Assembly (NCBI GenBank): GCA_900659855.1
Contig: CAACVI010000001.1
Coordinates: 113,179-177,178, forward strand
Origin: Candidatus Desulfarcum epimagneticum
GTDB lineage: Bacteria; Desulfobacterota; Desulfobacteria; Desulfobacterales; CR-1
Length of the DNA stretch: 64,000 bases
Direction: 5' to 3'
Under the pieces are notes generated by a model. It was not told the origin of the DNA and did not search any database. It saw only the letters and a list, made by a program, of their open reading frames with translations. Made by a program: the position numbers and the translations under genes. Positions 1-64,000 of the stretch are shown here, in pieces. Positions within the stretch are counted from its first letter, which is position 1. Each line of letters begins with the position of its first letter.

Positions 1-35
1 ATCCGGCCTTCTGGTCCCCCCCGAAGCCGAAAGAG

Positions 36-983
36 ATGACGGGCCCGCTTTCTCCCAACACGCTTTTGAGAAACGCCGCGCTTCTGGCCCGGGGCAAAGT
101 CGATGGGCCGGAGGAAACGGCGGTGGACCGCCTGGGCCGCGTTTACGGCGGGACCCAGGACGGCAAAATCGTTCGGATTCTGACAGACGGGACCGTGGAG
201 ACCTTTGTCGAGACCGGCGGGCGTCCTTTGGGGATGCGATTCGACCGTCATGGAAGCCTGATTGTCTGCGACGCCTACAAGGGGCTTTTGTCCATCGACC
301 CCAAAGGCGCCGTCCGGGTCCTTTCCACGTCGGCCGAAGGGGTTCCCTTTTTGTTCACGGACGCCCTGGACATCGCCCGGGACGGGACCATCTATTTCAC
401 GGACGCCAGCTTTAAACACAACCAGAGTCAGTACATGCTCGACCTCCTGGAGGCGAGGCCCCGGGGTCGTTTTTTGGCCTGGGACCCGGCCTCGGGCCAA
501 ACCCGGGTTCTTTTGCGGGACCTGTATTTCGCCAACGGGGTGGCGCTTTCCCCCGGGGAGGATTTTGTTCTGGTCAACGAGACCTACCGCTACCGCATTG
601 TCCGTTACTGGCTCAAAGGGCCCCGGGCGGGAAAAAGCGATATCTTCATCGACAATCTTCCCGGCTTTCCGGACAACATTTCAGCCGGCGAGACCCAGGC
701 GTTCTGGGTGGCCGTTTTCACAGTTCGAAACAAACTGGCGGACCGGCTCCACCGGTTTCCTTTTTTAAAGGCCCAGATGAGCAAACTGCCCCGGGCGCTG
801 TGGCCCAGGCCAGAGCCCTATGGCCTGGTCCTGGCCCTGGATGAGAAAGGAAACATCGTCCGAAGCCTGCACGACCCCGGGGGAGACCGGCTCAAGGCCA
901 TCACCTCCGCCGTGGAGCATAACGGTTTTCTCTACCTGGGCAGCCTGCATAACGACCGTGTGGGGAAGTATCGGCTGCCTTAA
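36..983 (+). CDS. strictosidine synthase-like / SMP-30-gluconolactonase-LRE family beta-propeller protein; possibly 5'-truncated by the window edge
   Basis: 315-aa ORF with family-typical stretches (GRPLGMRFD, LIVCDAYKGLL, IYFTDAS, ANGVALS). The frame stays open upstream to the window edge, so the start is uncertain. Confidence 0.65.
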   Translation: MTGPLSPNTLLRNAALLARGKVDGPEETAVDRLGRVYGGTQDGKIVRILTDGTVETFVETGGRPLGMRFDRHGSLIVCDAYKGLLSIDPKGAVRVLSTSAEGVPFLFTDALDIARDGTIYFTDASFKHNQSQYMLDLLEARPRGRFLAWDPASGQTRVLLRDLYFANGVALSPGEDFVLVNETYRYRIVRYWLKGPRAGKSDIFIDNLPGFPDNISAGETQAFWVAVFTVRNKLADRLHRFPFLKAQMSKLPRALWPRPEPYGLVLALDEKGNIVRSLHDPGGDRLKAITSAVEHNGFLYLGSLHNDRVGKYRLP

Positions 984-1034
984 AGTGATACCCAAAACAC
1001 AGACAGGAATTTAAAATAAGAAAGGAATCATAAC

Positions 1035-2615
1035 ATGCATGTGACGTTTTACGGGGCGGCCCGGGAAGTCACAGGATCCATGCACCTGTTCTCCGCGGGC
1101 GGGGACCGGATTCTGTTTGACTGCGGCATTTTCCAGGGCCGCCGGAAAGAATGCGAGCATAAAAACAGGACGCTGCCCTTTGACCCGTCCATTCTCTCGG
1201 CCGTGGTCCTTTCCCACGCCCACATCGATCATTCGGGGCGGATCCCCATGCTGACCAAGGGGGGAAAATTCAGCGGGCGGGTGGTCTGCACCCGTCCCAC
1301 TGTGGCGGCCTGCGAGTATCTTCTCCCGGACTCCGCCCACATTCAGGAATCGGACGCCGCCTACCTGAATTACAAAACCCTGCGAAAATCCCTTTCCGGT
1401 ATGAAACAGGCTTCCGGAAACGGAAAATCCAAAAAAAGCGAGGAAAAAAAGATTCGGGAAATGCTCAAAAAAGGCTCCCGCAGGCCCGACATGGCGCTGG
1501 TGTCCCGGCTGATGAAAGAGCGCCGCATCGAGGTGGTCCGCCCCATCTACACCACCGACGAGGCCCTGGGCGCCCTTGAGCATTTTGACGGCTATCCCTA
1601 CCAGGTCCCCGTGAAAATAGGGGACCACATGACCTGCCGGTTTTATGACGCCGGGCATATACTCGGCTCCGCCTTCAGCGTGGTCCGGGCCTCGGAAAAC
1701 GGCAAAGCGCGGACCCTTTTATACACCGGGGACATCGGCCGTTTCGACAAGCCCATCATCAACGACCCCACCCTGGTTTTTGAAGACGAGGACCGGGACA
1801 TTGATCTGATGATCATGGAAAGCACCTACGGCGACCGCCTTCACGGCCCGGTGGCGGACTTAAAGCCCCGGCTCGGTGAAATCATCAGCCGTGTCGCGGA
1901 AAGGGGGGGGACCATTCTCATCCCCTCCTTCGCCTACGGGCGGACCCAGGAACTGCTTTATGTCCTGCATGAGCTTTACAATGAGGGCGGCGCCCCCCGA
2001 CTCCCGGTGTATGTGGACAGCCCCCTGGCCACCCACATCACCCGGGTCTTCGGCGAGCATCCCGAAAGCTATGACCGGGAAACCCATGAGACTTTTCTGG
2101 AAAAGGGCCTGAACCCGTTTTTTTTCAGCCAGGTCAAGTTTGTCGAATCCGTGGAGGAATCCATGGCGCTGATGCGTGACGAAACGCCTCACATTGTGCT
2201 GTCCGCTTCGGGAATGTGCGAGGCCGGGCGCATTCTTCACCATCTGCGTTACAAAATTCACAACCCGAAAAACGCCATCCTGATCGTGGGCTACATGGCC
2301 CAAAACACCTTTGGCCGAAAAATTCAGGAGCTGGGGGCCCAGCGCATGGAATCCGGGAAAAAGGGCCCGGCGCCCCTGGTGAAATTTTTCAACAAAACGT
2401 ATCCGCTCAAGGCCGATGTGTTTTCCATCGGGGGGTTCAGCGCCCACGCCGACAAAAACGAGATGCTGCGGTTTTTAAAAGAATCCAATCTCAACGTCAA
2501 AAAAATCGCCGTGGTGCACGGCGAAAACGATCAGTCCCTGTCCTTCGCCGAGACCCTCAGGAACGAGGGGTTCGAGGCCCAGGCCCCCATGCCGGGGGAA
2601 ACCATTGAGTTTTGA
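1035..2615 (+). CDS. MBL-fold metallo-hydrolase, beta-CASP (RNA-metabolising) family
   Basis: 526-aa ORF with the HxHxDH motif (SHAHIDHSG), an N-terminal FYGAAREVTGS and a C-terminal beta-CASP-like region (GGFSAHAD). Confidence 0.8.
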   Translation: MHVTFYGAAREVTGSMHLFSAGGDRILFDCGIFQGRRKECEHKNRTLPFDPSILSAVVLSHAHIDHSGRIPMLTKGGKFSGRVVCTRPTVAACEYLLPDSAHIQESDAAYLNYKTLRKSLSGMKQASGNGKSKKSEEKKIREMLKKGSRRPDMALVSRLMKERRIEVVRPIYTTDEALGALEHFDGYPYQVPVKIGDHMTCRFYDAGHILGSAFSVVRASENGKARTLLYTGDIGRFDKPIINDPTLVFEDEDRDIDLMIMESTYGDRLHGPVADLKPRLGEIISRVAERGGTILIPSFAYGRTQELLYVLHELYNEGGAPRLPVYVDSPLATHITRVFGEHPESYDRETHETFLEKGLNPFFFSQVKFVESVEESMALMRDETPHIVLSASGMCEAGRILHHLRYKIHNPKNAILIVGYMAQNTFGRKIQELGAQRMESGKKGPAPLVKFFNKTYPLKADVFSIGGFSAHADKNEMLRFLKESNLNVKKIAVVHGENDQSLSFAETLRNEGFEAQAPMPGETIEF

Positions 2616-2769
2616 TGGCGTCGTAAAAAAAATGCGTCGCAGCGCTTATTTTTAATCGAGGCATACTACATGTATTGCCTCAATTAAAAATAAGCGCCAC
2701 GCCTTGTGGCTTAAATTTTAGCACATGGAATTTTTAACTTAGCCATCCCAAGCTTTTTTACGAGTTTAT
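2616..2769 (+). mobile_element. MITE-like repeat copy C1 (hairpin type A plus TTAAATTTTAGCA module)
   Basis: Starts TGGCGTCGTAAAAAAAA directly after the TGA stop at 2613-2615 and ends TTTTTTACGAGTTTAT. Internal hairpin TTATTTTTAATCGAGGCATAC/GTATTGCCTCAATTAAAAATAA. Flanks GAGTTTTGA and CAATTTTGA match at 7 of 9 positions. Confidence 0.8.
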
Positions 2770-2791
2770 CAATTTTGAGGATTTTTAAAAA

Positions 2792-3235
2792 ATGAAACGA
2801 TACGAGGGCGTGTATAACTGGGACGGCTGGGGCGGCAAGCTTCGTCTGGCAAGCGGAAGCTGCATGCTCTGGATATTTGATTTCGCCGGTGAGAAAAAGA
2901 AAGACAATCTGATGTTTTTAAAACCCATTCTGGCCATCGTCCGGGACGTCCCCAAAACGTCGCCCTCTTTTGGGGAAGTGTCCATACGAAGCTGCGTCGG
3001 CCATATCGCCACATCCGTGGTCCGGGATTTCGGTCTGGACCCCCAGCGCATGCTGTGGGTGGAGCATTACCCCCGGACCCGTTACGGCTCGGGAGACGAG
3101 CGTCTCATCGAGGAGGCGTTTTTCCTCACGGACTTCGAGTGGTCCGAAGGCCGGGCGCTGAGCCCCAAAAGACGGGAGGCGAGCCCCGGCATGGCGGATC
3201 AGATCCGGGGGCTTTTAAAAAAGGGGGCTTTATGA
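2792..3235 (+). CDS. hypothetical protein
   Basis: 147-aa ORF with no recognisable motif. Its stop overlaps the next start in ATGA (3232-3235). Confidence 0.5.
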   Translation: MKRYEGVYNWDGWGGKLRLASGSCMLWIFDFAGEKKKDNLMFLKPILAIVRDVPKTSPSFGEVSIRSCVGHIATSVVRDFGLDPQRMLWVEHYPRTRYGSGDERLIEEAFFLTDFEWSEGRALSPKRREASPGMADQIRGLLKKGAL

Positions 3236-3567
3236 CTCAGAAAAATGACCTGGTCCTGATTTATTTCAAAGATGTTCCCACGGTTTTCGCCCGCGTCGAC
3301 CAGATTGACCCGGACCCAAAGCCCGGCTGGTACCATGTGACGCTGCTGTTTCTCCAGGTTCCCCTTCAGACGATGGTCTGGCTTCTTCGGGACGCGCAGA
3401 TCAACGGGGAGGAATTCACCATGGACGGGAACCGGATCCGCATGGAAAAAATACCCCCCTCCATTGAAAAGCCCCGCCGGGATGAGGAAAAGGAAGAGGC
3501 GAAAACGCCCCCGGCGTCGGGAAAGATGATCTCTTTGTCCGAAAGAAGGCCGAAAAAAAACCCATGA
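3232..3567 (+). CDS. hypothetical protein with a charged C-terminal tail
   Basis: Internal ATG of track ORF 3055..3567, chosen because it overlaps the upstream stop (ATGA). 111 aa; its stop overlaps the next ATG in ATGA (3564-3567). Confidence 0.5.
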   Translation: MTQKNDLVLIYFKDVPTVFARVDQIDPDPKPGWYHVTLLFLQVPLQTMVWLLRDAQINGEEFTMDGNRIRMEKIPPSIEKPRRDEEKEEAKTPPASGKMISLSERRPKKNP

Positions 3568-4490
3568 CGCGAGCCGGGAAAATCACGATTTCGGCGTCCC
3601 GCAGGACCGACATTCCGGCCTTTTACATGGAATGGCTCATGGACCGGATTGTCAACAGGGGTTTTTTTGAGACCGTCAATCCCTACAGCCGGAAAACCTC
3701 CGTTGTCCCGGCCGGCCCCGATCAAGTGGGGGCCATCGTGTTCTGGTCCAAAAATTTCGGCCCCTTTTTAAAGGAAAAGCGCGGGGAGACTCTGCTTAAA
3801 AAAGGCTTTCACCTTTATTTCCACTTTACCCTCAACTCAAAGGACCGTCTCCTGGAGCCCCGCGTTCCGCCCCTTGAGGACCGTCTGGAGCAGATGAAGG
3901 CCCTGTCGGAGCGGTTCGGCGCCCAAAACGTCAACTGGCGCTTTGATCCGGTGTGCTTTTACCGAACGAGCGGGAAATCCCGGCACAATCTGGCCGACTT
4001 TCCCGTCATCGCCGAAACGGCGGCCCGGGGGGGCGTCGCCTCGTGCGTGACCAGCTTCATGGACCATTATCCCAAAATCAGCCGAAGAATCCCCGCCCAA
4101 AGCGGCTTTGGTTTTTTCGACCCGCCTCTTTCCCGAAAGATCGAAACCGCCCTTCGCATGGAGAATCTTTTGGCGCCCATGGGAATCGCGCTTTCCCTGT
4201 GCTGCGAAAAGGCGGTCCTGGAGGGTCTGCCCGCCGAGTCGAATATTCAAAAAAGCGCCTGTGTGCCCAACGATTTTTTCATCCGGGAATTCGGCGGCCC
4301 CCTTTCCACTTCCCGGGACCGGGGCCAGCGGCCCGGATGCGGGTGCATGGTCTCGGTGGATGTGGGCGTTTACCATCTCCACCCCTGCCCCCATGACTGC
4401 CTGTTCTGCTACGCCAATCCCCAATCGGCCCGTCTCCCCGAAACCCCCGGGAAAAATCCGGGGAGGAAAAATGGAGGCCGTTTTCAATGA
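3564..4490 (+). CDS. DUF1848-like protein with a C-terminal CX3CX2C cysteine motif
   Basis: 308-aa ORF. The N-terminal ISASRRTDIPAFY resembles DUF1848 as I remember it. C-terminal CPHDCLFCYAN fits the CX3CX2C spacing. The stop overlaps the dus start (ATGA, 4487-4490). Confidence 0.65.
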   Translation: MTRAGKITISASRRTDIPAFYMEWLMDRIVNRGFFETVNPYSRKTSVVPAGPDQVGAIVFWSKNFGPFLKEKRGETLLKKGFHLYFHFTLNSKDRLLEPRVPPLEDRLEQMKALSERFGAQNVNWRFDPVCFYRTSGKSRHNLADFPVIAETAARGGVASCVTSFMDHYPKISRRIPAQSGFGFFDPPLSRKIETALRMENLLAPMGIALSLCCEKAVLEGLPAESNIQKSACVPNDFFIREFGGPLSTSRDRGQRPGCGCMVSVDVGVYHLHPCPHDCLFCYANPQSARLPETPGKNPGRKNGGRFQ

Positions 4491-5488
4491 AAATCGGTTC
4501 CGTGACGCTTGAAAATCCCCTGGTTCTGGCCCCCCTGGCCGGCATCACCCATCTTGCCTTTCGCTTCCTGGCAAAGGAAGAGGGCTGCGCCCTGGTGTGC
4601 TCGGAAATGATCAGCGCCAACGGCCTGGTCCGGGGCTCGGCCAAAACCCGTAAGATGCTGGAAAGCGATCCTAAGGAAAGGCCCCTTTCCGTCCAGATTT
4701 TCGGCTCCGAGCCGCCGGTCATGGCCGAGGCGGCCCGGATGGTGGAGGAGGCGGGCGCCGATATTCTGGACATCAACTTCGGGTGCTCGGTGAGAAAAAT
4801 CCTGAAAAGCGGCTCAGGCTCGGCCCTGATGAAATCCCCCCGAAACGCCGAGACGCTGATCAAAGCCGTTCGAAAGGCCATTCAAATCCCTTTGACCATC
4901 AAAATTCGGAGCGGGTGGGACCCCTCGGGGGAGGACGCCCTGAAAATCGCCGAGATCGCCGAAGACCAGGGCGTGGACGCCATCGCGGTTCATCCCAGGA
5001 CCGCCCGGCAGGGCTTTTCCGGAACCGCCGACTGGTCCGTGATCGCCGCCGTCAAGAGGGCCGTGTCCATTCCGGTGACGGGAAACGGCGACGTGACCCG
5101 CCCCGGGGATGTCTTGAGGATGATGGCCGAAACCGGGTGCGACGCCGTGATGATCGGAAGGGCGGCCATCGGAAATCCCTGGATTTTTTCCCAGGCCGCC
5201 GCCCTTTTAAAGGGGGACGAAACAAAGGAGCCGTCTTTGTCCGAGCGGTTCCGCGTCATGAAACGGTTCCTGGAGGGCTGCGTGGCGCTTTTCGGGGAAA
5301 AAAACGCCTGCCGCATGATGCGAAGCCGTCTTCCCTGGTTTGTCAAGGGGCTTCCCCACAGCTCCCGGTTCAGAGAATCGGTCAAACAGGTGTCCAGCCA
5401 AAAAGAGGCCGGGGAGCGGATAGAGTCCTACCGGGGTTTTTTAGAAGAGCGCCGCCCCGGCCCTCAGCCGCCTTCCGACGCCGGATAG
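4487..5488 (+). CDS. dus: tRNA-dihydrouridine synthase (Dus family)
   Basis: 333-aa ORF with a typical Dus N-terminus (LENPLVLAPLAGIT), DINFGC and AVHPRTARQ motifs. Confidence 0.85.
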   Translation: MKIGSVTLENPLVLAPLAGITHLAFRFLAKEEGCALVCSEMISANGLVRGSAKTRKMLESDPKERPLSVQIFGSEPPVMAEAARMVEEAGADILDINFGCSVRKILKSGSGSALMKSPRNAETLIKAVRKAIQIPLTIKIRSGWDPSGEDALKIAEIAEDQGVDAIAVHPRTARQGFSGTADWSVIAAVKRAVSIPVTGNGDVTRPGDVLRMMAETGCDAVMIGRAAIGNPWIFSQAAALLKGDETKEPSLSERFRVMKRFLEGCVALFGEKNACRMMRSRLPWFVKGLPHSSRFRESVKQVSSQKEAGERIESYRGFLEERRPGPQPPSDAG

Positions 5489-5906
5489 GCCGCCGACACC
5501 CGGGCGTCGATCCCCCCCCGGGCGGTGAATTCCCCCGTCACTTCCATTCTTTTGGGTTTGATCCTTTCACACAAATCGTCCAGTATCCGGTTGACCACAT
5601 GCTCATAAAAAATCCCCACGTTCCGGTACTGAAGCAGGTAATACTTCAGGGATTTCAACTCGATGATTTTTTGATCCGGCGTGTACCGCACGGAAATGGT
5701 CGCGTAATCCGGAAGACCCGTCATGGGGCAGACCGATGTGAACTCGGGCTGGCGAATCACGATATCGATGTCTCTTTTCCCGCTGTAGGCGTAGTCGATG
5801 GGATCGAGAATCCCGGCCTTCACAGAGCCGGGATCTTCAATGGCATAGGGCGGTTTGGGGGCGGCTTTTTTTGCGGTCATGGCGAAACGCTCCTCACATG
5901 TCTTCA
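5450..5906. repeat. left copy of a 457-bp direct repeat (whole queF, its 5' leader and the last 13 codons of dus)
   Basis: By-eye alignment to 16436-16892 shows the same length, no indels and about a dozen substitutions. Confidence 0.9.
5464..5880 (-). CDS. queF: NADPH-dependent 7-cyano-7-deazaguanine (preQ0) reductase, unimodular type, copy 1
   Basis: 138-aa ORF with catalytic-Cys context VCPMTGLPD and the QueF motif ELKSLKYYL. Converges on dus and overlaps its 3' end by 25 nt. Confidence 0.9.
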   Translation of the reverse strand: MTAKKAAPKPPYAIEDPGSVKAGILDPIDYAYSGKRDIDIVIRQPEFTSVCPMTGLPDYATISVRYTPDQKIIELKSLKYYLLQYRNVGIFYEHVVNRILDDLCERIKPKRMEVTGEFTARGGIDARVSAAYPASEGG

Positions 5907-5921
5907 GTATACGCGCAATCG

Positions 5922-6338
5922 CTATTTCTTCGCGCCGGCCACCTGAAACTGATCCTCAAACATCACCTGGGCCGCAAACCATTGGTTTTTTGATTTGTAA
6001 AAATAAAACTCCCACAAAACAGGATGACGCTCATGCCGGGCGAGTTCGACAATTCTTACCAAAGACGGGGAAAGCGCCTCTGTGTGTATATTTTCAGTTC
6101 CGAGAAATGAACCGTAAAGCGCCTGGACTGAGCCTGCGCGCTGTTTCATAAGGGTGAGCTGCTCGGCCCTTTGGCCCGACAGCGGATTTTTGGAATAAAG
6201 TTTGTCAATCGCCACCGCTTGTTTTCCGGCCGAATAGTCTTTGAAAAACGCGGCCACCTGTTCCTTGGGTTCGCCATCATACGCATGGGCCCAGGAGGCC
6301 ATTAACAATATGATCAGTATCGTCGCCAACCTTGCCAT
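5922..6338 (-). CDS. secreted hypothetical protein
   Basis: 138-aa ORF with an N-terminal signal-like segment (LATILIILLMASWAHA). Same strand as the RHS gene and downstream of it. Confidence 0.5.
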   Translation of the reverse strand: MARLATILIILLMASWAHAYDGEPKEQVAAFFKDYSAGKQAVAIDKLYSKNPLSGQRAEQLTLMKQRAGSVQALYGSFLGTENIHTEALSPSLVRIVELARHERHPVLWEFYFYKSKNQWFAAQVMFEDQFQVAGAKK

Positions 6339-6452
6339 AAATGCTTCTTTCCGTGTTTGAATTCTGGTTGAAACCTTGATGCGGCCCCGCCTACCGGGGT
6401 GGAAAGATGTTGCGGGCGCGTGAAAAATCGATTTTTTTAAAGCCGGCCGGCG

Positions 6453-6947
6453 TCAGTCCATGGCCTCAAGGTCTTTTTTGATGATTCCGGCTAAAAATTT
6501 CCAGGTGATGGGTTTCATGTCGTTGAGGGCCTTTAAAAACTCCAGGTTTCCCTGGTCCGGGAAGACGATCTTTTTCCCGTCCAGATTAAAGGTCAAATAA
6601 AGATTCCTAATCATGGAATTGATATTTTGAGTTTTTGCAATCATATCTTCTTTTCTGCACATATAAAAAACAATCTCTTTTTTTTCAGGATCGATTTCCG
6701 CCTTATACGCAAAGTTTCGGAAGCCTATCACTATCATCAAATAAATAGACAAAAAAATCGGAAAAAGAGCCATTAATGATACTCGAAATGCCGGGCCAAA
6801 ACCGTCATCGTGAGCATACCAAAGCCCGATGCCAATGAAAGACAGCCCTAAAATTTGGCCCACATATCTGATTACATAAAAACCGAATTTCCCGTTGTTC
6901 ACCACAATGCGTTTCTCTTCGTTCTCAACGTATGATTGATCCATCAA
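6453..6947 (-). CDS. small membrane protein; candidate immunity protein for the RHS C-terminal domain
   Basis: 164-aa ORF with two clear hydrophobic spans (GQILGLSFIGIGLWY; LMALFPIFLSIYLMIVIGF). A/T-rich. It is the first gene downstream of the RHS stop, after a gap of about 97 bp. Confidence 0.5.
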   Translation of the reverse strand: MMDQSYVENEEKRIVVNNGKFGFYVIRYVGQILGLSFIGIGLWYAHDDGFGPAFRVSLMALFPIFLSIYLMIVIGFRNFAYKAEIDPEKKEIVFYMCRKEDMIAKTQNINSMIRNLYLTFNLDGKKIVFPDQGNLEFLKALNDMKPITWKFLAGIIKKDLEAMD

Positions 6948-7044
6948 TCTTATCCCTCCTTTCCGCTTTCAGAGCTACATTTCCCGCCCTTCCCGCACAC
7001 GTCCGGGCACGGGCGGGAAAGGCCTCGCAATCATGCCGCTACCC

Positions 7045-10000
7045 TCAAGGGCCTATATCGCCCATATCGCTATCATCACTCTTCTGGTTGCCGGGAGAAG
7101 TCTTGCCATCCCCTCCTCCTTTGCCCCCGGCCTGGCTTTGCGGGGAGGCGCTTTGGGCCCCGGCCGGGCCGCTTTTTTCCTCGCGCCCCATGCCATGACG
7201 GGCTTTGGATTTTTTCGACCTGCCAAATAACTCCCCTAATTTCCCAAGGACGCTGGCCTTAAAACTTGTGGTCGCGCCCAAAGCTTTTTCAGCGGTTCCG
7301 GCGAACTTGGTTGCTGGACCCGCCATTTTTGTCACCATGGCTCCAGGAACGGCGGCTATCGGTCCAGTCACCGCGCCACTCTTCGCTCCCTCCCAGGCCC
7401 CTTTTACCGCGCCTTTCGTCACGCTTTCGCCTTTTTCCTGAGCTTCAAGTATGCCAGCGGCGGCGCCTCCGGCCGCCCCGGAAGCAGCCCCTGTAGCCGC
7501 TGAATCAATCGTCGCTGCCAGCGTAGCCCGGGCGGCTGTGGCCGCGCCTAAACTGCTTGTGCCAGGACTGACAAACCCAAGCGCAACTCCTACAACCCCG
7601 CCGACAATGCCGCCCACAACAGCGGCCTTCATATTGCCATCGGTGGTCATCATCCCGGTAGTGAAACCCGTGACCGCGCCGACAAATCCGCCGAAGATCG
7701 CCCCGGCGACACCCACATGCCCATCCGGATCCGTGTATATCAAAGGATTGTTCAGGCAGTAGGAATACCGGTTCAATGACTGGGGATTATACACGTCCGG
7801 CACGATGGTGTCCGGGGTGACAAATCGCCCGATGACCGGATCATACAACCTTGCGTCATAATTGTAAAGCCCGGTGGAGGTGTCCAGCTCCTGATCGGTG
7901 AATTTGTAGTCCGACACAACCGAGCCGGTATGGGCCCTCATTGAGCCAAAAGGCATATACTCCGATGTCTCGACCGCTTGAGCCCTGTTAGCAGGGGGCA
8001 TGCCAAGAAACCTCCCGTCTGTGGTAACCGACGAACTGCCAAGATGGTCTTTATGAAAATAATGGACGGTTCCTCCGGTTGTTGTGCTTGGTACGATTTT
8101 GGCGATGCGCAGGTTGCCCGCGAAAATATATTTCACCGGGCTTCCATCGTTAATCTCGTAATTTTCATTGATGTACAAGACCGTGCTTCCCCCGGTGACG
8201 GCTTTTTTCACACGCTTTCCCTCGCCGTCGTATTCAAAGGTGGTGTCTGTCGTCGCGTCATTGACACACCTGGCGATTCCGGCGGGCATGTTTTCCTCAT
8301 TATAAGATATTGTTCTTCGGGCTACTTGAGCGGGATTGGTAAAATCCCATCCGAAATTCATATTTCCATTTTGATCATATTGAAAAGTATATGTCGTTCC
8401 GCCGTTCAAAGTGATCGATCCCACAGCATGGCTGTGGGCGGCGTCATATGAATAAGCAAACTGATTCGTCCCGACCGTTTTTCTCAATATATTTCCTATG
8501 TCATTGTAAGTCAGGCTGACGCCAGAGTCATCACCGCCGTTATTGGTTTTGGTTTCTTGAACAAGCCTGTGGAGATCATCATAAGAATACGTGTATGTGA
8601 CGCCGGCCAAATGATCTTGTATAGAAGATATGTCTCCAGCAGGAGTGTAGGTGTACGACTTGTCCTGCCTGAGTTCATAGTGAGGGTCTTCTAGGCGGAC
8701 ACTCGTGGCTCCCCTGCCTCTTGATGTGGTGATGCGTGTCAGTCTCGTGGACAATGGATTGTACTCATATTTGGTGAATATGCCGTTGTTATAAGAAATG
8801 AGGCCCGGTTTTCCGTCCGGCGTATATTGGTAAAAACGTGCATGCGTGACGCTGTCTGAAGACCCAGTCCCCCATCGCCCAACCACAGCGCTGATAAGAC
8901 CGGAACCATAAACATGGCAGTACACAACCGTATAACCACCAGGATACGTCATTGACGTGAGTTTCCCGGAGAAATCGTAGACATATGAGGTGACGTAGGG
9001 GTTGCTCCGGATGTTTTTTGTCACTTTCGTCTTTCTTCCCATTTGATCGTATTCATACGTGTGTTTAACATCTATTAGTATTTTTCCATTCGCCCTCAGA
9101 TTTGCCTTCAATATACCTGCTAATCTTCCTTTTCCATTTGGAGACTGATCATATAGATAAACATAAAAACCGCTGTTTCCAACGGATTTCCCATCAACCC
9201 TGTTTAAGGAGTCGTATGTGAATTTTATGATCTGTCCTTTGGCATCCGTCTGCTTTTTAAGGTTTCCGTTCAAATCATATTCGTAGCTCCAGGTTCCCAA
9301 ATCCGGATCAATCATTTGAGTTTTTCTGCCAAGCGTGTCATAATGATTTTCAGTCTCGTTTCCATCATGATCGTAGATATTCAGCAAATCCCCTGCGGCA
9401 TTATACGAATATCCTGTGTTCGTCCGGTCAGCGCCCATATGCTCTATCACAAGTATAATTCTGCCCAGATAATCCGTCTGTTCGGATCTTTTTCTGTCAT
9501 CGGGATCGGTCACAGTCGTTTTTAATCCACTGTATGCGTAGGAAGAAGCGATGACGGCGCCCGGGGCGGCGTCAGGAGCCGGATCCGGCTCCTCCACCCT
9601 GGAAAGCCTTCCACGGTGATCGTAGACGTTTCGAACATATGGATACTCTGAAGGAAGCGACGCCTCGGCGCCGGTGGCCGCTGTAAAATTCGTGCTGAAT
9701 GCCGGACCTTCAGTCAGATGATTTCTTCCCATATTATCATAGTGGATCTTTGTTAAAATGGTTTTAGCCACAGCCGGTCGAATAATCGGGTCGTTTTCCC
9801 CGAAGGTCACAATCCGTATCACCCTCCCCAGACCGTCAAAATATTCGTATTGATCCACTGTTTCGACGGTCGCTGTTGGGCTCCCGGTTTCCTTTATCTG
9901 CGTAAGCAAATAGGCGGGCGAAAAAACCCCTACTATTTCCTGATATTCAGTGTATGCGATTGTCATTTGTCCGTCGTCGGGATAATCGATCCGCACAGGA

Positions 10001-13000
10001 CGCCCGAAAACATCATAAGTATAACTTGTCACGTTTTCGTTTTCATCAGTGAAGGTGGAAATTTTGCCAAACTTGTAGTCGTAAGTGTATTCTTTTGCCA
10101 GTCCGGTCACCGGGTATGCTATTTTGACGGGGTATATATGGGTTTGGGTGTCATAGCTGATTGTTGTCACATGCCCTTTGGCGTCGGTCACGCTTGTGCG
10201 GTTTCCGTAAATGTCATATCCAAAACGGATTGTCGGATTGACTCCCGAATCATTCACATACTCAATAGATTCCAGATTGCCGGTCCCAGGGGAATAGCCA
10301 TAATTCTTTTCTCTTGCCTTTCCGCTAAACTCCCCCTCAATGGCTTCTCCGGTTTTCCGCCAGGTCCACCCGTCTGCCCTGAAGCCATAGTTCTGGTATG
10401 CAAATGTCGTGGTGACGTCTTCTCCGTTTGTTCCCGATGTGATCAGCTGTGTGACCTGGCCGTGATCGCCGTCATACGCATAATCCTCCTGATCAAAAAC
10501 CGTCAGATCATCATACTGTTCAACGCGTTTCCGATTAAGCCTTGCAAACCTCCATGGATCGCCCGTTGAACTTTCGTGCGCCTCCCAGGTGTAATCTGAT
10601 CTTTCCATCAAAGTCCCCCTGGGGTCTTTCATCTTAAGCGTTTCTGTTTTCCCGTGCAGAAATTCACCCTGATGAAAATCAGCCTCTTCGGTTGTGCCGT
10701 CCGGGTGGGTCTTTGTCACTGTCCGGAAACCCCGGAATCCCCTGTTCCTGAAATTGAACAGTCCCCCGGAGTAGCTGAAGCCTGTCGTGGATGAATTCGG
10801 CAAATCATCAGGATCCGACATTCTGTCTCTTACCACCAGTTGAGACGCCACCGGGAATGAGAATGGAAGAAACGTGTTGGGGTATGCGGTGGAATGTCTG
10901 TAAGTGATGTCCGTTGTCCCGCCGTAGGCGCTGGTGATTTGCGTGATCAGATCAGTGGGAGTTCCTCCGGCGTAATAAAACTGGAAATTGGAAGCAGGTA
11001 TTTTACGGGTGGCCCATAAGTCCCATCCTTCAGTCCCATACCCGAAAAGAGCGTCGGCTCTGCCGTCGCCATTGATGTCCCCCCATGATGTGACATCTCT
11101 GTATACGTTTCTGCCACTGCTATTAGGAATGGTTGTGTTACGGACTGCCGCAAAAGTCCCGTCACCATTTGACAACTGATATTGGTAATTACCGTTCCCT
11201 CCACTTGGCGAGGGCCGCCGTATTAAATCAGCCATGCCGTCGCCGTTTATATCCGCCAGGTGGATGCCGGTGTCGGAGTCTTTAAATCTTATTCGAGAAC
11301 TGTGGGCGCTGTGCCATCTCCTGTCCCCACTATTAAGATATGGATACAATATCGCGTCACCGTGCATAGGATAATCAGGGGCATAATCCACACGCATGGC
11401 ATCCACCAGGCCATCGCCGTTGATGTCCCCCCATACAGTGGAAGTAATCGTCGGCCAGTGGGATTTATAAGATATCAGGCCCGTATTATACCCGGCGCCA
11501 AAGGTTCCATTACCGTTGGATGGATAACATTGATAATACCTGTTTTGGTTTGTTGGCCCATTGGGGTCTCCCACCACCAAATCAGCGAGACCATCCCCGG
11601 TCAAATCCAGCAATCCCGCTACCTTCGACTTAGGCGTTCTGCCTTGAACTCTTTCTAATATTCTTCCTCCAGCATGTTCCAAACTCACCCTTCCGCCAAC
11701 CGGCGTTGTGTTTAGATATACTTCTGCGTGGAGAAATACCTCGAAGCCACTTACATTTATAGATGTCACAACAGCGTCCTGTTTTCCGTCGCCATTGATG
11801 TCCCCCCACCATGACTTGGCCACGATTTCGATATCTCGCCTAAATCCCCCGAAATCATATGCTGTGAAAGATCGAGGCAAAGGAATGTCCAAGCTGACCG
11901 GGCTATTAAAAGTTCCTCTTCGATTGGACAAGCTATACTTTAAGACAGCCCCGCTTCCCGGATGAGCTTCCGCTGTCACCAGATCGGAAACGCCGTCTCC
12001 GTTTATATCCACCAAGGCGCTGTCAAGTAGCACCTGATTGCCATGGGTAATAGTCTGACCCCTGGAATGACTCGCCCCGCCCCCGTTCTGCCACACAAAA
12101 CTTTCAAGCGGCCGGCTTGTCGTGCCATCCGACCCATACATCGTCACGTCGGTTAAACGGGAACGCCCGGTATGAGCCCCCTGGTTATAAGTCAGCTGGT
12201 ATCTCCGAACCAGCTGCCCCCCGGACAGCCTGCTGTTTGCCGCTGATGTCGCATTTGAATAGACCTCAATGCGCGCCAGTCTTTTGGCCGTTTTCACAGA
12301 AAATTTTGTTTTGTAGCTGAGCGGGGCGTCGCTCCTGGTCTCATAAACAAAGTTGATATAATTACTCTCAAATGCTCCGACGGGGCCGCCGGTATAAACA
12401 ATCTGGTCAGGATACAACTGCCCCTGATCCTTGGTATAGTAAATTCTCATGTAATTCCTGTTGGTGTCCTCTATCTTCTCCAGACCCCATTTGAACACAT
12501 TGTCTCCGCTCTCCTGCCTTCCTACGGATCTCGCTCCGTAATAAAACTTTGTCCCGTCTCTTGCCGTCACTTCCCATCCGCCCGTCGCGGAGTCGAAATA
12601 ATACTTTGAGAATTCCTCCTCAATTTTGGCGCCGTAATAATCGGAACCCCAGTCAGACCTTGACGCCAGATCATGCAATCCCCCGTTTTTCATCACCACA
12701 TAATCGTCGGCGCTGTAGTCCACGCCTTTTTTTGAGCAGCGCTGGATGAACCCGATGTTCAAAAACCACCCCATTCCGACGATTCCATTTTTAACCGCGC
12801 TACTGTATTTAAGGGAGAGACCGGGCTCAATGCCCGCCCTGCCGGGCGGCGCGATGATGGGAACGCTGTATTTGACCGCGCCGGTGGCATTGCTGATCTC
12901 AACGTTGCTGATATCGATCTCCGGCTTAACATCAATATCCACAGGGGGCACGGGTGGAGTAGGCTTCGCACCCTCGGGAACCGATTCCCCGACGGCGCCG

Positions 13001-13254
13001 TTAAAGTCATCGGCCTGATCATCAAAACCTTTGTCATAATCGTCTTCCCCGAAATCCTGAAGCGGTTCGTCCCCCATATCTTCGCTTATGAAGTCCGGGT
13101 TAAAGCCGTCTTCTTCCCCCCGCCATTCAACGGCGGTTTCGAAATCCGGCGAATCCGCATATTCTTCGGCGTTTCCCACGGCGGGAATCAGAACTGTGTG
13201 AAGAGTGAAAACCAGGGCCAGCAGACAATGGGCGATTTTTTTTTGAACCCACAT
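7045..13254 (-). CDS. fused TcB/TcC-type RHS (YD-repeat) polymorphic toxin with signal peptide
   Basis: 2069-aa ORF preceded by a strong RBS (AAGGAGGGGA). It has a signal-like N-terminus and an SpvB-type block (KYSVPIIAPPGRAGIEPGLSLKYSS..GMGW). Six FG-GAP/VCBS-like DINGDG motifs and many YD repeats follow. The RHS core ends in LYDPVIGRFVTPD...NRYSYCLNNPLIYTDPDGH. Confidence 0.9.
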   Translation of the reverse strand: MWVQKKIAHCLLALVFTLHTVLIPAVGNAEEYADSPDFETAVEWRGEEDGFNPDFISEDMGDEPLQDFGEDDYDKGFDDQADDFNGAVGESVPEGAKPTPPVPPVDIDVKPEIDISNVEISNATGAVKYSVPIIAPPGRAGIEPGLSLKYSSAVKNGIVGMGWFLNIGFIQRCSKKGVDYSADDYVVMKNGGLHDLASRSDWGSDYYGAKIEEEFSKYYFDSATGGWEVTARDGTKFYYGARSVGRQESGDNVFKWGLEKIEDTNRNYMRIYYTKDQGQLYPDQIVYTGGPVGAFESNYINFVYETRSDAPLSYKTKFSVKTAKRLARIEVYSNATSAANSRLSGGQLVRRYQLTYNQGAHTGRSRLTDVTMYGSDGTTSRPLESFVWQNGGGASHSRGQTITHGNQVLLDSALVDINGDGVSDLVTAEAHPGSGAVLKYSLSNRRGTFNSPVSLDIPLPRSFTAYDFGGFRRDIEIVAKSWWGDINGDGKQDAVVTSINVSGFEVFLHAEVYLNTTPVGGRVSLEHAGGRILERVQGRTPKSKVAGLLDLTGDGLADLVVGDPNGPTNQNRYYQCYPSNGNGTFGAGYNTGLISYKSHWPTITSTVWGDINGDGLVDAMRVDYAPDYPMHGDAILYPYLNSGDRRWHSAHSSRIRFKDSDTGIHLADINGDGMADLIRRPSPSGGNGNYQYQLSNGDGTFAAVRNTTIPNSSGRNVYRDVTSWGDINGDGRADALFGYGTEGWDLWATRKIPASNFQFYYAGGTPTDLITQITSAYGGTTDITYRHSTAYPNTFLPFSFPVASQLVVRDRMSDPDDLPNSSTTGFSYSGGLFNFRNRGFRGFRTVTKTHPDGTTEEADFHQGEFLHGKTETLKMKDPRGTLMERSDYTWEAHESSTGDPWRFARLNRKRVEQYDDLTVFDQEDYAYDGDHGQVTQLITSGTNGEDVTTTFAYQNYGFRADGWTWRKTGEAIEGEFSGKAREKNYGYSPGTGNLESIEYVNDSGVNPTIRFGYDIYGNRTSVTDAKGHVTTISYDTQTHIYPVKIAYPVTGLAKEYTYDYKFGKISTFTDENENVTSYTYDVFGRPVRIDYPDDGQMTIAYTEYQEIVGVFSPAYLLTQIKETGSPTATVETVDQYEYFDGLGRVIRIVTFGENDPIIRPAVAKTILTKIHYDNMGRNHLTEGPAFSTNFTAATGAEASLPSEYPYVRNVYDHRGRLSRVEEPDPAPDAAPGAVIASSYAYSGLKTTVTDPDDRKRSEQTDYLGRIILVIEHMGADRTNTGYSYNAAGDLLNIYDHDGNETENHYDTLGRKTQMIDPDLGTWSYEYDLNGNLKKQTDAKGQIIKFTYDSLNRVDGKSVGNSGFYVYLYDQSPNGKGRLAGILKANLRANGKILIDVKHTYEYDQMGRKTKVTKNIRSNPYVTSYVYDFSGKLTSMTYPGGYTVVYCHVYGSGLISAVVGRWGTGSSDSVTHARFYQYTPDGKPGLISYNNGIFTKYEYNPLSTRLTRITTSRGRGATSVRLEDPHYELRQDKSYTYTPAGDISSIQDHLAGVTYTYSYDDLHRLVQETKTNNGGDDSGVSLTYNDIGNILRKTVGTNQFAYSYDAAHSHAVGSITLNGGTTYTFQYDQNGNMNFGWDFTNPAQVARRTISYNEENMPAGIARCVNDATTDTTFEYDGEGKRVKKAVTGGSTVLYINENYEINDGSPVKYIFAGNLRIAKIVPSTTTGGTVHYFHKDHLGSSSVTTDGRFLGMPPANRAQAVETSEYMPFGSMRAHTGSVVSDYKFTDQELDTSTGLYNYDARLYDPVIGRFVTPDTIVPDVYNPQSLNRYSYCLNNPLIYTDPDGHVGVAGAIFGGFVGAVTGFTTGMMTTDGNMKAAVVGGIVGGVVGVALGFVSPGTSSLGAATAARATLAATIDSAATGAASGAAGGAAAGILEAQEKGESVTKGAVKGAWEGAKSGAVTGPIAAVPGAMVTKMAGPATKFAGTAEKALGATTSFKASVLGKLGELFGRSKKSKARHGMGREEKSGPAGAQSASPQSQAGGKGGGDGKTSPGNQKSDDSDMGDIGP
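7048..7716 (-). other. RHS C-terminal variable (payload) domain, 223 aa, Gly/Ala-rich and glycine-zipper-like
   Basis: This is the sequence after the DPDGH boundary. It begins VGVAGAIFGGFVGAVTGFTTG...VVGGIVGGVVGVALGF (GxxxG-type hydrophobic repeats). Ala/Gly/Lys-rich low complexity follows, ending in an acidic tail. Confidence 0.6.
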
Positions 13255-13676
13255 AATCTCCCCTCCTTATATGCTTTGGGTTAATAATTTTCTAAAATTT
13301 TTAATCCATTAGTATATATTTACATAGACCATTTCAACCTTATTTATAGAAAAAATAGGAAGAATTTTGTAATAATAGAAAAAATTAGGAAAATTTGGAA
13401 AACTATTTTTCTAAATCTTGAAATATTCCGACTTACGTTTTGCGCGCGCAAAATAAGGCAAGGCACGTATCTTCGATCAACAAAACGCGTCCCAAAAATC
13501 GCCAAGGCCCGTCCGGACCGGGCGGCGATACGAGAAACCGGCAAATACGACATCAAATGGGTTCTGTTTCCGGAAGGCAATAACGAATCCATCATTTTTT
13601 TCTTGAATAAAATCCGTTCCAAGGCTATACAAACAAAAAAGGGCGTGGGGCATCCCCATGTTTTTTTTGTTCTCCG

Positions 13677-13726
13677 GGCCGTCAGCCTGTCACTCGCCAA
13701 AGTCTTCAGGCTGATGGCCTTTTTTT
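13677..13726 (+). terminator. intrinsic-terminator-like hairpin inside the A/T-rich region upstream of the RHS gene
   Basis: GGCCGTCAGCCTG, a 17-nt loop, CAGGCTGATGGCC, then TTTTTTT. The stem is 13 bp with one G-U pair. No convincing ORF ends here. Confidence 0.5.
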
Positions 13727-14580
13727 GCGCTGGAAAACTTGCCTGTTATTCGTCTTTAAAAAAAAATCCACCAAAAAAAACAAACGGCTCAACATTTTCC
13801 ACACAAAAAAAATTCATATTTTTCGGGTTGTGTCAAGGATTTCGAGGAAATATTTAAAATTTTGCTTATATTTTTATTCAATTATGAATCATTAAATTAT
13901 AACTTTTATGCGCAAAATCACGTTCAAAAAAGGGATTTGACGGCGCCAGAGAAGGGGCTTAAATAAAAAGCGAGAAGTTTTAATAGTATTTCTTGATATA
14001 TCAATGGATTAGAAGGAAAAACAGGGGCCTTTCCCGGGTTATATTTTTAATAAAAAATGACCGAAAAATTATCATTTTTGGCTTCAAAATTCGGCCCGAA
14101 CAGGAGAGGCTCGACCCGATTTTAAGATTTTTTGGGCTTCCATGCAGCGAATCCGGCGTTGCGACCGGCTTATGACCGGCGCCGAGTCCTCGGACCTTGT
14201 CGGCCCTGATGCCCTCGAACATACACATACTGTGACGACAAAAGCGCTCAAGCTTCTTGATGGGAAGAAGGTTGAAGGATATTTGCGTATTGAGAGAGTT
14301 TATGGTCAAACAGGGGGTTGTAAACAGCAAAGAATTTAAAAAGTGAACGGAACTCTCGGTAGAAGGCCCATTTTTCGGGGCTGGTCCATCGCCTATCCGC
14401 TCGGATTGATCTGGTGGCGCTCTTGGAGCTTGCCGCGCTTTTTTTTCGACGCAATGTTTTTCTCTCAAGGTTTTTTCAAAAACAGTCCGCTTTTTCCCTT
14501 GCGCGTCTATCCTGGAATGGGTATATTAAAAAAGAATGCGCAAAAGACTTTCAGGAATTTATAGATGCGAGGAACGGCCC

Positions 14581-15036
14581 ATGAGCGATGAAAACAGCCA
14601 GGCGCAAGCGCCTCAAATGGACATGCAGATGCTGATCGCCGGGATTATTCCCAACGTCAAGCATTTCGACAGCCGTTTTGATCTGCTCCAGGTTCAGATA
14701 GACGGCCTGAAAAATGGTCAGAACGAATTGAAGGACAGGATCGGACGCCTGGAGACAGGGGTGGACCGGCGTTTTGAGCAGGTGGACAAACGCTTTGCGC
14801 AGGTGGACAAACGTTTTGAACAGGTGGACAAACGCTTCGAGCAGGTGGATCGGCGTTTCGAGCAGGTGGACAAACGTCTGGAGCAAATCGCGGTTTCAAT
14901 TGATCGCCTGGGGGACAAGCTGGATCGAAGAGATGAGGGCCAGCGGAATTTTACGATCAAAATGTTTTCCATCGCCGTCACCATATCCGTTCTGGGAGTG
15001 TCCGGGGCGTTCTTAAAGGTTTTGGGCATCATTTGA
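14581..15036 (+). CDS. tail-anchored coiled-coil protein with tandem (R/K)RFEQVD heptads
   Basis: ATG at 14581 has GAGGA 7 nt upstream (the track ORF starts at 14536). Contains six 21-bp/7-aa repeats and one C-terminal hydrophobic helix (MFSIAVTISVLGVSGAFLKVLGII). Confidence 0.6.
   Translation: MSDENSQAQAPQMDMQMLIAGIIPNVKHFDSRFDLLQVQIDGLKNGQNELKDRIGRLETGVDRRFEQVDKRFAQVDKRFEQVDKRFEQVDRRFEQVDKRLEQIAVSIDRLGDKLDRRDEGQRNFTIKMFSIAVTISVLGVSGAFLKVLGII
14761..14886 (+). repeat. 6 x 21-bp tandem repeat (GTGGACAAACGYTTYGAGCAG-like) encoding the heptads
   Basis: Units read directly at 14761, 14782, 14803, 14824, 14845 and 14866. Confidence 0.9.
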
Positions 15037-15097
15037 TGGCGTCGTAAAAAAAATGCGTCGCAGCGCTTATTTTTAATCAAGGCATACTACTGTCATG

Positions 15098-15721
15098 TCA
15101 AGCGTTAAAAGTCGGATAAAGCCGACGCAGTTTTATTCGCGCGTCTTCAGATGTGAATTGCCAATTTACTTTGGCGTTTTTATTGTTTCTGGCTTTCTGC
15201 CATGCATGCGCTTCCTTTTTCACGTTTTGAATATCGTCAATTCTTCTTTTTAAACACTGCCCAATGAGAACATTTAATTCTATTTCAGCCATATTTAGCC
15301 AACTGCCGTGTTTTGGAGTATACACAAAATCGAATCTGTCCCATAATTTTTTTGCCTTGTCCGGTCGAAAAGTTTCATACAAAGCGCCAGGCGTATGTGT
15401 GTTCAGATTGTCCATGACCAGCGTTATCTTTTGAGCTTTTTCATAAGCCGAGGCAATTTCTTTTATAAAAAATGCCCAGTCTTTTTTTGTCTTTCTCTCA
15501 GTGATTTTTACCATTCGGTTTCCCGCAAGAGGCTCACATGCCATGAAAATATTACACACCCCGAAACGCTTGTATTCATAATCATACCTCTCCGGTTTGC
15601 CGGGCGACGCTGAAATAGGAATCTTTGTTTCTCCAATCAATTGTTTTGGCGATTCATCCATGCATATCACTGGAAACTTTGGATCAAATGGACGTTTGTA
15701 AACATCCAAAACTTTTTCCAT
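15098..15721 (-). CDS. IS630-family transposase, DDE catalytic part (orfB)
   Basis: 207-aa ORF with IS630/Tc1-like stretches (ICMDESPKQL, ITLVMDNLNTH, HGSWLNMAEIE). Confidence 0.75.
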   Translation of the reverse strand: MEKVLDVYKRPFDPKFPVICMDESPKQLIGETKIPISASPGKPERYDYEYKRFGVCNIFMACEPLAGNRMVKITERKTKKDWAFFIKEIASAYEKAQKITLVMDNLNTHTPGALYETFRPDKAKKLWDRFDFVYTPKHGSWLNMAEIELNVLIGQCLKRRIDDIQNVKKEAHAWQKARNNKNAKVNWQFTSEDARIKLRRLYPTFNA

Positions 15722-15756
15722 ATGCGCGACAAAGCTGCAATTTTGTTTCGGCGGAA

Positions 15757-16230
15757 TTACCCATCCTTTACGCAGCCATGGTTTGATTTCGTTTTTTTTA
15801 AAATGCCACGAATAGTTTCATGTGATACACTTTCAATGTAATCAAGCTCGACAACCTTTTCTGCCAGCAAACGCAAACTCCATCTGGAAAAACCCTCTGG
15901 GGCCTCGCTGCAACTCAGCGCAACCAAGCGTGCCTCGAAATCCCCGTCGGTTTTCTTTTTATATATACGACTTCCTTTTTTCCCGTTCAGTGTAATATCA
16001 ATACCATCTTCAACAAAACGTTTTTTCACGCGGTCAATTTTTTTCATACTGACGTTCAGAACTTTTGAAATCTCTTTGTTTTTAGAGCGATTTTTCTGAA
16101 ATTCACCATCATCACATCCAAGCAAAATTAATGCGTTAAGAATTTTTTGAGACTTATGTTTTCCCTTTGATGTGAGCGCCATAAGATTGTTTCGTTCAGC
16201 TTCTGTCAACGTTACTATATATTTTTTCAT
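15757..16230 (-). CDS. IS630-family transposase, N-terminal HTH part (orfA)
   Basis: 157-aa ORF ending just after an A8 run. A -1 shift in that run reads on as KKNEIKPWLRKGWVIPPKQNCSFVAHMEKV.. into orfB. This is either programmed frameshifting or a homopolymer error. Confidence 0.75.
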   Translation of the reverse strand: MKKYIVTLTEAERNNLMALTSKGKHKSQKILNALILLGCDDGEFQKNRSKNKEISKVLNVSMKKIDRVKKRFVEDGIDITLNGKKGSRIYKKKTDGDFEARLVALSCSEAPEGFSRWSLRLLAEKVVELDYIESVSHETIRGILKKTKSNHGCVKDG

Positions 16231-16435
16231 AATACGCCCCCCTTCGGCAATTATGAAAAATATAGCATACTTTATGCGACTTTACAAGCTTGACGTGACA
16301 CTACATGTATTGCCTCAATTAAAAATAACCACTACGCCTTGTATATCGAATTTTTAACTTAGCCATCCCAAACTTTTTTACGAGTTTATCATCATTTGAC
16401 TGATCCCTGGCCCCGCCCGTTTGATCTCTGAAAGA

Positions 16436-16892
16436 CGCCGCCCCGGCCCTCAGCCGCCGTCCGACGCCGGGTAGGCCGCCGACACCCGGGCGCCGATCCC
16501 CCCCCGGGCGGTGAATTCCCCCGTCACTTCCATTCTTTTGGGTTTGATCCTTTCACACAGATCGTCCAGTATCCGGTTGACCACATGCTCATAAAAAATC
16601 CCCACGTTCCGGTACTGAAGCAGGTAATACTTCAGGGATTTCAACTCGATGATCTTCTGATCCGGCGTGTACCGAACGGAAATGGTCGCGTAATCCGGAA
16701 GACCCGTCATGGGGCACACCGATGTGAACTCGGGCTGGCGAATCACGATGTCGATGTCTCTTTTCCCGCTGTAGGCGTAGTCGATGGGATCGAGAATCCC
16801 GGCCTTCACAGAGCCGGGATCTTCAATGGCATAGGGCGGTTTGGGGGCGGCTTTTTTTTCAGTCATGGCGAAACGCTCCTCACATGTCTTCA
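16436..16892. repeat. right copy of the 457-bp direct repeat
   Basis: Aligns to 5450-5906 (see the left copy). Confidence 0.9.
16450..16866 (-). CDS. queF: preQ0 reductase, copy 2
   Basis: Start taken at MTEKKAAPK (cat at 16864-16866), matching copy 1. The two proteins differ at 3 of 138 residues (A3E, D->G, E->D). The track ORF extends further upstream to 17040. Confidence 0.85.
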   Translation of the reverse strand: MTEKKAAPKPPYAIEDPGSVKAGILDPIDYAYSGKRDIDIVIRQPEFTSVCPMTGLPDYATISVRYTPDQKIIELKSLKYYLLQYRNVGIFYEHVVNRILDDLCERIKPKRMEVTGEFTARGGIGARVSAAYPASDGG

Positions 16893-17094
16893 ATGACGCG
16901 TTCAAATTCGGACTTCCTGGATTCGGCATATCAAATTTTCCCCGGCCCGGCCAGGGGTTTTTCGAAAAGTGTGGGGAATGTTCGCATGGCGGGGCGCTTT
17001 TTTGTTTTTGAAAAAAACTTGATTTAATATTTATTTTCACATAAACATTTCTTAAAATTAATTTTTAATCATCCTTTTTAAGGATTTCTATCAA

Positions 17095-19245
17095 ATGATA
17101 AATTTTTTTTTGTTTTTTTTAAACCGATTTCGTTTTTTTCTGTTTGCGGCCCTGTGCATGATTCATTTCATGGCCGGAGGGGCCGCCGGGGCCACAAAGA
17201 CCACCCGGGATTATGTCAGATTTTCATGGTCTCCCATCTCCAACGTGACCTCCTATCATTTCCAGGTCAGCGATCGGGCCGATTTTTCAAATCTGCTGGT
17301 TGATGAGCGTCTGGACAGACGGCTTCCCACCTATCTGTGCCGCCCTCCTCTGCCGGAAGGAACGATTCATGCAAGGGTCAGGGGAAGAAAGAAAACCACC
17401 GGACTTTACGGCCCTTTTGTCCGATTGGAGCCCGTTGTGATTGAAGAGGCGGATCCCGATCCACGCTGGATCTCCGACACCCCTGATTCATTATCGGGAG
17501 TGACGGTCGACCCCCGCCCCACATTTTCGTGGTCTCCCATCCCCAACGTGACCTCTTATCAGTTTCAGGCCGGCGATCAGGCGGATTTTTCAGGCCTGCT
17601 GATTGATGAGCGTCTGGACAGACTTGTCACATCCCATACGCCCGACTTTGATCTGCCGGACGGAACGATTTACGCAAGGGTGAGGGGAAGGAAAAAGACC
17701 ACCGGACTTTACGGACCCTTTGTCCAAATGCCCTCCGTCGTGATTGACACGACTCCGCCCGGCGCTGATGACAAGCCTGTTCCGGAGATTTTTCCCGGCG
17801 ACGCCACCTCTGATCAAACCCCGGCGTTCATATGGTCCCCGCCCCGGGAGTCGGACGATGTGGTCGCCTATCGTCTCGCGGTCAGAGGCGATCATTTGCG
17901 CAATCATTTCACAGTCGGCGATATCCTGAATTTCAGCGCTCTGATCCAAAAGATCAATGACCCTGACAAAGCTGTTTCACAGTACGTCAAGGGAAAATTT
18001 TCATCTTCCGGGAAAACGCTTTTAAATGCCTATCAGGGTTCCCGTACCCTTTCCGGACCTGAAAAAAGGGTTATTGCGGGAAATCTCAACAATTTGCTTG
18101 ACGACCCTGACCTGTATTCGGAAGAGCGTTTCCCCATGGATTCTCTTACCCCGGAAATTCGGTGGGCGATGGTGGGAAATCCCGGGGCCAAAGATTTACA
18201 ACTTTCCGTTTTGAATCGCCGTCTGCTGGAATATGCCTTTCAGGAGGAAATTATTGCTTCAAGCGCTGTCTTTTCGGACTTAATGGATGGCGATAGATAT
18301 TTTTTCATCAACGCAGTGATCAAGGCATCCGACGCGTCTGTATTGACTTCGTCAGGGACAACAGGGGTTTCCTGTTCTGTTTCCACGGACTCTTCCAAAA
18401 AGTTCACATGCGAGCCGACGCCCCGCCTGACAGATGGGGCCTTCTACGCGAGGGTCAGCGCCATCGATCCTTTCTGGAATGAAGGCCCCCTTGTGGACAT
18501 GGGGTGGCTGTTGGTGGACACTGTCCCCCCGGGTCCTCCTCAGAACACTGGGCTTTCAGTCGGCTCCGATCCCCAAAGGCCAAAATTTTCGTGGGACCCG
18601 CCGGCGGATTCTTCCGATGTGAAGGATTATGAGGTTTTGATGGCCGATTCTCCCTCCTTTGACGCGGACAGCGCCAAAGGCCATGCCAAAATTATGGTGG
18701 GCGATGGAAGCGTCACCAACCACAAAACCGCTATCCGACTTTCCTGCGAGGCGACCTCCAACTCATACCAATGCGTTCCCACATCTGATTTGAGCTCCGG
18801 AACCATATACGCCAAAGTCAGGGCTGTGGACGGCGCGGAGAATCCAAGCTCTTTTACCACTGCGTCTTCGCATACGATAAGCGCTGCCTCTTCCAGGCGG
18901 CGTTCTTCCTCGTCATCCGGGTCTCCGAATGCCCAGGAAACGGGCTTGGCTACTACTGTGGGGTCCATTGATGTCGGGATGGGCATTGAGGATCAGGCGC
19001 TTTTCAAAGACCCCCATCTGGCCGCCGCCATCCGGGAGGCTCTGGGTGTGGAAGAGGGGAGCCCCATCGCCCGGGGGGATTTGGCGACGCTGGAGAGCCT
19101 GGATATAAGCGAGCGGGAGGTGACGGATTTCAGCGGCCTGGAAAACGCCGTTCGCCTTTTCAGTCTGACGATCAACCTCTCCCAGGCTTCAGAGCTGTGG
19201 AAGTTGTCCGATCTTGAGTCGTTAAGAGAGGTGATTATTGAATAA
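17095..19245 (+). CDS. large secreted protein with repeated FN3-like modules and a C-terminal LRR-like segment
   Basis: 716-aa ORF with a hydrophobic N-terminus. It has two near-duplicate modules of about 90 aa (FSWSPI(S/P)NVTSY(H/Q)FQ...ARVRGRKKTTGLYGPFV) and further (F/I)(S/I)W(S/D)PP..D.V..Y modules. The C-terminus is LRR-like (LATLESLDIS..FSGLENAVRLFSL). Confidence 0.6.
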   Translation: MINFFLFFLNRFRFFLFAALCMIHFMAGGAAGATKTTRDYVRFSWSPISNVTSYHFQVSDRADFSNLLVDERLDRRLPTYLCRPPLPEGTIHARVRGRKKTTGLYGPFVRLEPVVIEEADPDPRWISDTPDSLSGVTVDPRPTFSWSPIPNVTSYQFQAGDQADFSGLLIDERLDRLVTSHTPDFDLPDGTIYARVRGRKKTTGLYGPFVQMPSVVIDTTPPGADDKPVPEIFPGDATSDQTPAFIWSPPRESDDVVAYRLAVRGDHLRNHFTVGDILNFSALIQKINDPDKAVSQYVKGKFSSSGKTLLNAYQGSRTLSGPEKRVIAGNLNNLLDDPDLYSEERFPMDSLTPEIRWAMVGNPGAKDLQLSVLNRRLLEYAFQEEIIASSAVFSDLMDGDRYFFINAVIKASDASVLTSSGTTGVSCSVSTDSSKKFTCEPTPRLTDGAFYARVSAIDPFWNEGPLVDMGWLLVDTVPPGPPQNTGLSVGSDPQRPKFSWDPPADSSDVKDYEVLMADSPSFDADSAKGHAKIMVGDGSVTNHKTAIRLSCEATSNSYQCVPTSDLSSGTIYAKVRAVDGAENPSSFTTASSHTISAASSRRRSSSSSGSPNAQETGLATTVGSIDVGMGIEDQALFKDPHLAAAIREALGVEEGSPIARGDLATLESLDISEREVTDFSGLENAVRLFSLTINLSQASELWKLSDLESLREVIIE

Positions 19246-19800
19246 CAGTCCGTTTTTCCCCGCCCGCCTGATTTTTGAAAGGTATCGTTCTTTTTCGCTG
19301 TGCAGGCATCCGCAGTATTGCTGACGATAGAGGCCCATTTCCCGGGATTTTTCGATTCCCTCCTTCCAGCCGGGTCGAAAATCGCGGTAATAAAACGGAA
19401 CCCCGGTTTCTTTGGCCACCACCTCGCCAATGGATTTGATCTGATCATGGTCCTGGAATTTGCTGTACAGGAGGGTGGAGGAAAACGCGTCGAATTTTCC
19501 CTTTTTGGCGATACGGGCGGTTTGATACAGTCGGTCCCGGTGGCAGTAAAGGCAGCGGACGGATTCCCGAAAGGCCGTGTTTCTGAAAAAATTTTCCATA
19601 TCATAGCCTTTTTGAAACACGACCTTTAAATCGACCTTTTCGGCGTAAGTCCGAAGGGCCTCCTCCCGCCTTTGGCATTCCGCCCAGGGATGGATGTTGC
19701 TTCGGTAGAAAAAACCCATCACATCAACCCCCTCGTCACGCAAAACCCTCACCGGGTAAATGGCGCAGGGGCCGCAGCAGGTGTGAAGGGTCAGCTTCAT
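19222..19800 (-). CDS. queH: epoxyqueuosine reductase QueH (DUF208 type)
   Basis: 192-aa ORF with LHTCCGPC at the N-terminus plus CxxCH and YCGC cysteine motifs. Confidence 0.8.
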   Translation of the reverse strand: MKLTLHTCCGPCAIYPVRVLRDEGVDVMGFFYRSNIHPWAECQRREEALRTYAEKVDLKVVFQKGYDMENFFRNTAFRESVRCLYCHRDRLYQTARIAKKGKFDAFSSTLLYSKFQDHDQIKSIGEVVAKETGVPFYYRDFRPGWKEGIEKSREMGLYRQQYCGCLHSEKERYLSKIRRAGKNGLLFNNHLS

Positions 19801-20480
19801 GCCCTGGGTCCGAAAATCGCGGTTCCGATTCGAACCAGGGTGGCGCCTTCCTGAATGGCGGCCTCAAAATCCCCGGTCATGCCCATGGAAAGCTCCTCCA
19901 TGGAAACCCCCGGGATATCCTGCGCCGCGATTTCATCCCGCAGGCGGGAAAGCGCGGCGAAAAAGGGCCGGGCCCTTTCCCCGTCGTCAAAAAACGGGGG
20001 CATGGTCATCAGCCCCCTTGCGGACAGGTTTTCAAACCAGGCGATCTCCCGGATCAGGCCCGGCGCCTCTTGAGGCGAGACCCCGGATTTGGACGCCTCC
20101 CCGGCGATGTTGACCTGGATGAGTATGCGCTGCGTTTTGCCGATTTTACCGGCCTGTTTGTCTATCTCCCGGGCAAGCTTCACGGAATCCACCGAGTGGA
20201 TCAAATCAAAAATTCGCGCCGCGTATTTCGCCTTGTTGGTCTGGAGACGGCCGATGAAATGCCAGGACGCCTTCATGTGTGTGAGCGCGGCGCTTTTGTC
20301 ACGGGCTTCCTGGATATAGTTTTCCCCGATGATGTCCGCCCCGTTTTTAATGGCCTGCGCCACGGTTTGGGCCGGCATGGTTTTGGCGGCGGCCACCAGG
20401 CGGATTTCGGAGGGATCCCGGCCGGCGGCCATGGCGGCGGCCCGGACGCGGTCCCGGATATGGGTGATTCTTTCCTTCAA
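19797..20480 (-). CDS. yggS: YggS-family pyridoxal-phosphate homeostasis protein
   Basis: 227-aa ORF with typical YggS stretches (LVAAAKT, WHFIGRLQTNK, LSMGMTGDFEAAI). Its stop overlaps the queH start by 4 nt. Confidence 0.85.
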   Translation of the reverse strand: MKERITHIRDRVRAAAMAAGRDPSEIRLVAAAKTMPAQTVAQAIKNGADIIGENYIQEARDKSAALTHMKASWHFIGRLQTNKAKYAARIFDLIHSVDSVKLAREIDKQAGKIGKTQRILIQVNIAGEASKSGVSPQEAPGLIREIAWFENLSARGLMTMPPFFDDGERARPFFAALSRLRDEIAAQDIPGVSMEELSMGMTGDFEAAIQEGATLVRIGTAIFGPRA

Positions 20481-21103
20481 GACAAACTCCTTGGCGGCGG
20501 GGCGAAAGGCCCCGGCCGGATGACATCCTCACGGGTCAGGCGCTCCATGACCTCGCACACCGGCAGGCCCACCACGTTGGTGTACGACCCTTTTATTTCC
20601 CTCACCAGGCGGGTTCCAAGCCCCTGTATGGCGTAGCCCCCGGCCTTGTCAAAGGGCTCTTGGGTGTGGACATACCACTCCACCTCCCGGCGGGAAAGTG
20701 TTTTGAACCTGACCCGGGTCGCCGCTGTTTCAGAAAAAAGGCGCCGGGGCGCGTGGCGCCGCGCGCAAAAACCCGTGAAAACCGTGTGCCATTTGCCGCT
20801 GAGCCGATTCATCATGCCCCGGGCGTCTTCAACGGACACGGGTTTTTCCAGGAGTTTTCCATCGATCATCACAATGGTGTCGGCGCCGATGACCCAGCTT
20901 TCGGGATATTTTCGGGAAACCTCCCCGGCCTTTGCCTCGGCCAAGGTTTTCACATACGTCTCGGGGTTGGAAAACGCCACGTCGCTTTCATCAAAATCCG
21001 CCGGGATCACTGAAAAATTCAGCCCCGCCTGCTCAAGAAGATCGCGGCGGCGGGGAGATTTTGAGGCCAGAATGACGCGGCCGTTTTGGGATGCGCGGGA
21101 CAT
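20477..21103 (-). CDS. maf: Maf-family nucleoside-triphosphate pyrophosphatase
   Basis: 208-aa ORF with ILASKSPRRRDLL, IGADTIV and GGYAIQG motifs. Confidence 0.85.
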   Translation of the reverse strand: MSRASQNGRVILASKSPRRRDLLEQAGLNFSVIPADFDESDVAFSNPETYVKTLAEAKAGEVSRKYPESWVIGADTIVMIDGKLLEKPVSVEDARGMMNRLSGKWHTVFTGFCARRHAPRRLFSETAATRVRFKTLSRREVEWYVHTQEPFDKAGGYAIQGLGTRLVREIKGSYTNVVGLPVCEVMERLTREDVIRPGPFAPPPRSLS

Positions 21104-21109
21104 GGGGAG

Positions 21110-21815
21110 TTAAAAATGATACCGCAGGCCGAAGAGAACCTGGTGGCCCCGGATATTTATATCCGCCAGATACTCGAAGTCGGGGGTCACCGGGTAAAAA
21201 AATCGGTAGCCGACTTCCGCAAAAAAATTCTCGGACACCCGGCCGACGAGGCCCAGACCGAGCTGGAAGGCGAACGGCAAATCAGACTGTTTTTCTTCAT
21301 AAAAAAATTGGGCCTCAAGGTTTCCCGGCCGGGTTCGGGCATAGCGGACTTTTGAAAACTCAATCTTCGCAAACCCGGCGCCTGCCATCACATAGGGCGT
21401 TAGCTGGGAAGTCAAATTAAAATCCCGATACACATTCGCCAGAAGACGGTCGATGGACACATCGCCGATGACCGGGTGAAGCTCACTGAACGGTCTTGGG
21501 GGATCGGACTGATCATCAAATCCCGACAGGGAGATTTGGGTTAAGTCGCTCTCCTGACGCCCGAATTCAATTTCCACACGCCATGCGCCCTTTTTTTCTC
21601 CCAGCGCCAGGGACAAAGCCCATCCGTCTTCGGTTTCGATGACAGTGTCGGTTCCCGCCCGGTTTTCTCCGTCCATGTTATTCAGTTTTGCCACCCCCCC
21701 CCCGGGCCGACACATACAGGTCCATCTCCCCCCAGGGGGTCTCAAAGGAAAAGGCGCGGCCCGGCAAAAGGGCCGCGCAAAGGGCAAGGACGGTCATGAT
21801 GGTTTTCAGTTTCAT
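21110..21815 (-). pseudogene. outer-membrane beta-barrel protein gene, frameshifted in a G10 tract (phase-variable OFF state or homopolymer error)
   Basis: The ATG at 21815 encodes a signal peptide MKLKTIMTVLALCAALLPGRAFS|FE... This frame stops 4 codons after the G10 run. Removing one G joins it in frame to track ORF 21110..21787, which ends GLRYHF, an OMP-type terminal Phe. Confidence 0.65.
21694..21703. repeat. C10/G10 homopolymer inside the OMP gene
   Basis: Counted directly: 7 C at 21694-21700 plus 3 C at 21701-21703. Confidence 0.9.
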
Positions 21816-21828
21816 TTTATAGCCTTTT

Positions 21829-23892
21829 TTACGCGATGTCCTTGTCATAACAGGTCAGGCAGCAGGACATGCACCGGTGGGACTCCTTCTGGGCGTCGGT
21901 TTCGCTTAAGACCATATCCACCTCGTCAAAATTCGTGATCCGTTCTTTGACCGGAATCTCGGGCATTTGGGACCGGGGAATGGGAATGATTCCCTCCACC
22001 TTGTCAAACAGCGTGCCCGGAATGTATTTTTTGAAAAGCAGGTTGTCCGGGGCCGAAACCTCCTCGCCCGCAAGGTATTGATGGATGGAGGCGGCGGCCC
22101 GTCTTCCCCCGCCGATGGCCTCCACCACCAGGGAGGCCCCGGTGGCGGAATCCCCGGCCGTGAATATGTAGGGAACATTGGTCTGAAGGGTTTCGGGATC
22201 GGCGTTGATGGTGTTCCACCGGGTGATGTCCAGCTTCCCGGCGATTTTCCCGTCCTTGGTGAAATCCACGTCCGGGCCCTGGCCGATGGCCGTGATAAGC
22301 ATGTCCGCCTCAATGAGGGTTTCGGAGCCTTCCACGGGAACCGGCCTTCTCCTTCCGCTTTCATCGGGCTCGCCCAGCTCCATCTTCAAGTATTCCAGAT
22401 GGGTGATGGCGCCGTTCTCATCCCCGACGACCCGGGTGGGCGCCGCCAGAAAGGCGAATTCGATCCCCTCGTGCTCGGCGGCCACGATCTCCACCTCATT
22501 GGCGGGCATCTCTTTCCGGGTGCGGCGATAGACAATGGTCACTTTTTCGGCGCCCAGGCGGACCAGGGTTCTCACGCAGTCGATGGCGGTGTTCCCGCCG
22601 CCGATGACCACCGCTTTTTTGCCGATGGGAACCTCTTCGTTGTTTCCGATCCGGGACAGAAAATCAATGCCCGTGAAACAGCCCTCCAGGTCCTCCCCCT
22701 CGATTTTCAGGGCATAATCGCTCCAGGCCCCGATTCCTAAGAATATGGCGTCGTATCCCGACGCCACCAGGGAGCCTATGTCAAAATCCTCGCCGAGCCT
22801 CACGTTTGTGCGATGTTCAATGCCCAGGTCGAGGATCCCCTGGATTTCCCAGTCCAGGACCTTTTTGGGAAGCCGGTATTCGGGGATTCCGTACCGGATC
22901 ATTCCCCCCAGCTTGGGCATGGACTCGAAGATGGTGACGTCATGGCCAAGCCGGCGAAGGAAAAAGGCGGCGCTGAGCCCGGCCGGCCCTCCGCCGATGA
23001 CGGCCACATGTTTGCCGGTGTCGGGCGCTTTGGAGATGGGAATGCGGGAGCCGGAATTCATCTCCCAGTCGGCCACGAAACGTTTGAGCTGGTTGATGGA
23101 GACCGGATCGTCCTCCGCGCCTCTTCGGCAGTTCGACTCGCAGGGGTACGGGCACACCCGGCCGCAGGACAGAAGAAGGGGGTTTCGCTCCCGAAGGGTC
23201 CTCATGGCGCTTTCATATTCGCCGTTTCGGATATGGGAGATGTATTTGGGAATATCGATCTGGGCCGGGCAAGTCTGGCGGCACGGGGCCAGACGGCCGT
23301 CCTCCTGATTGAAGGTCAAAAGCCGCTGGGACAGGGTTTTGATCTCCATGATATCTTTGGGGCACGCGGTTTCACACGCGCCGCAGCCCACGCATTTTTC
23401 CTCGTTGACCACCGGGTATCCGGCCTCGCCCATCTCAAGCGCGTCAAAGGCGCACGCCTTCACGCAGTCCCCGTATCCCAGGCATCCCGCGCCGCAGTCC
23501 CGTTTTCCCCCGTAAAGCATGGAAAGGGCCTGGCAGCTCATGGCGCCCGTGTAGTGATACTTGTCGGCGGCCCGAAGCCCGCCCTGGCAGGTGTTGTAGG
23601 AAAGGCGGGTTTCGGCGGTTCCCGGGTCCACGCCCATTACGGCGGCCACGGCGGCCGCGGAGTCGGACCCGGCGATCACGCACACCCCCGGGGGGGCGGC
23701 GCCCTCCACCACGGCGGCGGCGGCCGCCGAGCACCCGGTGTAGCCGCAGGCCCCGCAGTTGGCGCCCGCCATGTTTCCCTCCACCTCGGCGATCCTGGGG
23801 TCTTCGTACACATAAAAAATTTTTGACGCCAGGCTCAAAACCGAACCGCAAACCGCTCCGATTGACAGCATGAAAAAGAATGCTTCAGTCAT
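21829..23892 (-). CDS. RnfB-like Fe-S domain fused to a GltD-like FAD/NAD(P)H oxidoreductase
   Basis: 687-aa ORF. The N-terminus has a TM helix and Cys cluster (ANCGACGYTGC), followed by 2x[4Fe-4S] CxxCxxCxxxCP motifs. The remainder is glutamate-synthase small-subunit-like, with VAVIGGGPAGLSAA and VIGGGNTAIDC. Confidence 0.75.
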   Translation of the reverse strand: MTEAFFFMLSIGAVCGSVLSLASKIFYVYEDPRIAEVEGNMAGANCGACGYTGCSAAAAAVVEGAAPPGVCVIAGSDSAAAVAAVMGVDPGTAETRLSYNTCQGGLRAADKYHYTGAMSCQALSMLYGGKRDCGAGCLGYGDCVKACAFDALEMGEAGYPVVNEEKCVGCGACETACPKDIMEIKTLSQRLLTFNQEDGRLAPCRQTCPAQIDIPKYISHIRNGEYESAMRTLRERNPLLLSCGRVCPYPCESNCRRGAEDDPVSINQLKRFVADWEMNSGSRIPISKAPDTGKHVAVIGGGPAGLSAAFFLRRLGHDVTIFESMPKLGGMIRYGIPEYRLPKKVLDWEIQGILDLGIEHRTNVRLGEDFDIGSLVASGYDAIFLGIGAWSDYALKIEGEDLEGCFTGIDFLSRIGNNEEVPIGKKAVVIGGGNTAIDCVRTLVRLGAEKVTIVYRRTRKEMPANEVEIVAAEHEGIEFAFLAAPTRVVGDENGAITHLEYLKMELGEPDESGRRRPVPVEGSETLIEADMLITAIGQGPDVDFTKDGKIAGKLDITRWNTINADPETLQTNVPYIFTAGDSATGASLVVEAIGGGRRAAASIHQYLAGEEVSAPDNLLFKKYIPGTLFDKVEGIIPIPRSQMPEIPVKERITNFDEVDMVLSETDAQKESHRCMSCCLTCYDKDIA

Positions 23893-23954
23893 GATGATTC
23901 CTTCTTGATTGATTTGTTTAAAATTTTAAATTGATAAAATTCGACTGGTGAGCC

Positions 23955-25067
23955 CTAAGCCCGCTTGTCCGGAAACAGCCGCCGGATATCCGCCGCGTCC
24001 GCCTGGCATATGCCCCTTTCGGTGATCAATCCGGTCACCAGGCGCGCCGGGGTCACATCAAAGGCGAAATTGGCGCACGGGCTGTCTTCGGGGGCGATGA
24101 GGACCTCCCGGATTTCGGACCCGTCAAAGCCGGCCACGCGACGGATCTCCTCGGCGCTTCTTTCCTCAATGGGAATTCGGGCGCCGTCGTCCAGTTCCCA
24201 GTCGAATGTGCTGGAAGGCAGGGCCACGTAAAACGGAACCCCGTTGTCCTTTGCCGCCAGCGCCTTTAAATAGGTCCCCACCTTGTTGGCCACATCGCCG
24301 GCGCGGGTGGTCCGGTCGGTCCCCACGATGACCGCGTCCACCATGCCCCGGGCCATCAAAATCCCCCCGGCGTTGTCCGTGATCACCGTGTGTTTGACGC
24401 CATGCCGGCCCAGCTCCCAGGCCGTGAGCCGGGCGCCCTGGTTCAGGGGCCGGGTCTCGTCCACCCAGACGTGAACATCAATCCCTTTGTCAAACGCCGC
24501 GTATATGGGCGCGGTGGCGGTCCCGTATTCCACACAGGCCAGCCAGCCGGCGTTGCAGTGGGTCAGGATGTGAACGGTCTCCCCGTTTTTTTTCCGGCTG
24601 ATCTCCTCAATAATCGGCAGGCCATGCTCCCCGATTTTCCGGCAGTTTTCCGATTCCTCGTCCGCGATCCGCCGGGCCTCATCCAGCGCGGCCCGGGTTT
24701 TCGCGTCCAGGGTTTTTTCCGGGGCCATGACCGCCAGGGTCCGGTCCACGGCCCAGGCCAGGTTCACGGCGGTGGGACGGACGGATTTGAGGCGGCGGGA
24801 CTCCTCTGTGATAAACGCGCCGGGGTCCCCGGCGTCCCGGGGGCATGACAGGGCCGCGATATAGATTCCGAAGGCCCCGGCGGCCCCGATGAGAGGGGCG
24901 CCGCGCACATACATGTCCCGGATGGCCGTGATCACGTCGTCCACGGTTTTTAAATCCACAAGAACAAGCTGGTGGGGGAGCAGACGCTGATCGATGATCC
25001 GGACATATCCGGAGTCCTCGTCCAGCCAGATGGGCCGGGTTATGGGGGTCTTTTTTTCCATTTTCAT
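23955..25067 (-). CDS. mtnA: S-methyl-5-thioribose-1-phosphate isomerase (eIF-2B alpha/beta/delta-like family)
   Basis: Typical MtnA N-terminus (YVRIIDQRLLPHQL..VRGAPLIGAAGAFG). The start is uncertain: ATG at 25067 or 25061, or TTG at 25100. Confidence 0.8.
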   Translation of the reverse strand: MKMEKKTPITRPIWLDEDSGYVRIIDQRLLPHQLVLVDLKTVDDVITAIRDMYVRGAPLIGAAGAFGIYIAALSCPRDAGDPGAFITEESRRLKSVRPTAVNLAWAVDRTLAVMAPEKTLDAKTRAALDEARRIADEESENCRKIGEHGLPIIEEISRKKNGETVHILTHCNAGWLACVEYGTATAPIYAAFDKGIDVHVWVDETRPLNQGARLTAWELGRHGVKHTVITDNAGGILMARGMVDAVIVGTDRTTRAGDVANKVGTYLKALAAKDNGVPFYVALPSSTFDWELDDGARIPIEERSAEEIRRVAGFDGSEIREVLIAPEDSPCANFAFDVTPARLVTGLITERGICQADAADIRRLFPDKRA

Positions 25068-25167
25068 ATTATGTTGTCTGTATTTTTGGGTTTGGATCAA
25101 AAAGAGGCAAAAAACCTCATTTTGTTATGGTCTTATAGGACGACTTTCGCCATAAGTCAAGCCCTGA

Positions 25168-25474
25168 CGACATCGTAAAAAATGCGTCGCGGTGGTTTTG
25201 TTCCTTCGGCATACTATATGTATGGCCTCAGGGTCAAAAAACCACCACGCCTTGTGACTTAAATTTTGATGGCGTCGTAAAAAATCCGATCTACTGCGTT
25301 ATAGCGGTTATTTTTAATTGAGGCATACTACATGTATTGCCTCAATTAAAAATAACCACTACGCCTTGTATATCGAATTTTTAACTTAGCCATCCCAATC
25401 TTTTTTACGAGTTTATTAAATTTTAGCATATGGAATTTTTACGATGTCGTCCGATCCATTTTTTATGGGTTTAT
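25168..25474 (+). mobile_element. MITE-like repeat copy C3 (hairpin type B), carrying nested copy C4
   Basis: Begins CGACATCGTAAAAAATGCGTCGCGGTGG after TGA at 25165-25167 (not a gene stop here). It resumes after C4 as TAAATTTTAGCATATGGAATTTTTACGATGTCGTCCGATCCATTTTTTATGGGTTTAT. Confidence 0.75.
25270..25416 (+). mobile_element. MITE-like repeat copy C4 (type A), nested within C3
   Basis: Full-length copy TGGCGTCGTAAAAAATCCGATCTACTGCGTT...TTTTTTACGAGTTTAT. The host-element sequence TTAAATTTT is present on both sides (25258-25266 and 25416-25424, the right copy sharing its first T with the terminal T of the element's TTTAT end). Confidence 0.8.
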
Positions 25475-25604
25475 CAAGGAGTTTTGATGGATATCGTTGA
25501 CATTTTTTTTTAAGTGTGAAAGCGTTTTAAAAAATAAAAAATCAGAATCCGAACCGTTTGGGAGTTTTTTTGAAAGGTTTTGAAAAGTGAGCTGTGAAAA
25601 AGGA

Positions 25605-26021
25605 ATGGTGGTGAGAACGTCCGGGACAATCGCCTGGGCAAAGGTAGACCGGGCCGGCGGCTGCGAGGGATGCTCACAAAAGGGCGCGTGCGGGATCGGG
25701 GCCGGAGGCAAAAGCGTGGAGGTGGAGGCGGTGAACGAGGCCGGGGCCCGGGTCGGCGACCTCGTTCTGATCGATGTCAAAAGCGCCTCTGTGCTCAAGG
25801 CGGCGTTTCTGCTTTATGTGTTTCCCATACTGGCCATGCTGGCGGGGGCGGTCATCGGACATCGCTCGCCCCCTTTTTTCCAGTTGGGCCCCAGCGCCCT
25901 GTCGGCGATCTTCGGCTTTTCCTTTTTCGGGGCGGCGGTTTTATTCACACGTTCCAAAGCAAACCGCCTGGCCCGAAAGGAAGACTATCGACTGCGGATC
26001 ACCAGGGTGATCAGGCCTTAG
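25605..26021 (+). CDS. RseC/MucC-family (SoxR-reducing system) membrane protein
   Basis: Cys-rich N-terminus (GGCEGCSQKGACG) followed by two TM helices. The ATG at 25605 is preferred over the GTG at 25587. Confidence 0.6.
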   Translation: MVVRTSGTIAWAKVDRAGGCEGCSQKGACGIGAGGKSVEVEAVNEAGARVGDLVLIDVKSASVLKAAFLLYVFPILAMLAGAVIGHRSPPFFQLGPSALSAIFGFSFFGAAVLFTRSKANRLARKEDYRLRITRVIRP

Positions 26022-26038
26022 GGCCCGCTCAAAAATAA

Positions 26039-26158
26039 TTTTACATTTTGGAAGCCAATTCATCCTGTCTGACTGCGTTATGAAAACTCGGCATATCCCG
26101 ATATGCCTCAAGTTTTCATGCCTTGTCAGACAGGCGACTTAACTCCCAAAATTGTAAA
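26039..26158. repeat. 120-bp imperfect palindromic element related to the MITE core, between convergent genes
   Basis: Arms TTACATTTTGGAAGCCAATTCATCCTGTCTGAC..ATGAAAACTCGGCATAT and ATATGCCTCAAGTTTTCAT..GTCAGACAGGCGACTTAACTCCCAAAATTGTAA. It shares the CTGCGTT-hairpin(GGCATA..TATGCC)-GCCTTGT layout of the main family and abuts the ppdK TAG stop. Confidence 0.7.
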
Positions 26159-28906
26159 CTAATTTTTGAACGAACCCTTAGCCTTTTTTTCCAGTATGGC
26201 GGCGTGGGCCGCGGACAAACGCGCCACCGGCAGCCGGAAGGGCGAGCAGGACACATAGGTGAGCCCCATCTCATGGCACAGGAAGATGGAGCGGGGATCG
26301 CCGCCGTGCTCGCCGCATATGCCGCATTTCAGATCGGGTTTGACGCTCCGGGCTTTTTCCACCGCTGTTTTCATCAAGAGCCCCACGCCGTCGGGGTCGA
26401 TGGTGGCGAAGGGATTTTCCGTGAAAATTCCCTTTTCGATGTATTCGATGAGAAATCCGGACTCGGCGTCGTCCCGGGATATCCCGAAGGTGGTCTGGGT
26501 CAGATCGTTTGTGCCGAAGGACAGGAAGGAAGAGTATTCCGCGATCTGGTCCGCCGTGAGCGCGGCCCGGGGGATTTCGATCATGGTGCCGAATTTGTAA
26601 TCAATCTCCACCCCTTCCTTTTTCATGACCCGGTCGGCCTCTTTTTCCAGGGCCTCGCGCTGAACCTTGAGTTCGTTCACATGGCTAGTCAAAGGGATCA
26701 TGATCTCGGGATAGACCGTGACGCCTTCCCTGGACACGAGGCAGGCCGCCTCAAAGATCGCCCGGACCTGCATGGTGGTCAGCTCGGGAATATGAATGCC
26801 CAGGCGCACGCCCCGAAGCCCCAGCATGGGGTTGGACTCGCGCAGGCTTTCGGCGCGCTCCAGCATCCCCTCTTTTTTCTTCACCTGCTCGATGACCCCG
26901 TCGATCTCATGCAGGCTCCTGGCGTGCTGAAGACGGATTTTTAAATCCGTGAGTTCGCGCAGAAGCTCGGCGTGGTCCGGGAGAAATTCATGAAGAGGCG
27001 GATCCAGAAGCCGGATGACCACCGGGCATCCGTCCATGACCCTGAAAAGCCCGGCGAAATCCTCCCGCTGGAAGGGCAGAACCGCGTCCAGGGCCTCCCG
27101 GCGCTCCACCGGTATGTCGGTCATGATCATTTTCAGCACATGGGGCAGCCTTTCGGGCTCAAAAAACATGTGCTCGGAACGGCAAAGCCCGATGCCCTCG
27201 GCCCCGTAATCCCGCGCGCGTCTGGCGTCCACCGGGTAGTCGGCGTTGGCCCACACGCCCAGTTTCCGGAACTCGTCGGCCCAGGACAGAATCTCCAGGA
27301 GGCGTTTGTCGTTGATGTCCGGCGGCGTGGTTTTCATTTTTCCTAAAAAAATATGGCCGACTGAGCCGTCGATGGAGAGCCAGTCCCCTTCCTTGATCGT
27401 GGTGTCCCCCACCTCCATCTGGCGTTTTCTCATGTCGATCTCCAGCTCGGAGACCCCCACCACGGCGGGTTTGCCGAACTGGCGGGCCACCAGGGCGGCG
27501 TGGCTGGTCCGGCCGCCCCGGGTGGTGATGATGCCCTGGGAGGCCAGCATGCCGTGCACGTCGTCGGGTTTGGTCTCCGGGCGGATCATGATGACCTCTT
27601 TGCCCTCTTTGGACCATTCCTCGGCCAGGTCGGCCTCAAAGACCGCCACGCCCACGGCCGCGCCCGGCGACACGTTGAGCCCCCTGGCGATGAGAAGACC
27701 CTTTTCCCTGGCCTCGTCCGTGGCCTGAACGCTGAACTGGGGATGGAGGAAAAAATCCACCTGCTCGGGAGAGACCCTGAGAACAGCCTCCTCCTTTGAG
27801 ATCAGCCCCTCCGAGGCCATGTCCACCGCGATGCGGACGGCGGCCTGGGCCGTGCGTTTTCCGTCCCGGGTCTGGAGCATCCACAGTTTGCCCTTTTCAA
27901 TGGTGAACTCCATGTCCTGCATTTCCCGGTAATGTTTCTCAAGGTTTTGGGCGATGTCCTCAAACTCCTGGTACGCCTTGGGAAACTCCTGTTTCATCTC
28001 GACGATGTCCTTGGTCATACGGATGCCGGCCACCACGTCCTCGCCCTGGGCGTTGGTCAGGTAGTCCCCCTCGATCTGGGGCTCGCCGGTGGAGCCGTTC
28101 CGGGTCATGGCCACGCCGGTGGCGCTGTCGGCGCCCATGTTTCCGAACACCATGGTGACAATGCTCACGGCGGTTCCCAGGTCATGGTCGATTCCGGCGG
28201 CGTTCCGGTAGTCCACGGCGCGTTTGCCGTTCCAGCTTTTAAAAACCGCCTCTGTGGCCAGCCGCAGCTGCTCATAGGGCTCTTCGGGGAAAGAGGAGCC
28301 GGCGCGGCGTTTGAATATTTTTTTAAAACTTTCCGTGACCTCCTGCCAGTCCTCGGCCAGAAGGTCGGAGTCGCTCTCCACGCCTCTTCGCTTCCGGGCC
28401 TCGGTGATCACCTCTTCAAAATCGTCGTCGTCCATTCCCATGACCACGCTTCCGAACATCTGGATGAGCCGGCGGTAGGAATCGTACACAAAACGGGGAT
28501 CGCCGGTAAGATCAATCATGCCCTGGACCGTTTCTTCGTTGAGGCCGATGTTGAGCACTGTGTCCATCATGCCGGGCATGGAAAATTTGGCCCCGGACCG
28601 GCATGAGACCAGGAGGGGTTTTTTTTTGTCCCCGAAAGCCTTTCCCACGGCCTTTTCAATCTTTTTAAGGGCCTCTTGCTCCTGCTCCCACATGCCTTCG
28701 GGGAAAACCTCATCGTTGTCCAGATAGGCGTTGCACGCCTCGGTGGTGATGGTGAATCCCGGCGGGACGGGAACGCCGATCCTGGTCATCTCGCCCAGGT
28801 TGGCGCCCTTGCCCCCGAGAATGCCGCGCGCGGCGTCCCAGTCTCCGTTGACATATTTTTCCGCCTGATCAATCTGATCAAAGCCATACACCCATTGTTT
28901 GTCCAT
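26159..28906 (-). CDS. ppdK: pyruvate, phosphate dikinase
   Basis: 915-aa ORF with the canonical PpdK N-terminus (LGGKGANLGEMTRIGVPVPPGFTI), the phospho-His region (GGRTSHAALVARQFGKP) and the PEP-utilising C-terminus (FLSFGTNDLTQ). Confidence 0.95.
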   Translation of the reverse strand: MDKQWVYGFDQIDQAEKYVNGDWDAARGILGGKGANLGEMTRIGVPVPPGFTITTEACNAYLDNDEVFPEGMWEQEQEALKKIEKAVGKAFGDKKKPLLVSCRSGAKFSMPGMMDTVLNIGLNEETVQGMIDLTGDPRFVYDSYRRLIQMFGSVVMGMDDDDFEEVITEARKRRGVESDSDLLAEDWQEVTESFKKIFKRRAGSSFPEEPYEQLRLATEAVFKSWNGKRAVDYRNAAGIDHDLGTAVSIVTMVFGNMGADSATGVAMTRNGSTGEPQIEGDYLTNAQGEDVVAGIRMTKDIVEMKQEFPKAYQEFEDIAQNLEKHYREMQDMEFTIEKGKLWMLQTRDGKRTAQAAVRIAVDMASEGLISKEEAVLRVSPEQVDFFLHPQFSVQATDEAREKGLLIARGLNVSPGAAVGVAVFEADLAEEWSKEGKEVIMIRPETKPDDVHGMLASQGIITTRGGRTSHAALVARQFGKPAVVGVSELEIDMRKRQMEVGDTTIKEGDWLSIDGSVGHIFLGKMKTTPPDINDKRLLEILSWADEFRKLGVWANADYPVDARRARDYGAEGIGLCRSEHMFFEPERLPHVLKMIMTDIPVERREALDAVLPFQREDFAGLFRVMDGCPVVIRLLDPPLHEFLPDHAELLRELTDLKIRLQHARSLHEIDGVIEQVKKKEGMLERAESLRESNPMLGLRGVRLGIHIPELTTMQVRAIFEAACLVSREGVTVYPEIMIPLTSHVNELKVQREALEKEADRVMKKEGVEIDYKFGTMIEIPRAALTADQIAEYSSFLSFGTNDLTQTTFGISRDDAESGFLIEYIEKGIFTENPFATIDPDGVGLLMKTAVEKARSVKPDLKCGICGEHGGDPRSIFLCHEMGLTYVSCSPFRLPVARLSAAHAAILEKKAKGSFKN

Positions 28907-29097
28907 TTTTTATATACTCCTTGTCCGCCGGTCGTCATTCAAAAAAAATCGAATTTTTGTCATGAGCCGGCCGGGTCTGTTTCATGATTTTTTTAAGACC
29001 CGGCGTTTAAAATTATATTGACCATTCCCAAAAAACTCTTTATCATAACACAATATCAAAGCTTAATCAAGCGGTTTGCGCATTTTTTGGAGAGAAC

Positions 29098-30018
29098 ATG
29101 GAAGAAAATGTTTTTTTACGGCTGAAAACATGGTTTGACGGCCATATTTCCCCCTTTTATCGAAATGATCCAAAGTATGACGCCCCCTTGCGTTTAAAGG
29201 CGGCGCACACCCAAAGGGTCCGCGGGCTGACCCGGGTCATCGGCCGGGAGATGGGGCTGGATGAGCCTTCCCTGCGTCTGGCGGTTTCCATCGCGATGTT
29301 TCACGACATCGGACGGTTCGCCCAGTATGAGCGATACCGCACGTTCAACGATATAATTTCAAAAAACCACGCGGTCATGGGGCTGGGCCGCATGGCCCGG
29401 GGCCGGGCGCTGGCGGGGGTGGAGCGGAGGGAGAAAAAAATTATCTGCCGGTCGATTTTTTACCACAACGCCGCGCGTCTTCCGCGCATGGATGAGGTCT
29501 CTTTTTTTTTCGCCCGGCTCATCCGGGACGCGGACAAGCTGGACATCCTGGGCATTTTCGCGGATTATTATCCCAAAAGAGACCAAAATCCCGACTCCGT
29601 CATTGAGCTGGGGCTCCCGGACGGGCCGGGGATCAGCCGGGAGGCGGTTTCGGCGCTTCTGGAGGGCCGGTCGGCGCTCAAATCGCATGTCAAAACCCTC
29701 ACCGATTTCAAGCTTTTGCAGATCAGCTGGGTGTTTGACTTGAATTTTCCCCACTCCTTCGCGCTTCTGGAGCGTTTCGGTCACATCGAAAAAATCGCGG
29801 CCGGGCTCCCGGAAACCCGGGAGATCAAGGCTGCCATGACACATGTCCGGCGCCGCGTGAGGCGGCGGGCGGCGGAGCGGGCGCTTTTTTCAAACCCGGT
29901 CTCAAACCCGGGCGCCCACGCCCCCGGGCCGGGTCTTTTTTTTGAAAAGGGCCAGGAAAATAAAGCCGAACAGGCCGGCCAGCATGGTTCCGGCGGCCAG
30001 GGAAAAGGCGCCGCTTAA
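29098..30018 (+). CDS. HD-domain phosphohydrolase-like protein
   Basis: 306-aa ORF with an HD motif (MFHDIGRF) and a downstream RDADKLDI. Its 3' end overlaps the convergent MFS gene by about 116 nt, so the C-terminal extent is uncertain. Confidence 0.65.
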   Translation: MEENVFLRLKTWFDGHISPFYRNDPKYDAPLRLKAAHTQRVRGLTRVIGREMGLDEPSLRLAVSIAMFHDIGRFAQYERYRTFNDIISKNHAVMGLGRMARGRALAGVERREKKIICRSIFYHNAARLPRMDEVSFFFARLIRDADKLDILGIFADYYPKRDQNPDSVIELGLPDGPGISREAVSALLEGRSALKSHVKTLTDFKLLQISWVFDLNFPHSFALLERFGHIEKIAAGLPETREIKAAMTHVRRRVRRRAAERALFSNPVSNPGAHAPGPGLFFEKGQENKAEQAGQHGSGGQGKGAA

Positions 30019-31101
30019 GGCGAAGAGGTCCATCACGGCCCCGGCGGCGAAGGCCCCGGACATCATGCCCAGGCTGTGGGCCATGGTCATCAGCGCCATG
30101 ACGGACCCCGAGGCCCGGGTTTTTTTTCCGGCGATGGCGGCCATGGCCATCAGGGCGGGCATGGAGATGCCCCCGCCGGCGCCGAAAAGGATGTTGGCGA
30201 TCAGCATGTCCTGGAAATCGACGGAGTTTCCCAGGAGATAGAGGCCCAGGGAGGTCAAAAGACCCCCGGCCGCGATCATGGTCCTTTTGCTGAGCCGGTC
30301 CGCGAGGTACCCCATGGGGGTATGCAGCGCCCCGTTGACCAGAACCCCCAGCATGATCAGGGTCCCGATGGCGGAGCTGGACAAAGACAGCCGGGCGTCG
30401 GCGAACACCGGCAGAAATCCCCAGATCACCCCGATGCACACGGTGTAGGAGAAGCGAAACACAAAAGCGCCCGCGATGGTCCCGTCGGAAAGCAGCTCCC
30501 TCCACGCCACGGCCTCGCTGTTTTTGGGGGAATACGTTTCCAGCCGGGCCGGGGGCAGAAGGAAAAAGCTCAGCAGAAAACCCGCGAAAGACAAACCCGA
30601 CATGCATAAAAAGGCCGCGTCCATTCCCAGGCGGTCGTGGATGAGCCCCCCGGCCAGGGGCCCGGCGGTGAGCCCGAAGAACATGGACATATGAAAGACG
30701 CCCATGATTTTTCCCTCCTGGCCCCGGGGGCTGATATCGGCGACATAGGCCTGGATGGCCGGGATCATGACGGCCGAGGCCAGGCCCTGGATAAACCGCA
30801 TGGCGGAAAGCGCGTTTAACCCTTCAACAAAAACAAACGACAGGGAAACCAGGCCATAGGCCAGAAGGCCGGCCGTGATAAAGGGCTTTCGCCCTTTTTG
30901 ATCGGAAAGGCGTCCGAAATAGGGAAGGGCCAGGGTCCGGGAGACGGAAAAGGCCCCGAAGACCATGGCGATGTAAAATCCGCCGGCGCCCAGATCCCTG
31001 GCGTAAACGGGCAGCAGGGGAACCACGATTCCGGCCCCGGTCACCGCCGTGAATATGGAGAAAAAAAGGCAAAGAAAGATCGCTTTTTTAGAATAAACCA
31101 T
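29902..31101 (-). CDS. MFS transporter
   Basis: 399-aa ORF with about 12 hydrophobic spans and an MFS-type loop motif (GRLSDQKGRKP). Confidence 0.8.
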   Translation of the reverse strand: MVYSKKAIFLCLFFSIFTAVTGAGIVVPLLPVYARDLGAGGFYIAMVFGAFSVSRTLALPYFGRLSDQKGRKPFITAGLLAYGLVSLSFVFVEGLNALSAMRFIQGLASAVMIPAIQAYVADISPRGQEGKIMGVFHMSMFFGLTAGPLAGGLIHDRLGMDAAFLCMSGLSFAGFLLSFFLLPPARLETYSPKNSEAVAWRELLSDGTIAGAFVFRFSYTVCIGVIWGFLPVFADARLSLSSSAIGTLIMLGVLVNGALHTPMGYLADRLSKRTMIAAGGLLTSLGLYLLGNSVDFQDMLIANILFGAGGGISMPALMAMAAIAGKKTRASGSVMALMTMAHSLGMMSGAFAAGAVMDLFALSGAFSLAAGTMLAGLFGFIFLALFKKKTRPGGVGARV

Positions 31102-31104
31102 GAT

Positions 31105-32313
31105 TTAGTTTAAAACCGACGCCATCCTGAAAACCGGCAGATACAAAGAGACGATAAGCCCGCCCACCGTGATTCCCAGAAATACCATCATAACAGGTTC
31201 GATAAAAGAGGCGACGCGCTCCGCGGCCATGTCCGCCTCGTCGTGATAAAATTCCGCGATTTTTTCAAAAACGGCGTCCAGCTCTCCTGTGGACTCCCCG
31301 ACCCGGATCATCCGGCTGACCATGTCCGGAAAGAGGGGACTGTCGCCCAGGGCCCCGGCCAGGGACCGGCCTTCGGCCACTTCGGCCCGGGCCGTCTCAC
31401 AGGCGGCCTGGATCGCCCGGTTCCCGATGGTTCCGGCCACAGCGCCCATGGCCTCCAGGATGGCCACCCCGCTTTTGAGCATGGCGCCCATGGCGCCGGA
31501 AAAGTGGGCCATGGCCGTTTTTTCCGACAAAGGGCCGAAAACCGGGATTTTGAGCTTCATTTCGTCCGCGAAGAGCCGTCCCTTCGGAGTCCGGAAAAAC
31601 CGGCGCAGCCCCAGCCCCAGGACAAGACCGCCCCCCAGGATATGCCACAGGCCGCTTTTTACATAATCGCTCAGGGCCAGGACCACTTGAGTGGCCAGGG
31701 GGATCTGCCCGCCCATGTCCTCGAACATCTTTCTGAACATCGGGATGACAAAAACAAGGATGATCCCGGACGCCGCCAGGGAAACCAGGAGGGTGGCCAG
31801 GGGGTAAATCATGGCGGCCCCGACCTTCTTGCGCAGCTTTTCCCTCTTTTCCAGATGCCGCGCCAGTTTCATGAGCATCTCCCCGAGGACCCCTCCCCGC
31901 TCTCCGGCCGCCGCCATGTTGGAAAACATGGAGTCAAAACAGGCGGGATGCCCGGCCAGGGCGCCGGCCAGGGTTTCTCCCCTTTCCACCTGGTCCCGGA
32001 CGCTTTCCAGAACATATCTGAATTCCCGGTTTTTTTCCTTTTGGCAAAGAAGATCAAAACATTTGACGATGGGCATTCCGGCGTCCGCCATGGCGGAGAG
32101 CTGCCGGGCGAAGACAATGATGGAGGACTTGGGAGGCGCCGGGGCCGAAAAGGACATTTTTTTCCAAAAGCCCGACGGCTTCTTTTTGATCCGGGCGGGC
32201 GAGATCCCCATCCGGGCCAGCCTCATGCGGACGGCCTGGGCGCCGGGGGCCTCCATTTCCCCTTTTTTAAACTCCCGGCCCGCGTTTTCGCCTTCCCATT
32301 GAAAGGTTGCCAT
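31105..32313 (-). CDS. pilC: type II secretion system F-family / type IV pilus platform protein (PilC-like)
   Basis: Start taken at MATFQWEG (track ORF starts at 32382). It has duplicated GspF domains and the characteristic C-terminus (GLIVSLYLPVF). Confidence 0.75.
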   Translation of the reverse strand: MATFQWEGENAGREFKKGEMEAPGAQAVRMRLARMGISPARIKKKPSGFWKKMSFSAPAPPKSSIIVFARQLSAMADAGMPIVKCFDLLCQKEKNREFRYVLESVRDQVERGETLAGALAGHPACFDSMFSNMAAAGERGGVLGEMLMKLARHLEKREKLRKKVGAAMIYPLATLLVSLAASGIILVFVIPMFRKMFEDMGGQIPLATQVVLALSDYVKSGLWHILGGGLVLGLGLRRFFRTPKGRLFADEMKLKIPVFGPLSEKTAMAHFSGAMGAMLKSGVAILEAMGAVAGTIGNRAIQAACETARAEVAEGRSLAGALGDSPLFPDMVSRMIRVGESTGELDAVFEKIAEFYHDEADMAAERVASFIEPVMMVFLGITVGGLIVSLYLPVFRMASVLN

Positions 32314-32384
32314 GACATCCGTTTGTGTTTCAATTAAAAAAATTAATAATTTTACCAGTCTTTGAGACAAATCGCAAGCCAAAA

Positions 32385-32494
32385 TGAACCCAAAACTTCA
32401 GTTTGAGAAAATTAAGCGCTAAGTTGTTATTTATGGTCTCTTATGGTTTCTTTGGGTTTCTTAAATATTAAACATTGACAAATAAGAACCCAAA
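32385..32494. promoter_or_regulatory. divergent intergenic region with three copies of an AACCCAAA motif and a TTGACA box
   Basis: GAACCCAAAA occurs at 32385-32394 and 32485-32494, exactly 100 bp apart. An inverted copy CTTTGGGTTTC lies at 32449-32459, a tandem TATGGTYTCT x2 at 32431-32450, and TTGACA at 32474-32479. Confidence 0.35.
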
Positions 32495-32505
32495 AGATAA
32501 AGGAC

Positions 32506-33558
32506 ATGGGAACGTTTGAAGGCCTGGATCAACAGAAACCCGGGGCAGGCCCGGGACATTTTCGGGAATGGGGCCACAGCGGGGAGTCGATTTTGAAAAA
32601 ACTGCTTTCCACCAAAGAAGTCGCCAGGTTTTTGCATGTCAATGAAAAAATGGTCTATGCCCTGGTGGCGGAAAAGGGCCTGCCGGCCACCAAGGTCACC
32701 GGCAAATGGCTGTTCCCCGGGGATATGGTGGAGCGCTGGATTGAGCTGCGCACCCAAAACTATCCCGAGCCCTCCAGGCGGCTCCCCCCCTACGAGGGTA
32801 TTTTGATCATCGCCGGGAGCAATGATCCCCTCCTGGACCAGACCCTGTCCCTTTACAATTCCATCCATCCGGATCATGTGGCGGTCTTCGGCAACATGGG
32901 AAGCATGGGAGGCATCCAGGCGCTGCGGCGAAACCTGTGCCACATGGCCTCCAGCCACCTGCTCCAGGAAAATGAGGCGGAATACAATTTCGGCTTCGCC
33001 TCAAGCGAGCTGGAGCGTATGCCCGCCGTCATGAATTTTTGCCGGCGGCGCCAGGGGCTCATCGTGGCCGCCGGAAACCCGAAAAACATCATGGGGATAA
33101 AGGACCTGACCCGGCCGGGCGTGGCCCTGGTGAACCGGCTTCCCGGGACCGGGACCCGGCTCCTTCTGGATCACGAACTGAAAAAGCGCGGCCTTGACGG
33201 CCGGCGGATCAAAGGATACGACCACGCCGTGAGCGCCCATCTGGAAGCCGGCATCGCGGTTTTGTCCGGGGACGCCGACGCCTGCATGGGAATCGAGGCC
33301 ATCGCCGGAATGATGGGCCTTGACTTTATTCCCGTCCGGTGGGAGCGCTATGACCTGATGATTTCGAGGGACCGTTTTTTCGACGAGGGGGTTCAGCGCT
33401 TTGTCGGTCTTCTCCATGAGCCGGAGTTCAAAGACATGGCCGCCTCGCTTAAGGGATACGACATCTCCCTGGGCGGAAAAATGGTCTTCGATCAGTCGGG
33501 GAGCGATCCGGTGTCCGCCGCCGCGCCCCATCCTAACATCGCAAAGGAGAAAATATGA
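32506..33558 (+). CDS. HTH (excisionase/MerR-like) plus periplasmic-binding-protein-like domain regulator; TunR-like candidate tungstate-responsive regulator
   Basis: HTH segment LSTKEVARFLHVNEKMVYALVAEKGLPATKVTGKWLF followed by a PBP-like domain. It lies directly upstream of tupABC and overlaps tupA by 4 nt. An alternative TTG start at 32593 has a GGGGAG RBS. Confidence 0.6.
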   Translation: MGTFEGLDQQKPGAGPGHFREWGHSGESILKKLLSTKEVARFLHVNEKMVYALVAEKGLPATKVTGKWLFPGDMVERWIELRTQNYPEPSRRLPPYEGILIIAGSNDPLLDQTLSLYNSIHPDHVAVFGNMGSMGGIQALRRNLCHMASSHLLQENEAEYNFGFASSELERMPAVMNFCRRRQGLIVAAGNPKNIMGIKDLTRPGVALVNRLPGTGTRLLLDHELKKRGLDGRRIKGYDHAVSAHLEAGIAVLSGDADACMGIEAIAGMMGLDFIPVRWERYDLMISRDRFFDEGVQRFVGLLHEPEFKDMAASLKGYDISLGGKMVFDQSGSDPVSAAAPHPNIAKEKI

Positions 33559-34445
33559 GACGAATCGCTTTTGGGACGCTTTGGATCTTCATGGCGGCCG
33601 CGCTTCCGGGCGCCGCCTTCGCGAACGACACACTGAAGATGTCCACCACCACCAGCGCCCAGGCCTCCGGGCTTTTGGACCAGCTTCTGCCGGTCTTTGA
33701 GAAAGAGACCGGGATCAAAGTCAAGGTCATCGCAAAGGGCACCGGCGCCGCCATTCGGGACGGCATGGACGGAAATGTGGACGTGATTTTTGTCCATGAC
33801 CGCGCGAGGGAAGACCGTTTCGTCCGGGAGGGCCACGGCGTGAAACGATACGCCGTCATGCATAACGATTTTGTCATCCTGGGGCCCGGGAAAGACCCCG
33901 CCGGTGTGTCGGGCATGAAAGACGCGGCCGCGGCGCTGAAAAAAATCGCGGCGGCCCAAAGCCGGTTTGTCTCCAGGGGAGACGACAGCGGCACCCACGG
34001 CAAGGAGCGGCGCCTGTGGAAAAAAACCGGGCTGGCCCTTGAAAAGATCGAGAGCGTGATTGTCAAGAAAGGCAAAAAAAAGAAAATTTCCTTTGTCCGG
34101 CCCGCCGCGTCTGAAAAGTGGTATGTGTCCATCGGTCAGGGCATGGGCGCCGCGCTCACATTCGCCGATGAAAAAAGGGCGTATGTTCTTTCAGACCGGG
34201 GCGCTTACATCAAATACAGGCACGGGCGAAAAATTCCCATCGACCTTGAGGTTCTGTGCGAGGGGGACGCGGCGCTGGACAATCCCTACGGCGTCATACC
34301 GGTGAGCCCCAAACGGCATCCCCACGTCAACGCCCGGGCCGCCCGGATTTTCGCGGAATGGCTGGTGTCCAGAAAGGGGCAGGCCATCATCCGGGACTAC
34401 ACCCTTCTGGGCAAAACCCTGTTTTACCCGGACGCCATCCGGTAA
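33555..34445 (+). CDS. tupA: tungstate ABC transporter substrate-binding protein
   Basis: 296-aa ORF with a signal peptide and the TupA-type TTTS motif (LKMSTTTSAQASGLL). Confidence 0.75.
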   Translation: MRRIAFGTLWIFMAAALPGAAFANDTLKMSTTTSAQASGLLDQLLPVFEKETGIKVKVIAKGTGAAIRDGMDGNVDVIFVHDRAREDRFVREGHGVKRYAVMHNDFVILGPGKDPAGVSGMKDAAAALKKIAAAQSRFVSRGDDSGTHGKERRLWKKTGLALEKIESVIVKKGKKKKISFVRPAASEKWYVSIGQGMGAALTFADEKRAYVLSDRGAYIKYRHGRKIPIDLEVLCEGDAALDNPYGVIPVSPKRHPHVNARAARIFAEWLVSRKGQAIIRDYTLLGKTLFYPDAIR

Positions 34446-34475
34446 ACGCCCCGGGGGGGCGGGGAGCAGACCCCG

Positions 34476-35171
34476 ATGAACATTCTGACAGACAGCCTGG
34501 CATCCGCCGTGTTAATGGTCTTTTCTTTTGAAAAGGAGCTGGCGGACATCGTCCTGGTTTCCGTGACGGTCAGCGGCGCGTCCACGCTCATCGCCTCCCT
34601 GGCGGGAATTCCGGCGGGTTTTTTCATCGCCTTTGAGTCATTTAAGGGAAAGCGGATCATCATCACGATTTTAAACACCCTGCTGGCCCTGCCCACGGTG
34701 GTCATCGGCCTGGTGGTGTACGCCATGATATCCCGGCGGGGCCCGATGGGGTCCCTGGGGCTTTTGTACACCAAAAAGGCCATGGTCATGGGCCAGGTGA
34801 TTTTGATTTTCCCCCTTGTGACCACCTTTGTCATGGCGGCGGTGAGCCGCATCGACAAGCGGTACCGGAAAACCGCCATGACCCTGGGGGCCGGCCGGGC
34901 CCGGACCGCGCTGGCGGTTTTAAAAGAGGCGCGTTTCGGAATTGTGGCGGCCGTGGTGGCGGCCTACGGCCGGGTGATCTCCGAGGTGGGGGTCAGCATG
35001 ATGCTGGGGGGAAACGCCCGGGGATTCACCCGCACCATGACCACGGCCATGGCCCTTGAGTACAACAAGGGCTCTTTTTCCCTGGCGGTGGCCCTGGGGA
35101 TCGTTCTTTTGTCCATCAGCTTCGGAATCAACCTGCTGTTTCATTTTTTCCAGGGAAGGGCCGAGTCATGA
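34476..35171 (+). CDS. tupB: tungstate ABC transporter permease
   Basis: 231-aa polytopic ORF between tupA and the ATPase gene, with a binding-protein-dependent permease signature region. Confidence 0.7.
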   Translation: MNILTDSLASAVLMVFSFEKELADIVLVSVTVSGASTLIASLAGIPAGFFIAFESFKGKRIIITILNTLLALPTVVIGLVVYAMISRRGPMGSLGLLYTKKAMVMGQVILIFPLVTTFVMAAVSRIDKRYRKTAMTLGAGRARTALAVLKEARFGIVAAVVAAYGRVISEVGVSMMLGGNARGFTRTMTTAMALEYNKGSFSLAVALGIVLLSISFGINLLFHFFQGRAES

Positions 35172-35830
35172 GCGCCTACGTTGTCTCAAATCTCGCGCGG
35201 GTCCGGGGGGGACGAAACATTCTGGACATCGCCTCCCTTGAGATCGACCGGGGAAAAATGTACGCGGTCAAGGGCCCCAACGGCGCCGGAAAGACCTCGC
35301 TTCTGGAAATTCTGGCCTTTCTGGACGCCCCGGACTCGGGCCGGATGGTCTATGAGGGCGTCCGGGTGAATTTTTCCTCCCGGCCTCTGCTGGGGCGTTT
35401 GAGAAAAGAGGCGTCTTTGGTGGAGCAAAGCCCCATCATGTTCACCTGTTCGGTTTTCAAAAACGTGGAGTTCGGGCTCAAAGCCCGGAAAGTGGAGAAA
35501 AGCGCCCGGCGGCGGGCCGCCGCGCGCGCGCTTGAAATGGTGGGAATGGAAAGGCTCGCCCACGCCCCGGCCCATCGTCTTTCCGGCGGCGAAACCCAGC
35601 GGGTGGCGCTGGCCCGGGCCATGGCCGTCATGCCCCGGGTCCTGATATGCGACGAGCCCACCTCCAGTGTGGACGCGAAAAACAAGGCGGCCATCATGGA
35701 CATCCTCCGGCGGGCCAACGAAAAAGACGGCGTCACCGTCATTTTCGCCACCCACGACCATGACCGGTCCCTGGCGGCGGCCCATCACACCCTGACCCTG
35801 GAGTACGGAAAAATCACGAATCTCCGCTGA
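35168..35830 (+). CDS. tupC: tungstate ABC transporter ATP-binding protein
   Basis: Walker A (GPNGAGKTS), ABC signature (LSGGETQR) and Walker B (LICDEP). Overlaps tupB by 4 nt. Confidence 0.8.
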   Translation: MSAYVVSNLARVRGGRNILDIASLEIDRGKMYAVKGPNGAGKTSLLEILAFLDAPDSGRMVYEGVRVNFSSRPLLGRLRKEASLVEQSPIMFTCSVFKNVEFGLKARKVEKSARRRAAARALEMVGMERLAHAPAHRLSGGETQRVALARAMAVMPRVLICDEPTSSVDAKNKAAIMDILRRANEKDGVTVIFATHDHDRSLAAAHHTLTLEYGKITNLR

Positions 35831-36239
35831 TCCCGTCCACGGCCTGTTTGATCTCGTTTAATTTTTTCTCATGGCGGCCCTTTTTCAGCGCATGCTCCCA
35901 CACGCGGATCACCCGCCAGTTTTTTTCCGCCAGCTTCCGGCTCACCAGGCGGTCCCGCTCCACATTGCGCTGAATTTTGGACATCCAGTAGTCCTGGTTG
36001 TTTGAGGGAAGGCGGCAGTGGTCCCGGCATCCGTGCCAGAAGCATCCGTCCACAAACACCGCCAGCCGGGCCTTTGGAAAGACGAAATCCGGCTTTCCCA
36101 AAAGAGGATAGCCCCTTCTCCAGCCCTTGATTCCCAATTCCTTAAACAGGGATATGAGTCTTTGCTCGGTGGATTTGTTCCCCGATCCTTTGACTTTCGC
36201 CATGATTCGGGACCGCTCTTTGGGGGTCACGGTGTCCAT
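35814..36239 (-). CDS. vsr: very-short-patch repair endonuclease
   Basis: Start taken at MDTVTPKERS. Vsr signatures present (SRIMAKVKGSGNKSTE, FVDGCFWHGC). Confidence 0.8.
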   Translation of the reverse strand: MDTVTPKERSRIMAKVKGSGNKSTEQRLISLFKELGIKGWRRGYPLLGKPDFVFPKARLAVFVDGCFWHGCRDHCRLPSNNQDYWMSKIQRNVERDRLVSRKLAEKNWRVIRVWEHALKKGRHEKKLNEIKQAVDGISGDS

Positions 36240-36404
36240 ATGCCTCGGCCTTTCGGGATTTTCGTCCGGGTTATCCCTCCCCCTACCACATCGCGGCCAT
36301 CGGTTCAAACCCAATCGGCGCGGCTTGGGATTTTTAGGTTGATATTTTTTGCCCGCAACACTTATAATGGCCCCAAAAAAACATCAAAAAAGAAAGCGCC
36401 CAAA

Positions 36405-37649
36405 ATGAAAAAAATGATCCGGCCCGGCCCGGTCAGGGGAACGGTCCCGGCCCCGGCCTCCAAGAGCCTGGCCCAAAGGGCCGCGGCCATCGCCGCTTTG
36501 ACCCGGGGGGAGACCCGTATTTTGAATTTTTCCACGTGCCGGGACTCGGCGGCGGCCCTGGCCGTTTCAAAGGACCTGGGCGCCGGGGTCCGGGTTTTGG
36601 GAGACCGCGTGACGGTCCGGGGCGGTTTGAATCCCCGGACCCGTCTGATTCACTGCGGGGAATCCGGGCTTTGCATGAGACTGTTTTCGGCCGTGGCCGC
36701 GCTGTGGGATGGAGACATCACCCTGGACGGGCTCGCGCCCCTCAGAAAACGGCCCATCTCCATGGCCGAGGCCCCTCTCAGGCGTCTGGGCGCCCGGGTT
36801 GAAAGCGCCGGGGGATTTCCCCCGCTCAAAGTCCGGGGACCGCTTCAGGGGGGCGAGGCCCATGTGGACGGTTCCGTCACCTCCCAGTTCCTCACGGGTC
36901 TTCTCATCGGCGCGCCCCTGGCCCCCGGGGACTCCACGCTCACGGTGTCCGGCCTTAAAAGCGCGCCCTATGTGGACATGACCCTTGAGATCATCCACGC
37001 CTTCGGCGTGAAAATCCACCGGGAAGGGGACCGCTTTCTGATCCCGGGAAACCAGGCCTACCGGCCCCGGGAATATCGCCTGGAGGGCGACTGGAGCGCC
37101 GCGTCTTTTTTTCTCGTGGCCGGGGCCCTGGCCGGGGACGTTTCCGTGACCGGCCTGTCGGCGGATTCGGCGCAGGCGGACCGGGCGATTTTAAGTCTTC
37201 TCAAGGCCGCGGGCGCGAATGTTCAAAGGATCCCGGACGGATTCAGGGCCATGAAAAAAGAATTGAGGCCCTTTGAGTTCGACGCCTCCCACTGCCCGGA
37301 CCTGTTTCCCCCGGCGGCGGCTCTGGCCGCTCACTGCCCGGGCGAGTCCCGGATCAAAGGGGCCGGGCGGCTGGTTTTCAAAGAAAGCCACCGGGGGCGG
37401 GCGCTGGAGGCGGAGCTGGGAAAACTCGGCGCCCGGATTCGGACGGATTTGGACGTCATGGTCATTGAGGGGGGCGGCCTTGAGGGCGGGGAAGCCTTTT
37501 CCCGGGGGGACCATCGAATCGCCATGTCCCTTTCCGTGGCCGCGCTGGCGGCCCGGGGGCCCTCGACGATTGAGGGCGCCGGGTGCGTGGCCAAGTCTTA
37601 CCCGAATTTTTACGCCGACTTGAATGGAATAATGGAGGACGAAAAATGA
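36405..37649 (+). CDS. aroA: 3-phosphoshikimate 1-carboxyvinyltransferase
   Basis: Start taken at MKKMIRPG (track ORF starts upstream at 36018). EPSP-synthase motifs present (APASKSLAQRA, DHRIAMSL). Confidence 0.9.
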   Translation: MKKMIRPGPVRGTVPAPASKSLAQRAAAIAALTRGETRILNFSTCRDSAAALAVSKDLGAGVRVLGDRVTVRGGLNPRTRLIHCGESGLCMRLFSAVAALWDGDITLDGLAPLRKRPISMAEAPLRRLGARVESAGGFPPLKVRGPLQGGEAHVDGSVTSQFLTGLLIGAPLAPGDSTLTVSGLKSAPYVDMTLEIIHAFGVKIHREGDRFLIPGNQAYRPREYRLEGDWSAASFFLVAGALAGDVSVTGLSADSAQADRAILSLLKAAGANVQRIPDGFRAMKKELRPFEFDASHCPDLFPPAAALAAHCPGESRIKGAGRLVFKESHRGRALEAELGKLGARIRTDLDVMVIEGGGLEGGEAFSRGDHRIAMSLSVAALAARGPSTIEGAGCVAKSYPNFYADLNGIMEDEK

Positions 37650-38638
37650 ACAGTTTCGGCCGGGTATTTAAAGTGTCCCTGTTCGGCGCCTCCCACGGCC
37701 CCTGCGTGGGGGCGCTCATTGACGGCTGTCCGCCGGGGATTTCCCTGGCGCCGACGGATTTCGAGAAAGATTTAAGCCGGAGAAAAAGCGCCGCGCCGGG
37801 AACCACGCCTCGCCGGGAGCCCGACGCGCCCATTTTTTTAAGCGGTTTGTTTGAGGGGCGCTCCACCGGCGCCCCCATCGCCGTGATGTTTGAAAACCGG
37901 GATGTCTCGTCAAAGGATTACGACCGGTTCAAACAGGTTCCCCGGCCCGGGCACGCCGATTTCGCGGCGATGAAAAAATACCGGGGATTCAACGACCATC
38001 GCGGCGGAGGGATGTTTTCCGGAAGAATGACCGTCGCGCTGACGGCGGCCGGGGTGGTGGCCAAAAAGACGCTGCCGGGAATCGGGTTTTCGGCCGCGCT
38101 GATCCGGGCCGGGGGCCGTTCGGACATCGGGGCCGCCGTGGGGGAGGCCATGGCGGAGGGAGACTCCGTCGGCGGACTCATCGAGTGCCGGATTTCCAAC
38201 GTTCCCGTGGGCCTGGGGGAGCCATTTTTCGATTCGGCGGAATCGGTGATCAGCCATATGGTGTTCGCCATTCCGGCCGTGAAAGGCATTGAGTTCGGCG
38301 CCGGATTCGCGGCCGCCGCCATGAAGGGAAGCCGGCACAACGACCCCCTGGCCGACCCCGGGGGCCGAACCCTCGCCAATCATGCCGGGGGAATCTCCGG
38401 GGGCATTTCAAACGGCAACGACATGGTCTTTCGCGTGGCCGTCAAACCCACCCCCAGCATCGCCAGGCCCCAGAAAACCCTGGACCTCTCCTCCGGGAAG
38501 ATGACCCGGCTGGAAATCAAAGGGCGTCACGACGCGTGCGCGGCCCTTCGGGCGCCTGTGGTGGTGGAGGCCGCCGCCGCCATCGCGCTTGCGGATTTGT
38601 CTCTTCTTTTTTATTCGGTGTCGGAATCCCGGGAATGA
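37646..38638 (+). CDS. aroC: chorismate synthase
   Basis: ATG overlaps the aroA stop (ATGA). N-terminus NSFGRVFKVSLFGASHGPCVG and GRHDAC motif. Confidence 0.9.
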   Translation: MNSFGRVFKVSLFGASHGPCVGALIDGCPPGISLAPTDFEKDLSRRKSAAPGTTPRREPDAPIFLSGLFEGRSTGAPIAVMFENRDVSSKDYDRFKQVPRPGHADFAAMKKYRGFNDHRGGGMFSGRMTVALTAAGVVAKKTLPGIGFSAALIRAGGRSDIGAAVGEAMAEGDSVGGLIECRISNVPVGLGEPFFDSAESVISHMVFAIPAVKGIEFGAGFAAAAMKGSRHNDPLADPGGRTLANHAGGISGGISNGNDMVFRVAVKPTPSIARPQKTLDLSSGKMTRLEIKGRHDACAALRAPVVVEAAAAIALADLSLLFYSVSESRE

Positions 38639-39030
38639 AAAACAGGCGTCTTTAAGAAAGGAACGCCCTCCTTTTTTAAATTTTCCTCTTCCTCCGCCGT
38701 GCTGGTGCCCCGGATGCTCCGGGGCTCGGCGGCCCCGTAATGCATTTTCAAGGCCTCGCCGGCGAAATCACATCCCACATCGTCAAAATTTTCTTTCACG
38801 AAATCGCTTAAATGGCGGGCGATCCTCTCCATGCCGATCCTGGCGTCTTTTTTGGCCCGGGCGCTTCCGGACTTGATGGAAAAGGCCGACAGGGTTTTTT
38901 CAATGGATATGTCGCTGCAAACGGGACAGGAGATCATGCCTTCCTCCAGCTGCTTCTCAAAGGCGGCGCCGTCTTCAAACCAGCCCTCAAACACATGGCC
39001 GTTCCCGCATTTTAAGTCAAAAGCTATCAT
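38611..39030 (-). CDS. DUF1178-like zinc-ribbon protein
   Basis: 139-aa ORF with N-terminus MIAFDLKCGNGHVFEGWF...ISCPVCSD. Confidence 0.6.
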   Translation of the reverse strand: MIAFDLKCGNGHVFEGWFEDGAAFEKQLEEGMISCPVCSDISIEKTLSAFSIKSGSARAKKDARIGMERIARHLSDFVKENFDDVGCDFAGEALKMHYGAAEPRSIRGTSTAEEEENLKKEGVPFLKTPVFHSRDSDTE

Positions 39031-39140
39031 ATGAATCCTTCATATCTTTAACTGTTTTTTTTTCTTTTACCTTATAATATACATCATTATCCGGCAAAAG
39101 CAAACCTTTCGTCGGCTGTTTTTTAAAATGCCCGGGCGCA

Positions 39141-39168
39141 TTGACAATCGCCGTTTATGCCTTAATAT
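39141..39168 (+). promoter_or_regulatory. sigma70-like promoter candidate upstream of dnaJ
   Basis: TTGACA (39141-39146), 16-nt spacer, TAATAT (39163-39168). Confidence 0.4.
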
Positions 39169-39220
39169 TTTAGGATAACCATTGTCCAGAAAAAACCCTT
39201 TGACATCCGCCGGAAACCAA

Positions 39221-40321
39221 ATGACTGAAAAACGTGACTATTATGAAGTTTTGAATGTGGGTCGGGACGCCTCGGAAGCCGATCTGAAAAAAAGCTACCG
39301 AAAACTGGCCATCAAATACCACCCGGACAAAAACCCGGGAGACCCGGAGTCCGAAGAAAAATTCAAAGAGGCCGCGGAGGCCTACGATGTGCTGTCCGAT
39401 TCCCGAAAACGCCGCATATACGACCAGTACGGCCATGAAGGGCTGGAAGGAAGAGGGTTTTCCGGTTTCCGGGGCTTTGAGGATATTTTTTCGAATTTCG
39501 GGGACATCTTTGAGGATTTTTTCGGATTCAGCGGCTCCCGGCGCTCCTCCGACGGCTCCCGGCCCGGTCGCGATCTCCAATACAACATGGGCCTTGACTT
39601 CATGGAGGCGGTCTTTGGCGCGGACAAGGAGATCGACATCGAAAAAATGGGCCGGTGCCCGGACTGCGGGGGAGACGGCCGCCGGGAGGGAACCGACGTC
39701 GAGAAGTGCCCCGAGTGCGGGGGCAGCGGCGCCACGTTGCGGTCCCAGGGGTTTTTCACCCTCCAGACCAAGTGCTCCCGGTGCCGGGGAAAGGGTTTTC
39801 ATATTCCCCACCCGTGCAAAAAATGCCGGGGCCGGGGTCAGGTGGCGGAGAAAAAAAAGGTGTCCGTGTCCATCCCCGCCGGCGTGGACACCGGCTCCAG
39901 GCTCCGTCTCACCGGGGAGGGAGAGGACGGACTGCGCGGCGGCCCTCCCGGGGATTTGTATGTGGTCATCCATGTCAGTCCCCATGATTTTTTTCACCGC
40001 GAAAACACGGATGTGATCTGTCAGGTGGAGATTTCTTTTCTGCAGGCCATCCTGGGGGATCAAATCGAGGTCCCCACGCTTGACGGCAAAAAGGCTCTGA
40101 AAATTCCCCGGGGAACCCAGCACGGGGACCTTTTTATGTTCCGGGGGGAGGGAATTCCGTCTTTGAGGACCCGGCAGAGGGGAGATCAGAAAATTTACGT
40201 GGGTGTGAAAATCCCCAAAAGCGTCACCAAAAAACAGGAACGCCTTCTCAAAGAGTTTAAAAAGCTGGAATCCAAAAAAATTTCCAAAAAAATCAAAAAA
40301 ATTCTAAAAAGCGGGACATAA
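39221..40321 (+). CDS. dnaJ: molecular chaperone DnaJ
   Basis: J-domain (DYYEVLNV...KYHPDKNP), a G/F region and four CxxCxGxG zinc-finger repeats. Confidence 0.9.
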
Positions 40322-40327
40322 AAAGAT

Positions 40328-40702
40328 ATGTTTGAATTAACGGTTAAAAACCGCTTCGCGGCGGCCCATCAGCTCAAAATGGTGTCTCAGAAATGCGAAA
40401 ACCTCCACGGCCACAACTGGGAGGTGGAGGTCTGCCTGGCCGGGGAATCCCTGGATTCGGCCGGGGTGCTCATGGATTTCGGAGAAATCAAACACATGGT
40501 CGCGGATATCATGGCTGATCTGGACCATAAATTTTTAAACGAGCTGGAGTGTTTCCCGGACCAAAACCCCTCATCGGAACACATCGCCGTTTACATTGCG
40601 GAGCGGATGACGGGAAAAGTGAAAAATCCCGGCGTGTCGGTGAGACGCGTCACGGTCTGGGAATCCCCGGGTTCCGGGGCCGCGTATATCCCGCCCGAGT
40701 GA
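40328..40702 (+). CDS. queD: 6-carboxy-5,6,7,8-tetrahydropterin synthase
   Basis: 124-aa ORF with RFAAAHQL and CENLHGHNWEVEV motifs. Confidence 0.85.
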   Translation: MFELTVKNRFAAAHQLKMVSQKCENLHGHNWEVEVCLAGESLDSAGVLMDFGEIKHMVADIMADLDHKFLNELECFPDQNPSSEHIAVYIAERMTGKVKNPGVSVRRVTVWESPGSGAAYIPPE

Positions 40703-40905
40703 TTTTTTTTCAAAAAATTCCCGCCCATGCGGAATCATCTTGACAATTCCATCCCAACGATAGTAATAAATTCTATTTTGTCATTATTGAACACAGCCAT
40801 TTTAAATGGCTGAATCCTTGCTCCGGGGCTTTCCCCGGGGCTTTTTGAAGACACGGGCCCCGTCAGGCGCTCACGGTCTTCATGACACCCGTAAGGAGGA
40901 CATGT

Positions 40906-41400
40906 ATGCGAAGGTACGAAACCATCATCATCATAGACCCCGACATCGACGCTCAGGAACAGTCGGCGGCCACTGAACGGCTGGAGGGTCTGATTCCCGA
41001 CCATGGGGGATTTCTCGTCAAGACCGACCGATGGGGCTCCCGGAAGCTGGCCTATGAAATCCGGAAAAAAACCACCGGCCTCTACACGCTCATTGATTAC
41101 TGCGGAACCAGCGAGCTGGTCAATGAAATGGAGCGGTTCTGCAAAATTGATGAGCGGATCATGAAGTACATCACGGTTCTGACCGACAAAGAGCCGGACG
41201 TGGACGCCATCAAAGAGGACATGGAACGGGAAAAGGAAGAAAAAGAAAAAAAAGAAGCCGAAGCCGCGGAAGCGAAGGCAAAGGCGTCGGAGCCCAAGCC
41301 GGCCCCGGTTGAGGATGAAGTCGAAAAGAAAGACGCGCCGCCCCCTGGGGATGAGGCGGACAAACCCGAGGAAACAGCAGCCGAAGAAAAGGGGGAATAA
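40906..41400 (+). CDS. rpsF: 30S ribosomal protein S6 with acidic C-terminal extension
   Basis: ATG at 40906 follows TAAGGAGGA. Begins MRRYETIIIIDP..WGSRKLAYEI. Confidence 0.9.
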   Translation: MRRYETIIIIDPDIDAQEQSAATERLEGLIPDHGGFLVKTDRWGSRKLAYEIRKKTTGLYTLIDYCGTSELVNEMERFCKIDERIMKYITVLTDKEPDVDAIKEDMEREKEEKEKKEAEAAEAKAKASEPKPAPVEDEVEKKDAPPPGDEADKPEETAAEEKGE

Positions 41401-41403
41401 ACA

Positions 41404-41676
41404 ATGGCGTTTAACAGATCCGGCCGTCCGGGGCCCAAGAAAAGAAAAAGAAGAATCTATCACCGCCGCAAGGTGTGCCGCTTCTGCGCGGACTCCAGCC
41501 TGGTGATTGATTATAAGAACCCCAAAATGTTCCGTTACTTTATCACGGAGCGGGGGAAAATTATGCCCAGGCGAATTTCGGGAACCTGCGCCAAGCATCA
41601 GCGCTCTTTGAGCCATGCCATTAAGCGCGCCCGCGCCATCGCGCTGCTTCCGTATGTGGGAAACACCAATTTCTGA
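41404..41676 (+). CDS. rpsR: 30S ribosomal protein S18
   Basis: 90-aa ORF with CRFC.., [23 protein letters not shown]. Confidence 0.9.
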
Positions 41677-41814
41677 CAGCATCGCAAAAAAATGCGTCAC
41701 AGCGCTTTTTTGTTCGTTCGGCATGCCACACGTATGGCCTCTCTCTCAAAAAAGCGCGATGCCTTGTATATCGAATTTTTACGATGTCGTTTAATCGATT
41801 TTTTACGAGTTTAT
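41677..41814 (+). mobile_element. MITE-like repeat copy C5 (type B variant)
   Basis: CAGCATCGCAAAAAAATGCGTCAC... begins directly after the rpsR TGA. It ends TTTTTTACGAGTTTAT. Flanks CAATTTCTGA (41667-41676) and CAATTTTTGA (41815-41824) match at 9 of 10 positions. Confidence 0.8.
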
Positions 41815-41820
41815 CAATTT

Positions 41821-42816
41821 TTGATTGCGCGGGATGGCCAAGTGGCTCAAGATGTTGACGGCCCGGCGCCCAGGGATGTCCTGACCGGCGCCGCGCTGAT
41901 TTTTTTCTGTGTCCTGATATCCATGGGAATACCCCTGGCGGGAATATTCAGCTATGTCCTGATTCCCGCCCCGGTTTTGTTTTACCGGCTCAAACTGGGG
42001 CGCCGCCTGGGCGCCGCCATACCGGCGGCGGCGTTTTTGCTCCTCGCGGCCCTCAGTCGGGATTTTTCTTTCAGGATTTTTTTCACAGGCGAGCTTCTGC
42101 TGGCGGGCTTTGTCATGGGCGAGCTTTTGAGACTGAATCTTTCCATTGAAAAAACCGCCCTATACGCCTGCGTCGGCATCATGGGGACCGGACTGGCGGC
42201 GATTTTATTTTACAGCGGCGTTTCGAGCCATTCCATTTATTCCCTGGTGTCGGCCTACGTGTCCGAAAATTTGAATTTCGCCCTCGAGATGATGGGGGAA
42301 ATGGACATGCCCGAAGACAGCCGCCTGGAGATGATCCGCTCTTTTGAGGGCATGAAGGCTGTTTTGCTCCGGGTCCTGCCCGGACTGGCCGCTGTTTTTG
42401 TTCTGTTCATGGTCTGGGCCAATATTCTGACGGCCAGGGTTCTTTTGAAAGCAAGGGGGATTCCGCACACGGATTTCGGACCGCTCAACCTCTGGAAGGC
42501 GCCGGAGTTTATGGTCTGGGCCGTCATCGGATGCGGGATCATCGTCTTTATCCCCATGGACCCGGGCAATGCCGTCAAGACGCTTTGCGTGAACCTGCTT
42601 TTGATTTTAACGGCGGTCTATTTTTTCCAGGGGATCGCCGTGATTTCCCATTTTTTTGAACGAAAAAAATTTTCCAGGGGTTTGAAAATTTTCGCCTTTT
42701 CCATGATCGCGGTGTGGCAGGCCCTTTTTTTCGTGGTGGCCGGACTCGGATTTTTTGATCTGTGGGCGAATTTTCGCAAACTGGAGACCGGGGAGTCAAA
42801 AAAAGGCGGGGACTGA
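41821..42816 (+). CDS. polytopic membrane protein (DUF2232/YybS-like by position and topology)
   Basis: Multiple TM helices, located between rpsR and rplI. The track ORF start at 41692 lies inside the MITE, so a TTG at 41821 or GTG at 41842 is more plausible. The start remains uncertain. Confidence 0.55.
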   Translation: MIARDGQVAQDVDGPAPRDVLTGAALIFFCVLISMGIPLAGIFSYVLIPAPVLFYRLKLGRRLGAAIPAAAFLLLAALSRDFSFRIFFTGELLLAGFVMGELLRLNLSIEKTALYACVGIMGTGLAAILFYSGVSSHSIYSLVSAYVSENLNFALEMMGEMDMPEDSRLEMIRSFEGMKAVLLRVLPGLAAVFVLFMVWANILTARVLLKARGIPHTDFGPLNLWKAPEFMVWAVIGCGIIVFIPMDPGNAVKTLCVNLLLILTAVYFFQGIAVISHFFERKKFSRGLKIFAFSMIAVWQALFFVVAGLGFFDLWANFRKLETGESKKGGD

Positions 42817-42899
42817 TTTTAACCCAAAATCGGCCCATGGGGGCCGGAAAATCTTTGACAGCGCGATCCCCTTTCGGGGACGGAAAATAAGAGGTTCAT

Positions 42900-43346
42900 A
42901 TGAAAGTGATATTGAAAGAAACCATCAGCTCACTGGGCATCATCGGCAGCGAGGTTTCCGTGGCCGACGGATACGCCCGGAACTACCTGTTTCCCCAGGA
43001 TAAAGCGGTGTCGGCCACAAAGGCCAACCGGAAAATCATGGAGAGGGACAAGGCCAAATTCGAGCTTCAGTTCGCCAAAGAAAAAGAGATGGCCGCCCAG
43101 ATGGCGGAAAGAATCGAGGGGATCGAGTGCGAGATCAAGGCCAAAGTCAGCGACGAAGACCGTCTGTACGGGTCGGTTTCGGTTCGGGACATCCTCAGCG
43201 CCCTGGCGGACATGGACATTGAGATCGAAAAGAGAATGGTGATGCTTCCCGAGCCCATCAAGACCATCGGAACCTTTAAGGTGCCCATCCGGGTTTACCC
43301 GGATGTGGAGCCTGAAGTCAGCGTCAACGTGGTTCCGGCTGAGTAG
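42900..43346 (+). CDS. rplI: 50S ribosomal protein L9
   Basis: MKVILKETISSLG..GYARNYLFPQ. Confidence 0.9.
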   Translation: MKVILKETISSLGIIGSEVSVADGYARNYLFPQDKAVSATKANRKIMERDKAKFELQFAKEKEMAAQMAERIEGIECEIKAKVSDEDRLYGSVSVRDILSALADMDIEIEKRMVMLPEPIKTIGTFKVPIRVYPDVEPEVSVNVVPAE

Positions 43347-43358
43347 ACACTGACGCCC

Positions 43359-44744
43359 ATGGCCGTGAAAACAAAAAGCGCCGGGACCCGGGATCCCTCC
43401 CTCCACGCGCTCCCGCCCCGGAGCATTGAGGCCGAGGAGTCTATTTTAAGCGCCATTTTAATCAACAACGACACCCTGTTCGACGTGGTTGAAATACTGG
43501 CGCCCGAGGACTTTTACCGAAAGTCCCACCAGGAGATATACGCCGGGATATGCGAGCTTTTCAAACGAAACGAGCCCATTGATCTGGTCACCCTGACCAC
43601 GGCGCTCAAAGAGGACGGCCGTCTGGAGGAGGTCGGCGGCGCCGCCTACGTGGCCGGATTGATGGACACGGCGCCGGTGGCCGCCAACGCCCGTCACTAC
43701 GCCCGGATCATACACGACAAGGCCTGTTTGCGGCAGCTGATCAAAAAAACCCATGACATCTCCGTGGCCTGCTTTGAAGACCGGGGGGATGTGGACGAGG
43801 TGATCGACATGGCCGAGACGGCCATCTTTGAAATATCTGAAAGAAAAATCAAGCCGGCCTTTTATCCCATCCACCGGATCATCGATGACAACATAGACGC
43901 CCTGGAGGAACGCCAGGGGAACAAAACCCTGATCACAGGCATTCCCACGGGTTTTTCCAAGCTCGACGAGCTGACCTCCGGCCTTCAGAACTCCGATCTC
44001 ATCATCCTGGCCGGACGTCCGGCCATGGGCAAAACCGCCTTCGCGCTCAATATCGCCCGGAATGTGGCGGTGAACGAAAATATTCCGGTGGCGGTGTTTT
44101 CCCTGGAAATGGCCAAAGAGCAGCTTTCGCTTCGTCTTTTATGCTCCGAGGCCCGCATCGACTCCAACCGCTTGAGAAGCGGTTTTTTCAGCAAAGACGA
44201 CTGGTCCCGGGTCACGGAAGCGGCCGGAACCATGTCAGGCGCCCCCATCTACATCGACGATTCCCCGGACATTTCATCCATGGAAATACGGGCCAAGTCC
44301 CGCCGCCTGAAAATGGAGGTGGACCTGGGCCTTATCATCATCGATTACATCCAGCTCATGAAAGGCCGATCCCTGGCTGAAAGAAGGGACCTGGAGATTT
44401 CGGAAATGTCCCGGTCCCTTAAGATACTGGCCAAGGAGCTGAATGTGCCGGTGGTGGCGCTTTCCCAGCTCAACCGGAAGCTGGAGGAAAGGGTGGACAA
44501 AAGGCCCCAGCTCTCGGATTTAAGGGAGTCCGGCGCCCTGGAGCAGGACGCCGATGTGGTGGCGTTCATTTTCCGGGACGAGGTGTACAACCCCTCCGAG
44601 GACAATCCCAACAAGGGAACGGCGGAAATTCTTTTGAGAAAACAGCGAAACGGCCCCACCGGCGAGGCCCGGCTGAAATTCTTCGGCGCCTACACCCGGT
44701 TTGAAAACCTTTCCGAAGGCTATGAGGCGGGCGGGACGTCCTGA
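43359..44744 (+). CDS. dnaB: replicative DNA helicase
   Basis: 461-aa ORF with PPRSIEAEESILSAIL, Walker A (GRPAMGKTAFALN) and SQLNR motifs. Confidence 0.95.
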   Translation: MAVKTKSAGTRDPSLHALPPRSIEAEESILSAILINNDTLFDVVEILAPEDFYRKSHQEIYAGICELFKRNEPIDLVTLTTALKEDGRLEEVGGAAYVAGLMDTAPVAANARHYARIIHDKACLRQLIKKTHDISVACFEDRGDVDEVIDMAETAIFEISERKIKPAFYPIHRIIDDNIDALEERQGNKTLITGIPTGFSKLDELTSGLQNSDLIILAGRPAMGKTAFALNIARNVAVNENIPVAVFSLEMAKEQLSLRLLCSEARIDSNRLRSGFFSKDDWSRVTEAAGTMSGAPIYIDDSPDISSMEIRAKSRRLKMEVDLGLIIIDYIQLMKGRSLAERRDLEISEMSRSLKILAKELNVPVVALSQLNRKLEERVDKRPQLSDLRESGALEQDADVVAFIFRDEVYNPSEDNPNKGTAEILLRKQRNGPTGEARLKFFGAYTRFENLSEGYEAGGTS

Positions 44745-44773
44745 TATTTTTGATCTCCGTCGGCGGCGCGCCC

Positions 44774-44798
44774 AAAAGGGCGACCGCAAGGGTCGCCC
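44774..44798 (-). terminator. GC-rich hairpin with a U-tract on the minus strand (downstream of the brnA-like gene; also 3' of dnaB)
   Basis: GGGCGACC-GCAAG-GGTCGCCC. The minus-strand reading is followed by TTTT. There is no T-run on the plus strand. Confidence 0.45.
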
Positions 44799-44898
44799 CT
44801 GCGCTTGGATCAATCGTGGGGGGGGTGATCCGGATGGATGTGGGTGATCTCAAAAATCAAAAAAACGAAATACCCCCCGGGATCAACGCCCCTGCCGG

Positions 44899-45180
44899 TT
44901 ATACATGAATCCGGCCGTCCACCACTGGGGGCGCTGTCAATCTCAACTCTTCCCGGATCACGCGTCGCAACATTTCCTCATCTATGGGTTTTCCCCATTT
45001 ATCCAGATATTCCCGCAAAACCTGGTTGATGATGGTTTGATAACCGCGACCGGATTTATCCGCGCGTTCTCGAAATTCTCTTAACACATCATCATCAATA
45101 TACATGGTGATCCGGGTTTTGCCTTTCTGCTGAACAACAGCCCCTCTTTTGCCTTTTTTAAAATCATATTCCGGATTCAT
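44899..45180 (-). CDS. BrnA-like / CopG-family antitoxin, with no adjacent toxin gene
   Basis: 93-aa ORF with the N-terminal YDFKKGKRG motif and an RHH-like segment (ITMYIDDDVLREFRERA...GYQTIINQVLREYL). Confidence 0.55.
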   Translation of the reverse strand: MNPEYDFKKGKRGAVVQQKGKTRITMYIDDDVLREFRERADKSGRGYQTIINQVLREYLDKWGKPIDEEMLRRVIREELRLTAPPVVDGRIHV

Positions 45181-45204
45181 AGCGACGTCTCTCTTCCCCC
45201 CCCA

Positions 45205-46002
45205 TCAAGTCCCGGTCCAAGTGGGTTTTCGTTTTTCCATAAACGCCGAGATTCCCTCCTGGGCGTCGTGGGTCATCATGTTGCCCACGATGGTTTTGAC
45301 GCACATGTCGTAGGCGTCGTGAAGGGTCATGTCGATCTGCCGGTAAAAGGCCCCTTTTCCGATTTTCAACGTCAGCGGGGATTTGGAGGCGAGTTTTTCA
45401 GCCATTTCCAGGACCGCGGCGTCCAGCTCATCTTGTGGCGTCACCCGGTTGATCAGCCCCATTTCACAGGCCCGCTGGGCGGAGATCATGTCTCCCATTA
45501 AAAGCAGCTCCAGCGCGTGTTTCCGGGCCACGGTCCGGGACAGGGGAACCATGGGCGTCGAGCAGAACAGCCCGATGTTCACGCCGGGCGTGGCGAAACG
45601 GGCGCCCTCTTCGGCCACGGCCAGGTCGCACACGGCCACGAGCTGGCAGCCTCCGGCGGTGGCGATGCCGTGAATTTTGGCGATGACGGGCTGGGGAAGC
45701 GTATGGATCAGGGTCATCATTTTCGAGCAGGTGGCGAATGTTTTTTCGAAAAACGCCTCGGTTCCCTCTCCCATCATCTCTTTCAGATCGTGGCCCGCGC
45801 AAAAACCCTTTCCCGACCCCGAGATGATCACGACGCGGATGTCGGGGTCTTTGGAAAGGGCCTCAAACTGGGCGATGAGCGCCTCCATGCAGCCCATGGA
45901 CAGGGCGTTGTACGCCTTTGGGCGGTTTAAGGTCAAATGGCACACGCCGTTTTCATCTTTTCTGAGGACCGGCGAATCGGCTGGATTTTCGTTCTGGGTC
46001 AT
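45205..46002 (-). CDS. enoyl-CoA hydratase/isomerase (crotonase) family protein
   Basis: Start taken at MTQNEN. Crotonase stretches present (LTLNRPKAYNAL, FCAGHDLKE). Confidence 0.8.
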   Translation of the reverse strand: MTQNENPADSPVLRKDENGVCHLTLNRPKAYNALSMGCMEALIAQFEALSKDPDIRVVIISGSGKGFCAGHDLKEMMGEGTEAFFEKTFATCSKMMTLIHTLPQPVIAKIHGIATAGGCQLVAVCDLAVAEEGARFATPGVNIGLFCSTPMVPLSRTVARKHALELLLMGDMISAQRACEMGLINRVTPQDELDAAVLEMAEKLASKSPLTLKIGKGAFYRQIDMTLHDAYDMCVKTIVGNMMTHDAQEGISAFMEKRKPTWTGT

Positions 46003-46079
46003 GGGTTTAAAACTCCTTTTATGTGACAGGGTTTGATAAAGTCGTAAAAAAGCTTGGGATGGCGCCATCAGGTTTTGGA

Positions 46080-47453
46080 TCAGTCGCTGACTGGATAACC
46101 GTTTGACTCAAAGATTCTTTTAAGGACGCTCTGGGCCCGGGGCTCGCCGTGGATAAGCTTGATCAGGCGGGGTTTTCCGGGCATGGACATCGCCCAGTCC
46201 ACAAGGCCTTTTTGGTCCGCGTGGGCGGAATAGGCGCCCATCCTGTAAACCCCGGCCCGGACGGGGACCCGCGCGCCGTTGATGAACACGTGCCCGTTTC
46301 TTCTTTTCCGGTTTTTCAGGATTCGTCTGCCCGTGGTGTGGCGGGCCTGGTATCCCACGAAAAACACGTCGTTGGCGGGGTGGCCCAGCCCGTTTTCCAG
46401 GTGGTTCAGGATGCGCCCGCCCGAGCACATGCCGCTTCCGGCGATGATGACGGCCGGCCCCGGGATATCCAGGAGGCGTTTGTGATGCGAGTGGCTTTCC
46501 ACGGCGAACAGGTCTTTAAAATCCAGGGGATGGTCCCCGGAATAAAGGGCCGCTTTGGCCTCGGCGTCCCAGAATTCTTTCAGGGACGAATAAATTTTCG
46601 TGATCCCGATTCCCAAAGGAGAGTCCACAAAAACCGGGATTCTTTTGTTTCGAAGGCCGGGAAAGGCCCGTCCCAGATCGGGGTCTGAGAAAAGGCGGTC
46701 CATTTCAAAAATCAGCTCCTGGGTTCGGCCCAGGGAAAAGGCCGGGATGAATATTTTGCCTTTGTCCCGCAGGGCTTTTTCCATCAAAGCCCCCAGTCTT
46801 TGGATTCTGTCTTTTCGGCTTGTGTGGAGACGGTCGCCGTAGGTGGACTCCATGACCAGGAAATCGGAGGCGTCCGGGGGATCGGGATCGGGAAGAAGCG
46901 GCGTGTCTTTTAAGCCCAGATCTCCTGAAAACACTATGGAGACGGTTTTCCCCGCCTCGGCCGGGATCTCAAACCGGACAAAGCACGAGCCCAGTATGTG
47001 CCCGGCGTTTTTGAGTTTGAAGGACACGCCTTTTTTCAAGGAAAAGGTCTCATTGTATTCAAAGCCCCAGGAGAGTTCGTCGAGTTCGGCCTCGCGCGAC
47101 GCCATGCGCCTGTCATTCATTCCGGAAATGGACATGGCGTCTTTGAGCATGGGCATGATCAGGGCCCGGGTGGCGTGCGCGCAGATGATTTCGCCGGAAA
47201 AGCCCTTTTCGATCAGCCGGGGGACCCGGCCCGCGTGGTCCAGATGGGCGTGGGTCAAAAAAAGATAGTCGAGGTCTTTTGGAGCCACGGGCATTCGGGA
47301 CATCCGGACATGGGGGTCGTTTCCCTGGCTCAGACCGCAATCGATCATGATGGAGGGGCCTGAGCGGATTTTCAGCAGATGGCACGAGCCTGTGACCTGC
47401 CGCTCTCCCCCCAGATGAAACAGATCGAAAAACGGACTTTCAATTTTTTTCAT
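46080..47453 (-). CDS. MBL-fold beta-CASP hydrolase (second paralog)
   Basis: 457-aa ORF with THAHLDHAGR, ESTYGDR and GAYSAHADQ motifs. Confidence 0.8.
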   Translation of the reverse strand: MKKIESPFFDLFHLGGERQVTGSCHLLKIRSGPSIMIDCGLSQGNDPHVRMSRMPVAPKDLDYLFLTHAHLDHAGRVPRLIEKGFSGEIICAHATRALIMPMLKDAMSISGMNDRRMASREAELDELSWGFEYNETFSLKKGVSFKLKNAGHILGSCFVRFEIPAEAGKTVSIVFSGDLGLKDTPLLPDPDPPDASDFLVMESTYGDRLHTSRKDRIQRLGALMEKALRDKGKIFIPAFSLGRTQELIFEMDRLFSDPDLGRAFPGLRNKRIPVFVDSPLGIGITKIYSSLKEFWDAEAKAALYSGDHPLDFKDLFAVESHSHHKRLLDIPGPAVIIAGSGMCSGGRILNHLENGLGHPANDVFFVGYQARHTTGRRILKNRKRRNGHVFINGARVPVRAGVYRMGAYSAHADQKGLVDWAMSMPGKPRLIKLIHGEPRAQSVLKRIFESNGYPVSD

Positions 47454-47488
47454 GGCGTGTCTGGTCTCCTTTCGGTCAAAGGCGCCCG

Positions 47489-48835
47489 TCAGGGCGATGA
47501 CGCGCGCCGCTGGGGGAGCCGGATGATTTTCGGGGTGATAAATATCAGCAGCTCTTCCTTTTCCCTGATCCGGTTCCGGGACCGGAACAGGGCGCCGATC
47601 CCCGGCAGCCTGGACAGAAAAGGGACCCCGACTTCGCCGCCGCTTTTCCGGGTTTTGATGATGCCCCCGATGACGACGGTCTCACGGTCGTCCACCAGAA
47701 GACGGGTCATGGCCTCCTTGGTGGTGAAGGAAGGCTGGTTGTTGATAATGGTATTTACATCGATATCGTTTTTTTTGATGTCAATGTCAAGCAATATTCT
47801 GCTGTCCGGATTCACATGGGGGGTCACTTCCAGCACCAGATCGATATTTTTGAATTCCGTGGTGGTGTTTCCGGCGTCGTCGGTTTTGTGATAAGGGTAG
47901 GCGACCCCCTGTCGGATGATGGCTTTTTGGGCGCTGAGGGTGATGATTTTGGGCGCGGAGACGATTTTGCCTTTTCCAAAGGATTCCATGGCCGCCAGTT
48001 TGGCGTTGAGCAGAAAGGGCGTTCCTGAAATTTTCATGAAGTTGACCCCGGCGGAGGCGATCTCGGCGGCCCGGCCCGGCAGATTCACGGCGGCGTTAAA
48101 ACCGTACGTTCCCCCGAAATCGCTCCCCCCGATCCCGTTTCGGACCTCGGCGCTCATTCCCCAGTCGACCCCGATTTCCCGTGAAAAGCTGGCGGCGGCC
48201 TCCACAATCCGCGCCTCGATCATCACCTGGGGGGGCGGCTGGTCCATTCTGCGGACAATCTCGGCGACCCGCCGGAGGTGTGTGGGGGAATCGGAGACAA
48301 TGAGCGTGTTGGAGCGCTCGTCCACGCCGACCCGTCCGCCGGGACTGAGGACAGGCTCAATGTGGGGGACGATGTCTTTTTTCGCGTCCGCGTAATTCAC
48401 GGGAATGTATTCGGTTTCGGCCGGCTCCGTCTTTTCCTGTTCCGCCGCCGGCGCCGCGGCCGCGAGCTTTCGCTCCCGCTCCAGGGCGCCCAGGGTGGCG
48501 ATGCGGATGATATTGCCCCGCCGGGTTTGGCCCAGCCGGTTCATTTTTAAAACCACATCCAGGACCTGGTCCCAGGGCGCGGGTTTTGAAATGGACAGGG
48601 TCGCCTTTCCCTTGACATCCGGATCAATGACGATATTTTCACCGCTCACCTCCCGGATGGTGTGAAACACGTTTTTAATGTCGGCGTCATAAAAAAACAC
48701 GGAAATTTTTTTCCGAGGGACCTGATCGGGCGTTTTTTCAACGGCCAGGGCCGGCCGCGCCGAAAAAAACGCCGCCGCCAGGGCCAGGATCCAAAGAAAA
48801 CGCCATGTCTTGGGCTTGAATGTTTCGTATGTCAT
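47489..48835 (-). CDS. pilQ: type IV pilus secretin
   Basis: 448-aa ORF with a signal peptide and a secretin C-terminal domain (VPFLSRLPGIGALF...ELLIFITPKII). Last gene of the pilMNOPQ order. Confidence 0.85.
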   Translation of the reverse strand: MTYETFKPKTWRFLWILALAAAFFSARPALAVEKTPDQVPRKKISVFFYDADIKNVFHTIREVSGENIVIDPDVKGKATLSISKPAPWDQVLDVVLKMNRLGQTRRGNIIRIATLGALERERKLAAAAPAAEQEKTEPAETEYIPVNYADAKKDIVPHIEPVLSPGGRVGVDERSNTLIVSDSPTHLRRVAEIVRRMDQPPPQVMIEARIVEAAASFSREIGVDWGMSAEVRNGIGGSDFGGTYGFNAAVNLPGRAAEIASAGVNFMKISGTPFLLNAKLAAMESFGKGKIVSAPKIITLSAQKAIIRQGVAYPYHKTDDAGNTTTEFKNIDLVLEVTPHVNPDSRILLDIDIKKNDIDVNTIINNQPSFTTKEAMTRLLVDDRETVVIGGIIKTRKSGGEVGVPFLSRLPGIGALFRSRNRIREKEELLIFITPKIIRLPQRRASSP

Positions 48836-48859
48836 CGCCTTTCCTTTCGGACGCTTTTT

Positions 48860-49348
48860 TTAAAGCCCCCGCTTTGTTTTCAACACGCGCCTTTTTTGGG
48901 GATCGCGTGTCATTTCCATGACCACCCGGTCGTTGTGGATGGCCGCCACCCGCCAGCGCCCCATGGAGGAGCCGACCTTAAGCGCGCGGCCCCGGCCCGA
49001 GGCGTCCTCCACCATGGCCACCCTTTCCTGTCTTGAAGGCCCGGCCGGGATCAAAATTCCCGTGAGCCTGAAGGGATTCGGGCGCCTGCGGGCCGCCTGG
49101 TTTTTGTGGGAAACGGGTCGGGGCTTTCGGGTTTCGGTTTTCAAAGGCCCGTTTTTTTTAAGCGGAAGGCGCGCCGGGTTTTCGGACCCGCTCTTTTCCG
49201 GGCCAGGGGACAAAACCTCCAGGGGCGGGGCAAAGGGGTCCGGGGCGCGGCCGGGCGGAAACGGAGCCGGGTCGGGGGTCTGGCCCGCGGCCGCGCTGGA
49301 AACCAGAAGCGCCCAGACGGCGTATGGAATGAGTCCCCGGGCTTTCAT
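48860..49348 (-). CDS. pilP: pilus assembly protein PilP-like
   Basis: 162-aa signal-peptide protein, called from its position between pilO and pilQ. Its start overlaps the pilO stop (ATGA). Confidence 0.55.
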   Translation of the reverse strand: MKARGLIPYAVWALLVSSAAAGQTPDPAPFPPGRAPDPFAPPLEVLSPGPEKSGSENPARLPLKKNGPLKTETRKPRPVSHKNQAARRRPNPFRLTGILIPAGPSRQERVAMVEDASGRGRALKVGSSMGRWRVAAIHNDRVVMEMTRDPQKRRVLKTKRGL

Positions 49349-49959
49349 GGCCGCCCCTTCCCCGGCGGGGTTGAATTCAGACGGGCCGCCGTCGCCACAA
49401 AGGAGGCCATGAGCAGTCCCTGTTTTCCGGATTTTTCCCCGGGCCGCAGGCGAAGGCTTCGAATGAGCGCCATTCGGGGCGCCCGGCTCACGGATTCAAA
49501 AAACGCCGTCATCTGATGAAAATTTCCCGTCGCCCGGACGGCGGCCGGAGACTGTGTGTAAAATTCCCCCCGGCTTTCCGGACGGGGCTCAAAGGAAAGG
49601 AACTCCAGCCCGGCTTTTTCCCCGGTCCGGGACAGCTCGGCCATCCATGAGTCGGCCTCGCGGCGTCCGGGAAGGGATTTGAAAAGGCCCTCCATGCGTT
49701 TTTTCTTTTTTTCCAGCTCCTTCTCATGCCGGGCCGGGGTCCCCCATCCCATTCCGGCCGCGGCCAGGCGGATGTCGATTCGGCTCATTTCTTCGCGGAG
49801 ACGGCGAATCTCACCGTATTTGGGACCCAACAAAACAAAAGCAAAAAAACACGCCGTCAAGGTCAAAATCCCCCCGGCCCCGATGGTTTTTTGAGACCCG
49901 GGAAGCCCGGCCAGATTTTCCCAGAAGCGCTCCAAACCTTTTGTCTGATGCTCAGGCAT
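49345..49959 (-). CDS. pilO: type IV pilus assembly protein PilO
   Basis: Start taken at MPEHQTK (cat at 49957-49959). Single TM helix then a coiled coil. Called from operon position. Confidence 0.6.
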   Translation of the reverse strand: MPEHQTKGLERFWENLAGLPGSQKTIGAGGILTLTACFFAFVLLGPKYGEIRRLREEMSRIDIRLAAAGMGWGTPARHEKELEKKKKRMEGLFKSLPGRREADSWMAELSRTGEKAGLEFLSFEPRPESRGEFYTQSPAAVRATGNFHQMTAFFESVSRAPRMALIRSLRLRPGEKSGKQGLLMASFVATAARLNSTPPGKGRP

Positions 49960-49964
49960 ACGGC

Positions 49965-50501
49965 CTATTTCCTTTCGGTCCCGAGCGCGGGGCAGGCCAG
50001 CTCGAACAGCGTCTGGTCTTTCCCGTCCGGGCCCTTTTGTTTTTTTAATATTTTGAGGCGGACGTCTTTGAAAAAATCCGTTTTTTTGAGCCGCTGGATG
50101 AAAAGCGCCGCGTCGGCGCCGTCCATGGATTTTCCCCGGATGACGGCCGTTTTCCCATCGGACTCCAAATCGGTCAGCCACACGCGCCCCTGGGGAACGG
50201 CCCCGGCCAGATCGCCCAGGAGTCGGACGGGCCATGACCGGTCCCCGGCGATCTCTGAAAGCGCCCGCTCCTTTTTTTTAAAAGCGTCCATCTCGGCTTT
50301 GATGGCAAAAAGGCGTTGGGCCTTTTTTCCATGCCGGGCGGAAAGCCCCTTGATCTCCTCCACCCGGGCCTCCAGGGAGGCGTTGTGAAGGGCCAGGGCC
50401 ATGCACAGGACGGCGGTCAGAAGCGCGAAGACAAAGGCCTGGTTTCTGACTTTTCTTATTTTCATTTTCCGCCGCCGGCCCATGAGATTGATGGCGATCA
50501 T
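49965..50501 (-). CDS. pilN: type IV pilus assembly protein PilN
   Basis: Start taken at MIAINLMGRRR (typical PilN N-terminus), followed by a TM helix. Confidence 0.65.
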   Translation of the reverse strand: MIAINLMGRRRKMKIRKVRNQAFVFALLTAVLCMALALHNASLEARVEEIKGLSARHGKKAQRLFAIKAEMDAFKKKERALSEIAGDRSWPVRLLGDLAGAVPQGRVWLTDLESDGKTAVIRGKSMDGADAALFIQRLKKTDFFKDVRLKILKKQKGPDGKDQTLFELACPALGTERK

Positions 50502-50506
50502 GTTTT

Positions 50507-51469
50507 TCAGCTCCTTCGGGCCGCGAGCCCCAGGCACACGCAGGCCTGGGAGGCCGTTTGCCCGGGAGAAAAGCCCTCCATGATTTCATCGCTCACCGAC
50601 ATGCGGGAAAAAGGGTCGAACCTGCGGGCTTCCAGGGAATCTTTTTCAGAAAGAATCCGCCTGAAATCGTCGATATCGGCCCCGCCGCCGCTGACAAAAA
50701 CACGGTGAACGACCTGGCCGGGATGGGCGGACTCAAAAAAATCCAGCGCCCGTCTGATCTCCGAATGCCATTCATCCAGACCCGGGCCCGTCATTTCGCC
50801 CCCCGCTTCCAAAAGGGCCCCGCATCCTGAAAGAATGTGGGTCATGAAACAGGACCGCCCCTCTTTGATAATATTGATGGAGGTCTTGGAGGCCCCGATA
50901 TCCAGCATGGCCACGCATTCCGGCTGGGCGCCGCAAACGTCCTCAAAAAGATTCTGCAAAGCGAAGGCGTCCACATCCACCACCCGGGGCTCAAGACCGG
51001 CCTTGCGCGCCGCGTCGATGTATTTCTGGATAAAATCCTTTCGGGCCGCCACCAGAAGCGCGTGGGTCAGATCGGGGTTTTCCGGATCTTTCCCCAGCAC
51101 ATGGACATCCAGATGAACGTCATCCATGCGGCAGGGCAAATACTGGTCGGACTCAAAGGCCACGGCTTCGAAAATGTCCTCTTCGGACATGGCCGGCGCC
51201 TGGATATGCTTGACCATCACACCCAGTCCGCTCACGGATATGGCCGCCTCTTTGCGTTTGAACCCGTTTTGCTCAAAGAGCCGCTCCACGGCTTTGGCCG
51301 CCGCGTCCGGGTCTTTTAAGACGCCGTTTTCCACCACGTTTCCAGGGGTTTTTCGAATGGCGAAGTTCTCAACGCAAAGCCCTTTTTTGCCCCTGGAAAT
51401 TTCAGCGGCTTTGATGGTTTCCGATCCGATGTCCAGACCCAGAAGTTTTCTTTTAAATCCCAATGCCAT
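50507..51469 (-). CDS. pilM: type IV pilus assembly protein PilM (actin-like ATPase fold)
   Basis: 320-aa ORF with LGLDIGSETIKAAE and MLDIGASKTS motifs. Confidence 0.8.
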   Translation of the reverse strand: MALGFKRKLLGLDIGSETIKAAEISRGKKGLCVENFAIRKTPGNVVENGVLKDPDAAAKAVERLFEQNGFKRKEAAISVSGLGVMVKHIQAPAMSEEDIFEAVAFESDQYLPCRMDDVHLDVHVLGKDPENPDLTHALLVAARKDFIQKYIDAARKAGLEPRVVDVDAFALQNLFEDVCGAQPECVAMLDIGASKTSINIIKEGRSCFMTHILSGCGALLEAGGEMTGPGLDEWHSEIRRALDFFESAHPGQVVHRVFVSGGGADIDDFRRILSEKDSLEARRFDPFSRMSVSDEIMEGFSPGQTASQACVCLGLAARRS

Positions 51470-51516
51470 GGCGTCTCCTCCCGTTTTGTTGGATGATTCA
51501 CGGGCGAATGGGCGCT

Positions 51517-52407
51517 TCAGCCCATTTCCCGAATGTATCCGGCCAGGTTCTGGTCGCGGAAAAGCGATTCGACCAGATCCTCGAACACCACGCGAAATTT
51601 TCTCTTTGCCCCGGATGATTTGGCCTCAAAGCGTTTGATTTTCCCGGTTTGGGCGTGATAGACCAGCACGATCAGTCGATTCATATCCGAGATGCGCTCC
51701 CCCAGCTCCACCTTGCCCGCGATGATCACGTCCCGGGGAAACATTTCCTTTATTTTTTCCAGGGCCTCTTTTTTTTTAAAAGAGCTGATTTTAACGCCGG
51801 TTACCAGTTTGCCTTTTGAAATATGGGCGGGAACCGTGTCGGGAATGATTCGTTTGACCTCAAAAAATATGGGGTGGGCAAACATATTGGACAATTCCCC
51901 GGGATTGAAGAACGCTTTCTCCTGCTGAATTTCAAAGGGCAGGATCACGGCGTTTTTCACCTTTTCGTTGATCAGGCTTTCGTCTATGTATCGGCCTTTC
52001 CGGCTCAGGGACAGCTCGTTGTTCATATAAAAATTCACCGTGTAGGCGTCGCCATGTGTGAGCATGGCGCGAACCTCGTCGTTGATGGGGATGGTGTGCC
52101 AGTAAAAGTGATGGGATCTGACCGGGGCGTTTTTGATTTCTTTTGTGTAAAGGACTGTTCCCGCAGGGCCTGATATCTCAATTTTCAGATCATATTCTCC
52201 AGGCTTGCTGATCGCCCCCCAGTGCGGAACAATGACCATTTTATCGTCTGAGCGAAACAGGTTTTTCATGGGAAGATACGAGATGCCGGTTTTGGCCATG
52301 GGCTCGTCGGGAAGAACCCTCAGGGACAAGGGGGCGTAGGTGAGGCAGCCGCAGAAAAAAACAAGGGGAAAGAAAACAAAGAGTTTAATAAGGGAGTTGG
52401 TTTTCAT
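51517..52407 (-). CDS. hypothetical lipoprotein
   Basis: Start taken at MKTNSLIKLFVFFPLVFFCGC (lipobox-like FFCGC). No recognisable domain. Confidence 0.5.
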   Translation of the reverse strand: MKTNSLIKLFVFFPLVFFCGCLTYAPLSLRVLPDEPMAKTGISYLPMKNLFRSDDKMVIVPHWGAISKPGEYDLKIEISGPAGTVLYTKEIKNAPVRSHHFYWHTIPINDEVRAMLTHGDAYTVNFYMNNELSLSRKGRYIDESLINEKVKNAVILPFEIQQEKAFFNPGELSNMFAHPIFFEVKRIIPDTVPAHISKGKLVTGVKISSFKKKEALEKIKEMFPRDVIIAGKVELGERISDMNRLIVLVYHAQTGKIKRFEAKSSGAKRKFRVVFEDLVESLFRDQNLAGYIREMG

Positions 52408-52559
52408 TTTTGGTCTCCGTTTTGAGGTTTTAAATGCGTCGGAATCCGTTTTGATTTTTTTTTCGCCTGACATTCTTTATGGCGGTTTGAAGAAAATGAA
52501 TCAATGCCGATGATGGGAAAAAATGGAAAAAAAAGGAAAAAAAAGAAAGAAAGGATCAG

Positions 52560-52688
52560 GCGGCATCGTAAAAATTCCATATGCTAAAATTTAAGCCACA
52601 AGGCGTGGTGGTTTTTAAATAAGCGAGGCGATACCCAGTATGCCGAAGGAACAAAAAATCACCGCGACGCATTTTTTTTACGATGTCG
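52560..52688 (-). mobile_element. MITE-like repeat copy C6 (type B, inverted orientation, lacks the right tail)
   Basis: On the minus strand, CGACATCGTAAAAAAAATGCGTCGCGGTG...TTAAATTTTAGCATATGGAATTTTTACGATGCCG begins directly after the thpR TGA (tca at 52689-52691). Confidence 0.75.
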
Positions 52689-53339
52689 TCAAGAGTCGGC
52701 CAGCCGCCATATGTGAAGGGGGGTGTAAACCGGGCCGGTTTTTTTCAGATCGCTTTGAAACAGGACCACGTCGCTGCATGTGAAAGACGGGGTTTGAAAC
52801 GACCGGCCCTCTTCCAGAAGCGCCGCGGCGTCCCGGATGGGCATTTTGGCTTTGATCCGGCCCAAAGTGGCGTGGGGCTTGAACGGTTTTTGGCCCGCGC
52901 CTGAAAATGTGAGACCCTTTTCCTTAAGGCCTTTTTCCATGATCCCCTGGAAGCCGATGAGTTCACGGGCGTCGCCCTCAAAGGCGGTCCAGATGATCCG
53001 GGGGGTTCGGACGCCCGGGAAAAAACCCAGCCCCCGGGCCGACAGAGAAAACGAAGCGGCCTTTCGGACGGCCTGTGAAAGGGCCGTCCGGACGAGCGCC
53101 TGCTGATCGTCGGTGATATCCCCTAAAAATTTGAGGGTGATGTGAATGTTTCCCGGGCGGGTCCATTTGATATTCGGGTTAATATTTCGGCTGATTTTTG
53201 GGCGAGCATTCGGGCGGGCGTTTCGGCGTTTTTTTTTCAGGCGGTCCTGGAGCGCGGCCATGGCCGAAACAGCCGTCTTGGGAAGAGACAGGGCCAGGAA
53301 ACAGCGTGTCCGGCCGGGGCCTTTTTTTTCAGCGCTCAC
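52689..53339 (-). CDS. thpR: RNA 2',3'-cyclic phosphodiesterase (2H family, ThpR/LigT)
   Basis: Two HxTx motifs (HITLKF, HATLGR). A GTG start at 53339 overlapping the aor TGA (GTGA) is preferred, giving an N-terminus ...RCFLALSLP. The track ORF starts at 53381. Confidence 0.75.
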   Translation of the reverse strand: MSAEKKGPGRTRCFLALSLPKTAVSAMAALQDRLKKKRRNARPNARPKISRNINPNIKWTRPGNIHITLKFLGDITDDQQALVRTALSQAVRKAASFSLSARGLGFFPGVRTPRIIWTAFEGDARELIGFQGIMEKGLKEKGLTFSGAGQKPFKPHATLGRIKAKMPIRDAAALLEEGRSFQTPSFTCSDVVLFQSDLKKTGPVYTPLHIWRLADS

Positions 53340-55117
53340 GGCTCCCCGCCTTCCGGGGGAGGGGCGCCGTCTTTGTCCCATCCGCGCAGACGGTAATAAT
53401 CGGCCACCATAAACGCCAGCTCCCGGCGGGTGATTCCCCGCCCGTCTTTCAAACGCTCCCGGTGAAGCCGGTCGGGAAGGCGGTCGTCTTCGGGAACAAG
53501 GCCCTCCCGAATGTTGAAGCGCCGGATCAGATCGGCGAGGCGGGCGGCTTTTTTCCTCAAAGCGCTTTCATCCCATCTCACGCCGGCCGTCATCTCAAAC
53601 AGGGCGGACATTTCGCTCCATCCATAAATTTCTTTGTAAAAACGGCACAGGATCATGCAGTCCATCAGGGCCATCCGGTCTTCATAATCAATGAGAAGCG
53701 CGGCTTTTCCCTCAATCTCGTCCCGGGGAACCGCGCCGCTGATCTCCGGGGAGTGAAAAGTGGCGCGGAGGTGGCACGCCCCCCGGTGAGACACGGCAAA
53801 GGCCAGGGCGCTGCCTTTGAGAACCCTTGGGTCGTATCCCGGAAGCTCAAGGCCCTTGACATGGACGGCCATGTCCTCCATGCCCCAGCGCGAGGCGGCG
53901 AATCGAATCCCTTGCGCCAGGATATCCCCGACGCCCTGCCTTTTCGCGATCATCTCAAGCAGCCGGGCCGCCCCGTCGGGGTCCCCGTATGAAATTTTGA
54001 AATCCGTCCGGCCCTTCGCGGACGCCTCAATGGCCAGGGCGCAGAGACTTCCGGCGGAAATGGTGTCCATGCCCAGGCGGTCGCAGAGATCGTTTAAGTA
54101 AAGAATCTCCTCAATCTCTTTGATCAGGCACAGTCCGCCAAAGGCGAACAGGGTCTCATATTCGGGTCCTTCCAGCTCCAGCCCGGCGTGGCGCCCTTTC
54201 AGCGCCCGGGTCATGCGGCCGCACGCGATGAAGCACCGGGCGCAGGCCCTGGGTTTCACGTCGCAGCGCCGGTGAAGGGCCTGGGCCGTGAGGCCCTCCC
54301 ATCCTGAAAATTCCCCGCTTCCCCAGCCTTTGGACGGAACCCCGCCGATTTTCGCCAGGGGGGCCAGCATTTTGGCGGTTCCATGCCGTGAAAATTCCAC
54401 CACCACGGGGTTCTTTCTCGACTCCCGGGACACTTTCCGGGAAAAATCCTTGAGCGCCTGGAGATCATGGACCGGGCGTTTCATGCCGCCGGAAAACAAA
54501 ACGCCTTTCAGCTTTTTGGCGCCCATGACCGTTCCGGCGCCGGTTCTTCCCGCGCTTCGCCAGTAGTCGTTTCCAATGGCGGCGAATCTCACGAGATTTT
54601 CCCCGGCCGGGCCGATCACCACGGCGCCGGATTTTTGTTCCGGGCCGCCGGCGCCTGAAAAACGGGCTTTCATGGCGTCCTCGGCCTCGTAGGCGTCCAT
54701 GCCCCACATGCCCGCGGCGTCGTGGAACTTCGCCCCTTCCGGAGACACGGTCAAAGCGATGGGGGACGGGGACCGGCCGGATATGACGATGGCGTCGAAC
54801 CCCGCCGCGTCCAATGCCTCCGGGGTTTTCCCCCCGGCGTAGGATTCGGAGTAAAAACCGGTCTGGGGGGATTTGGTGAAGACCCCGTAGCGGCTTGAGC
54901 CCCACACGGGACCCCCGGACACGGGCCCGGAGGCGAAAATCAGCCGGTTGTCCGGGGAAAGGGGGTCCACCCCGGCCGGGTTTTGGGAAAAAAGAAGAAA
55001 AGAGGCCAGGGCCTTGCCCCCGGGGTATGACGCAAGGGTTTCGTCCTCTATCTTTTCAATGGAAAAATTTCTTTTCCCCAGATCAATTTTAAGAATCCGT
55101 CCGTAAAATCCGTCCAT
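53336..55117 (-). CDS. aor: aldehyde:ferredoxin oxidoreductase (tungstopterin family)
   Basis: 593-aa ORF with the AOR N-terminal domain (GRILKIDL...) and typical C-terminal domains. Confidence 0.9.
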   Translation of the reverse strand: MDGFYGRILKIDLGKRNFSIEKIEDETLASYPGGKALASFLLFSQNPAGVDPLSPDNRLIFASGPVSGGPVWGSSRYGVFTKSPQTGFYSESYAGGKTPEALDAAGFDAIVISGRSPSPIALTVSPEGAKFHDAAGMWGMDAYEAEDAMKARFSGAGGPEQKSGAVVIGPAGENLVRFAAIGNDYWRSAGRTGAGTVMGAKKLKGVLFSGGMKRPVHDLQALKDFSRKVSRESRKNPVVVEFSRHGTAKMLAPLAKIGGVPSKGWGSGEFSGWEGLTAQALHRRCDVKPRACARCFIACGRMTRALKGRHAGLELEGPEYETLFAFGGLCLIKEIEEILYLNDLCDRLGMDTISAGSLCALAIEASAKGRTDFKISYGDPDGAARLLEMIAKRQGVGDILAQGIRFAASRWGMEDMAVHVKGLELPGYDPRVLKGSALAFAVSHRGACHLRATFHSPEISGAVPRDEIEGKAALLIDYEDRMALMDCMILCRFYKEIYGWSEMSALFEMTAGVRWDESALRKKAARLADLIRRFNIREGLVPEDDRLPDRLHRERLKDGRGITRRELAFMVADYYRLRGWDKDGAPPPEGGEP

Positions 55118-55200
55118 TTTCAGTCCAGTGTTCTCCCAAAAGCGCCCTTGGCGGGGTTATTCGGTGAATCATAGCGCCGGGTCCGGCCCATGTAAAGGGA

Positions 55201-56706
55201 TTAACGGCCCCGGCGAATCGCCTCCGGAATCCATTCCATAATGGCGTCCACGTCCACATGCGCCTCAAAACGCCGGGCCAGCCGCTCGTATTGGCCGTCC
55301 CGCCATTCCAGCCCCCCCTTGTCCGGCGCCCCCACATCCCCCATGCCGGTTTTCCGGGCCCATTTTTCGATGATTTTCGGATTGTCGAACAGCCCGTGGA
55401 TGTAAACGCCCATGATTCGTCCCGAGGCGTCCGCGCATCCCTCCTCACGGCCGACGCCGTCTTCCCCGATTGTTTCAAACACGCCTTTGCCCTGAAGGCG
55501 GACGGTTCGACCCATATGAATTTCATAGCCGAAGCCCGGAACGCCCTCCCATGAAAACCGGACCCGGGTGGTGATCTTGGGACGTTTCATCTCGGTTTCC
55601 ACCGGCAAAAGCCCCAGCCCGGCGCTTTCGCCCGGGCTTCCGTCCGCCCCCCCGGGGTCCCGGAGCCGGCGGCCCAGCATCTGGTAACCGCCGCAGATGC
55701 CCAGGATATGGCCGCCCGCGGCCGCGTGTCTTTTGATTTCGGCTTCCCATCCCGTGGATTTCAGCCATTCCAGGTCCCGGCGGGCGTTTTTGGAGCCCGG
55801 CAGGATCACGGCGTGAAACGGGTCCAGTTTTTGGGGCTTTTCCAGGAAAAAAAGCGCCAGCCCGGGCAGATGGGAAAGGGGGGTGAAATCGGTGAAATTG
55901 GATATGCGCGGCAGGCGGATGACGGCCGCGGCCGGAGAGGAGAGATTTGCCATATCCGGCGCCGGAGGGTTTTCCACAGCCACGGAGTCCTCGGGATCGA
56001 TCACGACGTCGTCCAGCCAGGGCAAAACCCCCAGAACCGGTTTGCCGGTTTTCTCCTCAATCCATTTCAACCCGCCGTCAAACAGCCGGGCGTCGCCCCG
56101 GAAACGGTTCACGATAAATCCGGCGATCCGGTCCCGGTCATCGGGGCCCAGGCACTGAAGGGTCCCCACGATCTGGGCGAACACCCCGCCCCGGTGGATG
56201 TCGGCCGTGAGGATCACGGGCGCCCGGGCGTGGCGGGCCATGGAAAGGTTGACGATGTCGCTTTCCATCAGGTTCACTTCGGCGCAGGACCCCGCGCCTT
56301 CCATCACGATGATGTCGTGTTTGTCGCGCAGGCGGTCCAGGGACCGGGCCGCTGTGTCGAAAAACCGCTTTTTTTGCGAATAAAAATCAGCGGCGGACAT
56401 CTCCCGGACGGCTTTGCCCAAAACCACGGCCTGGGAGCGGGAGTCGGCCGAGGGTTTGAGCAGCACGGGGTTCATGTCCACATGGGCCGGTACCCCGGCG
56501 GCCTCGGCCTGGACGATCTGGGCCCGGCCCATCTCAAGCCCCTCCAGGGTCACCCCGGAGTTGTTGGACATGTTCTGCGCCTTGAAAGGGGCCGTTGAAA
56601 ACCCCCGGTTCCGAAAAATCCGGCAAAGGGCCGTGGCGATCACGCTTTTGCCCACGTCCGAGCCGGTTCCCAGGACCGACACACAAAAAGAGGATGGGCG
56701 CGTCAC
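55201..56706 (-). CDS. cobQ: cobyric acid synthase
   Basis: 501-aa ORF with GTGSDVGKS, APFKAQNMSNNS and the GATase-like C-terminus (GICGGYQMLG). Confidence 0.9.
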   Translation of the reverse strand: MTRPSSFCVSVLGTGSDVGKSVIATALCRIFRNRGFSTAPFKAQNMSNNSGVTLEGLEMGRAQIVQAEAAGVPAHVDMNPVLLKPSADSRSQAVVLGKAVREMSAADFYSQKKRFFDTAARSLDRLRDKHDIIVMEGAGSCAEVNLMESDIVNLSMARHARAPVILTADIHRGGVFAQIVGTLQCLGPDDRDRIAGFIVNRFRGDARLFDGGLKWIEEKTGKPVLGVLPWLDDVVIDPEDSVAVENPPAPDMANLSSPAAAVIRLPRISNFTDFTPLSHLPGLALFFLEKPQKLDPFHAVILPGSKNARRDLEWLKSTGWEAEIKRHAAAGGHILGICGGYQMLGRRLRDPGGADGSPGESAGLGLLPVETEMKRPKITTRVRFSWEGVPGFGYEIHMGRTVRLQGKGVFETIGEDGVGREEGCADASGRIMGVYIHGLFDNPKIIEKWARKTGMGDVGAPDKGGLEWRDGQYERLARRFEAHVDVDAIMEWIPEAIRRGR

Positions 56707-56885
56707 GGTCCCGGCGTCCTTTTTTCAGGCGGAAAGAAAGAAACACGCATTTTTTTCTTGATTAATTTTTGAACCTGAATCATAATACGTCGGTTTTGAT
56801 TTTGGAATTTATAAGAAAAGATTGTATCATATAATCAAAAAAAAACGAAAAAGCCAGCAAAAAAAGGTTTTAACGAGCGCGCCAT

Positions 56886-57041
56886 ATGACCCCTGAATCC
56901 ATGAGCATCAAAAACAGAATTTTCGTGTCGCTGATTGTGCTGTCGGCTTTTTCCATATTGATTTCATCTCACGGCTGCGGAGAAAAAGAGCGCCTGGCCC
57001 GTCTTTCAAGCCCGACCCCTGTTTTTGCCTCCACTCCCTGA
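56886..57041 (+). CDS. possible small lipoprotein (51 aa)
   Basis: ATG...TGA ORF below the track cutoff. It encodes a hydrophobic segment followed by SSHGC. Support is weak. Confidence 0.25.
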   Translation: MTPESMSIKNRIFVSLIVLSAFSILISSHGCGEKERLARLSSPTPVFASTP

Positions 57042-57079
57042 AACTCTTTTTTTTTCAGTCCCCCGATTCAAGCGCCCCC

Positions 57080-58219
57080 ATGAAAATTAAAAAAAACAAC
57101 AGGATGTATCGATTCCTGCTCTTTCTGACCGTGGCCGTGACCGTGGGGTTCCAGACCTGGCGAACCCTTTTCAACAATTTCGCCGTGGAGGCGGCCTCCC
57201 TGGACGGCGTCCACGTGGGAATCATTCAGTCCGCCCGGGAAATCCCGGGTTTTCTCACCCTGCTGGTCATTTTTGTCATCATCGTCATCAAGGAGCGCCG
57301 CCTTTCGGCCCTGTCCGTCATGGTCATGGGCGTCGGCGTGGCCCTGACCGGTTTTTTCCCGTCTTATGCCGGGCTTCTTTTCACCACCGTGGTCATGAGC
57401 TTCGGCTTCCACTATTACGAAACCACCAACCAGTCCCTGACCCTGCAATACTTTGACACGAAAACCTCGCCCCTGGTGTTCGGCAAACAGCGCAGCTTCG
57501 CCGCCGCGTCCAATATCGCGGCGGGCGTGGCCATTTACCTCATGGCGCCGCGCATGTCCTATCTGTCCATCTACCTCATCATCGGCGTCCTGGTGGTGGC
57601 GGCGGGCCTGTGGGGCTTTTTTCAGAACCCGGACAGCCGCGACATTCCCCTCCAGCATAAAAAGATGATCTTCAAGGGCCGGTACTGGCTGTATTATTTT
57701 CTCAATTTCATGTCCGGCGCCCGGCGCCAGATATTTGTGGCCTTCGCGGTGTTTCTCCTGGTGAAAAAATTTGACTTCACCGTTCAGGAGATCGCGATCC
57801 TGTTTCTGGTGAACAACGTCGTCAATTTTTTCTTAAGCCCGCTCATCGGAAAAGCCATCATCCGCTTCGGGGAAAGAAAGGTTCTGTCCCTGGAATATTT
57901 CAGCCTGATTTTCATCTTCATCGCCTACGCCTTCGCCCAGTCGAAAATGGTGGTGGCCGGCCTTTACATCCTCGACCACGTGTTTTTCAACTTCGCCATC
58001 GCCATCCGGACCTATTTCCAGAAAATCAGCGACCCCAAAGACATCGCGCCCAGCATGGCCGTGGGCTTCACCATCAACCACATCGCCGCCGTGTTCCTGC
58101 CCGCCGCCGGCGGGCTTTTGTGGATGATCGACTACCGGATTCCCTTTTTCCTGGGCGCGGTTTTGAGCCTTGTTTCCCTGGTTGCGGTTCAGAAGATCGA
58201 CATTCACATTCAAAAATGA
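57080..58219 (+). CDS. MFS-type membrane transporter
   Basis: 379-aa ORF with 10-12 hydrophobic spans. Confidence 0.6.
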   Translation: MKIKKNNRMYRFLLFLTVAVTVGFQTWRTLFNNFAVEAASLDGVHVGIIQSAREIPGFLTLLVIFVIIVIKERRLSALSVMVMGVGVALTGFFPSYAGLLFTTVVMSFGFHYYETTNQSLTLQYFDTKTSPLVFGKQRSFAAASNIAAGVAIYLMAPRMSYLSIYLIIGVLVVAAGLWGFFQNPDSRDIPLQHKKMIFKGRYWLYYFLNFMSGARRQIFVAFAVFLLVKKFDFTVQEIAILFLVNNVVNFFLSPLIGKAIIRFGERKVLSLEYFSLIFIFIAYAFAQSKMVVAGLYILDHVFFNFAIAIRTYFQKISDPKDIAPSMAVGFTINHIAAVFLPAAGGLLWMIDYRIPFFLGAVLSLVSLVAVQKIDIHIQK

Positions 58220-58367
58220 CAGCGTCGTAAAAAATCCGATCTGCTGCGTTCCGGCTCTTATTTTGAATTGAGGCATACTACATGTATTGCCTCAATTCAA
58301 AATAAGCCCCGCGCCTTGCATATCGAATCTTTTACGACGCTGTCCCGTAATTTTTTGCGGGGTTTAT
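58220..58367 (+). mobile_element. MITE-like repeat copy C7 (type A variant with perfect inner inverted repeats)
   Basis: CAGCGTCGTAAAA...TTTTACGACGCTG forms a 13-bp perfect inner inverted repeat. The tail is TCCCGTAATTTTTTGCGGGGTTTAT. It starts directly after the TGA at 58217-58219. Flanks CAAAAATGA and GAAAAATGA match at 8 of 9 positions. Confidence 0.8.
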
Positions 58368-58376
58368 GAAAAATGA

Positions 58377-58433
58377 TGATGTCGTAAAAATCTCATCAAC
58401 CGCCTTCCGGCTCTTTTTTCTTTTATTCAGCCT
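58377..58433 (+). mobile_element. decayed partial MITE copy (C7b)
   Basis: TGATGTCGTAAAAATCTCATCAACCGCCTTCCGGCTCTTTT... aligns with the left third of C7 (..GTCGTAAAAAATCCGATCTGCTGCGTTCCGGCTCTTATTT). Confidence 0.45.
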
Positions 58434-58507
58434 TAAAATACGATATAGTGACGCAGTATTTCGCGACGCAGGAAAATCCAAACGAATCGAAGAAAGGAGA
58501 CATTCCC

Positions 58508-59134
58508 ATGCCCGTCCACGTGGTTCGTCACCCGCTTATCAGTCATAAGGTGGGTCTGATGCGAAAAAAAGAAGTCCCCACCAAACTCTTCAGGGACCTG
58601 GTGTCCGAGCTGTCCACCCTCATCACCTATGAGGCCACAAAAGATCTGGAAGTGGAGGAAAAAATGGTGGAGGGATGGGCCGGGGCGGTCGCCACCCAGA
58701 CCATCAAAGGGAAAAAAATCACGGTGGTCCCCATTCTGCGCGCCGGGCTCGGCATGATGGAAGGGGCGCTCAGCCTGATTCCCCTGGCCAAGGTCAGCGT
58801 GGTGGGGCTGTATCGAAACGAAGAGACCCTGGAGCCGGTTCGGTATTATGTGAAACTCACCGGCGACATGCCGGAGCGGGTCGCCCTGATCCTGGATCCC
58901 ATGCTGGCCACCGGCGGCACCCTCACCGCCACCATCGACATTTTAAAAGAGGCCGGGTGCGAAAAAATAAAAGCCCTGACCCTGGTGTCCGCCCCCGAGG
59001 GGATCGCCAAGGTGGAAAAGGCGCATCCCGACGTGGACATTTACACGGCGGCCGTTGACGAAAAATTAAACGACATCGGCTACATCCTGCCGGGGCTGGG
59101 GGATGCCGGGGATAAAATTTTCGGCACGAAATAA
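58508..59134 (+). CDS. upp: uracil phosphoribosyltransferase
   Basis: ATG at 58508 follows GAAAGGAGA. Motifs [15 protein letters not shown] and DPMLATGGT present. Confidence 0.9.
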
Positions 59135-59215
59135 CGACAGCATCGTAAAAATAACCGCCACGCCTTGTATATCGAATTCTTTACGACGCTGTCCCATGAT
59201 TTTTTACGAGTTTAT
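59135..59215 (+). mobile_element. MITE-like repeat copy C8 (81-bp internal-deletion derivative lacking the hairpin)
   Basis: CGACAGCATCGTAAAAATAACCGCCACGCCTTGTATATCGAATTCTTTACGACGCTGTCCCATGATTTTTTACGAGTTTAT begins directly after the upp TAA. Flanks GAAATAA and TAAATAA. Confidence 0.75.
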
Positions 59216-59221
59216 TAAATA

Positions 59222-60079
59222 ATGACGCTCTCAAAAACCCTCATCCGCTCCCTGGCGGGGATCGTTTTGTCCGCGATCCTGTTTTTTTCGTCCGGCCTCA
59301 AGGTCCCCGGACTGGACCCCGGCGCCGACGACTATTTCCGGGACGCCATGGTCAAAGCCGGGGCCGCCTACGCCACCTGCCGGGCCATCAACGCCTCGGT
59401 GTCCATTATCAAAGAATCCAAACTCCAGCTGGAGCCGGCCGGGGTGGGGATATCCGTGGCCGCCGGCCAGGCGCTGGACCCCATTGACGACATGACCGAG
59501 CGGCTCTCGGACGTGCTGGTGGTCGCCATCGTCTCACTGGGGGTCCAGAAGCTGGCCCATGAAATCGGCGTGTCCCTGGCTCCCCCGATTCTGGCTGTCC
59601 TGGCCCTTCTGCTGTCCGCTTTGATATGGATCAAAAATGAAAAGGCGGCGTTTTTTCAAAAAGCCCTGGTCCGCTTTTTATTCCTCATCCTCATCGTCCG
59701 TTTTTTCCTGCCCCTGTCGTCTCTGGCCAATGGGTTTCTTCAAACGCGGTTTTTCGACCCCCAGGCGTCCCAGGCCCGCCAGGAGCTGGCCCTGGTCTCC
59801 TCCGAGGCCGACCTCCTCAAAGACCTCTCCCTTTCCCCGTCCCCCGGGATTTTGGGCGCCATCAAAAACAGCGCCGCGCTCTTCAAACAACAAACCGCGC
59901 GTTTCAAACGCTCCCTTTCAGCCATTTCCAAAAACATGGGCCTCGTCATCGAAAATCTTTTGAAGCTGACCTTCCTGTACGTGGGATTTTTTCTGATCCA
60001 GGTCATCATCCTGCCCCTTCTGGCCTTCTGGCTCCTTTCCCGGGGGGCCCGGGTTCTGTTTGATGGGGGAATCCGGTAA
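59222..60079 (+). CDS. hypothetical membrane protein
   Basis: 285-aa ORF with several TM helices and no recognised motif. Confidence 0.5.
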   Translation: MTLSKTLIRSLAGIVLSAILFFSSGLKVPGLDPGADDYFRDAMVKAGAAYATCRAINASVSIIKESKLQLEPAGVGISVAAGQALDPIDDMTERLSDVLVVAIVSLGVQKLAHEIGVSLAPPILAVLALLLSALIWIKNEKAAFFQKALVRFLFLILIVRFFLPLSSLANGFLQTRFFDPQASQARQELALVSSEADLLKDLSLSPSPGILGAIKNSAALFKQQTARFKRSLSAISKNMGLVIENLLKLTFLYVGFFLIQVIILPLLAFWLLSRGARVLFDGGIR

Positions 60080-60130
60080 AGACAAGGCTTGTTTTGTCCC
60101 CGGGGCGGGATAAACATCGGCGGGAAAAAA

Positions 60131-60159
60131 TTGACAATCTTTATACCATCGGTTATACT
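60131..60159 (+). promoter_or_regulatory. sigma70-like promoter of the toxin-antitoxin pair
   Basis: TTGACA (60131-60136), 17-nt spacer, TATACT (60154-60159). GGAGG RBS lies before the ATG at 60187. Confidence 0.5.
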
Positions 60160-60186
60160 TTTTGTATTAAACCGGAGGTAAACAAG

Positions 60187-60435
60187 ATGCCGAATGTAAA
60201 GACCGCCATATCGGTTGAAAAATCTATTTTTGAGCGGATGGACGTCCTGGCAAAAAATTTAAACACATCAAGAAGCCGCCTGTTTGCCATGGCGGCCCGG
60301 GAATTTCTCCAGCGCCATCATCATAAAGAGCTTCTCAAATCGATCAACCATGCTTATGATGATCTGTCTGAATCCGATCCCCTTATCCAAAAGATGCGCC
60401 CGGGGCATCATGAGATGGTCAAGGACCAATGGTAA
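60187..60435 (+). CDS. ribbon-helix-helix (CopG/MazE-like) antitoxin
   Basis: 82-aa product with an RHH-type N-terminus (VKTAISVEKSIFERMDVLAKNLNTSRSRLFAMAAREFL). It lies upstream of a PemK/MazF-like gene. Confidence 0.65.
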   Translation: MPNVKTAISVEKSIFERMDVLAKNLNTSRSRLFAMAAREFLQRHHHKELLKSINHAYDDLSESDPLIQKMRPGHHEMVKDQW

Positions 60436-60582
60436 TGGCGTCGTAAAAAATCCGATCTACTGTGTTGCAGCGCTTATTTTTAATTGAGGCATACTACATG
60501 TATTGCCTCAATTAAAAATAACCACTACGCCTTGTATGTCGAATTTTTAACTTAGCCATCCCAATCTTTTTTACGAGTTTAT
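60436..60582 (+). mobile_element. MITE-like repeat copy C9 (type A), inserted between antitoxin and toxin genes
   Basis: Full-length copy flanked by a perfect 9-bp direct repeat CAATGGTAA (60427-60435 and 60583-60591). Confidence 0.85.
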
Positions 60583-60584
60583 CA

Positions 60585-60941
60585 ATGGTAATCAACCAGG
60601 GCGATATATTCTGGATAGATTTCGGCGCCCCTGACGGATCAGAGCCCGGTTATCGTCATCCCCACGTGGTCGTCCAAAACAACATTTTCAACCGCAGCCG
60701 AATCAATACGGTTGTGGTCTGCGCTTTGACCTCCAATCTCAAAAGAGCCGAGGCCCCGGGAAATGTGGCCCTGAAAAAAGGCGAGGCCAATCTGGAAAAA
60801 AGAAGCGTGGTCAATGTTTCCCAAATTTTCACTGTGAACAAAAGCGATCTGTTCCATAAAATCGGAACCCTGTCAAAGGATCGCGTGGCCCGGATTCTGC
60901 TGGGCATTCAAATTCTCATGGCGCCCGGCGATGTGGATTAA
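60585..60941 (+). CDS. PemK/MazF-family endoribonuclease toxin
   Basis: 118-aa ORF with the typical N-terminus (QGDIFWIDFG...G.E..YRHPHVVVQ) and VVCALTS. Confidence 0.8.
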   Translation: MVINQGDIFWIDFGAPDGSEPGYRHPHVVVQNNIFNRSRINTVVVCALTSNLKRAEAPGNVALKKGEANLEKRSVVNVSQIFTVNKSDLFHKIGTLSKDRVARILLGIQILMAPGDVD

Positions 60942-60980
60942 AAGGAAATCCAGGTCTGGGAAATGCGCGACACATGGGGT

Positions 60981-61029
60981 GGCGCGCGGCATGGTAGAGA
61001 CGCACGGCGTGCGTCTCCCACGACGCGCC
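60981..61029. other. GC-rich nested stem-loop downstream of the toxin gene (no U-tract)
   Basis: GAGACGCAC-GGC-GTGCGTCTC (60997-61017) nested within GGCGCG...CGCGCC. Confidence 0.4.
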
Positions 61030-61049
61030 GAAAACAAACCGACCCTTGA

Positions 61050-61235
61050 CTTTTTGGGGCTGTGGGCGTAGCGTTATGCCATTTTGGTTTCATGGGCGAG
61101 CTGGATCAGGAGAAGCTGTCGGCTCTTCTGGAATTGAAATACCATTCAGTCAGAGACGCGGTGGCGGAATTGGGCGGCGTTCCCGAAATACGGGACATGT
61201 TTGTGGGATTTCAAGAGAATTTGTACGCGCCCTGA
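61050..61235 (+). pseudogene. possible 3' remnant of a type I restriction enzyme R subunit (EcoEI_R_C-like tail)
   Basis: A frame different from the track ORF reads ...MGELDQEKLSALLELKYHSVRDAVAELGGVPEIRDMFVGFQENLYAP*. This resembles the conserved HsdR C-terminal tail as I remember it. No upstream body of the gene is present. Confidence 0.35.
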
Positions 61236-61294
61236 ATGCATGATGATTCTTATCTGAAACCGTCCGCGTCCGCGAATAATAAGAGGAAAACCAA

Positions 61295-62038
61295 ATGACC
61301 CATTACGCCAGGCTGGATCAGCTCAAGCAAAAACTGGATTCATTTCGCCCGCTTCCCCCGGAAACAGTCGCCGGCCTCCATGAGGACATTGCGTTGCGCT
61401 GGACCTATCATTCCAACGCCATTGAAGGCAACACCCTGACTTTAAAGGAAACCAAGGTCGTTTTGGAAGGCGTGACCATCGGCGGCAAAACCATGCGGGA
61501 GCATTTCGAGGTCATCAATCATCGCCAGGCCATTGGTTTTGTGGAGGAGATAGCGAAAAAAGAGGAGCCCCTGTCCGAATGGCGGATCAAATCCATTCAC
61601 CAGCTTGTTTTGAAAAATATTGACGACCCCAACGCCGGGGTCTGGCGGCGTTGCAATGTCGTGATTTCAGGGGCGGATCATACGCCGCCGGATTTCACGC
61701 AGGTTCCGTCTGAAATGGAGCGGCTGATTGAATGGCATGGCCGCGAGGGGCAAAAACGCCATCCGGTGGAAAGGGCCGCCAGGCTTCACGCCGATTTCGT
61801 CAAGATACATCCCTTTGTCGACGGAAACGGCAGGACCGCCCGGCTGCTGATGAATTTTGACCTGATGAAGGACGGCTTTCCCCCGGCGGTTCTTGGTGTT
61901 GAAAAACGCCTGGAATATTACGAATCTTTGGACACGGCGCATACAACCGGCGATTATGGGCCGTTTCTGTCATTGATGGCCGGGGTTGTGGAAGACGGGT
62001 TTAAACCTTACCGGCGCGTCCTGGGGATCGACATATGA
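61295..62038 (+). CDS. fic: Fic/DOC-family protein
   Basis: 247-aa ORF with the canonical Fic motif HPFVDGNGRTARLL. Confidence 0.85.
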   Translation: MTHYARLDQLKQKLDSFRPLPPETVAGLHEDIALRWTYHSNAIEGNTLTLKETKVVLEGVTIGGKTMREHFEVINHRQAIGFVEEIAKKEEPLSEWRIKSIHQLVLKNIDDPNAGVWRRCNVVISGADHTPPDFTQVPSEMERLIEWHGREGQKRHPVERAARLHADFVKIHPFVDGNGRTARLLMNFDLMKDGFPPAVLGVEKRLEYYESLDTAHTTGDYGPFLSLMAGVVEDGFKPYRRVLGIDI

Positions 62039-62063
62039 GATTTAGAGACAAGGCATGCCTTGA

Positions 62064-62210
62064 CGACATCGTAAAAAAATCGATCTACTGCGTTGCGGCG
62101 TTTTTTTGTTCGTTCGGCATACTATATGTATGGCCTCTCTCTCAAAAAACCACCACGCCTTGTATATCGAATTTTTACGATGCCGTCTGATCTATTTTTT
62201 ACGAGTTTAT
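62064..62210 (+). mobile_element. MITE-like repeat copy C10 (type B)
   Basis: CGACATCGTAAAAAAATCGATCTACTGCGTT...TTTTTACGATGCCGTCTGATCTATTTTTTACGAGTTTAT. Flanks CATGCCTTGA (62054-62063) and CATGCCTTGG (62211-62220) match at 9 of 10 positions. Confidence 0.8.
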
Positions 62211-62224
62211 CATGCCTTGGTGAA

Positions 62225-62290
62225 ATGGAAAAATTGAAACATAAATACCGCGTGTCATCCACCCGGCCGCAGAATTGGAATTGCGGCGCC
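62225..62290 (+). pseudogene. possible N-terminal stub of a Y1 (IS200/RayT-like) transposase
   Basis: MEKLKHKYRVSSTRPQNWNCG resembles the KYRIxSxRLQNWDY N-terminus of REP-associated/IS200-like tyrosine transposases as I remember it. The similarity ends where the convergent DUF2284 gene begins. Confidence 0.25.
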
Positions 62291-62827
62291 TCACTCCACC
62301 ATCAGAAAGGCGTACCGGTTCATTTCCTGTTCATAATCGGTCAACACCTCTATGGGGAAGCCGATTTTGCGAACGGTCGCGAAAACATCAACGCCCAGAC
62401 CTTCCGGGCAGGGTCTGGCCAGGCGCGGCTTTAAGCATTCGTCCCTCTGGCCCGGGCAATCCTCGCAAATCCCGCATTCATCCATAAACAGCAAAAACGC
62501 TTTGCGATGCCCGGACAGAAACACCGCTTTTTCCAGCTTGAGCAAATCGAGATTGGTTTCCCGGCCCCATTTTTTTCTGTCATCCGGACGCGCCACTTTT
62601 TTCGCGATATGAATGATTGCGATCCGCCTGTATTCCTTAAAAAATTCCTGACATTCCTGAACGGACGGAACAGACGGCGGGCACGCGCCGCTCTTTCCGT
62701 AAGTGGGGCATCCGAACATGCATTTGAATCTGGGCCACTGGCGGACCTCCACCTCTTCTCCGGATATCCATTTGAAGTCCGGATATCCATTTTCGGAAAT
62801 GATGGTCTCAATTTTTTCAGCGTTCAT
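62291..62827 (-). CDS. DUF2284-like predicted metal-binding protein
   Basis: 178-aa ORF with the Cys-rich motif CMFGCPTYGKSGACPP and later CxxCxxC-like Cys residues. Confidence 0.65.
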   Translation of the reverse strand: MNAEKIETIISENGYPDFKWISGEEVEVRQWPRFKCMFGCPTYGKSGACPPSVPSVQECQEFFKEYRRIAIIHIAKKVARPDDRKKWGRETNLDLLKLEKAVFLSGHRKAFLLFMDECGICEDCPGQRDECLKPRLARPCPEGLGVDVFATVRKIGFPIEVLTDYEQEMNRYAFLMVE

Positions 62828-62838
62828 AAGTTTTTTCC

Positions 62839-63045
62839 TTAACTGGTTGATTTTAGATTAAATTTTTTCCCGACGGCGGTCTGCGCCGCATCGCGCGAAA
62901 GCCATATAATGTGGATCTCATACTCGCTTTGGAGTTTTTTGATCGCCAAGCTTGTCAAAATAGCGCCAGGCGCCATTGAAATCGGAAAATATTTCCAGAT
63001 CGTGACCATCAGGCATATCAGGCTCCATTGCCGGGGGACGCCCAT
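62839..63045 (-). CDS. small hypothetical protein
   Basis: 68-aa ORF directly upstream of, and on the same strand as, the DUF2284 gene. No motif recognised. Confidence 0.3.
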   Translation of the reverse strand: MGVPRQWSLICLMVTIWKYFPISMAPGAILTSLAIKKLQSEYEIHIIWLSRDAAQTAVGKKFNLKSTS

Positions 63046-63107
63046 TTATTGACAATCCTTGCCGGCGTTGGTATTGTCTTTTTTATCATTTTAAACAGAT
63101 GGGGGCG

Positions 63108-63161
63108 CCGGCATCGCAAAAAGATGCCCACGCCCTGTATATCGGATTTTTACGATTTTAT
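63108..63161 (+). mobile_element. short decayed MITE copy C11
   Basis: CCGGCATCGCAAAAAGATGCCCACGCCCTGTATATCGGATTTTTACGATTTTAT retains the left end, the ACGCCYTGTATATCG core and the right end. Confidence 0.55.
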
Positions 63162-63283
63162 CAAACAGGATATTCTTCTATTTGATATCATTGTCGTGTA
63201 AATGTCATCATGATGTCGTGGCGGCATCCTCTTTTCTCTGGTATTGAAATGGTCAGCATTCAATCAAACACAAAGGAAAACCC

Positions 63284-63736
63284 ATGATCATTCGCAAACT
63301 TCGCCTGGATAAAGGCTGGTCACAGGAACAATTGGCCGAATTGTGCGACATCAGCGCGCGAACGGTTCAGCGTATTGAAAAAGGTCAGAAGCCGAGTTTA
63401 GAGACGCTCAAGGCCCTTGCCGCTGTGTTTGAGATTAACATTTCCGACTTAAAAACGGAGGCTGACATGTCAAACCAAACTGAGATTTCAACCGAAGAAG
63501 AAAAAACAATTTTATATGAGCGAAAGATGAAGGGTTTCCGCAGGCATTTCATTCAATATGCGGTTGTCATGATGGGTTTGTTCATCTTGAATGCCATCAA
63601 ATCGCCGAATCATTATTGGGTGATTTGGCCGGCTCTTGGCTGGGGCGTCGGTGTGTTATTCCACGGCTTGAATGCGTTTAACGTTTTTAATTTTTCCGGA
63701 TCCAATGAAAAAAACGCCAAATGGGCGGCAAAGTGA
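63284..63736 (+). CDS. XRE-family HTH regulator fused to a 2TM membrane domain
   Basis: N-terminus IRKLRLDKGWSQEQLAELCDISARTVQRIEKG. The C-terminus has two hydrophobic helices (YAVVMMGLFILN; WPALGWGVGVLFHGL). Confidence 0.7.
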   Translation: MIIRKLRLDKGWSQEQLAELCDISARTVQRIEKGQKPSLETLKALAAVFEINISDLKTEADMSNQTEISTEEEKTILYERKMKGFRRHFIQYAVVMMGLFILNAIKSPNHYWVIWPALGWGVGVLFHGLNAFNVFNFSGSNEKNAKWAAK

Positions 63737-63835
63737 GACAGGGACAGGCAAACCCTGCCGCCCAAGCCGAACGTTGGCGGGACAATGCGCCCATAATGAA
63801 AATTCGTCATAATAAAAACAGGATAGCATCCCATT

Positions 63836-64000
63836 TTGGAGCCTGACGCCTTCAGGCATATCATCCACTACGCGCTTCACCTTTTGCCGCCGTTTATTTT
63901 CGGCCGGCTGTTCTGGAAGGAGAACGGCCTCAAGGCGGGGCTGATCATGGCGGGCGCCATGGTGATTGATCTGGACCATTTGCTCGCGGACCCGATTTTT
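63836..64000 (+). CDS. partial membrane-associated hydrolase-like protein (DUF6122/YdjM-like), truncated by the window end
   Basis: Open frame from TTG at 63836: (M)EPDAFRHIIHYALHLLPPFIFGRLFWKENGLKAGLIMAGAMVIDLDHLLADPIF. Both the start and the family assignment are tentative. Confidence 0.35.
   Translation, partial: MEPDAFRHIIHYALHLLPPFIFGRLFWKENGLKAGLIMAGAMVIDLDHLLADPIF

Follow-up and report, generated by a model that had tools for sequence, protein, structure and literature searches.

A putative MITE family with IS256-like ends at and near gene stop codons in Candidatus Desulfarcum epimagneticum

Described short repeats and the IS256 family

Correia elements (CREE/NEMIS) of Neisseria are 100-155-bp MITEs that occur at very high density, are co-transcribed with their neighbours, form long hairpin RNA, often lie at gene ends and include mosaic subtypes and internal deletion variants (PMC2229807, PMC10969869). 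The repeat analysed here, from the magnetotactic protist symbiont Candidatus Desulfarcum epimagneticum, resembles them in size, density, hairpin, gene-end location and the presence of subtypes and deletion variants, whereas Correia elements duplicate TA, have 26-bp inverted ends beginning TATAG and an IHF site, belong to a different host phylum and share no sequence similarity with it; nor is an upstream stop-codon rule described for them (PMC2229807, PMC10969869). In Geobacter uraniireducens, the Chunjie MITE, present in many full and partial copies, lies within an operon without destroying the operon structure (PMC10969869). Compared by description only, it is likewise a many-copy MITE of a deltaproteobacterial-type host capable of operon insertion, but it measures 178-235 bp, its remaining full-length copies are described only as intergenic, and neither a junction at stop codons nor any rule of orientation is reported for it (PMC10969869). 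REP/BIME and REPIN sequences are also intergenic palindromes clustered just downstream of ORFs, where they can act on the upstream mRNA; unlike the present element, which has duplications and DDE-type ends, REPs are 20-40 nt long, have no target duplications and are associated with RAYT (Y1) transposases.

With IS256-family insertion sequences (ISs; Mutator-like DDE transposons) and MITEs derived from them, the element has in common 8-bp duplications and inverted ends that start G(A/G), carry (G)TC at positions 7-9 and continue into an A-rich stretch. Six IS256-family ISs examined had exact 8-bp duplications and tips of the form G(A/G)nnnnGTC; IS256 itself has the same tip, and its duplication was not recovered. 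The tips compared were GATAAAGTCCGTATAA (IS256) and GACACTGTCTCAAAAAG (a Fulvitalea IS) with GACAGCGTCGTAAAAAA and GATGGCGTC of the element. As judged by sequence, the element agrees with the IS256 family in its ends (GAnnnnNTCGTAAAAA) and its 8-bp duplication, with the qualification that the duplication is 7 bp, not 8, if the C after ...TTTAT counts as element tip, and that IS256 elements give 8-9 bp. The element differs from IS256-family ISs in lacking a transposase gene, measuring only about 150 bp, carrying the end motif three times (once on the left, twice on the right) and having a conserved central hairpin. We know of no marked T^GA target bias or sense orientation among IS256 elements, and no cognate IS for the element was identified.

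Structure and distribution of the element

Copies are densely spread over the 64-kb window, the whole stretch of DNA analysed, in which we counted 13 insertion events (Table 1), among them one copy split by an IS630-family IS, one nested copy, two in tandem and one 35-bp mini copy. The original prediction of a repeat family with at least 12 loci proved real: repeat finding and nhmmer recovered it at every predicted coordinate, its left end, hairpin, core and right end were all confirmed, and the count was corrected to 13 events through the mini copy. The 23-nt core ACGCCTTGTATATCGAATTTTTA occurs seven times in the window at three or fewer mismatches versus zero expected, and copies are 94% identical to one another, a sign of mobility; copy c5 is identical in an independent Logan assembly. 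Relatives were detected on five Desulfobacterales MAG or metagenome contigs and one myovirus-like phage contig, and our searches found none outside these. Neither an Rfam family nor a description in the literature matched the element, which we regard as a previously undescribed, mildly unusual family of putative MITEs, about 150 bp long, non-coding and with IS256-like ends.

Table 1. Copies of the element and the interrupting IS in the 64-kb window, with nhmmer E-values where obtained
Feature	Coordinates	Strand	Form	Junction and neighbouring genes	Flanking repeats
c1	2614..2770	+	Full length, A-type ends, 15-nt insert variant; E=1e-39	T^GA is stop of beta-CASP gene 1035-2615; next gene begins 22 nt downstream	GAGTTTT/CAATTTT, then GA
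c2, left part	15035..15089	+	Runs up to hairpin loop	T^GA is stop of coiled-coil gene 14536-15036	CATCATTT, 8 bp, perfect; GA next on both sides
IS630-family IS	15090..16301	-	1212 bp; splits c2 at TA in hairpin loop		
c2, right part	16302..16390	+	E=1e-24		Then CATCATTTGA
c3, left part	25166..25267	+	B type; hosts nested c4	Divergent intergenic region; TGA not a gene stop	Left flank CAAGCCCT, 5/8
c4	25268..25416	+	Nested inside c3; E=4e-46		TAAATTTT, 8 bp; empty site CTTAAATTTTAGCA known from paralogous copies c1 and c6
c3, right part	25417..25475	+			Then CAAGGAGT
c5	41675..41815	+	B type; E=2e-37	Between rpsR and DUF2232 gene; T^GA is rpsR stop	CAATTTCT/CAATTTTT, then GA
c13	46035..46069	-	35-bp mini derivative (GATGGC joined to GCCATC, plus tail); overlooked in original prediction	10 nt past stop of beta-CASP gene 46080-47453(-), sense relative to it	CAAAACCT/CAAACCCT (7/8)
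c6	52512..52690	-	B type; right end degenerate, T-rich; E=4e-26	T^GA is stop of thpR/LigT 52689-53381(-)	None recognisable in flanks
c7	58218..58367	+	Inserted where MFS stop codon meets older copy c8; E=2e-43	T^GA is stop of MFS gene 57080-58219	CAAAAAT/GAAAAAT
c8	58375..58420	+	Left-end remnant (GATGATGTCGTAAAAATC...)		
c9	59136..59215	+	Hairpin deleted between two TAAAAAT repeats	Starts 1 nt after upp stop TAA	GAAATAAC/TAAATAAT, spanning overlapping stop/start (TAATG); right copy holds start of gene 59222-60079
c10	60434..60583	+	A type, tip AA instead of GA; E=2e-46	Between putative antitoxin gene and mazF	CAATGGT + AA
c11	62062..62211	+	B type; E=8e-43	23 nt past Fic gene stop; left junction continues GA, right flank GG	CATGCCTT, perfect 8 bp
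c12	63099..63162	+	Decayed remnant, left boundary uncertain; tail deleted between two TTTTTACGA repeats		

The element is about 140-157 bp long and consists of a left end YRRCRTCGTAAAAAA, a 20-25-bp hairpin around GGCATAC..GTATKGCC, the core and a right end TTTTTTACGAGTTTAT. The left tip reads 5'-GA(T/C)nnn(G/A)TCGTAAAAAA, and the right end holds two inverted copies of this motif, an internal one that co-varies with the left tip and a terminal one (...TTTTTTACGAGTTTAT(C)); the tips of the terminal repeat are poorly matched in the Ca. D. epimagneticum genome (GATGGCG versus GATAAAC). Between the ends lies a long imperfect palindrome with a conserved apex (ATACTACATGTAT) and a co-varying stem, in which compensatory changes occur at nine pairs and the loop sequence is kept across genera. 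Its predicted fold has an energy of -44 kcal/mol, with a z of about -7 whichever strand is folded. G-U wobble pairs and C-A mismatches are evenly split between the two strands (8 versus 7), and the antisense reading places a U8 run at most 6 nt from the stem. Three copies (c9, c12 and c13) are deletion derivatives, which are further signs of mobility, as are the nesting of c4 at a site known empty from paralogues, the tandem re-insertion at c7 and c8 and the relatives on other contigs. Two other loci are built differently than originally described: the copy flanked by CATCATTTGA is not intact, being divided by the IS630-family IS, and the 25.2-kb locus, correctly assigned to the family, is one copy nested in another.

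Target-site duplications and mobilisation

All flanking repeats quoted in the original prediction are present (CATCATTTGA and CAATGGTAA, twice each, and the pairs CAATTTCTGA/CAATTTTTGA, CATGCCTTGA/CATGCCTTGG, CAAAAATGA/GAAAAATGA, GAGTTTTGA/CAATTTTGA and GAAATAA/TAAATAA). True left and right flanks share 95 matching bases, whereas flanks re-paired in 100,000 trials averaged 57.4 and reached at most 83; the repeats are genuine target-site duplications, far above chance. At nested c4, the filled junctions read TTTT-GA on the left and TTTT-AG on the right, with CTTAAATTTTAGCA as the empty site, and at five junctions (c4, c11, c13, L004 and L011a) the left side has GA while the target has none. The GA tip has its counterpart in a TC of the internal inverted repeat and is further supported by IS256-family ISs, which begin GA or GG. 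We assign the GA of TGA to the element, so that the stop codon is a chimera of target T and element GA and the duplication, previously put at 9-10 bp, has a core of 7-8 bp. The concern that TGA might be part of the element and the duplications chance thus holds for the GA, and the duplications remain significant.

Consistent with the prediction that the window holds no autonomous partner, a Pfam search of essentially all ORFs in the 64 kb found no transposase with matching ends and only one of the IS630 type. The latter (DDE_3 and HTH_32/HTH_29 domains; TA duplicated at 15088-89 and 16302-03) was rejected as a partner, its own inverted ends (CTGTCATGTCAAGC/GTGTCACGTCAAGC) being unlike those of the MITE. 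Because no matching-end transposase was found, the case for mobilisation by an IS256-family enzyme is built on how similar the ends are and how long the duplication is; the element is most likely a non-autonomous MITE moved by a DDE transposase encoded elsewhere, probably of the IS256 (Mutator-like) family. The lack of a DDE partner would also suit a palindrome that a Y1 (HUH) transposase of IS200/IS605 or RAYT type moves in single-stranded form and that inserts 3' of a short, fixed target with a final T as PATEs or REPINs do, as would the dominant long hairpin with its conserved loop, the asymmetric ends, the strong orientation bias and the constant T in the left flank (15 of the 17 left-flank junctions read, with c9 taken as the 17th). 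We consider this route highly improbable: it is already disfavoured by the clear 7-8-bp target duplications, which the Y1 mechanism does not produce, the ends match IS256-family ISs, and orientation tracks the direction of the genes nearby, on either strand of a single 64-kb window, and not one replication strand, c6 and c13 being minus-strand copies inside a minus-strand gene block.

Stop codons, orientation and retention

In 7 of the 13 window events, the T^GA (or T^AA) junction is the in-frame stop of a real gene, and the predicted stop-codon association exists. At all seven loci named originally, the left end is preceded by a triplet that ends a long ORF in frame (531, 168, 91, 292, 440, 248 and 123 open codons upstream), with Pfam confirming beta-CASP, MFS, LigT/ThpR, S18 and a PemK adjoining the 'antitoxin'; at upp, the in-frame TAA is present and exact abutment is not. 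Both phage-contig copies lie exactly on stops, those of the tail sheath and tail tube genes, whilst none of the six MAG or metagenome copies does: four are 2, 5, 10 and 77 nt past one, and for the other two no upstream stop could be assigned. The enrichment is moderate, with P of about 1e-3 against a null of any TGA/TAA outside coding sequence and P=0.09, not significant, against a CA-N4-5-TRA motif null that is itself circular. A biased insertion target, as predicted, is evident from the right-hand duplication, which is followed by GA in 7/15 copies (background 0.06, P=1.4e-5) and by AA in 2/15; among copies that are not at stop junctions, RA is only weakly preferred (3/8, P=0.08).

A MITE with a preference for AT might, in a very compact, GC-rich genome, have no special relation to stop codons, surviving only in the few AT-rich non-coding bases, mostly gene junctions, with the precision arising from geometry and a small sample. 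Intergenic DNA is indeed limited to about 4.6 kb of the 64 kb (about 7%), the motif-specific null is not rejected, the MAG copies lie close to stops rather than on them, and in six cases (c1, c5, c9, c10, L011a and L013) the pre-insertion gap was at most 16 nt or the genes overlapped, where any non-disruptive insertion must touch the stop. At the overlapping pairs of c9 and c10 both ORFs are preserved, at c10 because TAA, the upstream stop, and ATG, the mazF start (60585), both fall within the duplication. We nevertheless judge this geometric account quite unlikely: copies with an original gap of 50-85 nt (c2, c6 and c7/c8) have exact junctions too, the MFS stop was hit twice, since the GA of c8 had completed it before c7 arrived, both copies of the unrelated phage contig are exact, and GA is strongly over-represented behind the right-hand duplication.

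Copies downstream of a co-oriented gene are in sense orientation without exception (15/15), in plus- and minus-strand gene blocks of the window and other contigs, and 13 of these 15 lie within 10 nt of that gene's stop. This orientation cannot come from stop regeneration, because the reverse-complemented right end also begins GA. It most likely reflects selection, perhaps because the antisense hairpin with its U6-U8 run resembles an intrinsic terminator and the sense hairpin does not; the elements were not picked up in a simple terminator scan. Of the two causes originally offered, an asymmetric target or selection for regenerated stops, target bias is upheld, regeneration fails to explain orientation, and on the window data either or both may contribute.

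Alternatively, the element may spread by transposition and be retained for function, its sense intercistronic RNA hairpin right after ORFs modulating mRNA stability or processing, or translation termination or coupling, like REP/BIME, ERIC and Correia hairpins, with the stop position itself selected. The sense orientation whatever the DNA strand, the proximity to stops, the nine compensatory pairs and conserved loop, the very stable fold and the copies in a ribosomal-protein operon, a toxin-antitoxin pair and a phage tail operon all favour such a role, and E. coli REP hairpins no more than about 15 nt from the stop reportedly lower translation of the upstream gene (Liang and Deutscher, in 2015). 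The hairpin apex and the motifs ACGCCTTG, GGAATTTTTA and CTTAGCCATC are also strongly conserved across hosts of 37-58% GC, which is more than a transposase-binding model needs and counts against a MITE-only reading. We still regard retention for function as unlikely, as the strand balance of wobbles and mismatches gives no sign of selection on one RNA strand, binding of both arms by one transposase would likewise make them co-vary, some copies (c3, c4 and c12) lie in divergent promoter regions or within one another, and many copies are decayed.

Overall, the original observation is sustained and its interpretation only in part. The explanation we favour, and consider probable, is a MITE that has a biased target (T^GA), is mobilised by a DDE, probably IS256-type, transposase encoded elsewhere and is shaped by purifying selection. 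Insertion duplicates 7-8 bp of a target that appears biased to (C)A-N5-T^GA/AA, a preference in part observed and in part inferred. As the element begins with GA, insertion after T would always re-form TGA; where that T opens a stop codon, the upstream protein would be unchanged and the old stop moved to the right-hand side, and the 7-8-bp duplication would keep the next gene's ribosome-binding site or even its start codon where this overlaps. In such a gene-dense genome, purifying selection would purge other insertions, and the surviving copies would therefore gather on stop codons and in tiny intercistronic gaps.

Copies of the element in the window and beyond

Candidatus Desulfarcum epimagneticum is a magnetotactic ectosymbiont of an anaerobic euglenid protist (PMC13416559). 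Two proteins encoded in the window, DnaB and the IS630-type transposase, share 100% identity with NCBI entries for this organism. The window is gene-dense, ranges from 46 to 60% in G+C content and has approximately 4.6 kb of intergenic sequence once the element is removed. Within these 64 kb we identified 13 insertion events (c1–c13) of the MITE-like element, the core of which occurs seven times against zero expected occurrences; repeat finding and two nhmmer profiles returned the same set of loci, with nothing else convincing in the window. The original prediction of a family of at least 12 copies was sound as to the family and fell short as to the count, c13 being absent from it. Element sizes spanned 35–179 bp over all copies and 141–157 bp for uninterrupted full-length ones.

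Coordinates of element copies and other features of the window
Feature	Position	Strand	Description
c1	2614–2770		Full length
c2	15035–15089 and 16302–16390		Split at TA in the hairpin loop by an IS630-family IS
c3	25166–25267 and 25417–25475		Host of nested c4
c4	25268–25416		Nested within c3
c5	41675–41815		Full length, B type
c13	46035–46069	minus	35-bp mini copy
c6	52512–52690	minus	Decayed right end
c6 right end	52512–52545	minus	T/C-rich run
c7	58218–58367		In tandem with c8, B type
c8	58375–58420		Remnant
c9	59136–59215		Hairpin deleted
c10	60434–60583		Full length
c11	62062–62211		Full length, B type
c11 internal repeat	62172–62190		CGATGCCGTCTGATC
c12	~63099–63162		Remnant
IS630-family IS	15090–16301		1212 bp, inside the c2 hairpin loop
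beta-CASP/RMMBL (RNase J-like) paralogue	1035–2615	plus	Followed by c1
beta-CASP/RMMBL (RNase J-like) paralogue	46080–47453	minus	Followed by c13
QueF-family gene	5464–5880	minus	3′ part duplicated
QueF-family gene	16450–17040	minus	3′ part duplicated
300-bp duplication	5450–5749 and 16436–16735		97% identity
RHS/Tc-toxin-like gene	7045–13254	minus	2069 aa; SpvB, TcdB_toxin_midN, FG-GAP, RHS repeats
Tandem 21-bp units	14739–14906		At least six, in the coiled-coil gene preceding c2
Repeats at 303-bp spacing	17217–17747		83–87% identity
Putative antitoxin gene and mazF (PemK)	60094–60941		Parted by c10
Logan contig L033	39828–46062		Base-for-base match to the window

The IS in the loop of c2 is flanked by a duplicated TA and carries two ORFs (HTH and DDE_3 by Pfam) that are probably frameshifted; its ends are unrelated to those of the element, and its transposase has a 93%-identical paralogue on another contig of the same genome. 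The right end of c6 has been replaced by a long T/C-rich run (TTTCTTTCTTTTTTTTCCTTTTTTTTCC...), which may be a slippage expansion of the T tract in the tail. From the Logan assembly of run ERR2856278, two short contigs were returned that lie almost wholly within the window, one of them extending about 85 nt beyond its end. Both are broken inside element copies, with L033 stopping in c13 and L034 starting in c11 (at about 62183), as would be expected if the genomic copy number is very high.

A scan of genome contigs with GAATTTTTA-N17-TTTTTTACGAGTTTAT gave no matches, and a looser pattern gave 20 loci, among which the true relatives were four Desulfobacterales MAGs (L013, L017, L027 and L028). 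Metagenome scanning returned 12 loci, with real copies in two contigs of one metagenome (L004 and L011, the latter with copies a and b) and a right-end fragment at a third locus. Viral scans yielded one real contig, L062 (IMG/VR contig IMGVR_UViG_3300037247_002436, GC 0.58), which has two copies at 1740–2475 and, by PHROGs, encodes a myovirus tail module (tail sheath, tail tube, tape measure and baseplate); the remaining viral hits were chance matches. Phage are thus a possible vehicle for the spread of the element. No similar DNA was detected in the plasmid collection.

Anatomy of the element and its surroundings

Alignment of nine window copies with four from other organisms revealed conserved blocks (left, TCGTAAAAA; loop, ATACTACATGTAT; ACGCCTTG; GGAATTTTTA; right, TTTTTTACGAG) and a variable long stem, in which nine of the 38 predicted pairs carry compensatory changes on both sides. 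Conservation of the hairpin apex, and of three short motifs, spans hosts of 37–58% G+C. On either strand the element folds at −44 kcal/mol (z approximately −7), and the balance of G-U pairs and C-A mismatches between the two strands is even (8 versus 7), giving no indication of which strand, if any, acts as RNA. Rfam returned no matches over the window at the gathering threshold and, at E < 1, only far-sub-threshold miRNA-precursor models, which are a generic response to a long hairpin.

The left tip reads GATGGCGTCG in A-type copies and GACGACATCG or GACAGCGTCG in B-type copies. An internal inverted copy of this tip in the right half (A type, ...CTTAGCCATC; B type, ...ACGATGTCGTC) changes together with it in every copy, and it is this internal repeat, not the terminal right one, with which the left tip co-varies. 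Beyond the internal copy, a constant 24-nt tail includes the motif once more in inverted form and terminates the element. In this genome the left end GATGGCGTCGTAAAAAA and the reverse-complemented right end GATAAACTCGTAAAAAA form an imperfect inverted repeat of approximately 17 bp; elsewhere the reverse-complemented right end reads GATGAGCTCG.. and GATGATCTCG.. (MAG copies) or GATGAACTCG... Tip type, presence of the TCCGATCTAC linker, hairpin type and a 15-nt insert assort as a mosaic, and deletion derivatives have formed between short repeats (c9, c12) and at the palindrome base (c13). The internal repeat of c11 includes the Neisseria DNA-uptake sequence ATGCCGTCTGA, a match we regard as coincidence; other copies differ at those positions.

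A six-frame pseudo-peptide of the element had no matches among 5.8 billion protein sequences, and its open frames are incidental only; a SECIS and a mini-ORF (ATGGCGTCGTAA, A type only) were weighed and dropped. In the B-type copies c5, c7 and c11, the frame of the junction TGA is open through the whole element (49–55 codons) and begins (Q/R)(H/R)RKK..., and stop read-through at such copies would extend the upstream protein by a long basic tail.

Elsewhere in the window, the second copy of the QueF-associated duplication starts 46 nt past the right end of c2. The tandem units in the coiled-coil gene encode a 7-residue repeat (roughly QVDKRFE), and the repeats at 303-bp spacing are tandem domain duplications in a 716-aa protein with weak Ig-like/fn3 matches. 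The stretch of the window with the lowest GC (0.46–0.49) contains the RHS/Tc-toxin-like gene, which has the look of a toxin locus that the symbiont gained horizontally.

Target-site duplication and transposon class

The boundary of the element can be read from c4, for which the empty site GGCTTAAATTTTAGCAYATGG is kept in the paralogues c1 and c6. Against this site, the left junction of c4 within c3 (...TAAATTTT-GA-TGGCG) and its right junction (TTTAT-TAAATTTT-AG) show that TAAATTTT was duplicated and that GA was brought by the element. The same assignment of GA follows from four further copies in which the left junction continues GA and the right flank differs (c11, GG; c13, GT; L004, AA; L011a, TG), from the TC that closes the internal repeat and mirrors the left-tip GA in both tip types, and from the GA or GG with which IS256-family ISs start. 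The 9–10-bp direct repeats originally proposed are genuine and the original interpretation was right in kind, but the boundary was misplaced, each repeat being a 7–8-bp target-site duplication (TSD) plus two bases of the element's own.

TSD matches were 8/8 in c2, c4 and c11, 7/7 in c10, L004 and L017, 7/8 in c5, c13 and L011a, and 5–6 of 7–8 in c7, c9, c1 and c3, with L011b and L013 at background level. In total, 95 positions matched, compared with 57.4 on average and at most 83 for re-paired flanks (100,000 trials, none of which reached 95). The high background under re-pairing points to a target preference; the TSD mostly starts with C, has A at position 2 and ends in T. The duplication is 8 bp long if the element ends ...TTTAT and 7 bp if the next C is its tip. 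The base at this position follows the left flank in seven of ten window copies, including c4, where it is not C, which favours 8 bp. The right-hand TSD copies of c3 (CAAGGAGT) and L062 (TAAGGGAC) resemble ribosome-binding sites.

Signs of movement include the nesting of c4 with its paralogous empty site, the tandem re-insertion of c7 and c8, and the copies in other genomes and a phage. The closest database homologue of the window's DnaB is only 77% identical, so the empty-site evidence is paralogous rather than orthologous. Short and non-coding, with terminal inverted repeats, TSDs and many dispersed copies that bear evidence of movement, the element has the properties of a MITE. MITE reviews, papers on the organism and literature searches for element motifs contained nothing like it, and the element is an undescribed MITE family whose copies are locally very dense in this symbiont genome.

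The GA tip and a duplication that may be 8 bp long prompted a comparison with the IS256 family, whose members duplicate 8–9 bp. The IS256 end GATAAAGTCCGTATAATTGTG, available from primers (PMC4207318), was read in the locus L043. A tblastn search with the IS256 transposase recovered diverse family members on plasmids, ten of which were fetched; six had readable ends, set by exact 8-bp flanking repeats, giving seven family members with IS256 itself.

Ends and 8-bp duplications of the fetched IS256-family members
Insertion sequence	End(s)	8-bp duplication
Rhizobium tropici IS	GATCGTGTCCC / GATCATGTCCC	TGAATAAT
Sulfitobacter IS	GATAGTGTCCC	GAAGCGCG
ISRm3	GGGACTGTCAGG	GTTTGCAA
ISSpwi2	GGGACTGTCAGG	TTACCGCG
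Fulvitalea IS	GACACTGTCTCAAAAAG	GACTGGGG
Klebsiella IS	GAGTCTGTACA	GCGCGCCC

Ends of this family share the tip G(A/G) and GTC at positions 7–9, which the element ends GATGGCGTCGTAAAAAA and GACAGCGTCGTAAAAAA fit, the latter being identical to the Fulvitalea IS end at 13 of 17 positions. The element sequences GATGGCGTC and GACAGCGTC match the pattern G(A/G)nnnnGTC plus an A/T-rich stretch, whereas only TC survives in GACGACATC and in the right end GATAAACTC. The shared end pattern is good circumstantial evidence, not proof, of IS256 affinity, and the element is probably IS256-related.

Neither the window nor the fetched loci contained a cognate autonomous IS with GAnnnnNTCGTAAAAA-type ends, and the window has no Transposase_mut (PF00872) gene. 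This agrees with the earlier statement that no autonomous partner is visible in the window, where the only transposase is of the unrelated IS630 type; IS630 is ruled out as a partner by its TA duplication and unrelated ends. Two ORFs of 227 aa beside element ends in L028 and L009 were also rejected as transposases, their translations resembling, by eye, a Crp/Fnr-type regulator in one case and a membrane protein in the other. We further rejected an IS200/IS605-type PATE or RAYT-type REPIN, as duplications are present, only T is constant and orientation follows genes on both strands. An integron attC site was dismissed on the ends GAYnnn... / ...GTTTAT(C), which lack GTTRRRY, on flanking duplications that vary from site to site, on the housekeeping identity of neighbouring genes (rpsR, upp) and on the lack of an integrase in the window.

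Stop-codon junctions and orientation

All seven stop-codon junctions of the original prediction were verified, with gene names backed by Pfam where a family exists; the 'antitoxin' upstream of c10 has no Pfam hit and owes its name only to its position before mazF. T precedes the element GA in 14 of 15 copies and the left junction is nearly always TGA, two copies with an AA tip forming TAA instead. In 7 of the 13 window events (c1, c2, c5, c6, c7, c8 and c10) a real gene ends in frame on this triplet, the same MFS stop codon having been struck successively by c7 and c8. Three others follow the upstream stop at 1 nt (c9), 10 nt (c13) and 23 nt (c11), and the remaining window copies lie in divergent regions or within another copy. 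Both phage copies, likewise in sense, lie exactly on stops, one on that of the tail sheath gene and the other on that of the tail tube gene; the profile alignment of the sheath protein runs to the profile end, which places its stop at the natural position. Where MAG or metagenome copies have an upstream gene (four cases), they are found 2, 5, 10 and 77 nt past its stop, also in sense.

Immediately after the right-hand duplication, the old stop is still visible in five copies (GA in c1, c2, c5 and c9; AA in c10), indicating a cut by the element inside an existing stop codon, after its T and before its RA. Among 15 informative copies, the two nucleotides past this duplication are GA in seven and AA in two, against a GA background of 0.062 (P = 1.4e-5). 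At c10 the duplicated CAATGGT(AA) holds both the TAA of the upstream gene and the mazF ATG, the two genes having overlapped before insertion, and at c9 the duplication covers a TAATG stop/start overlap; both reading frames are kept intact in each case. The L011a duplication, TAGAAGG, comprises the stop of an ORF likened by eye to heterodisulfide reductase HdrA, together with the following gene's ribosome-binding site. The element tip and target bias make stop-codon insertion protein-neutral.

The insertion of c10 has left the original AAGGA ribosome-binding site of mazF 150 nt upstream, with only ACGAG of the element tail in front of the ATG. This arrangement may lower translation of the toxin.

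The window contains 58 TGA/TAA stop codons and 328 intergenic TGA/TAA triplets on both strands. With any TRA outside coding sequence as target, 15% of insertions would be expected on stops (P = 1.3e-3 for 7/13), and with TTRA 11.4% (P = 2e-4). Under the originally proposed motif, CA-N4-5-TRA, the expectation is 32.5% (P = 0.09), but this null is circular because the occupied stops helped to define the motif. The RA preference away from stop junctions was only 3/8 (P = 0.08). In six cases the pre-insertion gap between genes was at most 16 nt or negative, meaning that no insertion there could be harmless without touching the stop and that geometry explains part of the effect. Geometry fails for the exact junctions with a 50–85-nt gap (c2, c6, c7/c8), the double hit on the MFS stop and the two exact phage copies.

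All 15 copies with a co-oriented upstream gene are in sense orientation (nine in the window, four in MAGs or metagenomes and two in the phage contig). The minus-strand copies c6 and c13 lie within a minus-strand gene block (44.9–56.7 kb), so orientation tracks transcription rather than one DNA strand, which counts against a replication-strand mechanism. Stop regeneration cannot cause this orientation either, since the other end, reverse-complemented, also starts GA. In antisense, U6–U8 occurs 0–6 nt past the stem (U8 within 6 nt in c1, while the stem of c10 closes straight onto the U run); in sense, linker-less copies have no U tract within 10 nt. A simple terminator scan called none in the elements. 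We infer that the sense bias would stem from selection against polarity, with the antisense hairpin and U run resembling a terminator.

In this sample both the stop-codon link and the strictly sense orientation are real, and an unrelated phage contig shows them again. Target recognition, tolerance and function are all candidate bases for this pattern and are not separable in this sample. We consider it improbable that the transposase or element recognizes ORF ends (T^GA/T^AA, in a set orientation), or that the element has been recruited as a sense-strand, stop-adjacent intercistronic module tuning translation termination, coupling or mRNA processing. Either, if true, would mean that the colonizer of the symbiont genome, and of a late operon in a phage, is a mobile 'gene-end' cassette and not just a tolerated parasite.

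In practical terms, the element breaks short-read assemblies of Candidatus Desulfarcum epimagneticum, gene callers can set start codons within it, and it may change the coupling of neighbouring genes such as antitoxin and toxin. If the pattern holds genome-wide, this transposon would invade tight operons, even overlapping genes, without protein change, its tip rebuilding the stop codon and its TSD the start region of the next gene. This would help to account for how a host-associated bacterium comes to carry roughly one copy every 5 kb, and for the presence of the element in a phage tail operon.

Follow-up and report, generated by a model that had tools for sequence, protein, structure and literature searches.

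A 10.5-kb island encoding an RHS/YD-repeat toxin lies between two complete, diverged copies of queF in Candidatus Desulfarcum epimagneticum, and its entry looks like the work of ordinary homologous recombination, not of a dedicated integrase. In our preferred reading, to which we assign a probability of roughly 0.45, a single crossover (Campbell-type recombination) took place with a conspecific queF allele that was about 2.4% diverged and linked to the island. The analysed window is a stretch of 64,000 nt, and the positions of the features within it are given in Table 1. The host of the island is a magnetotactic ectosymbiont.

Table 1. Features of the island and its flanks (positions within the window)
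Feature	Position	Strand	Remarks
dusB (tRNA dihydrouridine synthase B), 333 aa	4487..5488	+	Pfam Dus 300 bits; NCBIfam TIGR00737 DusB 360 bits, cut-off 293
Left repeat copy	5450..5906		outer junctions both crossed by Logan contigs
queF1, preQ1 synthase (unimodular QueF), 138 aa	5464..5880	-	identical to VEN72617.1
orf138, exported protein with signal peptide, full length	5922..6338	-	UniRef name DUF3887-like
orf164, small membrane protein, candidate immunity protein	6453..6947	-	immediately downstream of RHS gene
RHS/YD-repeat toxin, 2069 aa	7045..13254	-	Pfam; NCBIfam Rhs_assc_core 75 bits, cut-off 32.5
RHS C-terminal variable tip, aa 1847-2069, Gly/Ala-rich	7048..7716	-	two hydrophobic Gly-zipper-like segments
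AT-rich non-coding spacer, GC 0.40	13255..14535		between divergent RHS and coiled-coil genes
Coiled-coil protein, 166 aa	14536..15036	+	six 21-nt (heptad) repeats QVDKRFE; C-terminal transmembrane anchor
IS630-family insertion sequence	15037..16389	-	NCBIfam NF033545 148.9 bits, cut-off 100; Pfam DDE_3, HTH_32
36-nt spacer	16400..16435		between restored stop of coiled-coil gene and right repeat
Right repeat copy	16436..16892		right junction crossed by a Logan contig
queF2, 138 aa	16450..16866	-	GenBank VEN72625.1 is 151 aa, called from upstream ATG
Right-flank gene, 716 aa	17095..19245	+	N-terminal hydrophobic segment; weak Ig-like/fn3 matches; internal repeats 303 nt apart
queH (epoxyqueuosine reductase)	19222..19800	-	Pfam PF02677 200 bits, cut-off 23.5

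Two intact queF genes in a direct repeat

The two repeat copies are offset by 10,986 nt and collinear over 457 nt, with 446 of 457 positions identical (97.6%), 11 mismatches and no indels in a position-by-position comparison; a repeat search of the window recovered the same pair separately. Identity falls abruptly to background at both ends, and local alignments of the flanks scored no higher than shuffles. Each copy contains the complete queF of 138 codons, preceded by a 26-nt leader that includes GAGGAG, and the final 13 codons of the convergent dusB (5450-5488 on the left); the last 25 nt of dusB overlap the 3' end of queF. This matches the composition given in the first-pass annotation, with the correction that only 14 nt of the dusB tail extend beyond queF. 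All 11 substitutions fall within the queF reading frame. Eight are synonymous and three non-synonymous (A3E, D125G, E136D), and the tail peptide RRPGPQPPSDAG is the same in both copies, so that the earlier description of collinear 457-bp repeats with about a dozen substitutions, three of them altering QueF and those in the dus tail silent in the dus frame, is borne out. The longest identical run between the copies is 108 nt. No att-like core or inverted repeat was found at the repeat ends; a weak CGCGT motif just beyond the leader end is common to both copies, a match within chance.

Both queF copies are annotated in the GenBank record and exceed the cut-offs of Pfam PF14489 (104 bits) and NCBIfam TIGR03139 (143.5 bits). 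Every invariant QueF residue is retained by both, including catalytic Cys51 and the ELKSLKYY motif in queF1. With dS of 0.086, dN of 0.0096 and dN/dS of 0.11 (binomial P = 8e-4), this agrees with the first-pass view of two functional, independently diverged alleles. As also recognized there, an intergenic promoter region is found only at the right copy: queF2 shares 228 nt with the divergent gene at 17095, whereas queF1 begins 41 nt past the stop of orf138, lacks intergenic room for its own promoter and may be co-transcribed with the preceding string of genes.

An independent k=31 assembly (Logan contigs, run ERR2856278) matched positions 2806-5537, 5877-9622 and 16863-25225 at 100%, with contigs ending k-1 nt into shared sequence. 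Thereby three of the four repeat junctions were reproduced, which speaks against the assembly artefact that the first-pass annotation had named as fatal to its model; the contigs break inside the repeat, and the phasing of the 11 SNPs per copy comes from the deposited assembly only.

Composition and gene content of the island

GC content is 0.476 for positions 5907-16435 against 0.58 and 0.57 in the flanks, and GC3 of the island genes is 0.35-0.64 compared to 0.70-0.79 for most core genes, as anticipated from the visibly A/T-rich DNA between the repeats. The GC3 of the two queF copies (0.70 and 0.72) is native-like. The 10.5-kb segment thus looks compositionally foreign, and horizontal acquisition is the best explanation. 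Pfam and NCBIfam profile searches of the island ORFs detected no integrase, recombinase, excisionase or remnant of one across the 10.5 kb, in line with the earlier statement that no integrase is present, and no tRNA or Rfam element was found.

The RHS protein consists of a Sec signal peptide, SpvB, an FG-GAP propeller, TcdB_midN, the RHS shell, the Rhs-associated core (aa 1766-1846, ending YTDPDGH) and a 223-aa tip; apart from itself, the best homologue shares this architecture at 42% identity. The parts from SpvB to the RHS shell are shared with Rhs/YD polymorphic toxins and Tc-toxin B-C fusions. In Rhs/YD toxins, too, the core ends in DPxG, a variable tip and then a small gene follow it, and tip and core differ in composition; the nearby IS recalls the Rhs elements of E. 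coli. However, no TcA, PAAR or VgrG partner is encoded within the island, the tip had no match among curated toxin families, and its GC content (0.61 compared to 0.50 in the core) deviates in the opposite direction to that of classical E. coli Rhs tips. With its hydrophobic segments at residues 1847-1865 and 1874-1898 and a match to Pfam Gly-zipper_Omp that stays below the cut-off (E = 0.013), the tip is a putative membrane-active toxin. The orf164 product, which has a hydrophobic segment at about residues 50-80, may be the corresponding immunity factor. It matched no Pfam or NCBIfam family, only 27 remote representatives were present among 1.84 billion proteins, and no metagenome locus was found.

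The orf138 product has a hydrophobic N-terminus (residues 1-19) and no Pfam or NCBIfam match. Its homologues (41-71% identity, all about 138 aa) are located on low-GC contigs and never adjoin queF or RHS genes. The spacer at 13255-14535 presumably holds the promoters of the RHS and coiled-coil genes; a promoter scan performed no better than shuffles, and the ORFs in the spacer have junk translations without family matches. The coiled-coil protein has a hydrophobic segment at residues 139-166 and weak Pfam matches to coiled coils only.

An A9 run lies near the point where the IS630 transposase is split; its HTH part occupies 15757-16230 and its DDE part 15098-15721. The element is flanked by a direct duplication of its target, CATCATTTGA, at 15027-15036 and 16390-16399 and would have entered the island later than the island's own arrival. 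MITEs at 2611-2669, 25327-25416 and 60493-60584, which belong to a family of at least 8 copies in the window, match its ends at 98-99% identity. Of the gene content listed in the first-pass annotation, the RHS toxin, putative immunity gene, secreted protein, heptad-repeat protein and IS630 stand, whereas no separate MITE was found in the island: the IS630 copy is itself the full-length parent of the window-wide family. The one clearly novel junction, 16435|16436, joins dusB codon 321 without microhomology, and the preceding spacer (16400-16435) has no similarity to the dusB flank.

Genomic neighbourhood and related loci

The gene at 17095 (GC3 0.60) probably encodes a surface protein. A second queuosine-pathway gene, queH, which is also flagged in the gene table of the Logan contig, is located 2.4 kb to the right of queF2, so that the outer flanks plausibly represent a native tRNA-modification neighbourhood. 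Removal of the island with one queF copy would leave dusB, queF, the surface-protein gene and queH as a coherent set.

In 43 of 80 related loci, dusB is convergent to queF, and an orf170-DUF1848-dus block convergent to queF occurs in related loci. The 25-nt dusB/queF overlap is also found on the 1,561-bp contig of the sole close relative, and judged by this sequence comparison the junction is ancestral. The QueF of this relative has E3 and D136 as queF2 but D125 as queF1; it thereby mixes the states of both copies and gives no direction to the event. Relatives vary in the DNA upstream of queF. At the order level, queF is preceded by polA in 22 of 63 loci and not by the gene at 17095, so that the putative resident arrangement is itself derived; polA is absent from the 64,000-nt window. 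No homologue of the gene at 17095 was detected near queF in the 80 related loci, and the island-free order of dus, queF and this gene, for which the first-pass annotation had proposed to search relatives, was not found there. Nor does any of these loci carry two queF copies, around unrelated DNA or otherwise.

Origin of the duplication

In the single-crossover reading, the incoming DNA would have come from a conspecific strain, in the simplest case as a circle of 10,986 bp less the IS that arrived later, and in it the island would have been joined to the donor's own queF (14 nt of dusB tail, ORF and 26-nt leader). One RecA-type crossover with the resident queF, inside the dusB-queF-17095-queH neighbourhood, would leave the insert with the 457-bp homology at either side, without the need for an element-encoded recombinase. 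The 2.4% divergence, nearly all synonymous, would be older than the integration; queF2 would retain the native intergenic region, and queF1 would come to close the RHS-orf164-orf138 string. We infer both the conspecific donor and the circular intermediate. Past the queF stop, the right copy continues for 14 nt into dusB coding sequence, indicating that it was copied from a dusB-adjacent queF, and the homology ends exactly where the contexts diverge, as expected of recombination between two alleles of a locus. Direct paralogues of 457 bp at a distance of 10 kb are normally homogenised or deleted by RecA, as in tufA/tufB conversion, and dS of 0.086 is therefore easier to understand as pre-existing allelic divergence. 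Against this reading, genes for replication or transfer are missing from the island, which leaves the source of a circle unexplained, and the lack of microhomology at 16435|16436 means that circle formation needs at least one illegitimate join. The Campbell integration proposed in the first-pass annotation is supported in part by the diverged alleles, the foreign composition and the lack of a recombinase, but sequence alone cannot separate it from a long target duplication with later divergence or from a mis-phased episome.

A less probable course is duplication in situ. Either entry of the island on the upstream side of queF produced a 457-bp target duplication, or a local 457-bp or tandem 11-kb duplication was followed by deletion and remade the promoter-proximal queF; the copies, identical at first, would then have diverged in this genome under purifying selection. 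The order of left flank, target, insert, target and right flank is precisely what a target duplication gives, both outer flanks appear native (dusB on one side, queH on the other), both copies are intact and constrained, they are more similar to each other (98% amino acid identity) than to the only known relative (94%), and no donor allele is known. However, dS of 0.086 would have had to build up between repeats 10.5 kb apart without gene conversion or RecA deletion, we know of no bacterial insertion mechanism that produces a staggered duplication of 457 bp, and in the deletion or dispersed-copy variants the end point would have to match the island edge 5906|5907 to the base.

An assembly artefact appears unlikely. 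Either the island with one queF could be a separate circle or strain variant that was threaded into the chromosome, or the contig could be mis-joined at the repeated IS/MITE by the right copy, which is separated by 46 nt from an IS with ends that recur in many MITEs. Both versions imply that no single chromosome has the island bracketed by two queF copies. An integrated island and a circle plus empty site have all four junctions in common, and only the phasing of SNPs across identical runs of at most 108 nt distinguishes them; k=31 contigs, which end inside the repeat, cannot phase these, and the genome stems from an uncultured symbiont population. Nevertheless, three junctions were recovered at 100% identity from an independent read assembly, a 108-nt run falls short of the usual read lengths and maximum k-mers, so that it should have been possible to resolve the phasing, and the 506-kb contig speaks against heavy strain mixing; even then, the divergence of two queF alleles would be real, and so would the novel join between island and dusB tail. 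More doubtful still is a degenerate site-specific element, integrated at a core site either in the leader of queF or in its 3' flank, which carried a replacement queF in the manner of e14 with icd or SXT with prfC and whose integrase was lost or acts in trans. Diverged, mostly synonymous duplications are typical of gene-restoring elements such as e14 at icd. One RHS homologue, in a Desulfobacteraceae MAG, adjoins serine and tyrosine recombinase genes, and both copies have the weak CGCGT motif beyond the leader end. This explanation is at odds with the missing integrase, excisionase or remnant, the duplication of the whole gene instead of the part distal to a core site, the lack of an att-like core or inverted repeat at the ends, and the chance level of the motif.

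Comparison with known systems

As in Campbell-type insertion-duplication (suicide vectors, Hfr formation, insertion-duplication mutagenesis), the insert lies between direct duplications of the homology without an element-encoded recombinase, the event is RecA-reversible, and both copies can stay functional when the homology spans the whole gene. In contrast to these systems, the site here is in the natural chromosome of a symbiont that is uncultured, an entire housekeeping gene that differs by 2.4% from the resident one serves as the homology arm, and the cargo is a toxin island without a replicon, known as integrated sequence only. Gene-restoring elements (e14 and phage 21 at icd, SXT at prfC, dusA islands) similarly adjoin housekeeping or tRNA-modification genes, duplicate a gene segment with mostly synonymous changes and keep a functional gene. 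They use a tyrosine integrase and duplicate part of a gene past a short core, whereas here there is no integrase and a whole gene is duplicated; unlike in dusA-specific islands, the dus gene involved is dusB, of which only the non-conserved 3' tail is affected. Replacement flexible genomic islands and minimal mobile elements (PMC4033161) also comprise variable cassettes by conserved genes that are moved by host recombination, but their double crossover leaves no duplication. The duplicated queF beside the island therefore indicates a single crossover or a duplication and not a double-crossover replacement.

An island at a duplicated queF is an unusual, not a revolutionary, variant of a known process. 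If the single-crossover reading is true, RecA could release the island again as a circle.

Results

Two complete queF genes in direct repeats

The left and right queF genes (queF1 and queF2) lie in direct repeats on either side of the island (Table). When the sequence was compared with itself base by base, shifted by 10,986 nt, the 457 nt of each copy proved collinear, with 11 mismatches, no indels and 97.6% identity. The repeat ends are sharp, identity falling to background at once outside both copies; local alignments of the 200 nt on either side scored no higher than shuffled sequence and revealed no residual homology past the ends, and a CGCGT match adjoining the leader end was within chance. 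A repeat search of the 64 kb recovered the queF pair and, as other long repeats, only members of a MITE family. Besides queF, each copy includes 26 nt of leader, in which GAGGAG is the ribosome-binding site, and the closing 13 codons of the dus gene that converges on queF. Because dus and queF overlap by 25 nt, just 14 nt of this dus tail extend beyond queF, and the repeat thus amounts almost exactly to a single gene plus its ribosome-binding site.

Both products match Pfam QueF (PF14489, 104 bits) and NCBIfam TIGR03139 (143.5 bits, cut-off 86.9) and are unimodular QueF proteins (preQ1 synthase) that have the catalytic Cys as well as the E(S/L)K(S/A)hK(L/Y)(Y/F/W) motif. Cys51, ELKSLKYY and every residue invariant among ten QueF proteins are kept in both copies. 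The queF ORF accounts for all 11 differences, of which eight are synonymous and three (A3E, D125G, E136D) are not, giving a dS of 0.086, a dN of 0.0096 and a dN/dS of 0.11; with 11 changes at random, no more than three replacements would be expected with a probability of 8e-4. The dus-tail peptide is the same in both copies. The first-pass annotation had described the repeat in these terms (457 nt, no indels, three replacements, unchanged dus-tail peptide) and was right in all measurable respects. Judged from the coding sequences, the divergence pattern fits separate functional alleles. The outgroup QueF of a close relative (P0121) has residue states in common with both copies. GC3 is 0.70 and 0.72 in queF1 and queF2, and 0.70–0.79 in most core genes of the window. 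The gap between orf138 and queF1 measures 41 nt and has no terminator-like site, and the intergenic region of queF2 measures 228 nt; promoter and terminator consensus scans performed no better than on shuffled sequence.

Table. Features of the queF-bracketed island and its surroundings (window coordinates)
Feature	Position	Strand	Description
Ribonuclease	1035-2615	+	metallo-beta-lactamase/beta-CASP, 526 aa
dusB	4487-5488	+	left flank
Left repeat	5450-5906		contains queF1
queF1	5464-5880	-	whole 138-codon gene
Island	5907-16435		between the repeats
orf138	5922-6338	-	exported DUF3887-like protein, full length (homologue search)
orf164	6453-6947	-	small membrane-embedded protein of a very sparse family; adjoins RHS gene
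Predicted RHS/YD toxin	7045-13254	-	2069 aa; signal peptide, SpvB, FG-GAP propeller, TcdB_midN, RHS repeats, Rhs-associated core
RHS toxin tip	7048-7716	-	223 aa, Gly/Ala-rich; two hydrophobic Gly-zipper-like segments
Spacer	13255-14535		non-coding, AT-rich, 1.3 kb
Coiled-coil protein	14536-15036	+	six heptad repeats, C-terminal anchor
IS630-family element	15037-16389	-	transposase profile and own flank duplication
Right repeat	16436-16892		contains queF2
queF2	16450-16866	-	whole 138-codon gene
g17095	17095-19245	+	right of queF2
queH	19222-19800	-	epoxyqueuosine reductase
MITE copies	2617-2769, 25169-25416, 41678-41814, 58221-58388, 59139-59215, 60437-60582, 62065-62210		parent: IS630-family element, 15037-16389

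The island and its RHS gene

The A/T-richness noted for the island in the first-pass annotation was confirmed as an atypical base composition, with a GC content of 0.476 versus 0.58 and 0.57 in the flanks and a GC3 of 0.35–0.64 in its genes versus 0.70–0.79 in most core genes. The RHS protein matches PF03534, PF13517, PF01839 and PF12256 above cut-off (SpvB, FG-GAP/TcdB_midN N-terminal module) and contains YD/RHS repeats (PF05593, 110 bits) and an Rhs-associated core (TIGR03696, 75 bits, aa 1766–1846) that ends in a DPxG motif (YTDPDGH, aa 1840–1846). No curated toxin family matched the tip, the best hit being Gly-zipper_Omp (E = 0.013, 15.9 bits, cut-off 25). The nearest non-self homologues of the RHS protein are 42% identical and have the same architecture; in Desulfobacteraceae bins they appear as a lone gene with a small ORF behind it and, in one instance, recombinase genes alongside. 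Apart from its unclassified tip, the cargo is by its predicted domains a typical toxin of the SpvB/FG-GAP/RHS class. The GC content is 0.61 in the tip region (7045–7600; GC2 0.64, from Gly/Ala codons) and 0.50 in the core (7600–13254), the reverse of classical E. coli Rhs elements, which have AT-rich tips.

From its position, orf164 is a candidate immunity gene; no homologues with usable gene context were found, and a metagenome scan with orf164 gave no relative. Homologues of orf138 occur in unrelated low-GC contexts and never beside queF or RHS genes, which rules out orf138 as a native neighbour of queF. No integrase or recombinase domains were detected among island ORFs of at least 60 aa, as had been reported for integrases in the first-pass annotation, and the sole mobility gene is the transposase of the later IS630-family element. 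The 64 kb contain no tRNA or tmRNA genes, Rfam families or riboswitches.

The IS630-family element and related MITEs

The transposase matches NF033545 (148.9 bits, cut-off 100) and is of the DDE type with an N-terminal HTH, its two ORFs covering model positions 13–108 and 130–299. A direct duplication of its own, CATCATTTGA, brackets the element and takes in the stop codon of the coiled-coil gene, and the ends of the element are 98–99% identical to MITEs elsewhere in the window, indicating that it is a later local insertion that had no part in making the queF repeat. A TA duplication is the expectation for IS630/Tc1-mariner elements; however, none was found at the IS and MITE copies, which have 8–10-bp direct flank repeats instead (CATCATTTGA, CAATGGTAAT, CATGCCTTG). 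The element is thus IS630-like by its transposase and not by its target-site duplication.

The MITE family, of about 146–153 nt, derives from the ends of the IS630-family element and is very dense: the 64 kb contain at least eight copies, every one with a flank repeat of its own. The target is loose, CAnnnTTT(GA). A separate MITE that had been annotated within the island was not found. At 15722–15805 (minus strand), shortly after an A9 run, the transposase is divided between two frames, one holding the HTH ORF and the other the DDE ORF, and the DDE-side frame reads a typical KPWLRKGW motif ahead of its ATG; the split could stem from programmed frameshifting, from mutation of the homopolymer or from an error in sequencing.

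Support for the repeat junctions

The products of queF1 (VEN72617.1) and queF2 (VEN72625.1, called 13 codons longer) are both encoded on one contig (505,962 bp) of Candidatus Desulfarcum epimagneticum, a magnetotactic ectosymbiont of a euglenozoan protist. In Logan, an independent k=31 assembly of run ERR2856278, three contigs match window positions 2806–5537, 5877–9622 and 16863–25225 at 100% and cross three of the four junctions (5449|5450, 5906|5907 and 16892|16893); the fourth, 16435|16436, contains no gene. Each ends exactly 30 nt (k-1) past the last copy-specific base, as expected if the reads contain two repeat copies. Since k=31 contigs cannot phase SNPs across a queF copy, the integrated state of the island, rather than a free circle beside an unoccupied site, is that given by the deposited assembly only.

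Flanks and synteny in relatives

An orf170-DUF1848-dus block convergent to queF was present in 43 of 80 related Desulfobacterales loci, with queF and dus directly abutting in 12 of the 43 and 1–10 kb apart in the others. The distances (loci L014-L045) form three groups of approximately 0–110 nt (n = 12), 1.0–1.4 kb (n = 19) and 1.7–9.9 kb (n = 12), which suggests that other lineages have acquired insertions at this junction more than once. None of the 80 loci carries a second queF; relatives with both copies around unrelated DNA, the pattern named beforehand as contradicting an integration model, were accordingly not encountered, nor was any other two-copy arrangement.

Among the matches listed in the genome scan, relatives were at most 76% identical, and a fully degenerate, clade-specific queF pattern matched no metagenome contig. 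The only close relative found is a QueF with 94% identity on a 1,561-bp contig of JGI sample 3300072015, where queF overlaps the convergent gene by the same 25 nt. Together with the frequency of the convergent dus gene, this overlap indicates that junction 5449|5450 is ancestral, and because the right repeat includes 14 nt of dusB coding sequence, the right copy must derive from a dusB-adjacent queF. On the JGI contig, a same-strand ORF ends 207 nt upstream of queF; homology of the contig's upstream 46-aa fragment to orf138 was ruled out by its absence from the orf138 search results.

Upstream of queF, the relatives most often have polA, in the same orientation (22 of 63 loci) and at 82–1978 nt (loci L002, L007, L009, L015, L019 and 17 others), so that the order-level synteny is polA, queF, then convergent dusB-DUF1848-orf170. 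As polA is absent throughout the 64-kb window, a rearrangement breakpoint in Desulfarcum is indicated at the 5' side of queF. No g17095 homologue was found near queF in the relatives examined, and the island-free order dus, queF, g17095 proposed in the first-pass annotation was not observed in any related locus. The window contains a second queuosine-pathway gene, queH (Pfam, 200 bits), which lies 2.4 kb from queF2 and precedes yggS and maf; in none of the related Desulfobacterales loci is queH present within 10 kb of queF. It is credible that dusB, queF, g17095 and queH, as they would remain after removal of the island and one queF, form a native tRNA-modification neighbourhood of this lineage. 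The view that accessory DNA flanks queF2 left and right is weakened by the identification of queH and by a GC3 near 0.61–0.63 in several core genes.

Within g17095, two pairs of internal direct repeats lie 303 nt apart at 17217–17747 (83–87% identity), which indicates tandem 101-aa domains; the product, which has weak Ig-like/fn3 matches, is a putative surface protein. The best NCBIfam match of the ribonuclease left of dusB is 'type VII CRISPR-associated Cas14' at 368 bits, far under the 800-bit cut-off. In one related locus (L006, JBDRRF010000086.1), a distant RHS-like gene (16166–19953, 24–28% identity) lies about 5 kb beyond dusB; its proximity to the single queF of that organism is probably coincidence.

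Discussion

Integrase-mediated islands, ICEs and prophages share an atypical base composition with the queF-bracketed island but encode an integrase, which the island lacks, and occupy a tRNA/tmRNA site or a short att core, whereas here a whole 457-nt gene unit is repeated. Elements associated with dusA use a DusA-type target, insert at the 5' end and carry a dedicated integrase. An island of this type was ruled out, since the gene is DusB (TIGR00737, 360 bits; DusA model under cut-off), only its 3' tail of 13 non-conserved codons is involved and no integrase is present. Gene-restoring integrative elements have a similar outcome, but their defining integrase is lacking here. In Campbell-type (single-crossover) insertion-duplication, a direct duplication of the homology flanks the insert and no site-specific recombinase is required or encoded, as is the case here, and the architecture is like that of laboratory insertion-duplication.

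The order of native left flank, repeat unit, insert, repeat unit and native-looking right flank can result from a single crossover or from duplication of the unit. We tentatively favour, with a probability of about 0.45, a Campbell-type crossover between the resident unit and a second one on incoming DNA. One illegitimate join at 16435|16436, without microhomology, and one ordinary RecA event would suffice. Such a crossover would make queF1 the terminal gene of the RHS-orf164-orf138 string and leave queF2 its intergenic region. It also explains why homology stops exactly where both contexts differ, and it accommodates 8.6% synonymous divergence without a long escape of 457-bp repeats from conversion or deletion. 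Paralogues such as tufA/tufB are normally homogenised, and it is from this general observation that long-lived repeats 10.5 kb apart would seem unlikely. The same argument weighs against duplication of the unit in situ, at or after insertion, with subsequent divergence; queF1 and queF2 are each other's closest known relatives, as such a duplication predicts, yet the repeats would have had to evade conversion and deletion for long, and we regard this origin as possible but rather unlikely.

A mis-phased episome, a strain variant or a mis-join at the adjacent IS/MITE sequences would also account for the deposited arrangement; we consider this improbable, although the Logan contigs leave phasing to the deposited assembly. 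It is more doubtful still that the island is a decayed integrase-dependent element that brought its own substitute gene in the manner of e14 at icd, and nothing observed here points to it. Going beyond the Campbell-type crossover, the 10,986-bp unit of island plus one queF might be a recombinase-free mobile element, in which a complete housekeeping gene serves as portable homology arm and which leaves as a circle and re-enters conspecific chromosomes by host RecA alone; we put this forward as an unlikely, though not far-fetched, extension.

The queF-bracketed island is a real and tidy structure that belongs to a known category, not a new one. If it arose by duplication in situ, it would be an unremarkable gene duplication that selection for a promoter-proximal queF has maintained. 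If it was inserted by a Campbell-type crossover, it would be a clean natural case of a toxin island that enters and leaves the chromosome by host homologous recombination with only a hitch-hiking core gene, and would demonstrate genetic exchange among ectosymbionts on one protist host. Recombinase-free spread of islands is assumed but, to our knowledge, has rarely been documented, since an exchange by double crossover leaves the chromosome unscarred. Should the unit be mobile in this way, it would act as a natural 'suicide-vector' toxin island spreading in the ectosymbiont population on its protist host, and a queuosine-pathway gene would have come under toxin-operon control, with queF dosage doubled next to queH. 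The locus offers a simple assay of island mobility in an uncultured organism, by outward PCR and read phasing, and is of value chiefly as a natural, testable case of island insertion without a recombinase in an uncultured symbiont.

Follow-up and report, generated by a model that had tools for sequence, protein, structure and literature searches.

What does the RHS protein of Candidatus Desulfarcum epimagneticum carry at its C-terminus, and how might this cargo act and be delivered? The organism is a magnetotactic obligate ectosymbiont on a protist (PMC13416559). The window referred to below is the whole 64-kb stretch of its genome that was analysed, and all coordinates count from its first letter. 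The reading that we prefer, at a probability of roughly 0.55, is that the RHS gene was acquired horizontally, on an island, and would encode a stand-alone, Sec-exported fused TcB/TcC toxin with a membrane-depolarising payload, partnered by a membrane immunity protein.

Domain organisation of the RHS protein

The gene has an ATG start, with the Shine-Dalgarno sequence AAGGAGG 7 nt upstream, and forms a 6.2-kb ORF without interruption. In GenBank its product carries the name 'conserved membrane hypothetical protein' (database entry P0002, 100% identical). The features of the gene up to the end of the Rhs core are:

7045..13254, minus strand: whole RHS gene, 2069 aa, fused TcB/TcC-type polymorphic toxin
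13168..13254, minus strand: Sec-type signal peptide, residues 1-29 (sequence and Kyte-Doolittle plot)
12925..13167, minus strand: acidic linker, residues 30-110 (27 D/E against 4 K/R)
12421..12888, minus strand: SpvB/TcB N-terminal domain, residues 123-278 (Pfam PF03534, E 3e-13)
11035..12030, minus strand: FG-GAP (integrin-like) β-propeller, residues ~409-740, six D-x-N/T-G-D-G blades (Pfam FG-GAP_3, PF13517, and FG-GAP, PF01839; E 1e-18)
10672..11097, minus strand: TcdB_toxin_midN domain, residues 720-861 (Pfam PF12256, E 1e-20)
7960..10557, minus strand: RHS/YD-repeat shell, residues ~900-1765 (Pfam RHS_repeat, TIGR01643, YDxxG motifs)
7717..7959, minus strand: Rhs-associated core (aspartyl autoprotease plug), residues 1766-1846 (TIGR03696)

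The protein begins with MWVQKK, a 20-residue hydrophobic stretch and then GNA|EE, as expected for a Sec signal, and most full-length relatives keep an N-terminal hydrophobic segment. The acidic linker that follows is probably disordered. In a search of PDB sequences, residues 123-197 align with residues 33-111 of YenB. The propeller had been described in the first-pass annotation as having six DINGDG motifs; there are indeed six blades, but the exact motif occurs five times (residues 416, 485, 610, 668 and 726), the sixth being DLTGDG near residue 550. The repeat region matches RHS_repeat over five stretches (E 7e-32) and TIGR01643 (E 3e-22), and contains 12 YDxxG motifs. TcdB_toxin_midC is absent among the Pfam matches of the protein at E ≤ 0.1. 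Sequence and homology point to a closed shell built from SpvB, propeller and YD repeats. The overall layout of the 2069-residue polypeptide, from the Sec-type signal through SpvB, propeller and YD repeats to the RHS core, is as first annotated, and is confirmed by Pfam and NCBIfam together with a reading of the sequence.

This architecture is not an unusual one. It corresponds exactly to the definition of the TcdB/TcaC export class of Zhang et al. 2012 (signal peptide, SpvB, integrin-like propeller, RHS repeats and a variable C-terminal toxin), the signal peptide being judged here by sequence alone; the class itself is defined by bioinformatics only, and delta-proteobacteria are among the groups given for it (PMC3482391, Table 1). 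More than 1000 relatives of the protein were found, and they are widespread in free-living sediment and groundwater bacteria. They are 27-43% identical to it over 83-91% of its length, and divergence starts after DPxG.

Predicted autoproteolysis

At 75.1 bits, the Rhs_assc_core match (NCBIfam TIGR03696) is well above the cutoff of 32.5 and runs through residue 1846, which bears out the previously assigned end of the core at PLIYTDPDGH1846. The residues R1802, D1815 and D1842-P-D-G1845-H1846 are all present, and R1802, D1815 and D1842-P-x-G1845 are invariant among relatives, in alignments of 46 and of 35 sequences. The same set of one arginine and two aspartates is given for SGS1 and Tc toxins (PMC9935623). 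In Tse5, where the motif has been shown experimentally to cleave, the aspartates are D1141 and D1164 and the cut falls at L1168|I1169 (PMC10684867); the spacing between the two aspartates is 23 residues there and 27 here. With the Tse5 motif and cleavage position as guide, cleavage is predicted at H1846|V1847.

The C-terminal domain

Cleavage at this site would release residues 1847-2069 (the CTD), a fragment of 223 residues and 20.9 kDa with a pI of 9.6, containing 21% Gly, 19% Ala and no Cys. It has three parts:

7567..7716, minus strand: payload part 1, residues 1847-1896, two glycine-zipper hydrophobic helices, ending in GFVSP
7207..7566, minus strand: payload part 2, residues 1897-2016, Ala/Gly/Lys-rich, predicted helical, weakly amphipathic, pI 9.9
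7048..7206, minus strand: payload part 3, residues 2017-2069, low-complexity tail, predicted disordered, with the acidic end SDDSDMGDIGP

The succession seen earlier, of GxxxG-rich hydrophobic segments, an Ala/Gly/Lys-rich tract and an acidic tail, is thereby confirmed. The two zipper helices are AGAIFGGFVGAVTGFTTG and AAVVGGIVGGVVGVALGF, with Kyte-Doolittle maxima of 1.65 and 2.29. A zipper was defined as repeated (G/A/S)xxxGxxxG or GxxxGxxx(G/S/T) within hydrophobic helices (PMC12744356), and the CTD contains 20 matches to this pattern, of which eight, overlapping, lie in its first 70 residues. The AlphaFold2 model places helices at CTD residues 4-23 and 29-48. This model is all-helical. Confidence is low in both structure models (pLDDT 54 and 50).

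The CTD had been said to carry no enzymatic motif, and nothing in the searches contradicts this. NCBIfam and PADLOC gave no match and Pfam only a sub-threshold one: none of the glycine-zipper families PF13488, PF13436, PF13441 and PF05433 passes its gathering threshold, and the best glycine-zipper match, Gly-zipper_Omp, stays at 15.9 bits (E 0.013), where the cutoff is 25. With phmmer, 1.84 billion representatives yielded only the protein itself and one spurious match. The PDB sequence search and Foldseek gave no match, so that the profile and structure searches proposed for residues 1847-2069 matched no known enzymatic fold. No CTD match is significant once composition is corrected. Because of this composition bias and the low-confidence models, statements of homology about the CTD are weak. 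Only one colinear relative turned up, the tail of a metagenomic RHS protein (P0008), which follows payload part 2 through common anchors such as G-WE-A and GAV-G, and which has no globular domain either. Tox-WTIP, the one pore-forming domain catalogued for the TcdB/TcaC class, was also considered. It is defined by two TM helices with RxxR in the first and W-x-[ST]-I-P in the second (PMC3482391); both motifs are missing from the CTD, whose sole Trp lies in GAWEGA.

Nor is the zipper a feature of this one protein alone. About 28% of the CTDs of relatives open with glycine-zipper helices directly past the cleavage site, and payload part 1 can be aligned with these modules. In the protein-database set, 30 of 94 relatives have such tails. 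Between about one quarter and one third of the Sec-dependent TcB/TcC-fused family, spanning many phyla, has the module. About half of the 30 zipper-start tails continue for a further 130-240 residues without zipper or hydrophobic motifs, and these share with the CTD a third motif, GG(D/N)IGxGALxGA.

The downstream gene and the island

The locus lies on a low-GC island of ~10.5 kb, with duplicated queF at both flanks and an IS630 element adjoining. Outside the RHS gene the relevant features are:

5444..5909, no strand assigned: left direct-repeat copy of ~465 bp, whole queF, bounding the island
16430..16895, no strand assigned: right queF direct-repeat copy, 97% nucleotide and 98% amino acid identity to the left copy
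5922..6338, minus strand: 138-aa ORF with N-terminal signal peptide, inside the island
6453..6947, minus strand: immunity candidate, EPICR_10118, 164 aa with a TTG start, 163 aa if begun at the ATG at 6944
6980..7020, minus strand: GC-rich RNA hairpin between toxin and immunity candidate, without U-tract (-30.3 kcal/mol, z = -2.8)

The 138-aa ORF gave no family match. The immunity candidate lies 100 nt downstream of the RHS gene and has an AAGGAGG Shine-Dalgarno sequence of its own, and GenBank uses the ATG at 6944 (163 aa). Two TM helices are predicted, at residues ~18-46 and 52-77, in agreement with the two-TM topology already annotated, followed by a C-terminal part of ~85 residues that is predicted to be cytoplasmic. 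It is an orphan sequence: neither 5.8 billion proteins nor 87 related loci contained a homologue, so its putative immunity role is argued from position and topology only.

A TM-containing ORF lies downstream of 10 of the 14 zipper-start tails against 14 of the 48 other tails (Fisher p=0.011, odds ratio 6.1), as counted with a crude hydrophobicity threshold on the first downstream ORF of 62 related genome loci. Adding six hand-examined loci gives p=0.0007.

Comparison with known systems

The closest functional parallel is Tse5/Tsi5 (RhsP1, PA2684) of Pseudomonas aeruginosa, an analogy in kind. Tse5-CT is a membrane-depolarising RHS pore-former for which the shell acts as chaperone: the DPxG...DPxG autoprotease releases a fragment that stays encapsulated, inserts into membranes and depolarises cells, and the adjoining gene encodes Tsi5, a small 2-TM inner-membrane immunity protein (PMC9637101, PMC10684867). 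Both systems have an RHS shell, an aspartyl autoprotease, a hydrophobic helical non-enzymatic tail and a 2-TM neighbour. Tse5 differs in its PAAR-like N-terminus and in being fired by the H1-T6SS with VgrG4, whereas the protein studied here has a Sec signal, SpvB, propeller and TcdB_midN, with no T6SS gene nearby. The shells are alike in their RHS repeats only (E 6e-9), and the payloads measure 223 and 149 residues respectively. Searched at E ≤ 10 against the sequences of every PDB chain, among which the full Tse5-CT may not be included, the CTD gives no Tse5 match.

The best PDB matches of the RHS protein are the mosquito salivary gland surface proteins SGS1 (E 7e-15) and SGS4 (E 3e-16), PDB 8FJP and 9ON3. 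They have in common with it a Tc-like RHS shell, a β-propeller, the R+D+D residues of the Rhs core and, straight after the DPDG motif, Gly/Ala-rich hydrophobic predicted TM helices, which in SGS are shielded inside the shell (PMC9935623). The HMMER alignment crosses the end of the core and reaches the hydrophobic tails of both SGS proteins, but this tail similarity is not significant for the CTD alone, for the CTD of a relative or for an 11-sequence zipper profile (SGS4 E 2.2). The SGS proteins differ in being eukaryotic and much larger (3364-3398 aa), with extra receptor domains, no classical signal peptide and no immunity gene; their six predicted TM helices are followed by a furin-cleaved Cys-rich Tox-SGS domain, whereas the CTD has no Cys. 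Gene transfer between mosquitoes and Wolbachia has been reported in studies cited by the SGS1 paper (PMC9935623).

The BC subunits of Tc toxins (TcdB2-TccC3, YenB-YenC2) likewise have SpvB, TcdB_midN, a propeller and an RHS cocoon with autoproteolytic core, within which the cargo is unfolded. Classical Tc systems depend on a TcA pentamer, lack a signal peptide and carry enzymes as cargo, for example ADP-ribosyltransferases. In contrast, the present protein has B and C fused, a Sec signal, no detected TcdB_toxin_midC and a cargo that does not look enzymatic.

Extended helices of the (G/A/S)xxxGxxxG type, located terminally in a polymorphic toxin, are the membrane-active element of EsxX, TelE and TspA (T7SS), of CDI ionophore CdiA-CTs and of the Tde1 N-terminus, and these glycine-zipper toxins of other secretion systems also use membrane-embedded immunity proteins (PMC12744356, PMC11630599, PMC10240207). 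Their carriers (LXG, CdiA, T6SS adaptor) are unrelated, and they show no detectable sequence homology to the CTD. EsxX additionally requires a cytoplasmic immunity pair, and here the RHS shell would supply such shielding. In the T6SS DNase Tde1, the GxxxG zipper is required for translocation into prey and not for enzymatic activity, and the zipper region alone permeabilises membranes (PMC10240207).

Proposed mechanism and alternatives

On the preferred reading, the Rhs core would cut after H1846, and the freed CTD would stay shielded until released on reaching a target membrane, inside a shell that would chaperone its hydrophobic cargo like those of Tse5 and mosquito SGS1. The two glycine-zipper helices would then insert and oligomerise, aided by the basic Ala/Gly/Lys-rich helices, to give an ion-conducting pore or lesion through which the membrane potential would be lost. 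In the producer, the 2-TM protein would sit in the inner membrane and block insertion or assembly of the payload. One point that counts against this scheme is that C-terminal helices of such strong hydrophobicity could hold a Sec-exported protein back in the inner membrane of the producer.

A glycine-zipper pore-forming effector with a membrane immunity protein was also what the first-pass annotation proposed. The non-enzymatic character of the CTD, its zipper helices, the 2-TM neighbour, the enrichment of such neighbours and the Tse5/Tsi5 parallel all favour it. The part that is less secure is the role of the zipper, which may be an accessory or entry module, because relatives have 130-240 residues after it and SGS1 has Tox-SGS. 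The helices would then serve for membrane entry or translocation of a variable C-terminal toxin, and the effector here would be the other ~170 residues, acting other than as a pore, or would no longer exist, the tail being decayed or without cargo. The room for a globular domain in about half of the zipper-start tails, the third motif common to the longer tails and the CTD, the separate Tox-SGS beyond the six helices of SGS1 (PMC9935623) and the translocation role of the Tde1 zipper (PMC10240207) fit such a module. We nevertheless think it unlikely for this protein: no domain was found past the zipper in the CTD or in the tail of P0008, the CTD looks disordered over its final 53 residues, and the enrichment of membrane-protein neighbours fits membrane action. 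Moreover, the Tde1 zipper region permeabilises membranes by itself (PMC10240207), so that even a cargo-less entry module would still be membrane-toxic.

The target might instead be eukaryotic, with the protein aimed at membranes of the euglenozoan host, or of grazers or competitors of the holobiont. It would then be a Tc/SGS/teneurin-like protein, surface-bound or secreted, that serves attachment, defence or manipulation of the host and not warfare between bacteria. The bacterium lives as an obligate ectosymbiont of a protist (PMC13416559), the nearest relatives of known structure (mosquito SGS1/SGS4 and Tc toxins) face eukaryotes, and propeller and shell could act as binding surfaces. We regard this as improbable, given that close linkage to a gene for a small membrane protein is the mark of self-protection from an antibacterial toxin, that relatives are common in free-living bacteria of sediment and groundwater, and that the window has no TcA translocator. 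It is very improbable that the C-terminal helices are a stop-transfer anchor with a non-toxic tail, or that a mobile island carries the locus along in inactive form. Sec-dependent export, the strongly hydrophobic helix 2, the foreign GC of the island with its IS630 neighbour and the orphan immunity candidate would all suit this. Against it, the autoprotease residues are intact, and an anchor severed from the shell could not hold it; the long ORF is unbroken, with a strong Shine-Dalgarno sequence before both genes; and SGS1 and Tse5 keep the equivalent hydrophobic tails inside the shell, not as anchors (PMC9935623, PMC10684867).

Delivery and significance

Pfam scans of ORFs of at least 180 aa in the window found no TcA, VgrG/PAAR/Hcp or TpsB, which upholds the earlier statement that TcA, T6SS (VgrG/PAAR) and two-partner secretion genes are absent from it; nor was a PAAR or VgrG domain found in the RHS protein itself. 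That statement needs one qualification, as PilM/PilO/secretin genes are present in the window at 47489-51469, and a PilC/T2SS-F gene at 31105-32382. TcA was equally absent from the gene tables of three relatives and from the six largest upstream neighbours of other relatives. The lack of TcA near the RHS gene and in the relatives inspected suggests a TcA-independent route.

A more speculative idea, which we hold to be doubtful, is that the two-helix zipper module after the RHS cleavage site is an unrecognised, widespread self-inserting delivery device for TcA-less cocoons, the TM payload of mosquito SGS being its eukaryotic descendant. The shell would chaperone a membrane hairpin, which would either form a lesion, as in the ectosymbiont, or drag a downstream toxin domain across the membrane.

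The RHS toxin described here is a further case of a known weapon type and not a new type, and it leaves current concepts of RHS toxins unchanged; the source organism is uncultured. If the payload is a pore-former, it would be a second example after Tse5, unrelated in sequence, of an RHS shell chaperoning an integral-membrane toxin. To our knowledge there is no earlier such example, nor any experimental work, for the Sec-dependent TcA-less TcB/TcC-fused class. The recurrence of zipper-first tails and their tie to membrane-protein neighbours provide a concrete hypothesis for cargo delivery by TcA-less BC-type cocoons, and the relatives form a bacterial comparison set for the unexplained TM helices within mosquito SGS1. 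A contact weapon gained horizontally by a magnetotactic ectosymbiont may also bear on the upkeep of the single-species coat on its protist host.

The RHS protein and its shell

The RHS gene (7045-13254, minus strand) is an uninterrupted reading frame of 2069 codons, with an AAGGAGG Shine-Dalgarno sequence 7 nt ahead of the ATG. The first-pass annotation had described its product as carrying a signal, an SpvB domain, a propeller, RHS repeats and an RHS core, and every particular is borne out. From the N-terminus, the features are as follows.

aa 1-29: Sec-type signal (MWVQKK, hydrophobic core, GNA|EE), from the sequence and a Kyte-Doolittle (KD) plot
aa 30-110: acidic linker, 27 D/E against 4 K/R
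aa 123-278: SpvB domain
aa ~409-740: FG-GAP propeller, five exact DINGDG motifs and one DLTGDG
aa 720-861: TcdB_toxin_midN
aa ~900-1765: RHS repeats
aa 1766-1846: Rhs-associated core, score above threshold

This architecture is already known, since Zhang et al. (2012) list it as the 'TcdB/TcaC' export type, with signal peptide, SpvB, integrin-like propeller and RHS repeats (PMC3482391, Table 1). Relatives of the full-length protein number more than 1000, the nearest being 43% identical by alignment, and local matches to them span 83-91% of the protein's length, which is all but the tail. The SpvB, FG-GAP, TcdB_midN and RHS architecture is common to them all, and most carry a hydrophobic signal at the N-terminus. 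When species-representative genomes were scanned with a profile, 80 loci came up, in Nitrospirota, Desulfobacterota, Planctomycetota, Bacteroidota, Gammaproteobacteria, Omnitrophota, Myxococcota, Chloroflexota and one Methanosarcinales MAG. The last of these (L039, CAYRXW010000001.1) is an SpvB-RHS relative whose 332-kb contig was assigned to an archaeal bin; the RHS ORF there that includes a complete core has 1015 aa and is split or shorter.

Residues R1802, D1815 and D1842-P-x-G1845 show no variation across two alignments, one that includes 46 relatives and one that includes 35. R1802, D1815 and D1842 correspond to the Arg and two Asp of the Tc/RHS aspartyl autoprotease, a set also present in SGS1 and Tc toxins (PMC9935623). 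In the autoprotease of the RHS toxin Tse5, the two Asp are D1141 and D1164, and cleavage occurs four residues past the second (PMC10684867). The conserved set and this cleavage position together predict a cut at H1846|V1847, in agreement with the boundary after H1846 that had been assumed from the sequence.

The best PDB matches of the RHS protein are mosquito SGS4 (9ON3_A, E 3e-16) and SGS1 (8FJP_A, E 7e-15), which outrank Tc toxins and T6SS Rhs proteins. The alignment over aa 1756-2007 spans the Rhs core and continues into hydrophobic helices rich in Gly/Ala, which in the SGS proteins begin directly after DPDG(Q), a position equal to that in the RHS protein. In the cryo-EM structure of SGS1 the predicted TM helices are 'daisy-chained' and shielded within a Tc-like shell, with a separate Tox-SGS domain coming after them (PMC9935623). 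When the core was excluded, comparison of zipper tails (one relative's tail and an 11-sequence profile) with the SGS1/SGS4 TM moiety was not significant (SGS4 E 2.2).

The C-terminal payload

The C-terminal tail (CTD, aa 1847-2069) is a fragment of 20.9 kDa with a pI of 9.6, and falls into three parts. The first consists of two hydrophobic helices rich in (G/A/S)xxxGxxxG, with KD maxima of 1.65 and 2.29; the GxxxG glycines are carried by these two zipper helices, AGAIFGGFVGAVTG and VVGGIVGGVVGVALG, and there are eight zipper motifs in the first 70 residues. The second is a basic, Ala/Gly/Lys-rich tract of about 120 residues, predicted to be helical and weakly amphipathic. The final 53 residues are of low complexity, with an acidic stretch at the end. 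The hydrophobic segments, the tract and the acidic tail noted at first reading are thus all present.

The earlier remark that the CTD has no enzymatic motif also holds across every search made. Neither an enzymatic nor a known toxin domain emerged: Pfam gave only Gly-zipper_Omp, below threshold, NCBIfam and PADLOC gave zero matches, a word-seeded search of 5.8 billion proteins returned nothing, and a PDB sequence search was empty. An exhaustive phmmer search of 1.84 billion representatives returned the protein itself and one SH3b-repeat protein, which was rejected as a low-complexity artefact. Foldseek found no match in the PDB at E < 1 with an AF2 single-sequence model, a result that carries little weight because the confidence of the model is low (pLDDT 54). 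Membership of Tox-WTIP, a 2-TM pore-forming RHS tail catalogued in 2012 (PMC3482391), was rejected because its motifs are absent.

The CTD has a single colinear relative, the tail (213 aa) of P0008, an RHS protein from a metagenome, with 35% identity (MAFFT). The non-Gly/Ala anchors common to the two are GFVSP after helix 2, G-WE-A, and GDIG near the end. The P0008 contig stops 177 nt past the end of the gene. A metagenome scan with the two-sequence alignment gave 600 pattern matches, none of which was confirmed.

The payload is of a type that already has experimental (Tse5/Tsi5) and structural (SGS1) precedents, and its sequence is practically one of a kind. Tse5 is an RHS protein of P. aeruginosa whose 149-aa C-terminal fragment is a membrane-inserting, cation-preferring pore-former that depolarises cells; its shell has been described as a chaperone for an integral-membrane toxin, and its immunity protein Tsi5 is a 2-TM inner-membrane protein (PMC9637101, PMC10684867). 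Glycine-zipper toxins with membrane immunity proteins also occur on LXG/T7SS and CDI carriers (PMC12744356, PMC11630599).

The adjacent 2-TM protein

The next gene (6453-6947, minus strand; 164 codons) lies 100 nt downstream of the RHS gene and has its own AAGGAGG. Hydropathy and the structural model predict a 2-TM product, as first annotated, with helices at aa ~18-46 and 52-77, a short loop between them and then ~85 residues of C-terminal domain. The way in which charges are distributed suggests that the topology is N-in/C-in. This product and the RHS protein are each identical to a hypothetical protein of Candidatus Desulfarcum epimagneticum. The GC content of the gene, 39%, is the lowest in the toxin module. 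Zero homologues were found in 5.8 billion proteins, tblastn against 87 fetched related loci was negative, and Foldseek matches to the AF2 model (pLDDT 50) are meaningless. Position, coupling and topology are therefore the grounds on which it is a candidate immunity protein.

Two further features adjoin this gene.

6980-7020 (minus strand): GC-rich, stable hairpin between the toxin stop and the start of the immunity candidate (-30.3 kcal/mol, z = -2.8)
5922-6338 (minus strand): ORF of 138 aa within the 10.5-kb low-GC island, a short way downstream of the immunity candidate; its N-terminus is clearly a signal peptide, and it matches no family

The hairpin has no U-tract, and so may be a processing, stability or coupling element, not a terminator. 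The 138-aa product could be a second, periplasmic partner in the toxin module, or could be unrelated.

Zipper-first tails across the family

The most interesting by-product of the analysis is a recurrent zipper-first tail in a TcA-less family, linked to membrane-protein neighbours. With tails delimited by HMM placement of the core end, a hydrophobic glycine-zipper segment immediately follows DPxG(H) in 30 of the 94 protein-database tails that are well delimited and in 17 of 74 tails from genome loci (~28% for both sets together). These tails have in common a helix-turn-helix zipper, with the turn often (S/T)DWD or GGDFW, and a later GG(D/N)IGxGALxGA element, to which the CTD aligns as well. 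In about half of them there follow 130-240 residues free of zipper or hydrophobic motifs, which leaves room for a globular domain. The CTD, P0008 and another relative, P0042, are among the few with such motifs almost to the end. Pfam detected no toxin domain in the tails of ten zipper-type relatives.

Pairwise scores of the CTD against four relatives' tails exceed those of 25-residue block shuffles (z = 4.7-6.1), and none of its comparisons with relatives' tails is significant once composition is corrected. The likeness is therefore treated as a shared pattern, not as proven homology; the excess over the shuffles may reflect common GxxxG periodicity instead of common descent.

A TM-like segment is present in the first downstream ORF at 10 of 14 zipper-start loci, against 14 of 48 loci with other tails (62 genome loci with a downstream ORF; odds ratio 6.1, Fisher p = 0.011), the classification being a crude one that relies on a KD threshold and looks no further than the first downstream ORF. 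Adding six hand-examined loci gives p = 0.0007; these include three more zipper-type relatives, whose downstream proteins have one to three hydrophobic (TM-like) segments. The enrichment points in the direction that the first-pass annotation predicted for a membrane target.

The gene tables of three relatives contain no TcA gene, and show a small downstream ORF and often mobile-element genes too. No TcA domain was found in the six largest upstream neighbours at other relatives' loci. Directly upstream of the zipper-type relative P0069, at L006 1-5870 (plus strand), is a gene of more than 2250 aa with zero Pfam matches; on its downstream side P0069 is followed by a protein of 173 aa, which has three hydrophobic (TM-like) segments, and by one of 932 aa that matches fn3 faintly.

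Proposed mechanism and alternatives

The observations to be explained are the set of domains, the conservation of the autoprotease residues, a tail that is hydrophobic and non-enzymatic, the adjacent 2-TM gene, and the lack of a TcA-like gene at the inspected loci. We propose, with a probability of roughly 0.55, that the RHS protein delivers a shielded, self-cleaved zipper payload that forms a depolarising membrane lesion, blocked in the producer by the 2-TM protein. After Sec export, the shell would fold round its own tail and cleave at H1846, and would then carry the tail as shielded cargo. The zipper helices would insert and oligomerise on reaching a target membrane, giving the lesion, against which the 2-TM protein would act in the producing cell. 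The original interpretation, a membrane-targeting toxin with a membrane immunity partner, is plausible, and is partly backed by comparative evidence.

The zipper might instead be an entry module that brings in a cargo which is unrecognised or lost. Many relatives do have room for an extra domain after the zipper, and there are parallels in SGS1 and in Tde1, whose zipper serves translocation (PMC10240207); we regard this as rather unlikely for the present protein. Candidatus Desulfarcum epimagneticum is a magnetotactic ectosymbiont of a euglenid protist (PMC13416559), and a role for the protein in the symbiosis, directed at the eukaryote and not against bacteria, is an improbable alternative. 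Least probable of all is that the tail is an anchor or inactive passenger; the protease residues and the 6.2-kb ORF, both intact, argue against it.

Genomic setting

The RHS locus lies within a 10.5-kb segment of 47.7% GC, compared with 56.7% in the remaining window. At each end of the segment stands a direct copy of the whole queF gene (5444-5909 and 16430-16895; 97% nt and 98% aa identity between the two), the repeats also taking in ~30 bp upstream and ~20 bp downstream of the gene. It looks like an insertion that carried in or duplicated its target gene, and fits horizontal acquisition of the RHS island, as with relatives adjoining recombinases. The island also contains the following.

15059-16336: IS630-family element, 26-nt inverted repeats (81% complementary), GC 38-40%
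15757-16230: IS630 ORF, HTH
15098-15721: IS630 ORF, DDE_3, consecutive with the HTH ORF
14536-15036 (plus strand): ORF of 166 aa, with six tandem 21-nt (7-aa) QVDKRFE repeats at 14739-14906

The two IS630 ORFs are probably a single frameshifted transposase. The 166-aa product is predicted to have a coiled coil and a C-terminal hydrophobic segment, giving it a tail-anchored look; Pfam and PADLOC gave generic coiled-coil matches only.

No orphan RHS fragments or extra CT/immunity cassettes were found in the window. Nor does it contain VgrG, PAAR, Hcp, TpsB or TcA, which upholds the earlier statement that TcA, T6SS (VgrG/PAAR) and two-partner secretion genes are missing from it. Its other genes are housekeeping genes only, save a PilM/PilO/secretin cluster (47489-51469, minus strand) and a PilC/T2SS-F gene (31105-32382, minus strand). 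The secretin is GspD/PilQ-like, and these genes, which encode an apparatus of type IV pilus or T2SS-like kind and lie 24-38 kb away from the RHS gene, are the sole envelope-spanning machinery in the window. Two genes of the beta-CASP metallo-beta-lactamase RNase type are present, at 1035-2615 (plus strand) and 46080-47453 (minus strand). The gene for a Fic/DOC-family protein (61295-62038, plus strand; E 4e-25) may serve in a toxin-antitoxin pair or in AMPylation, and has no connection with the RHS locus.
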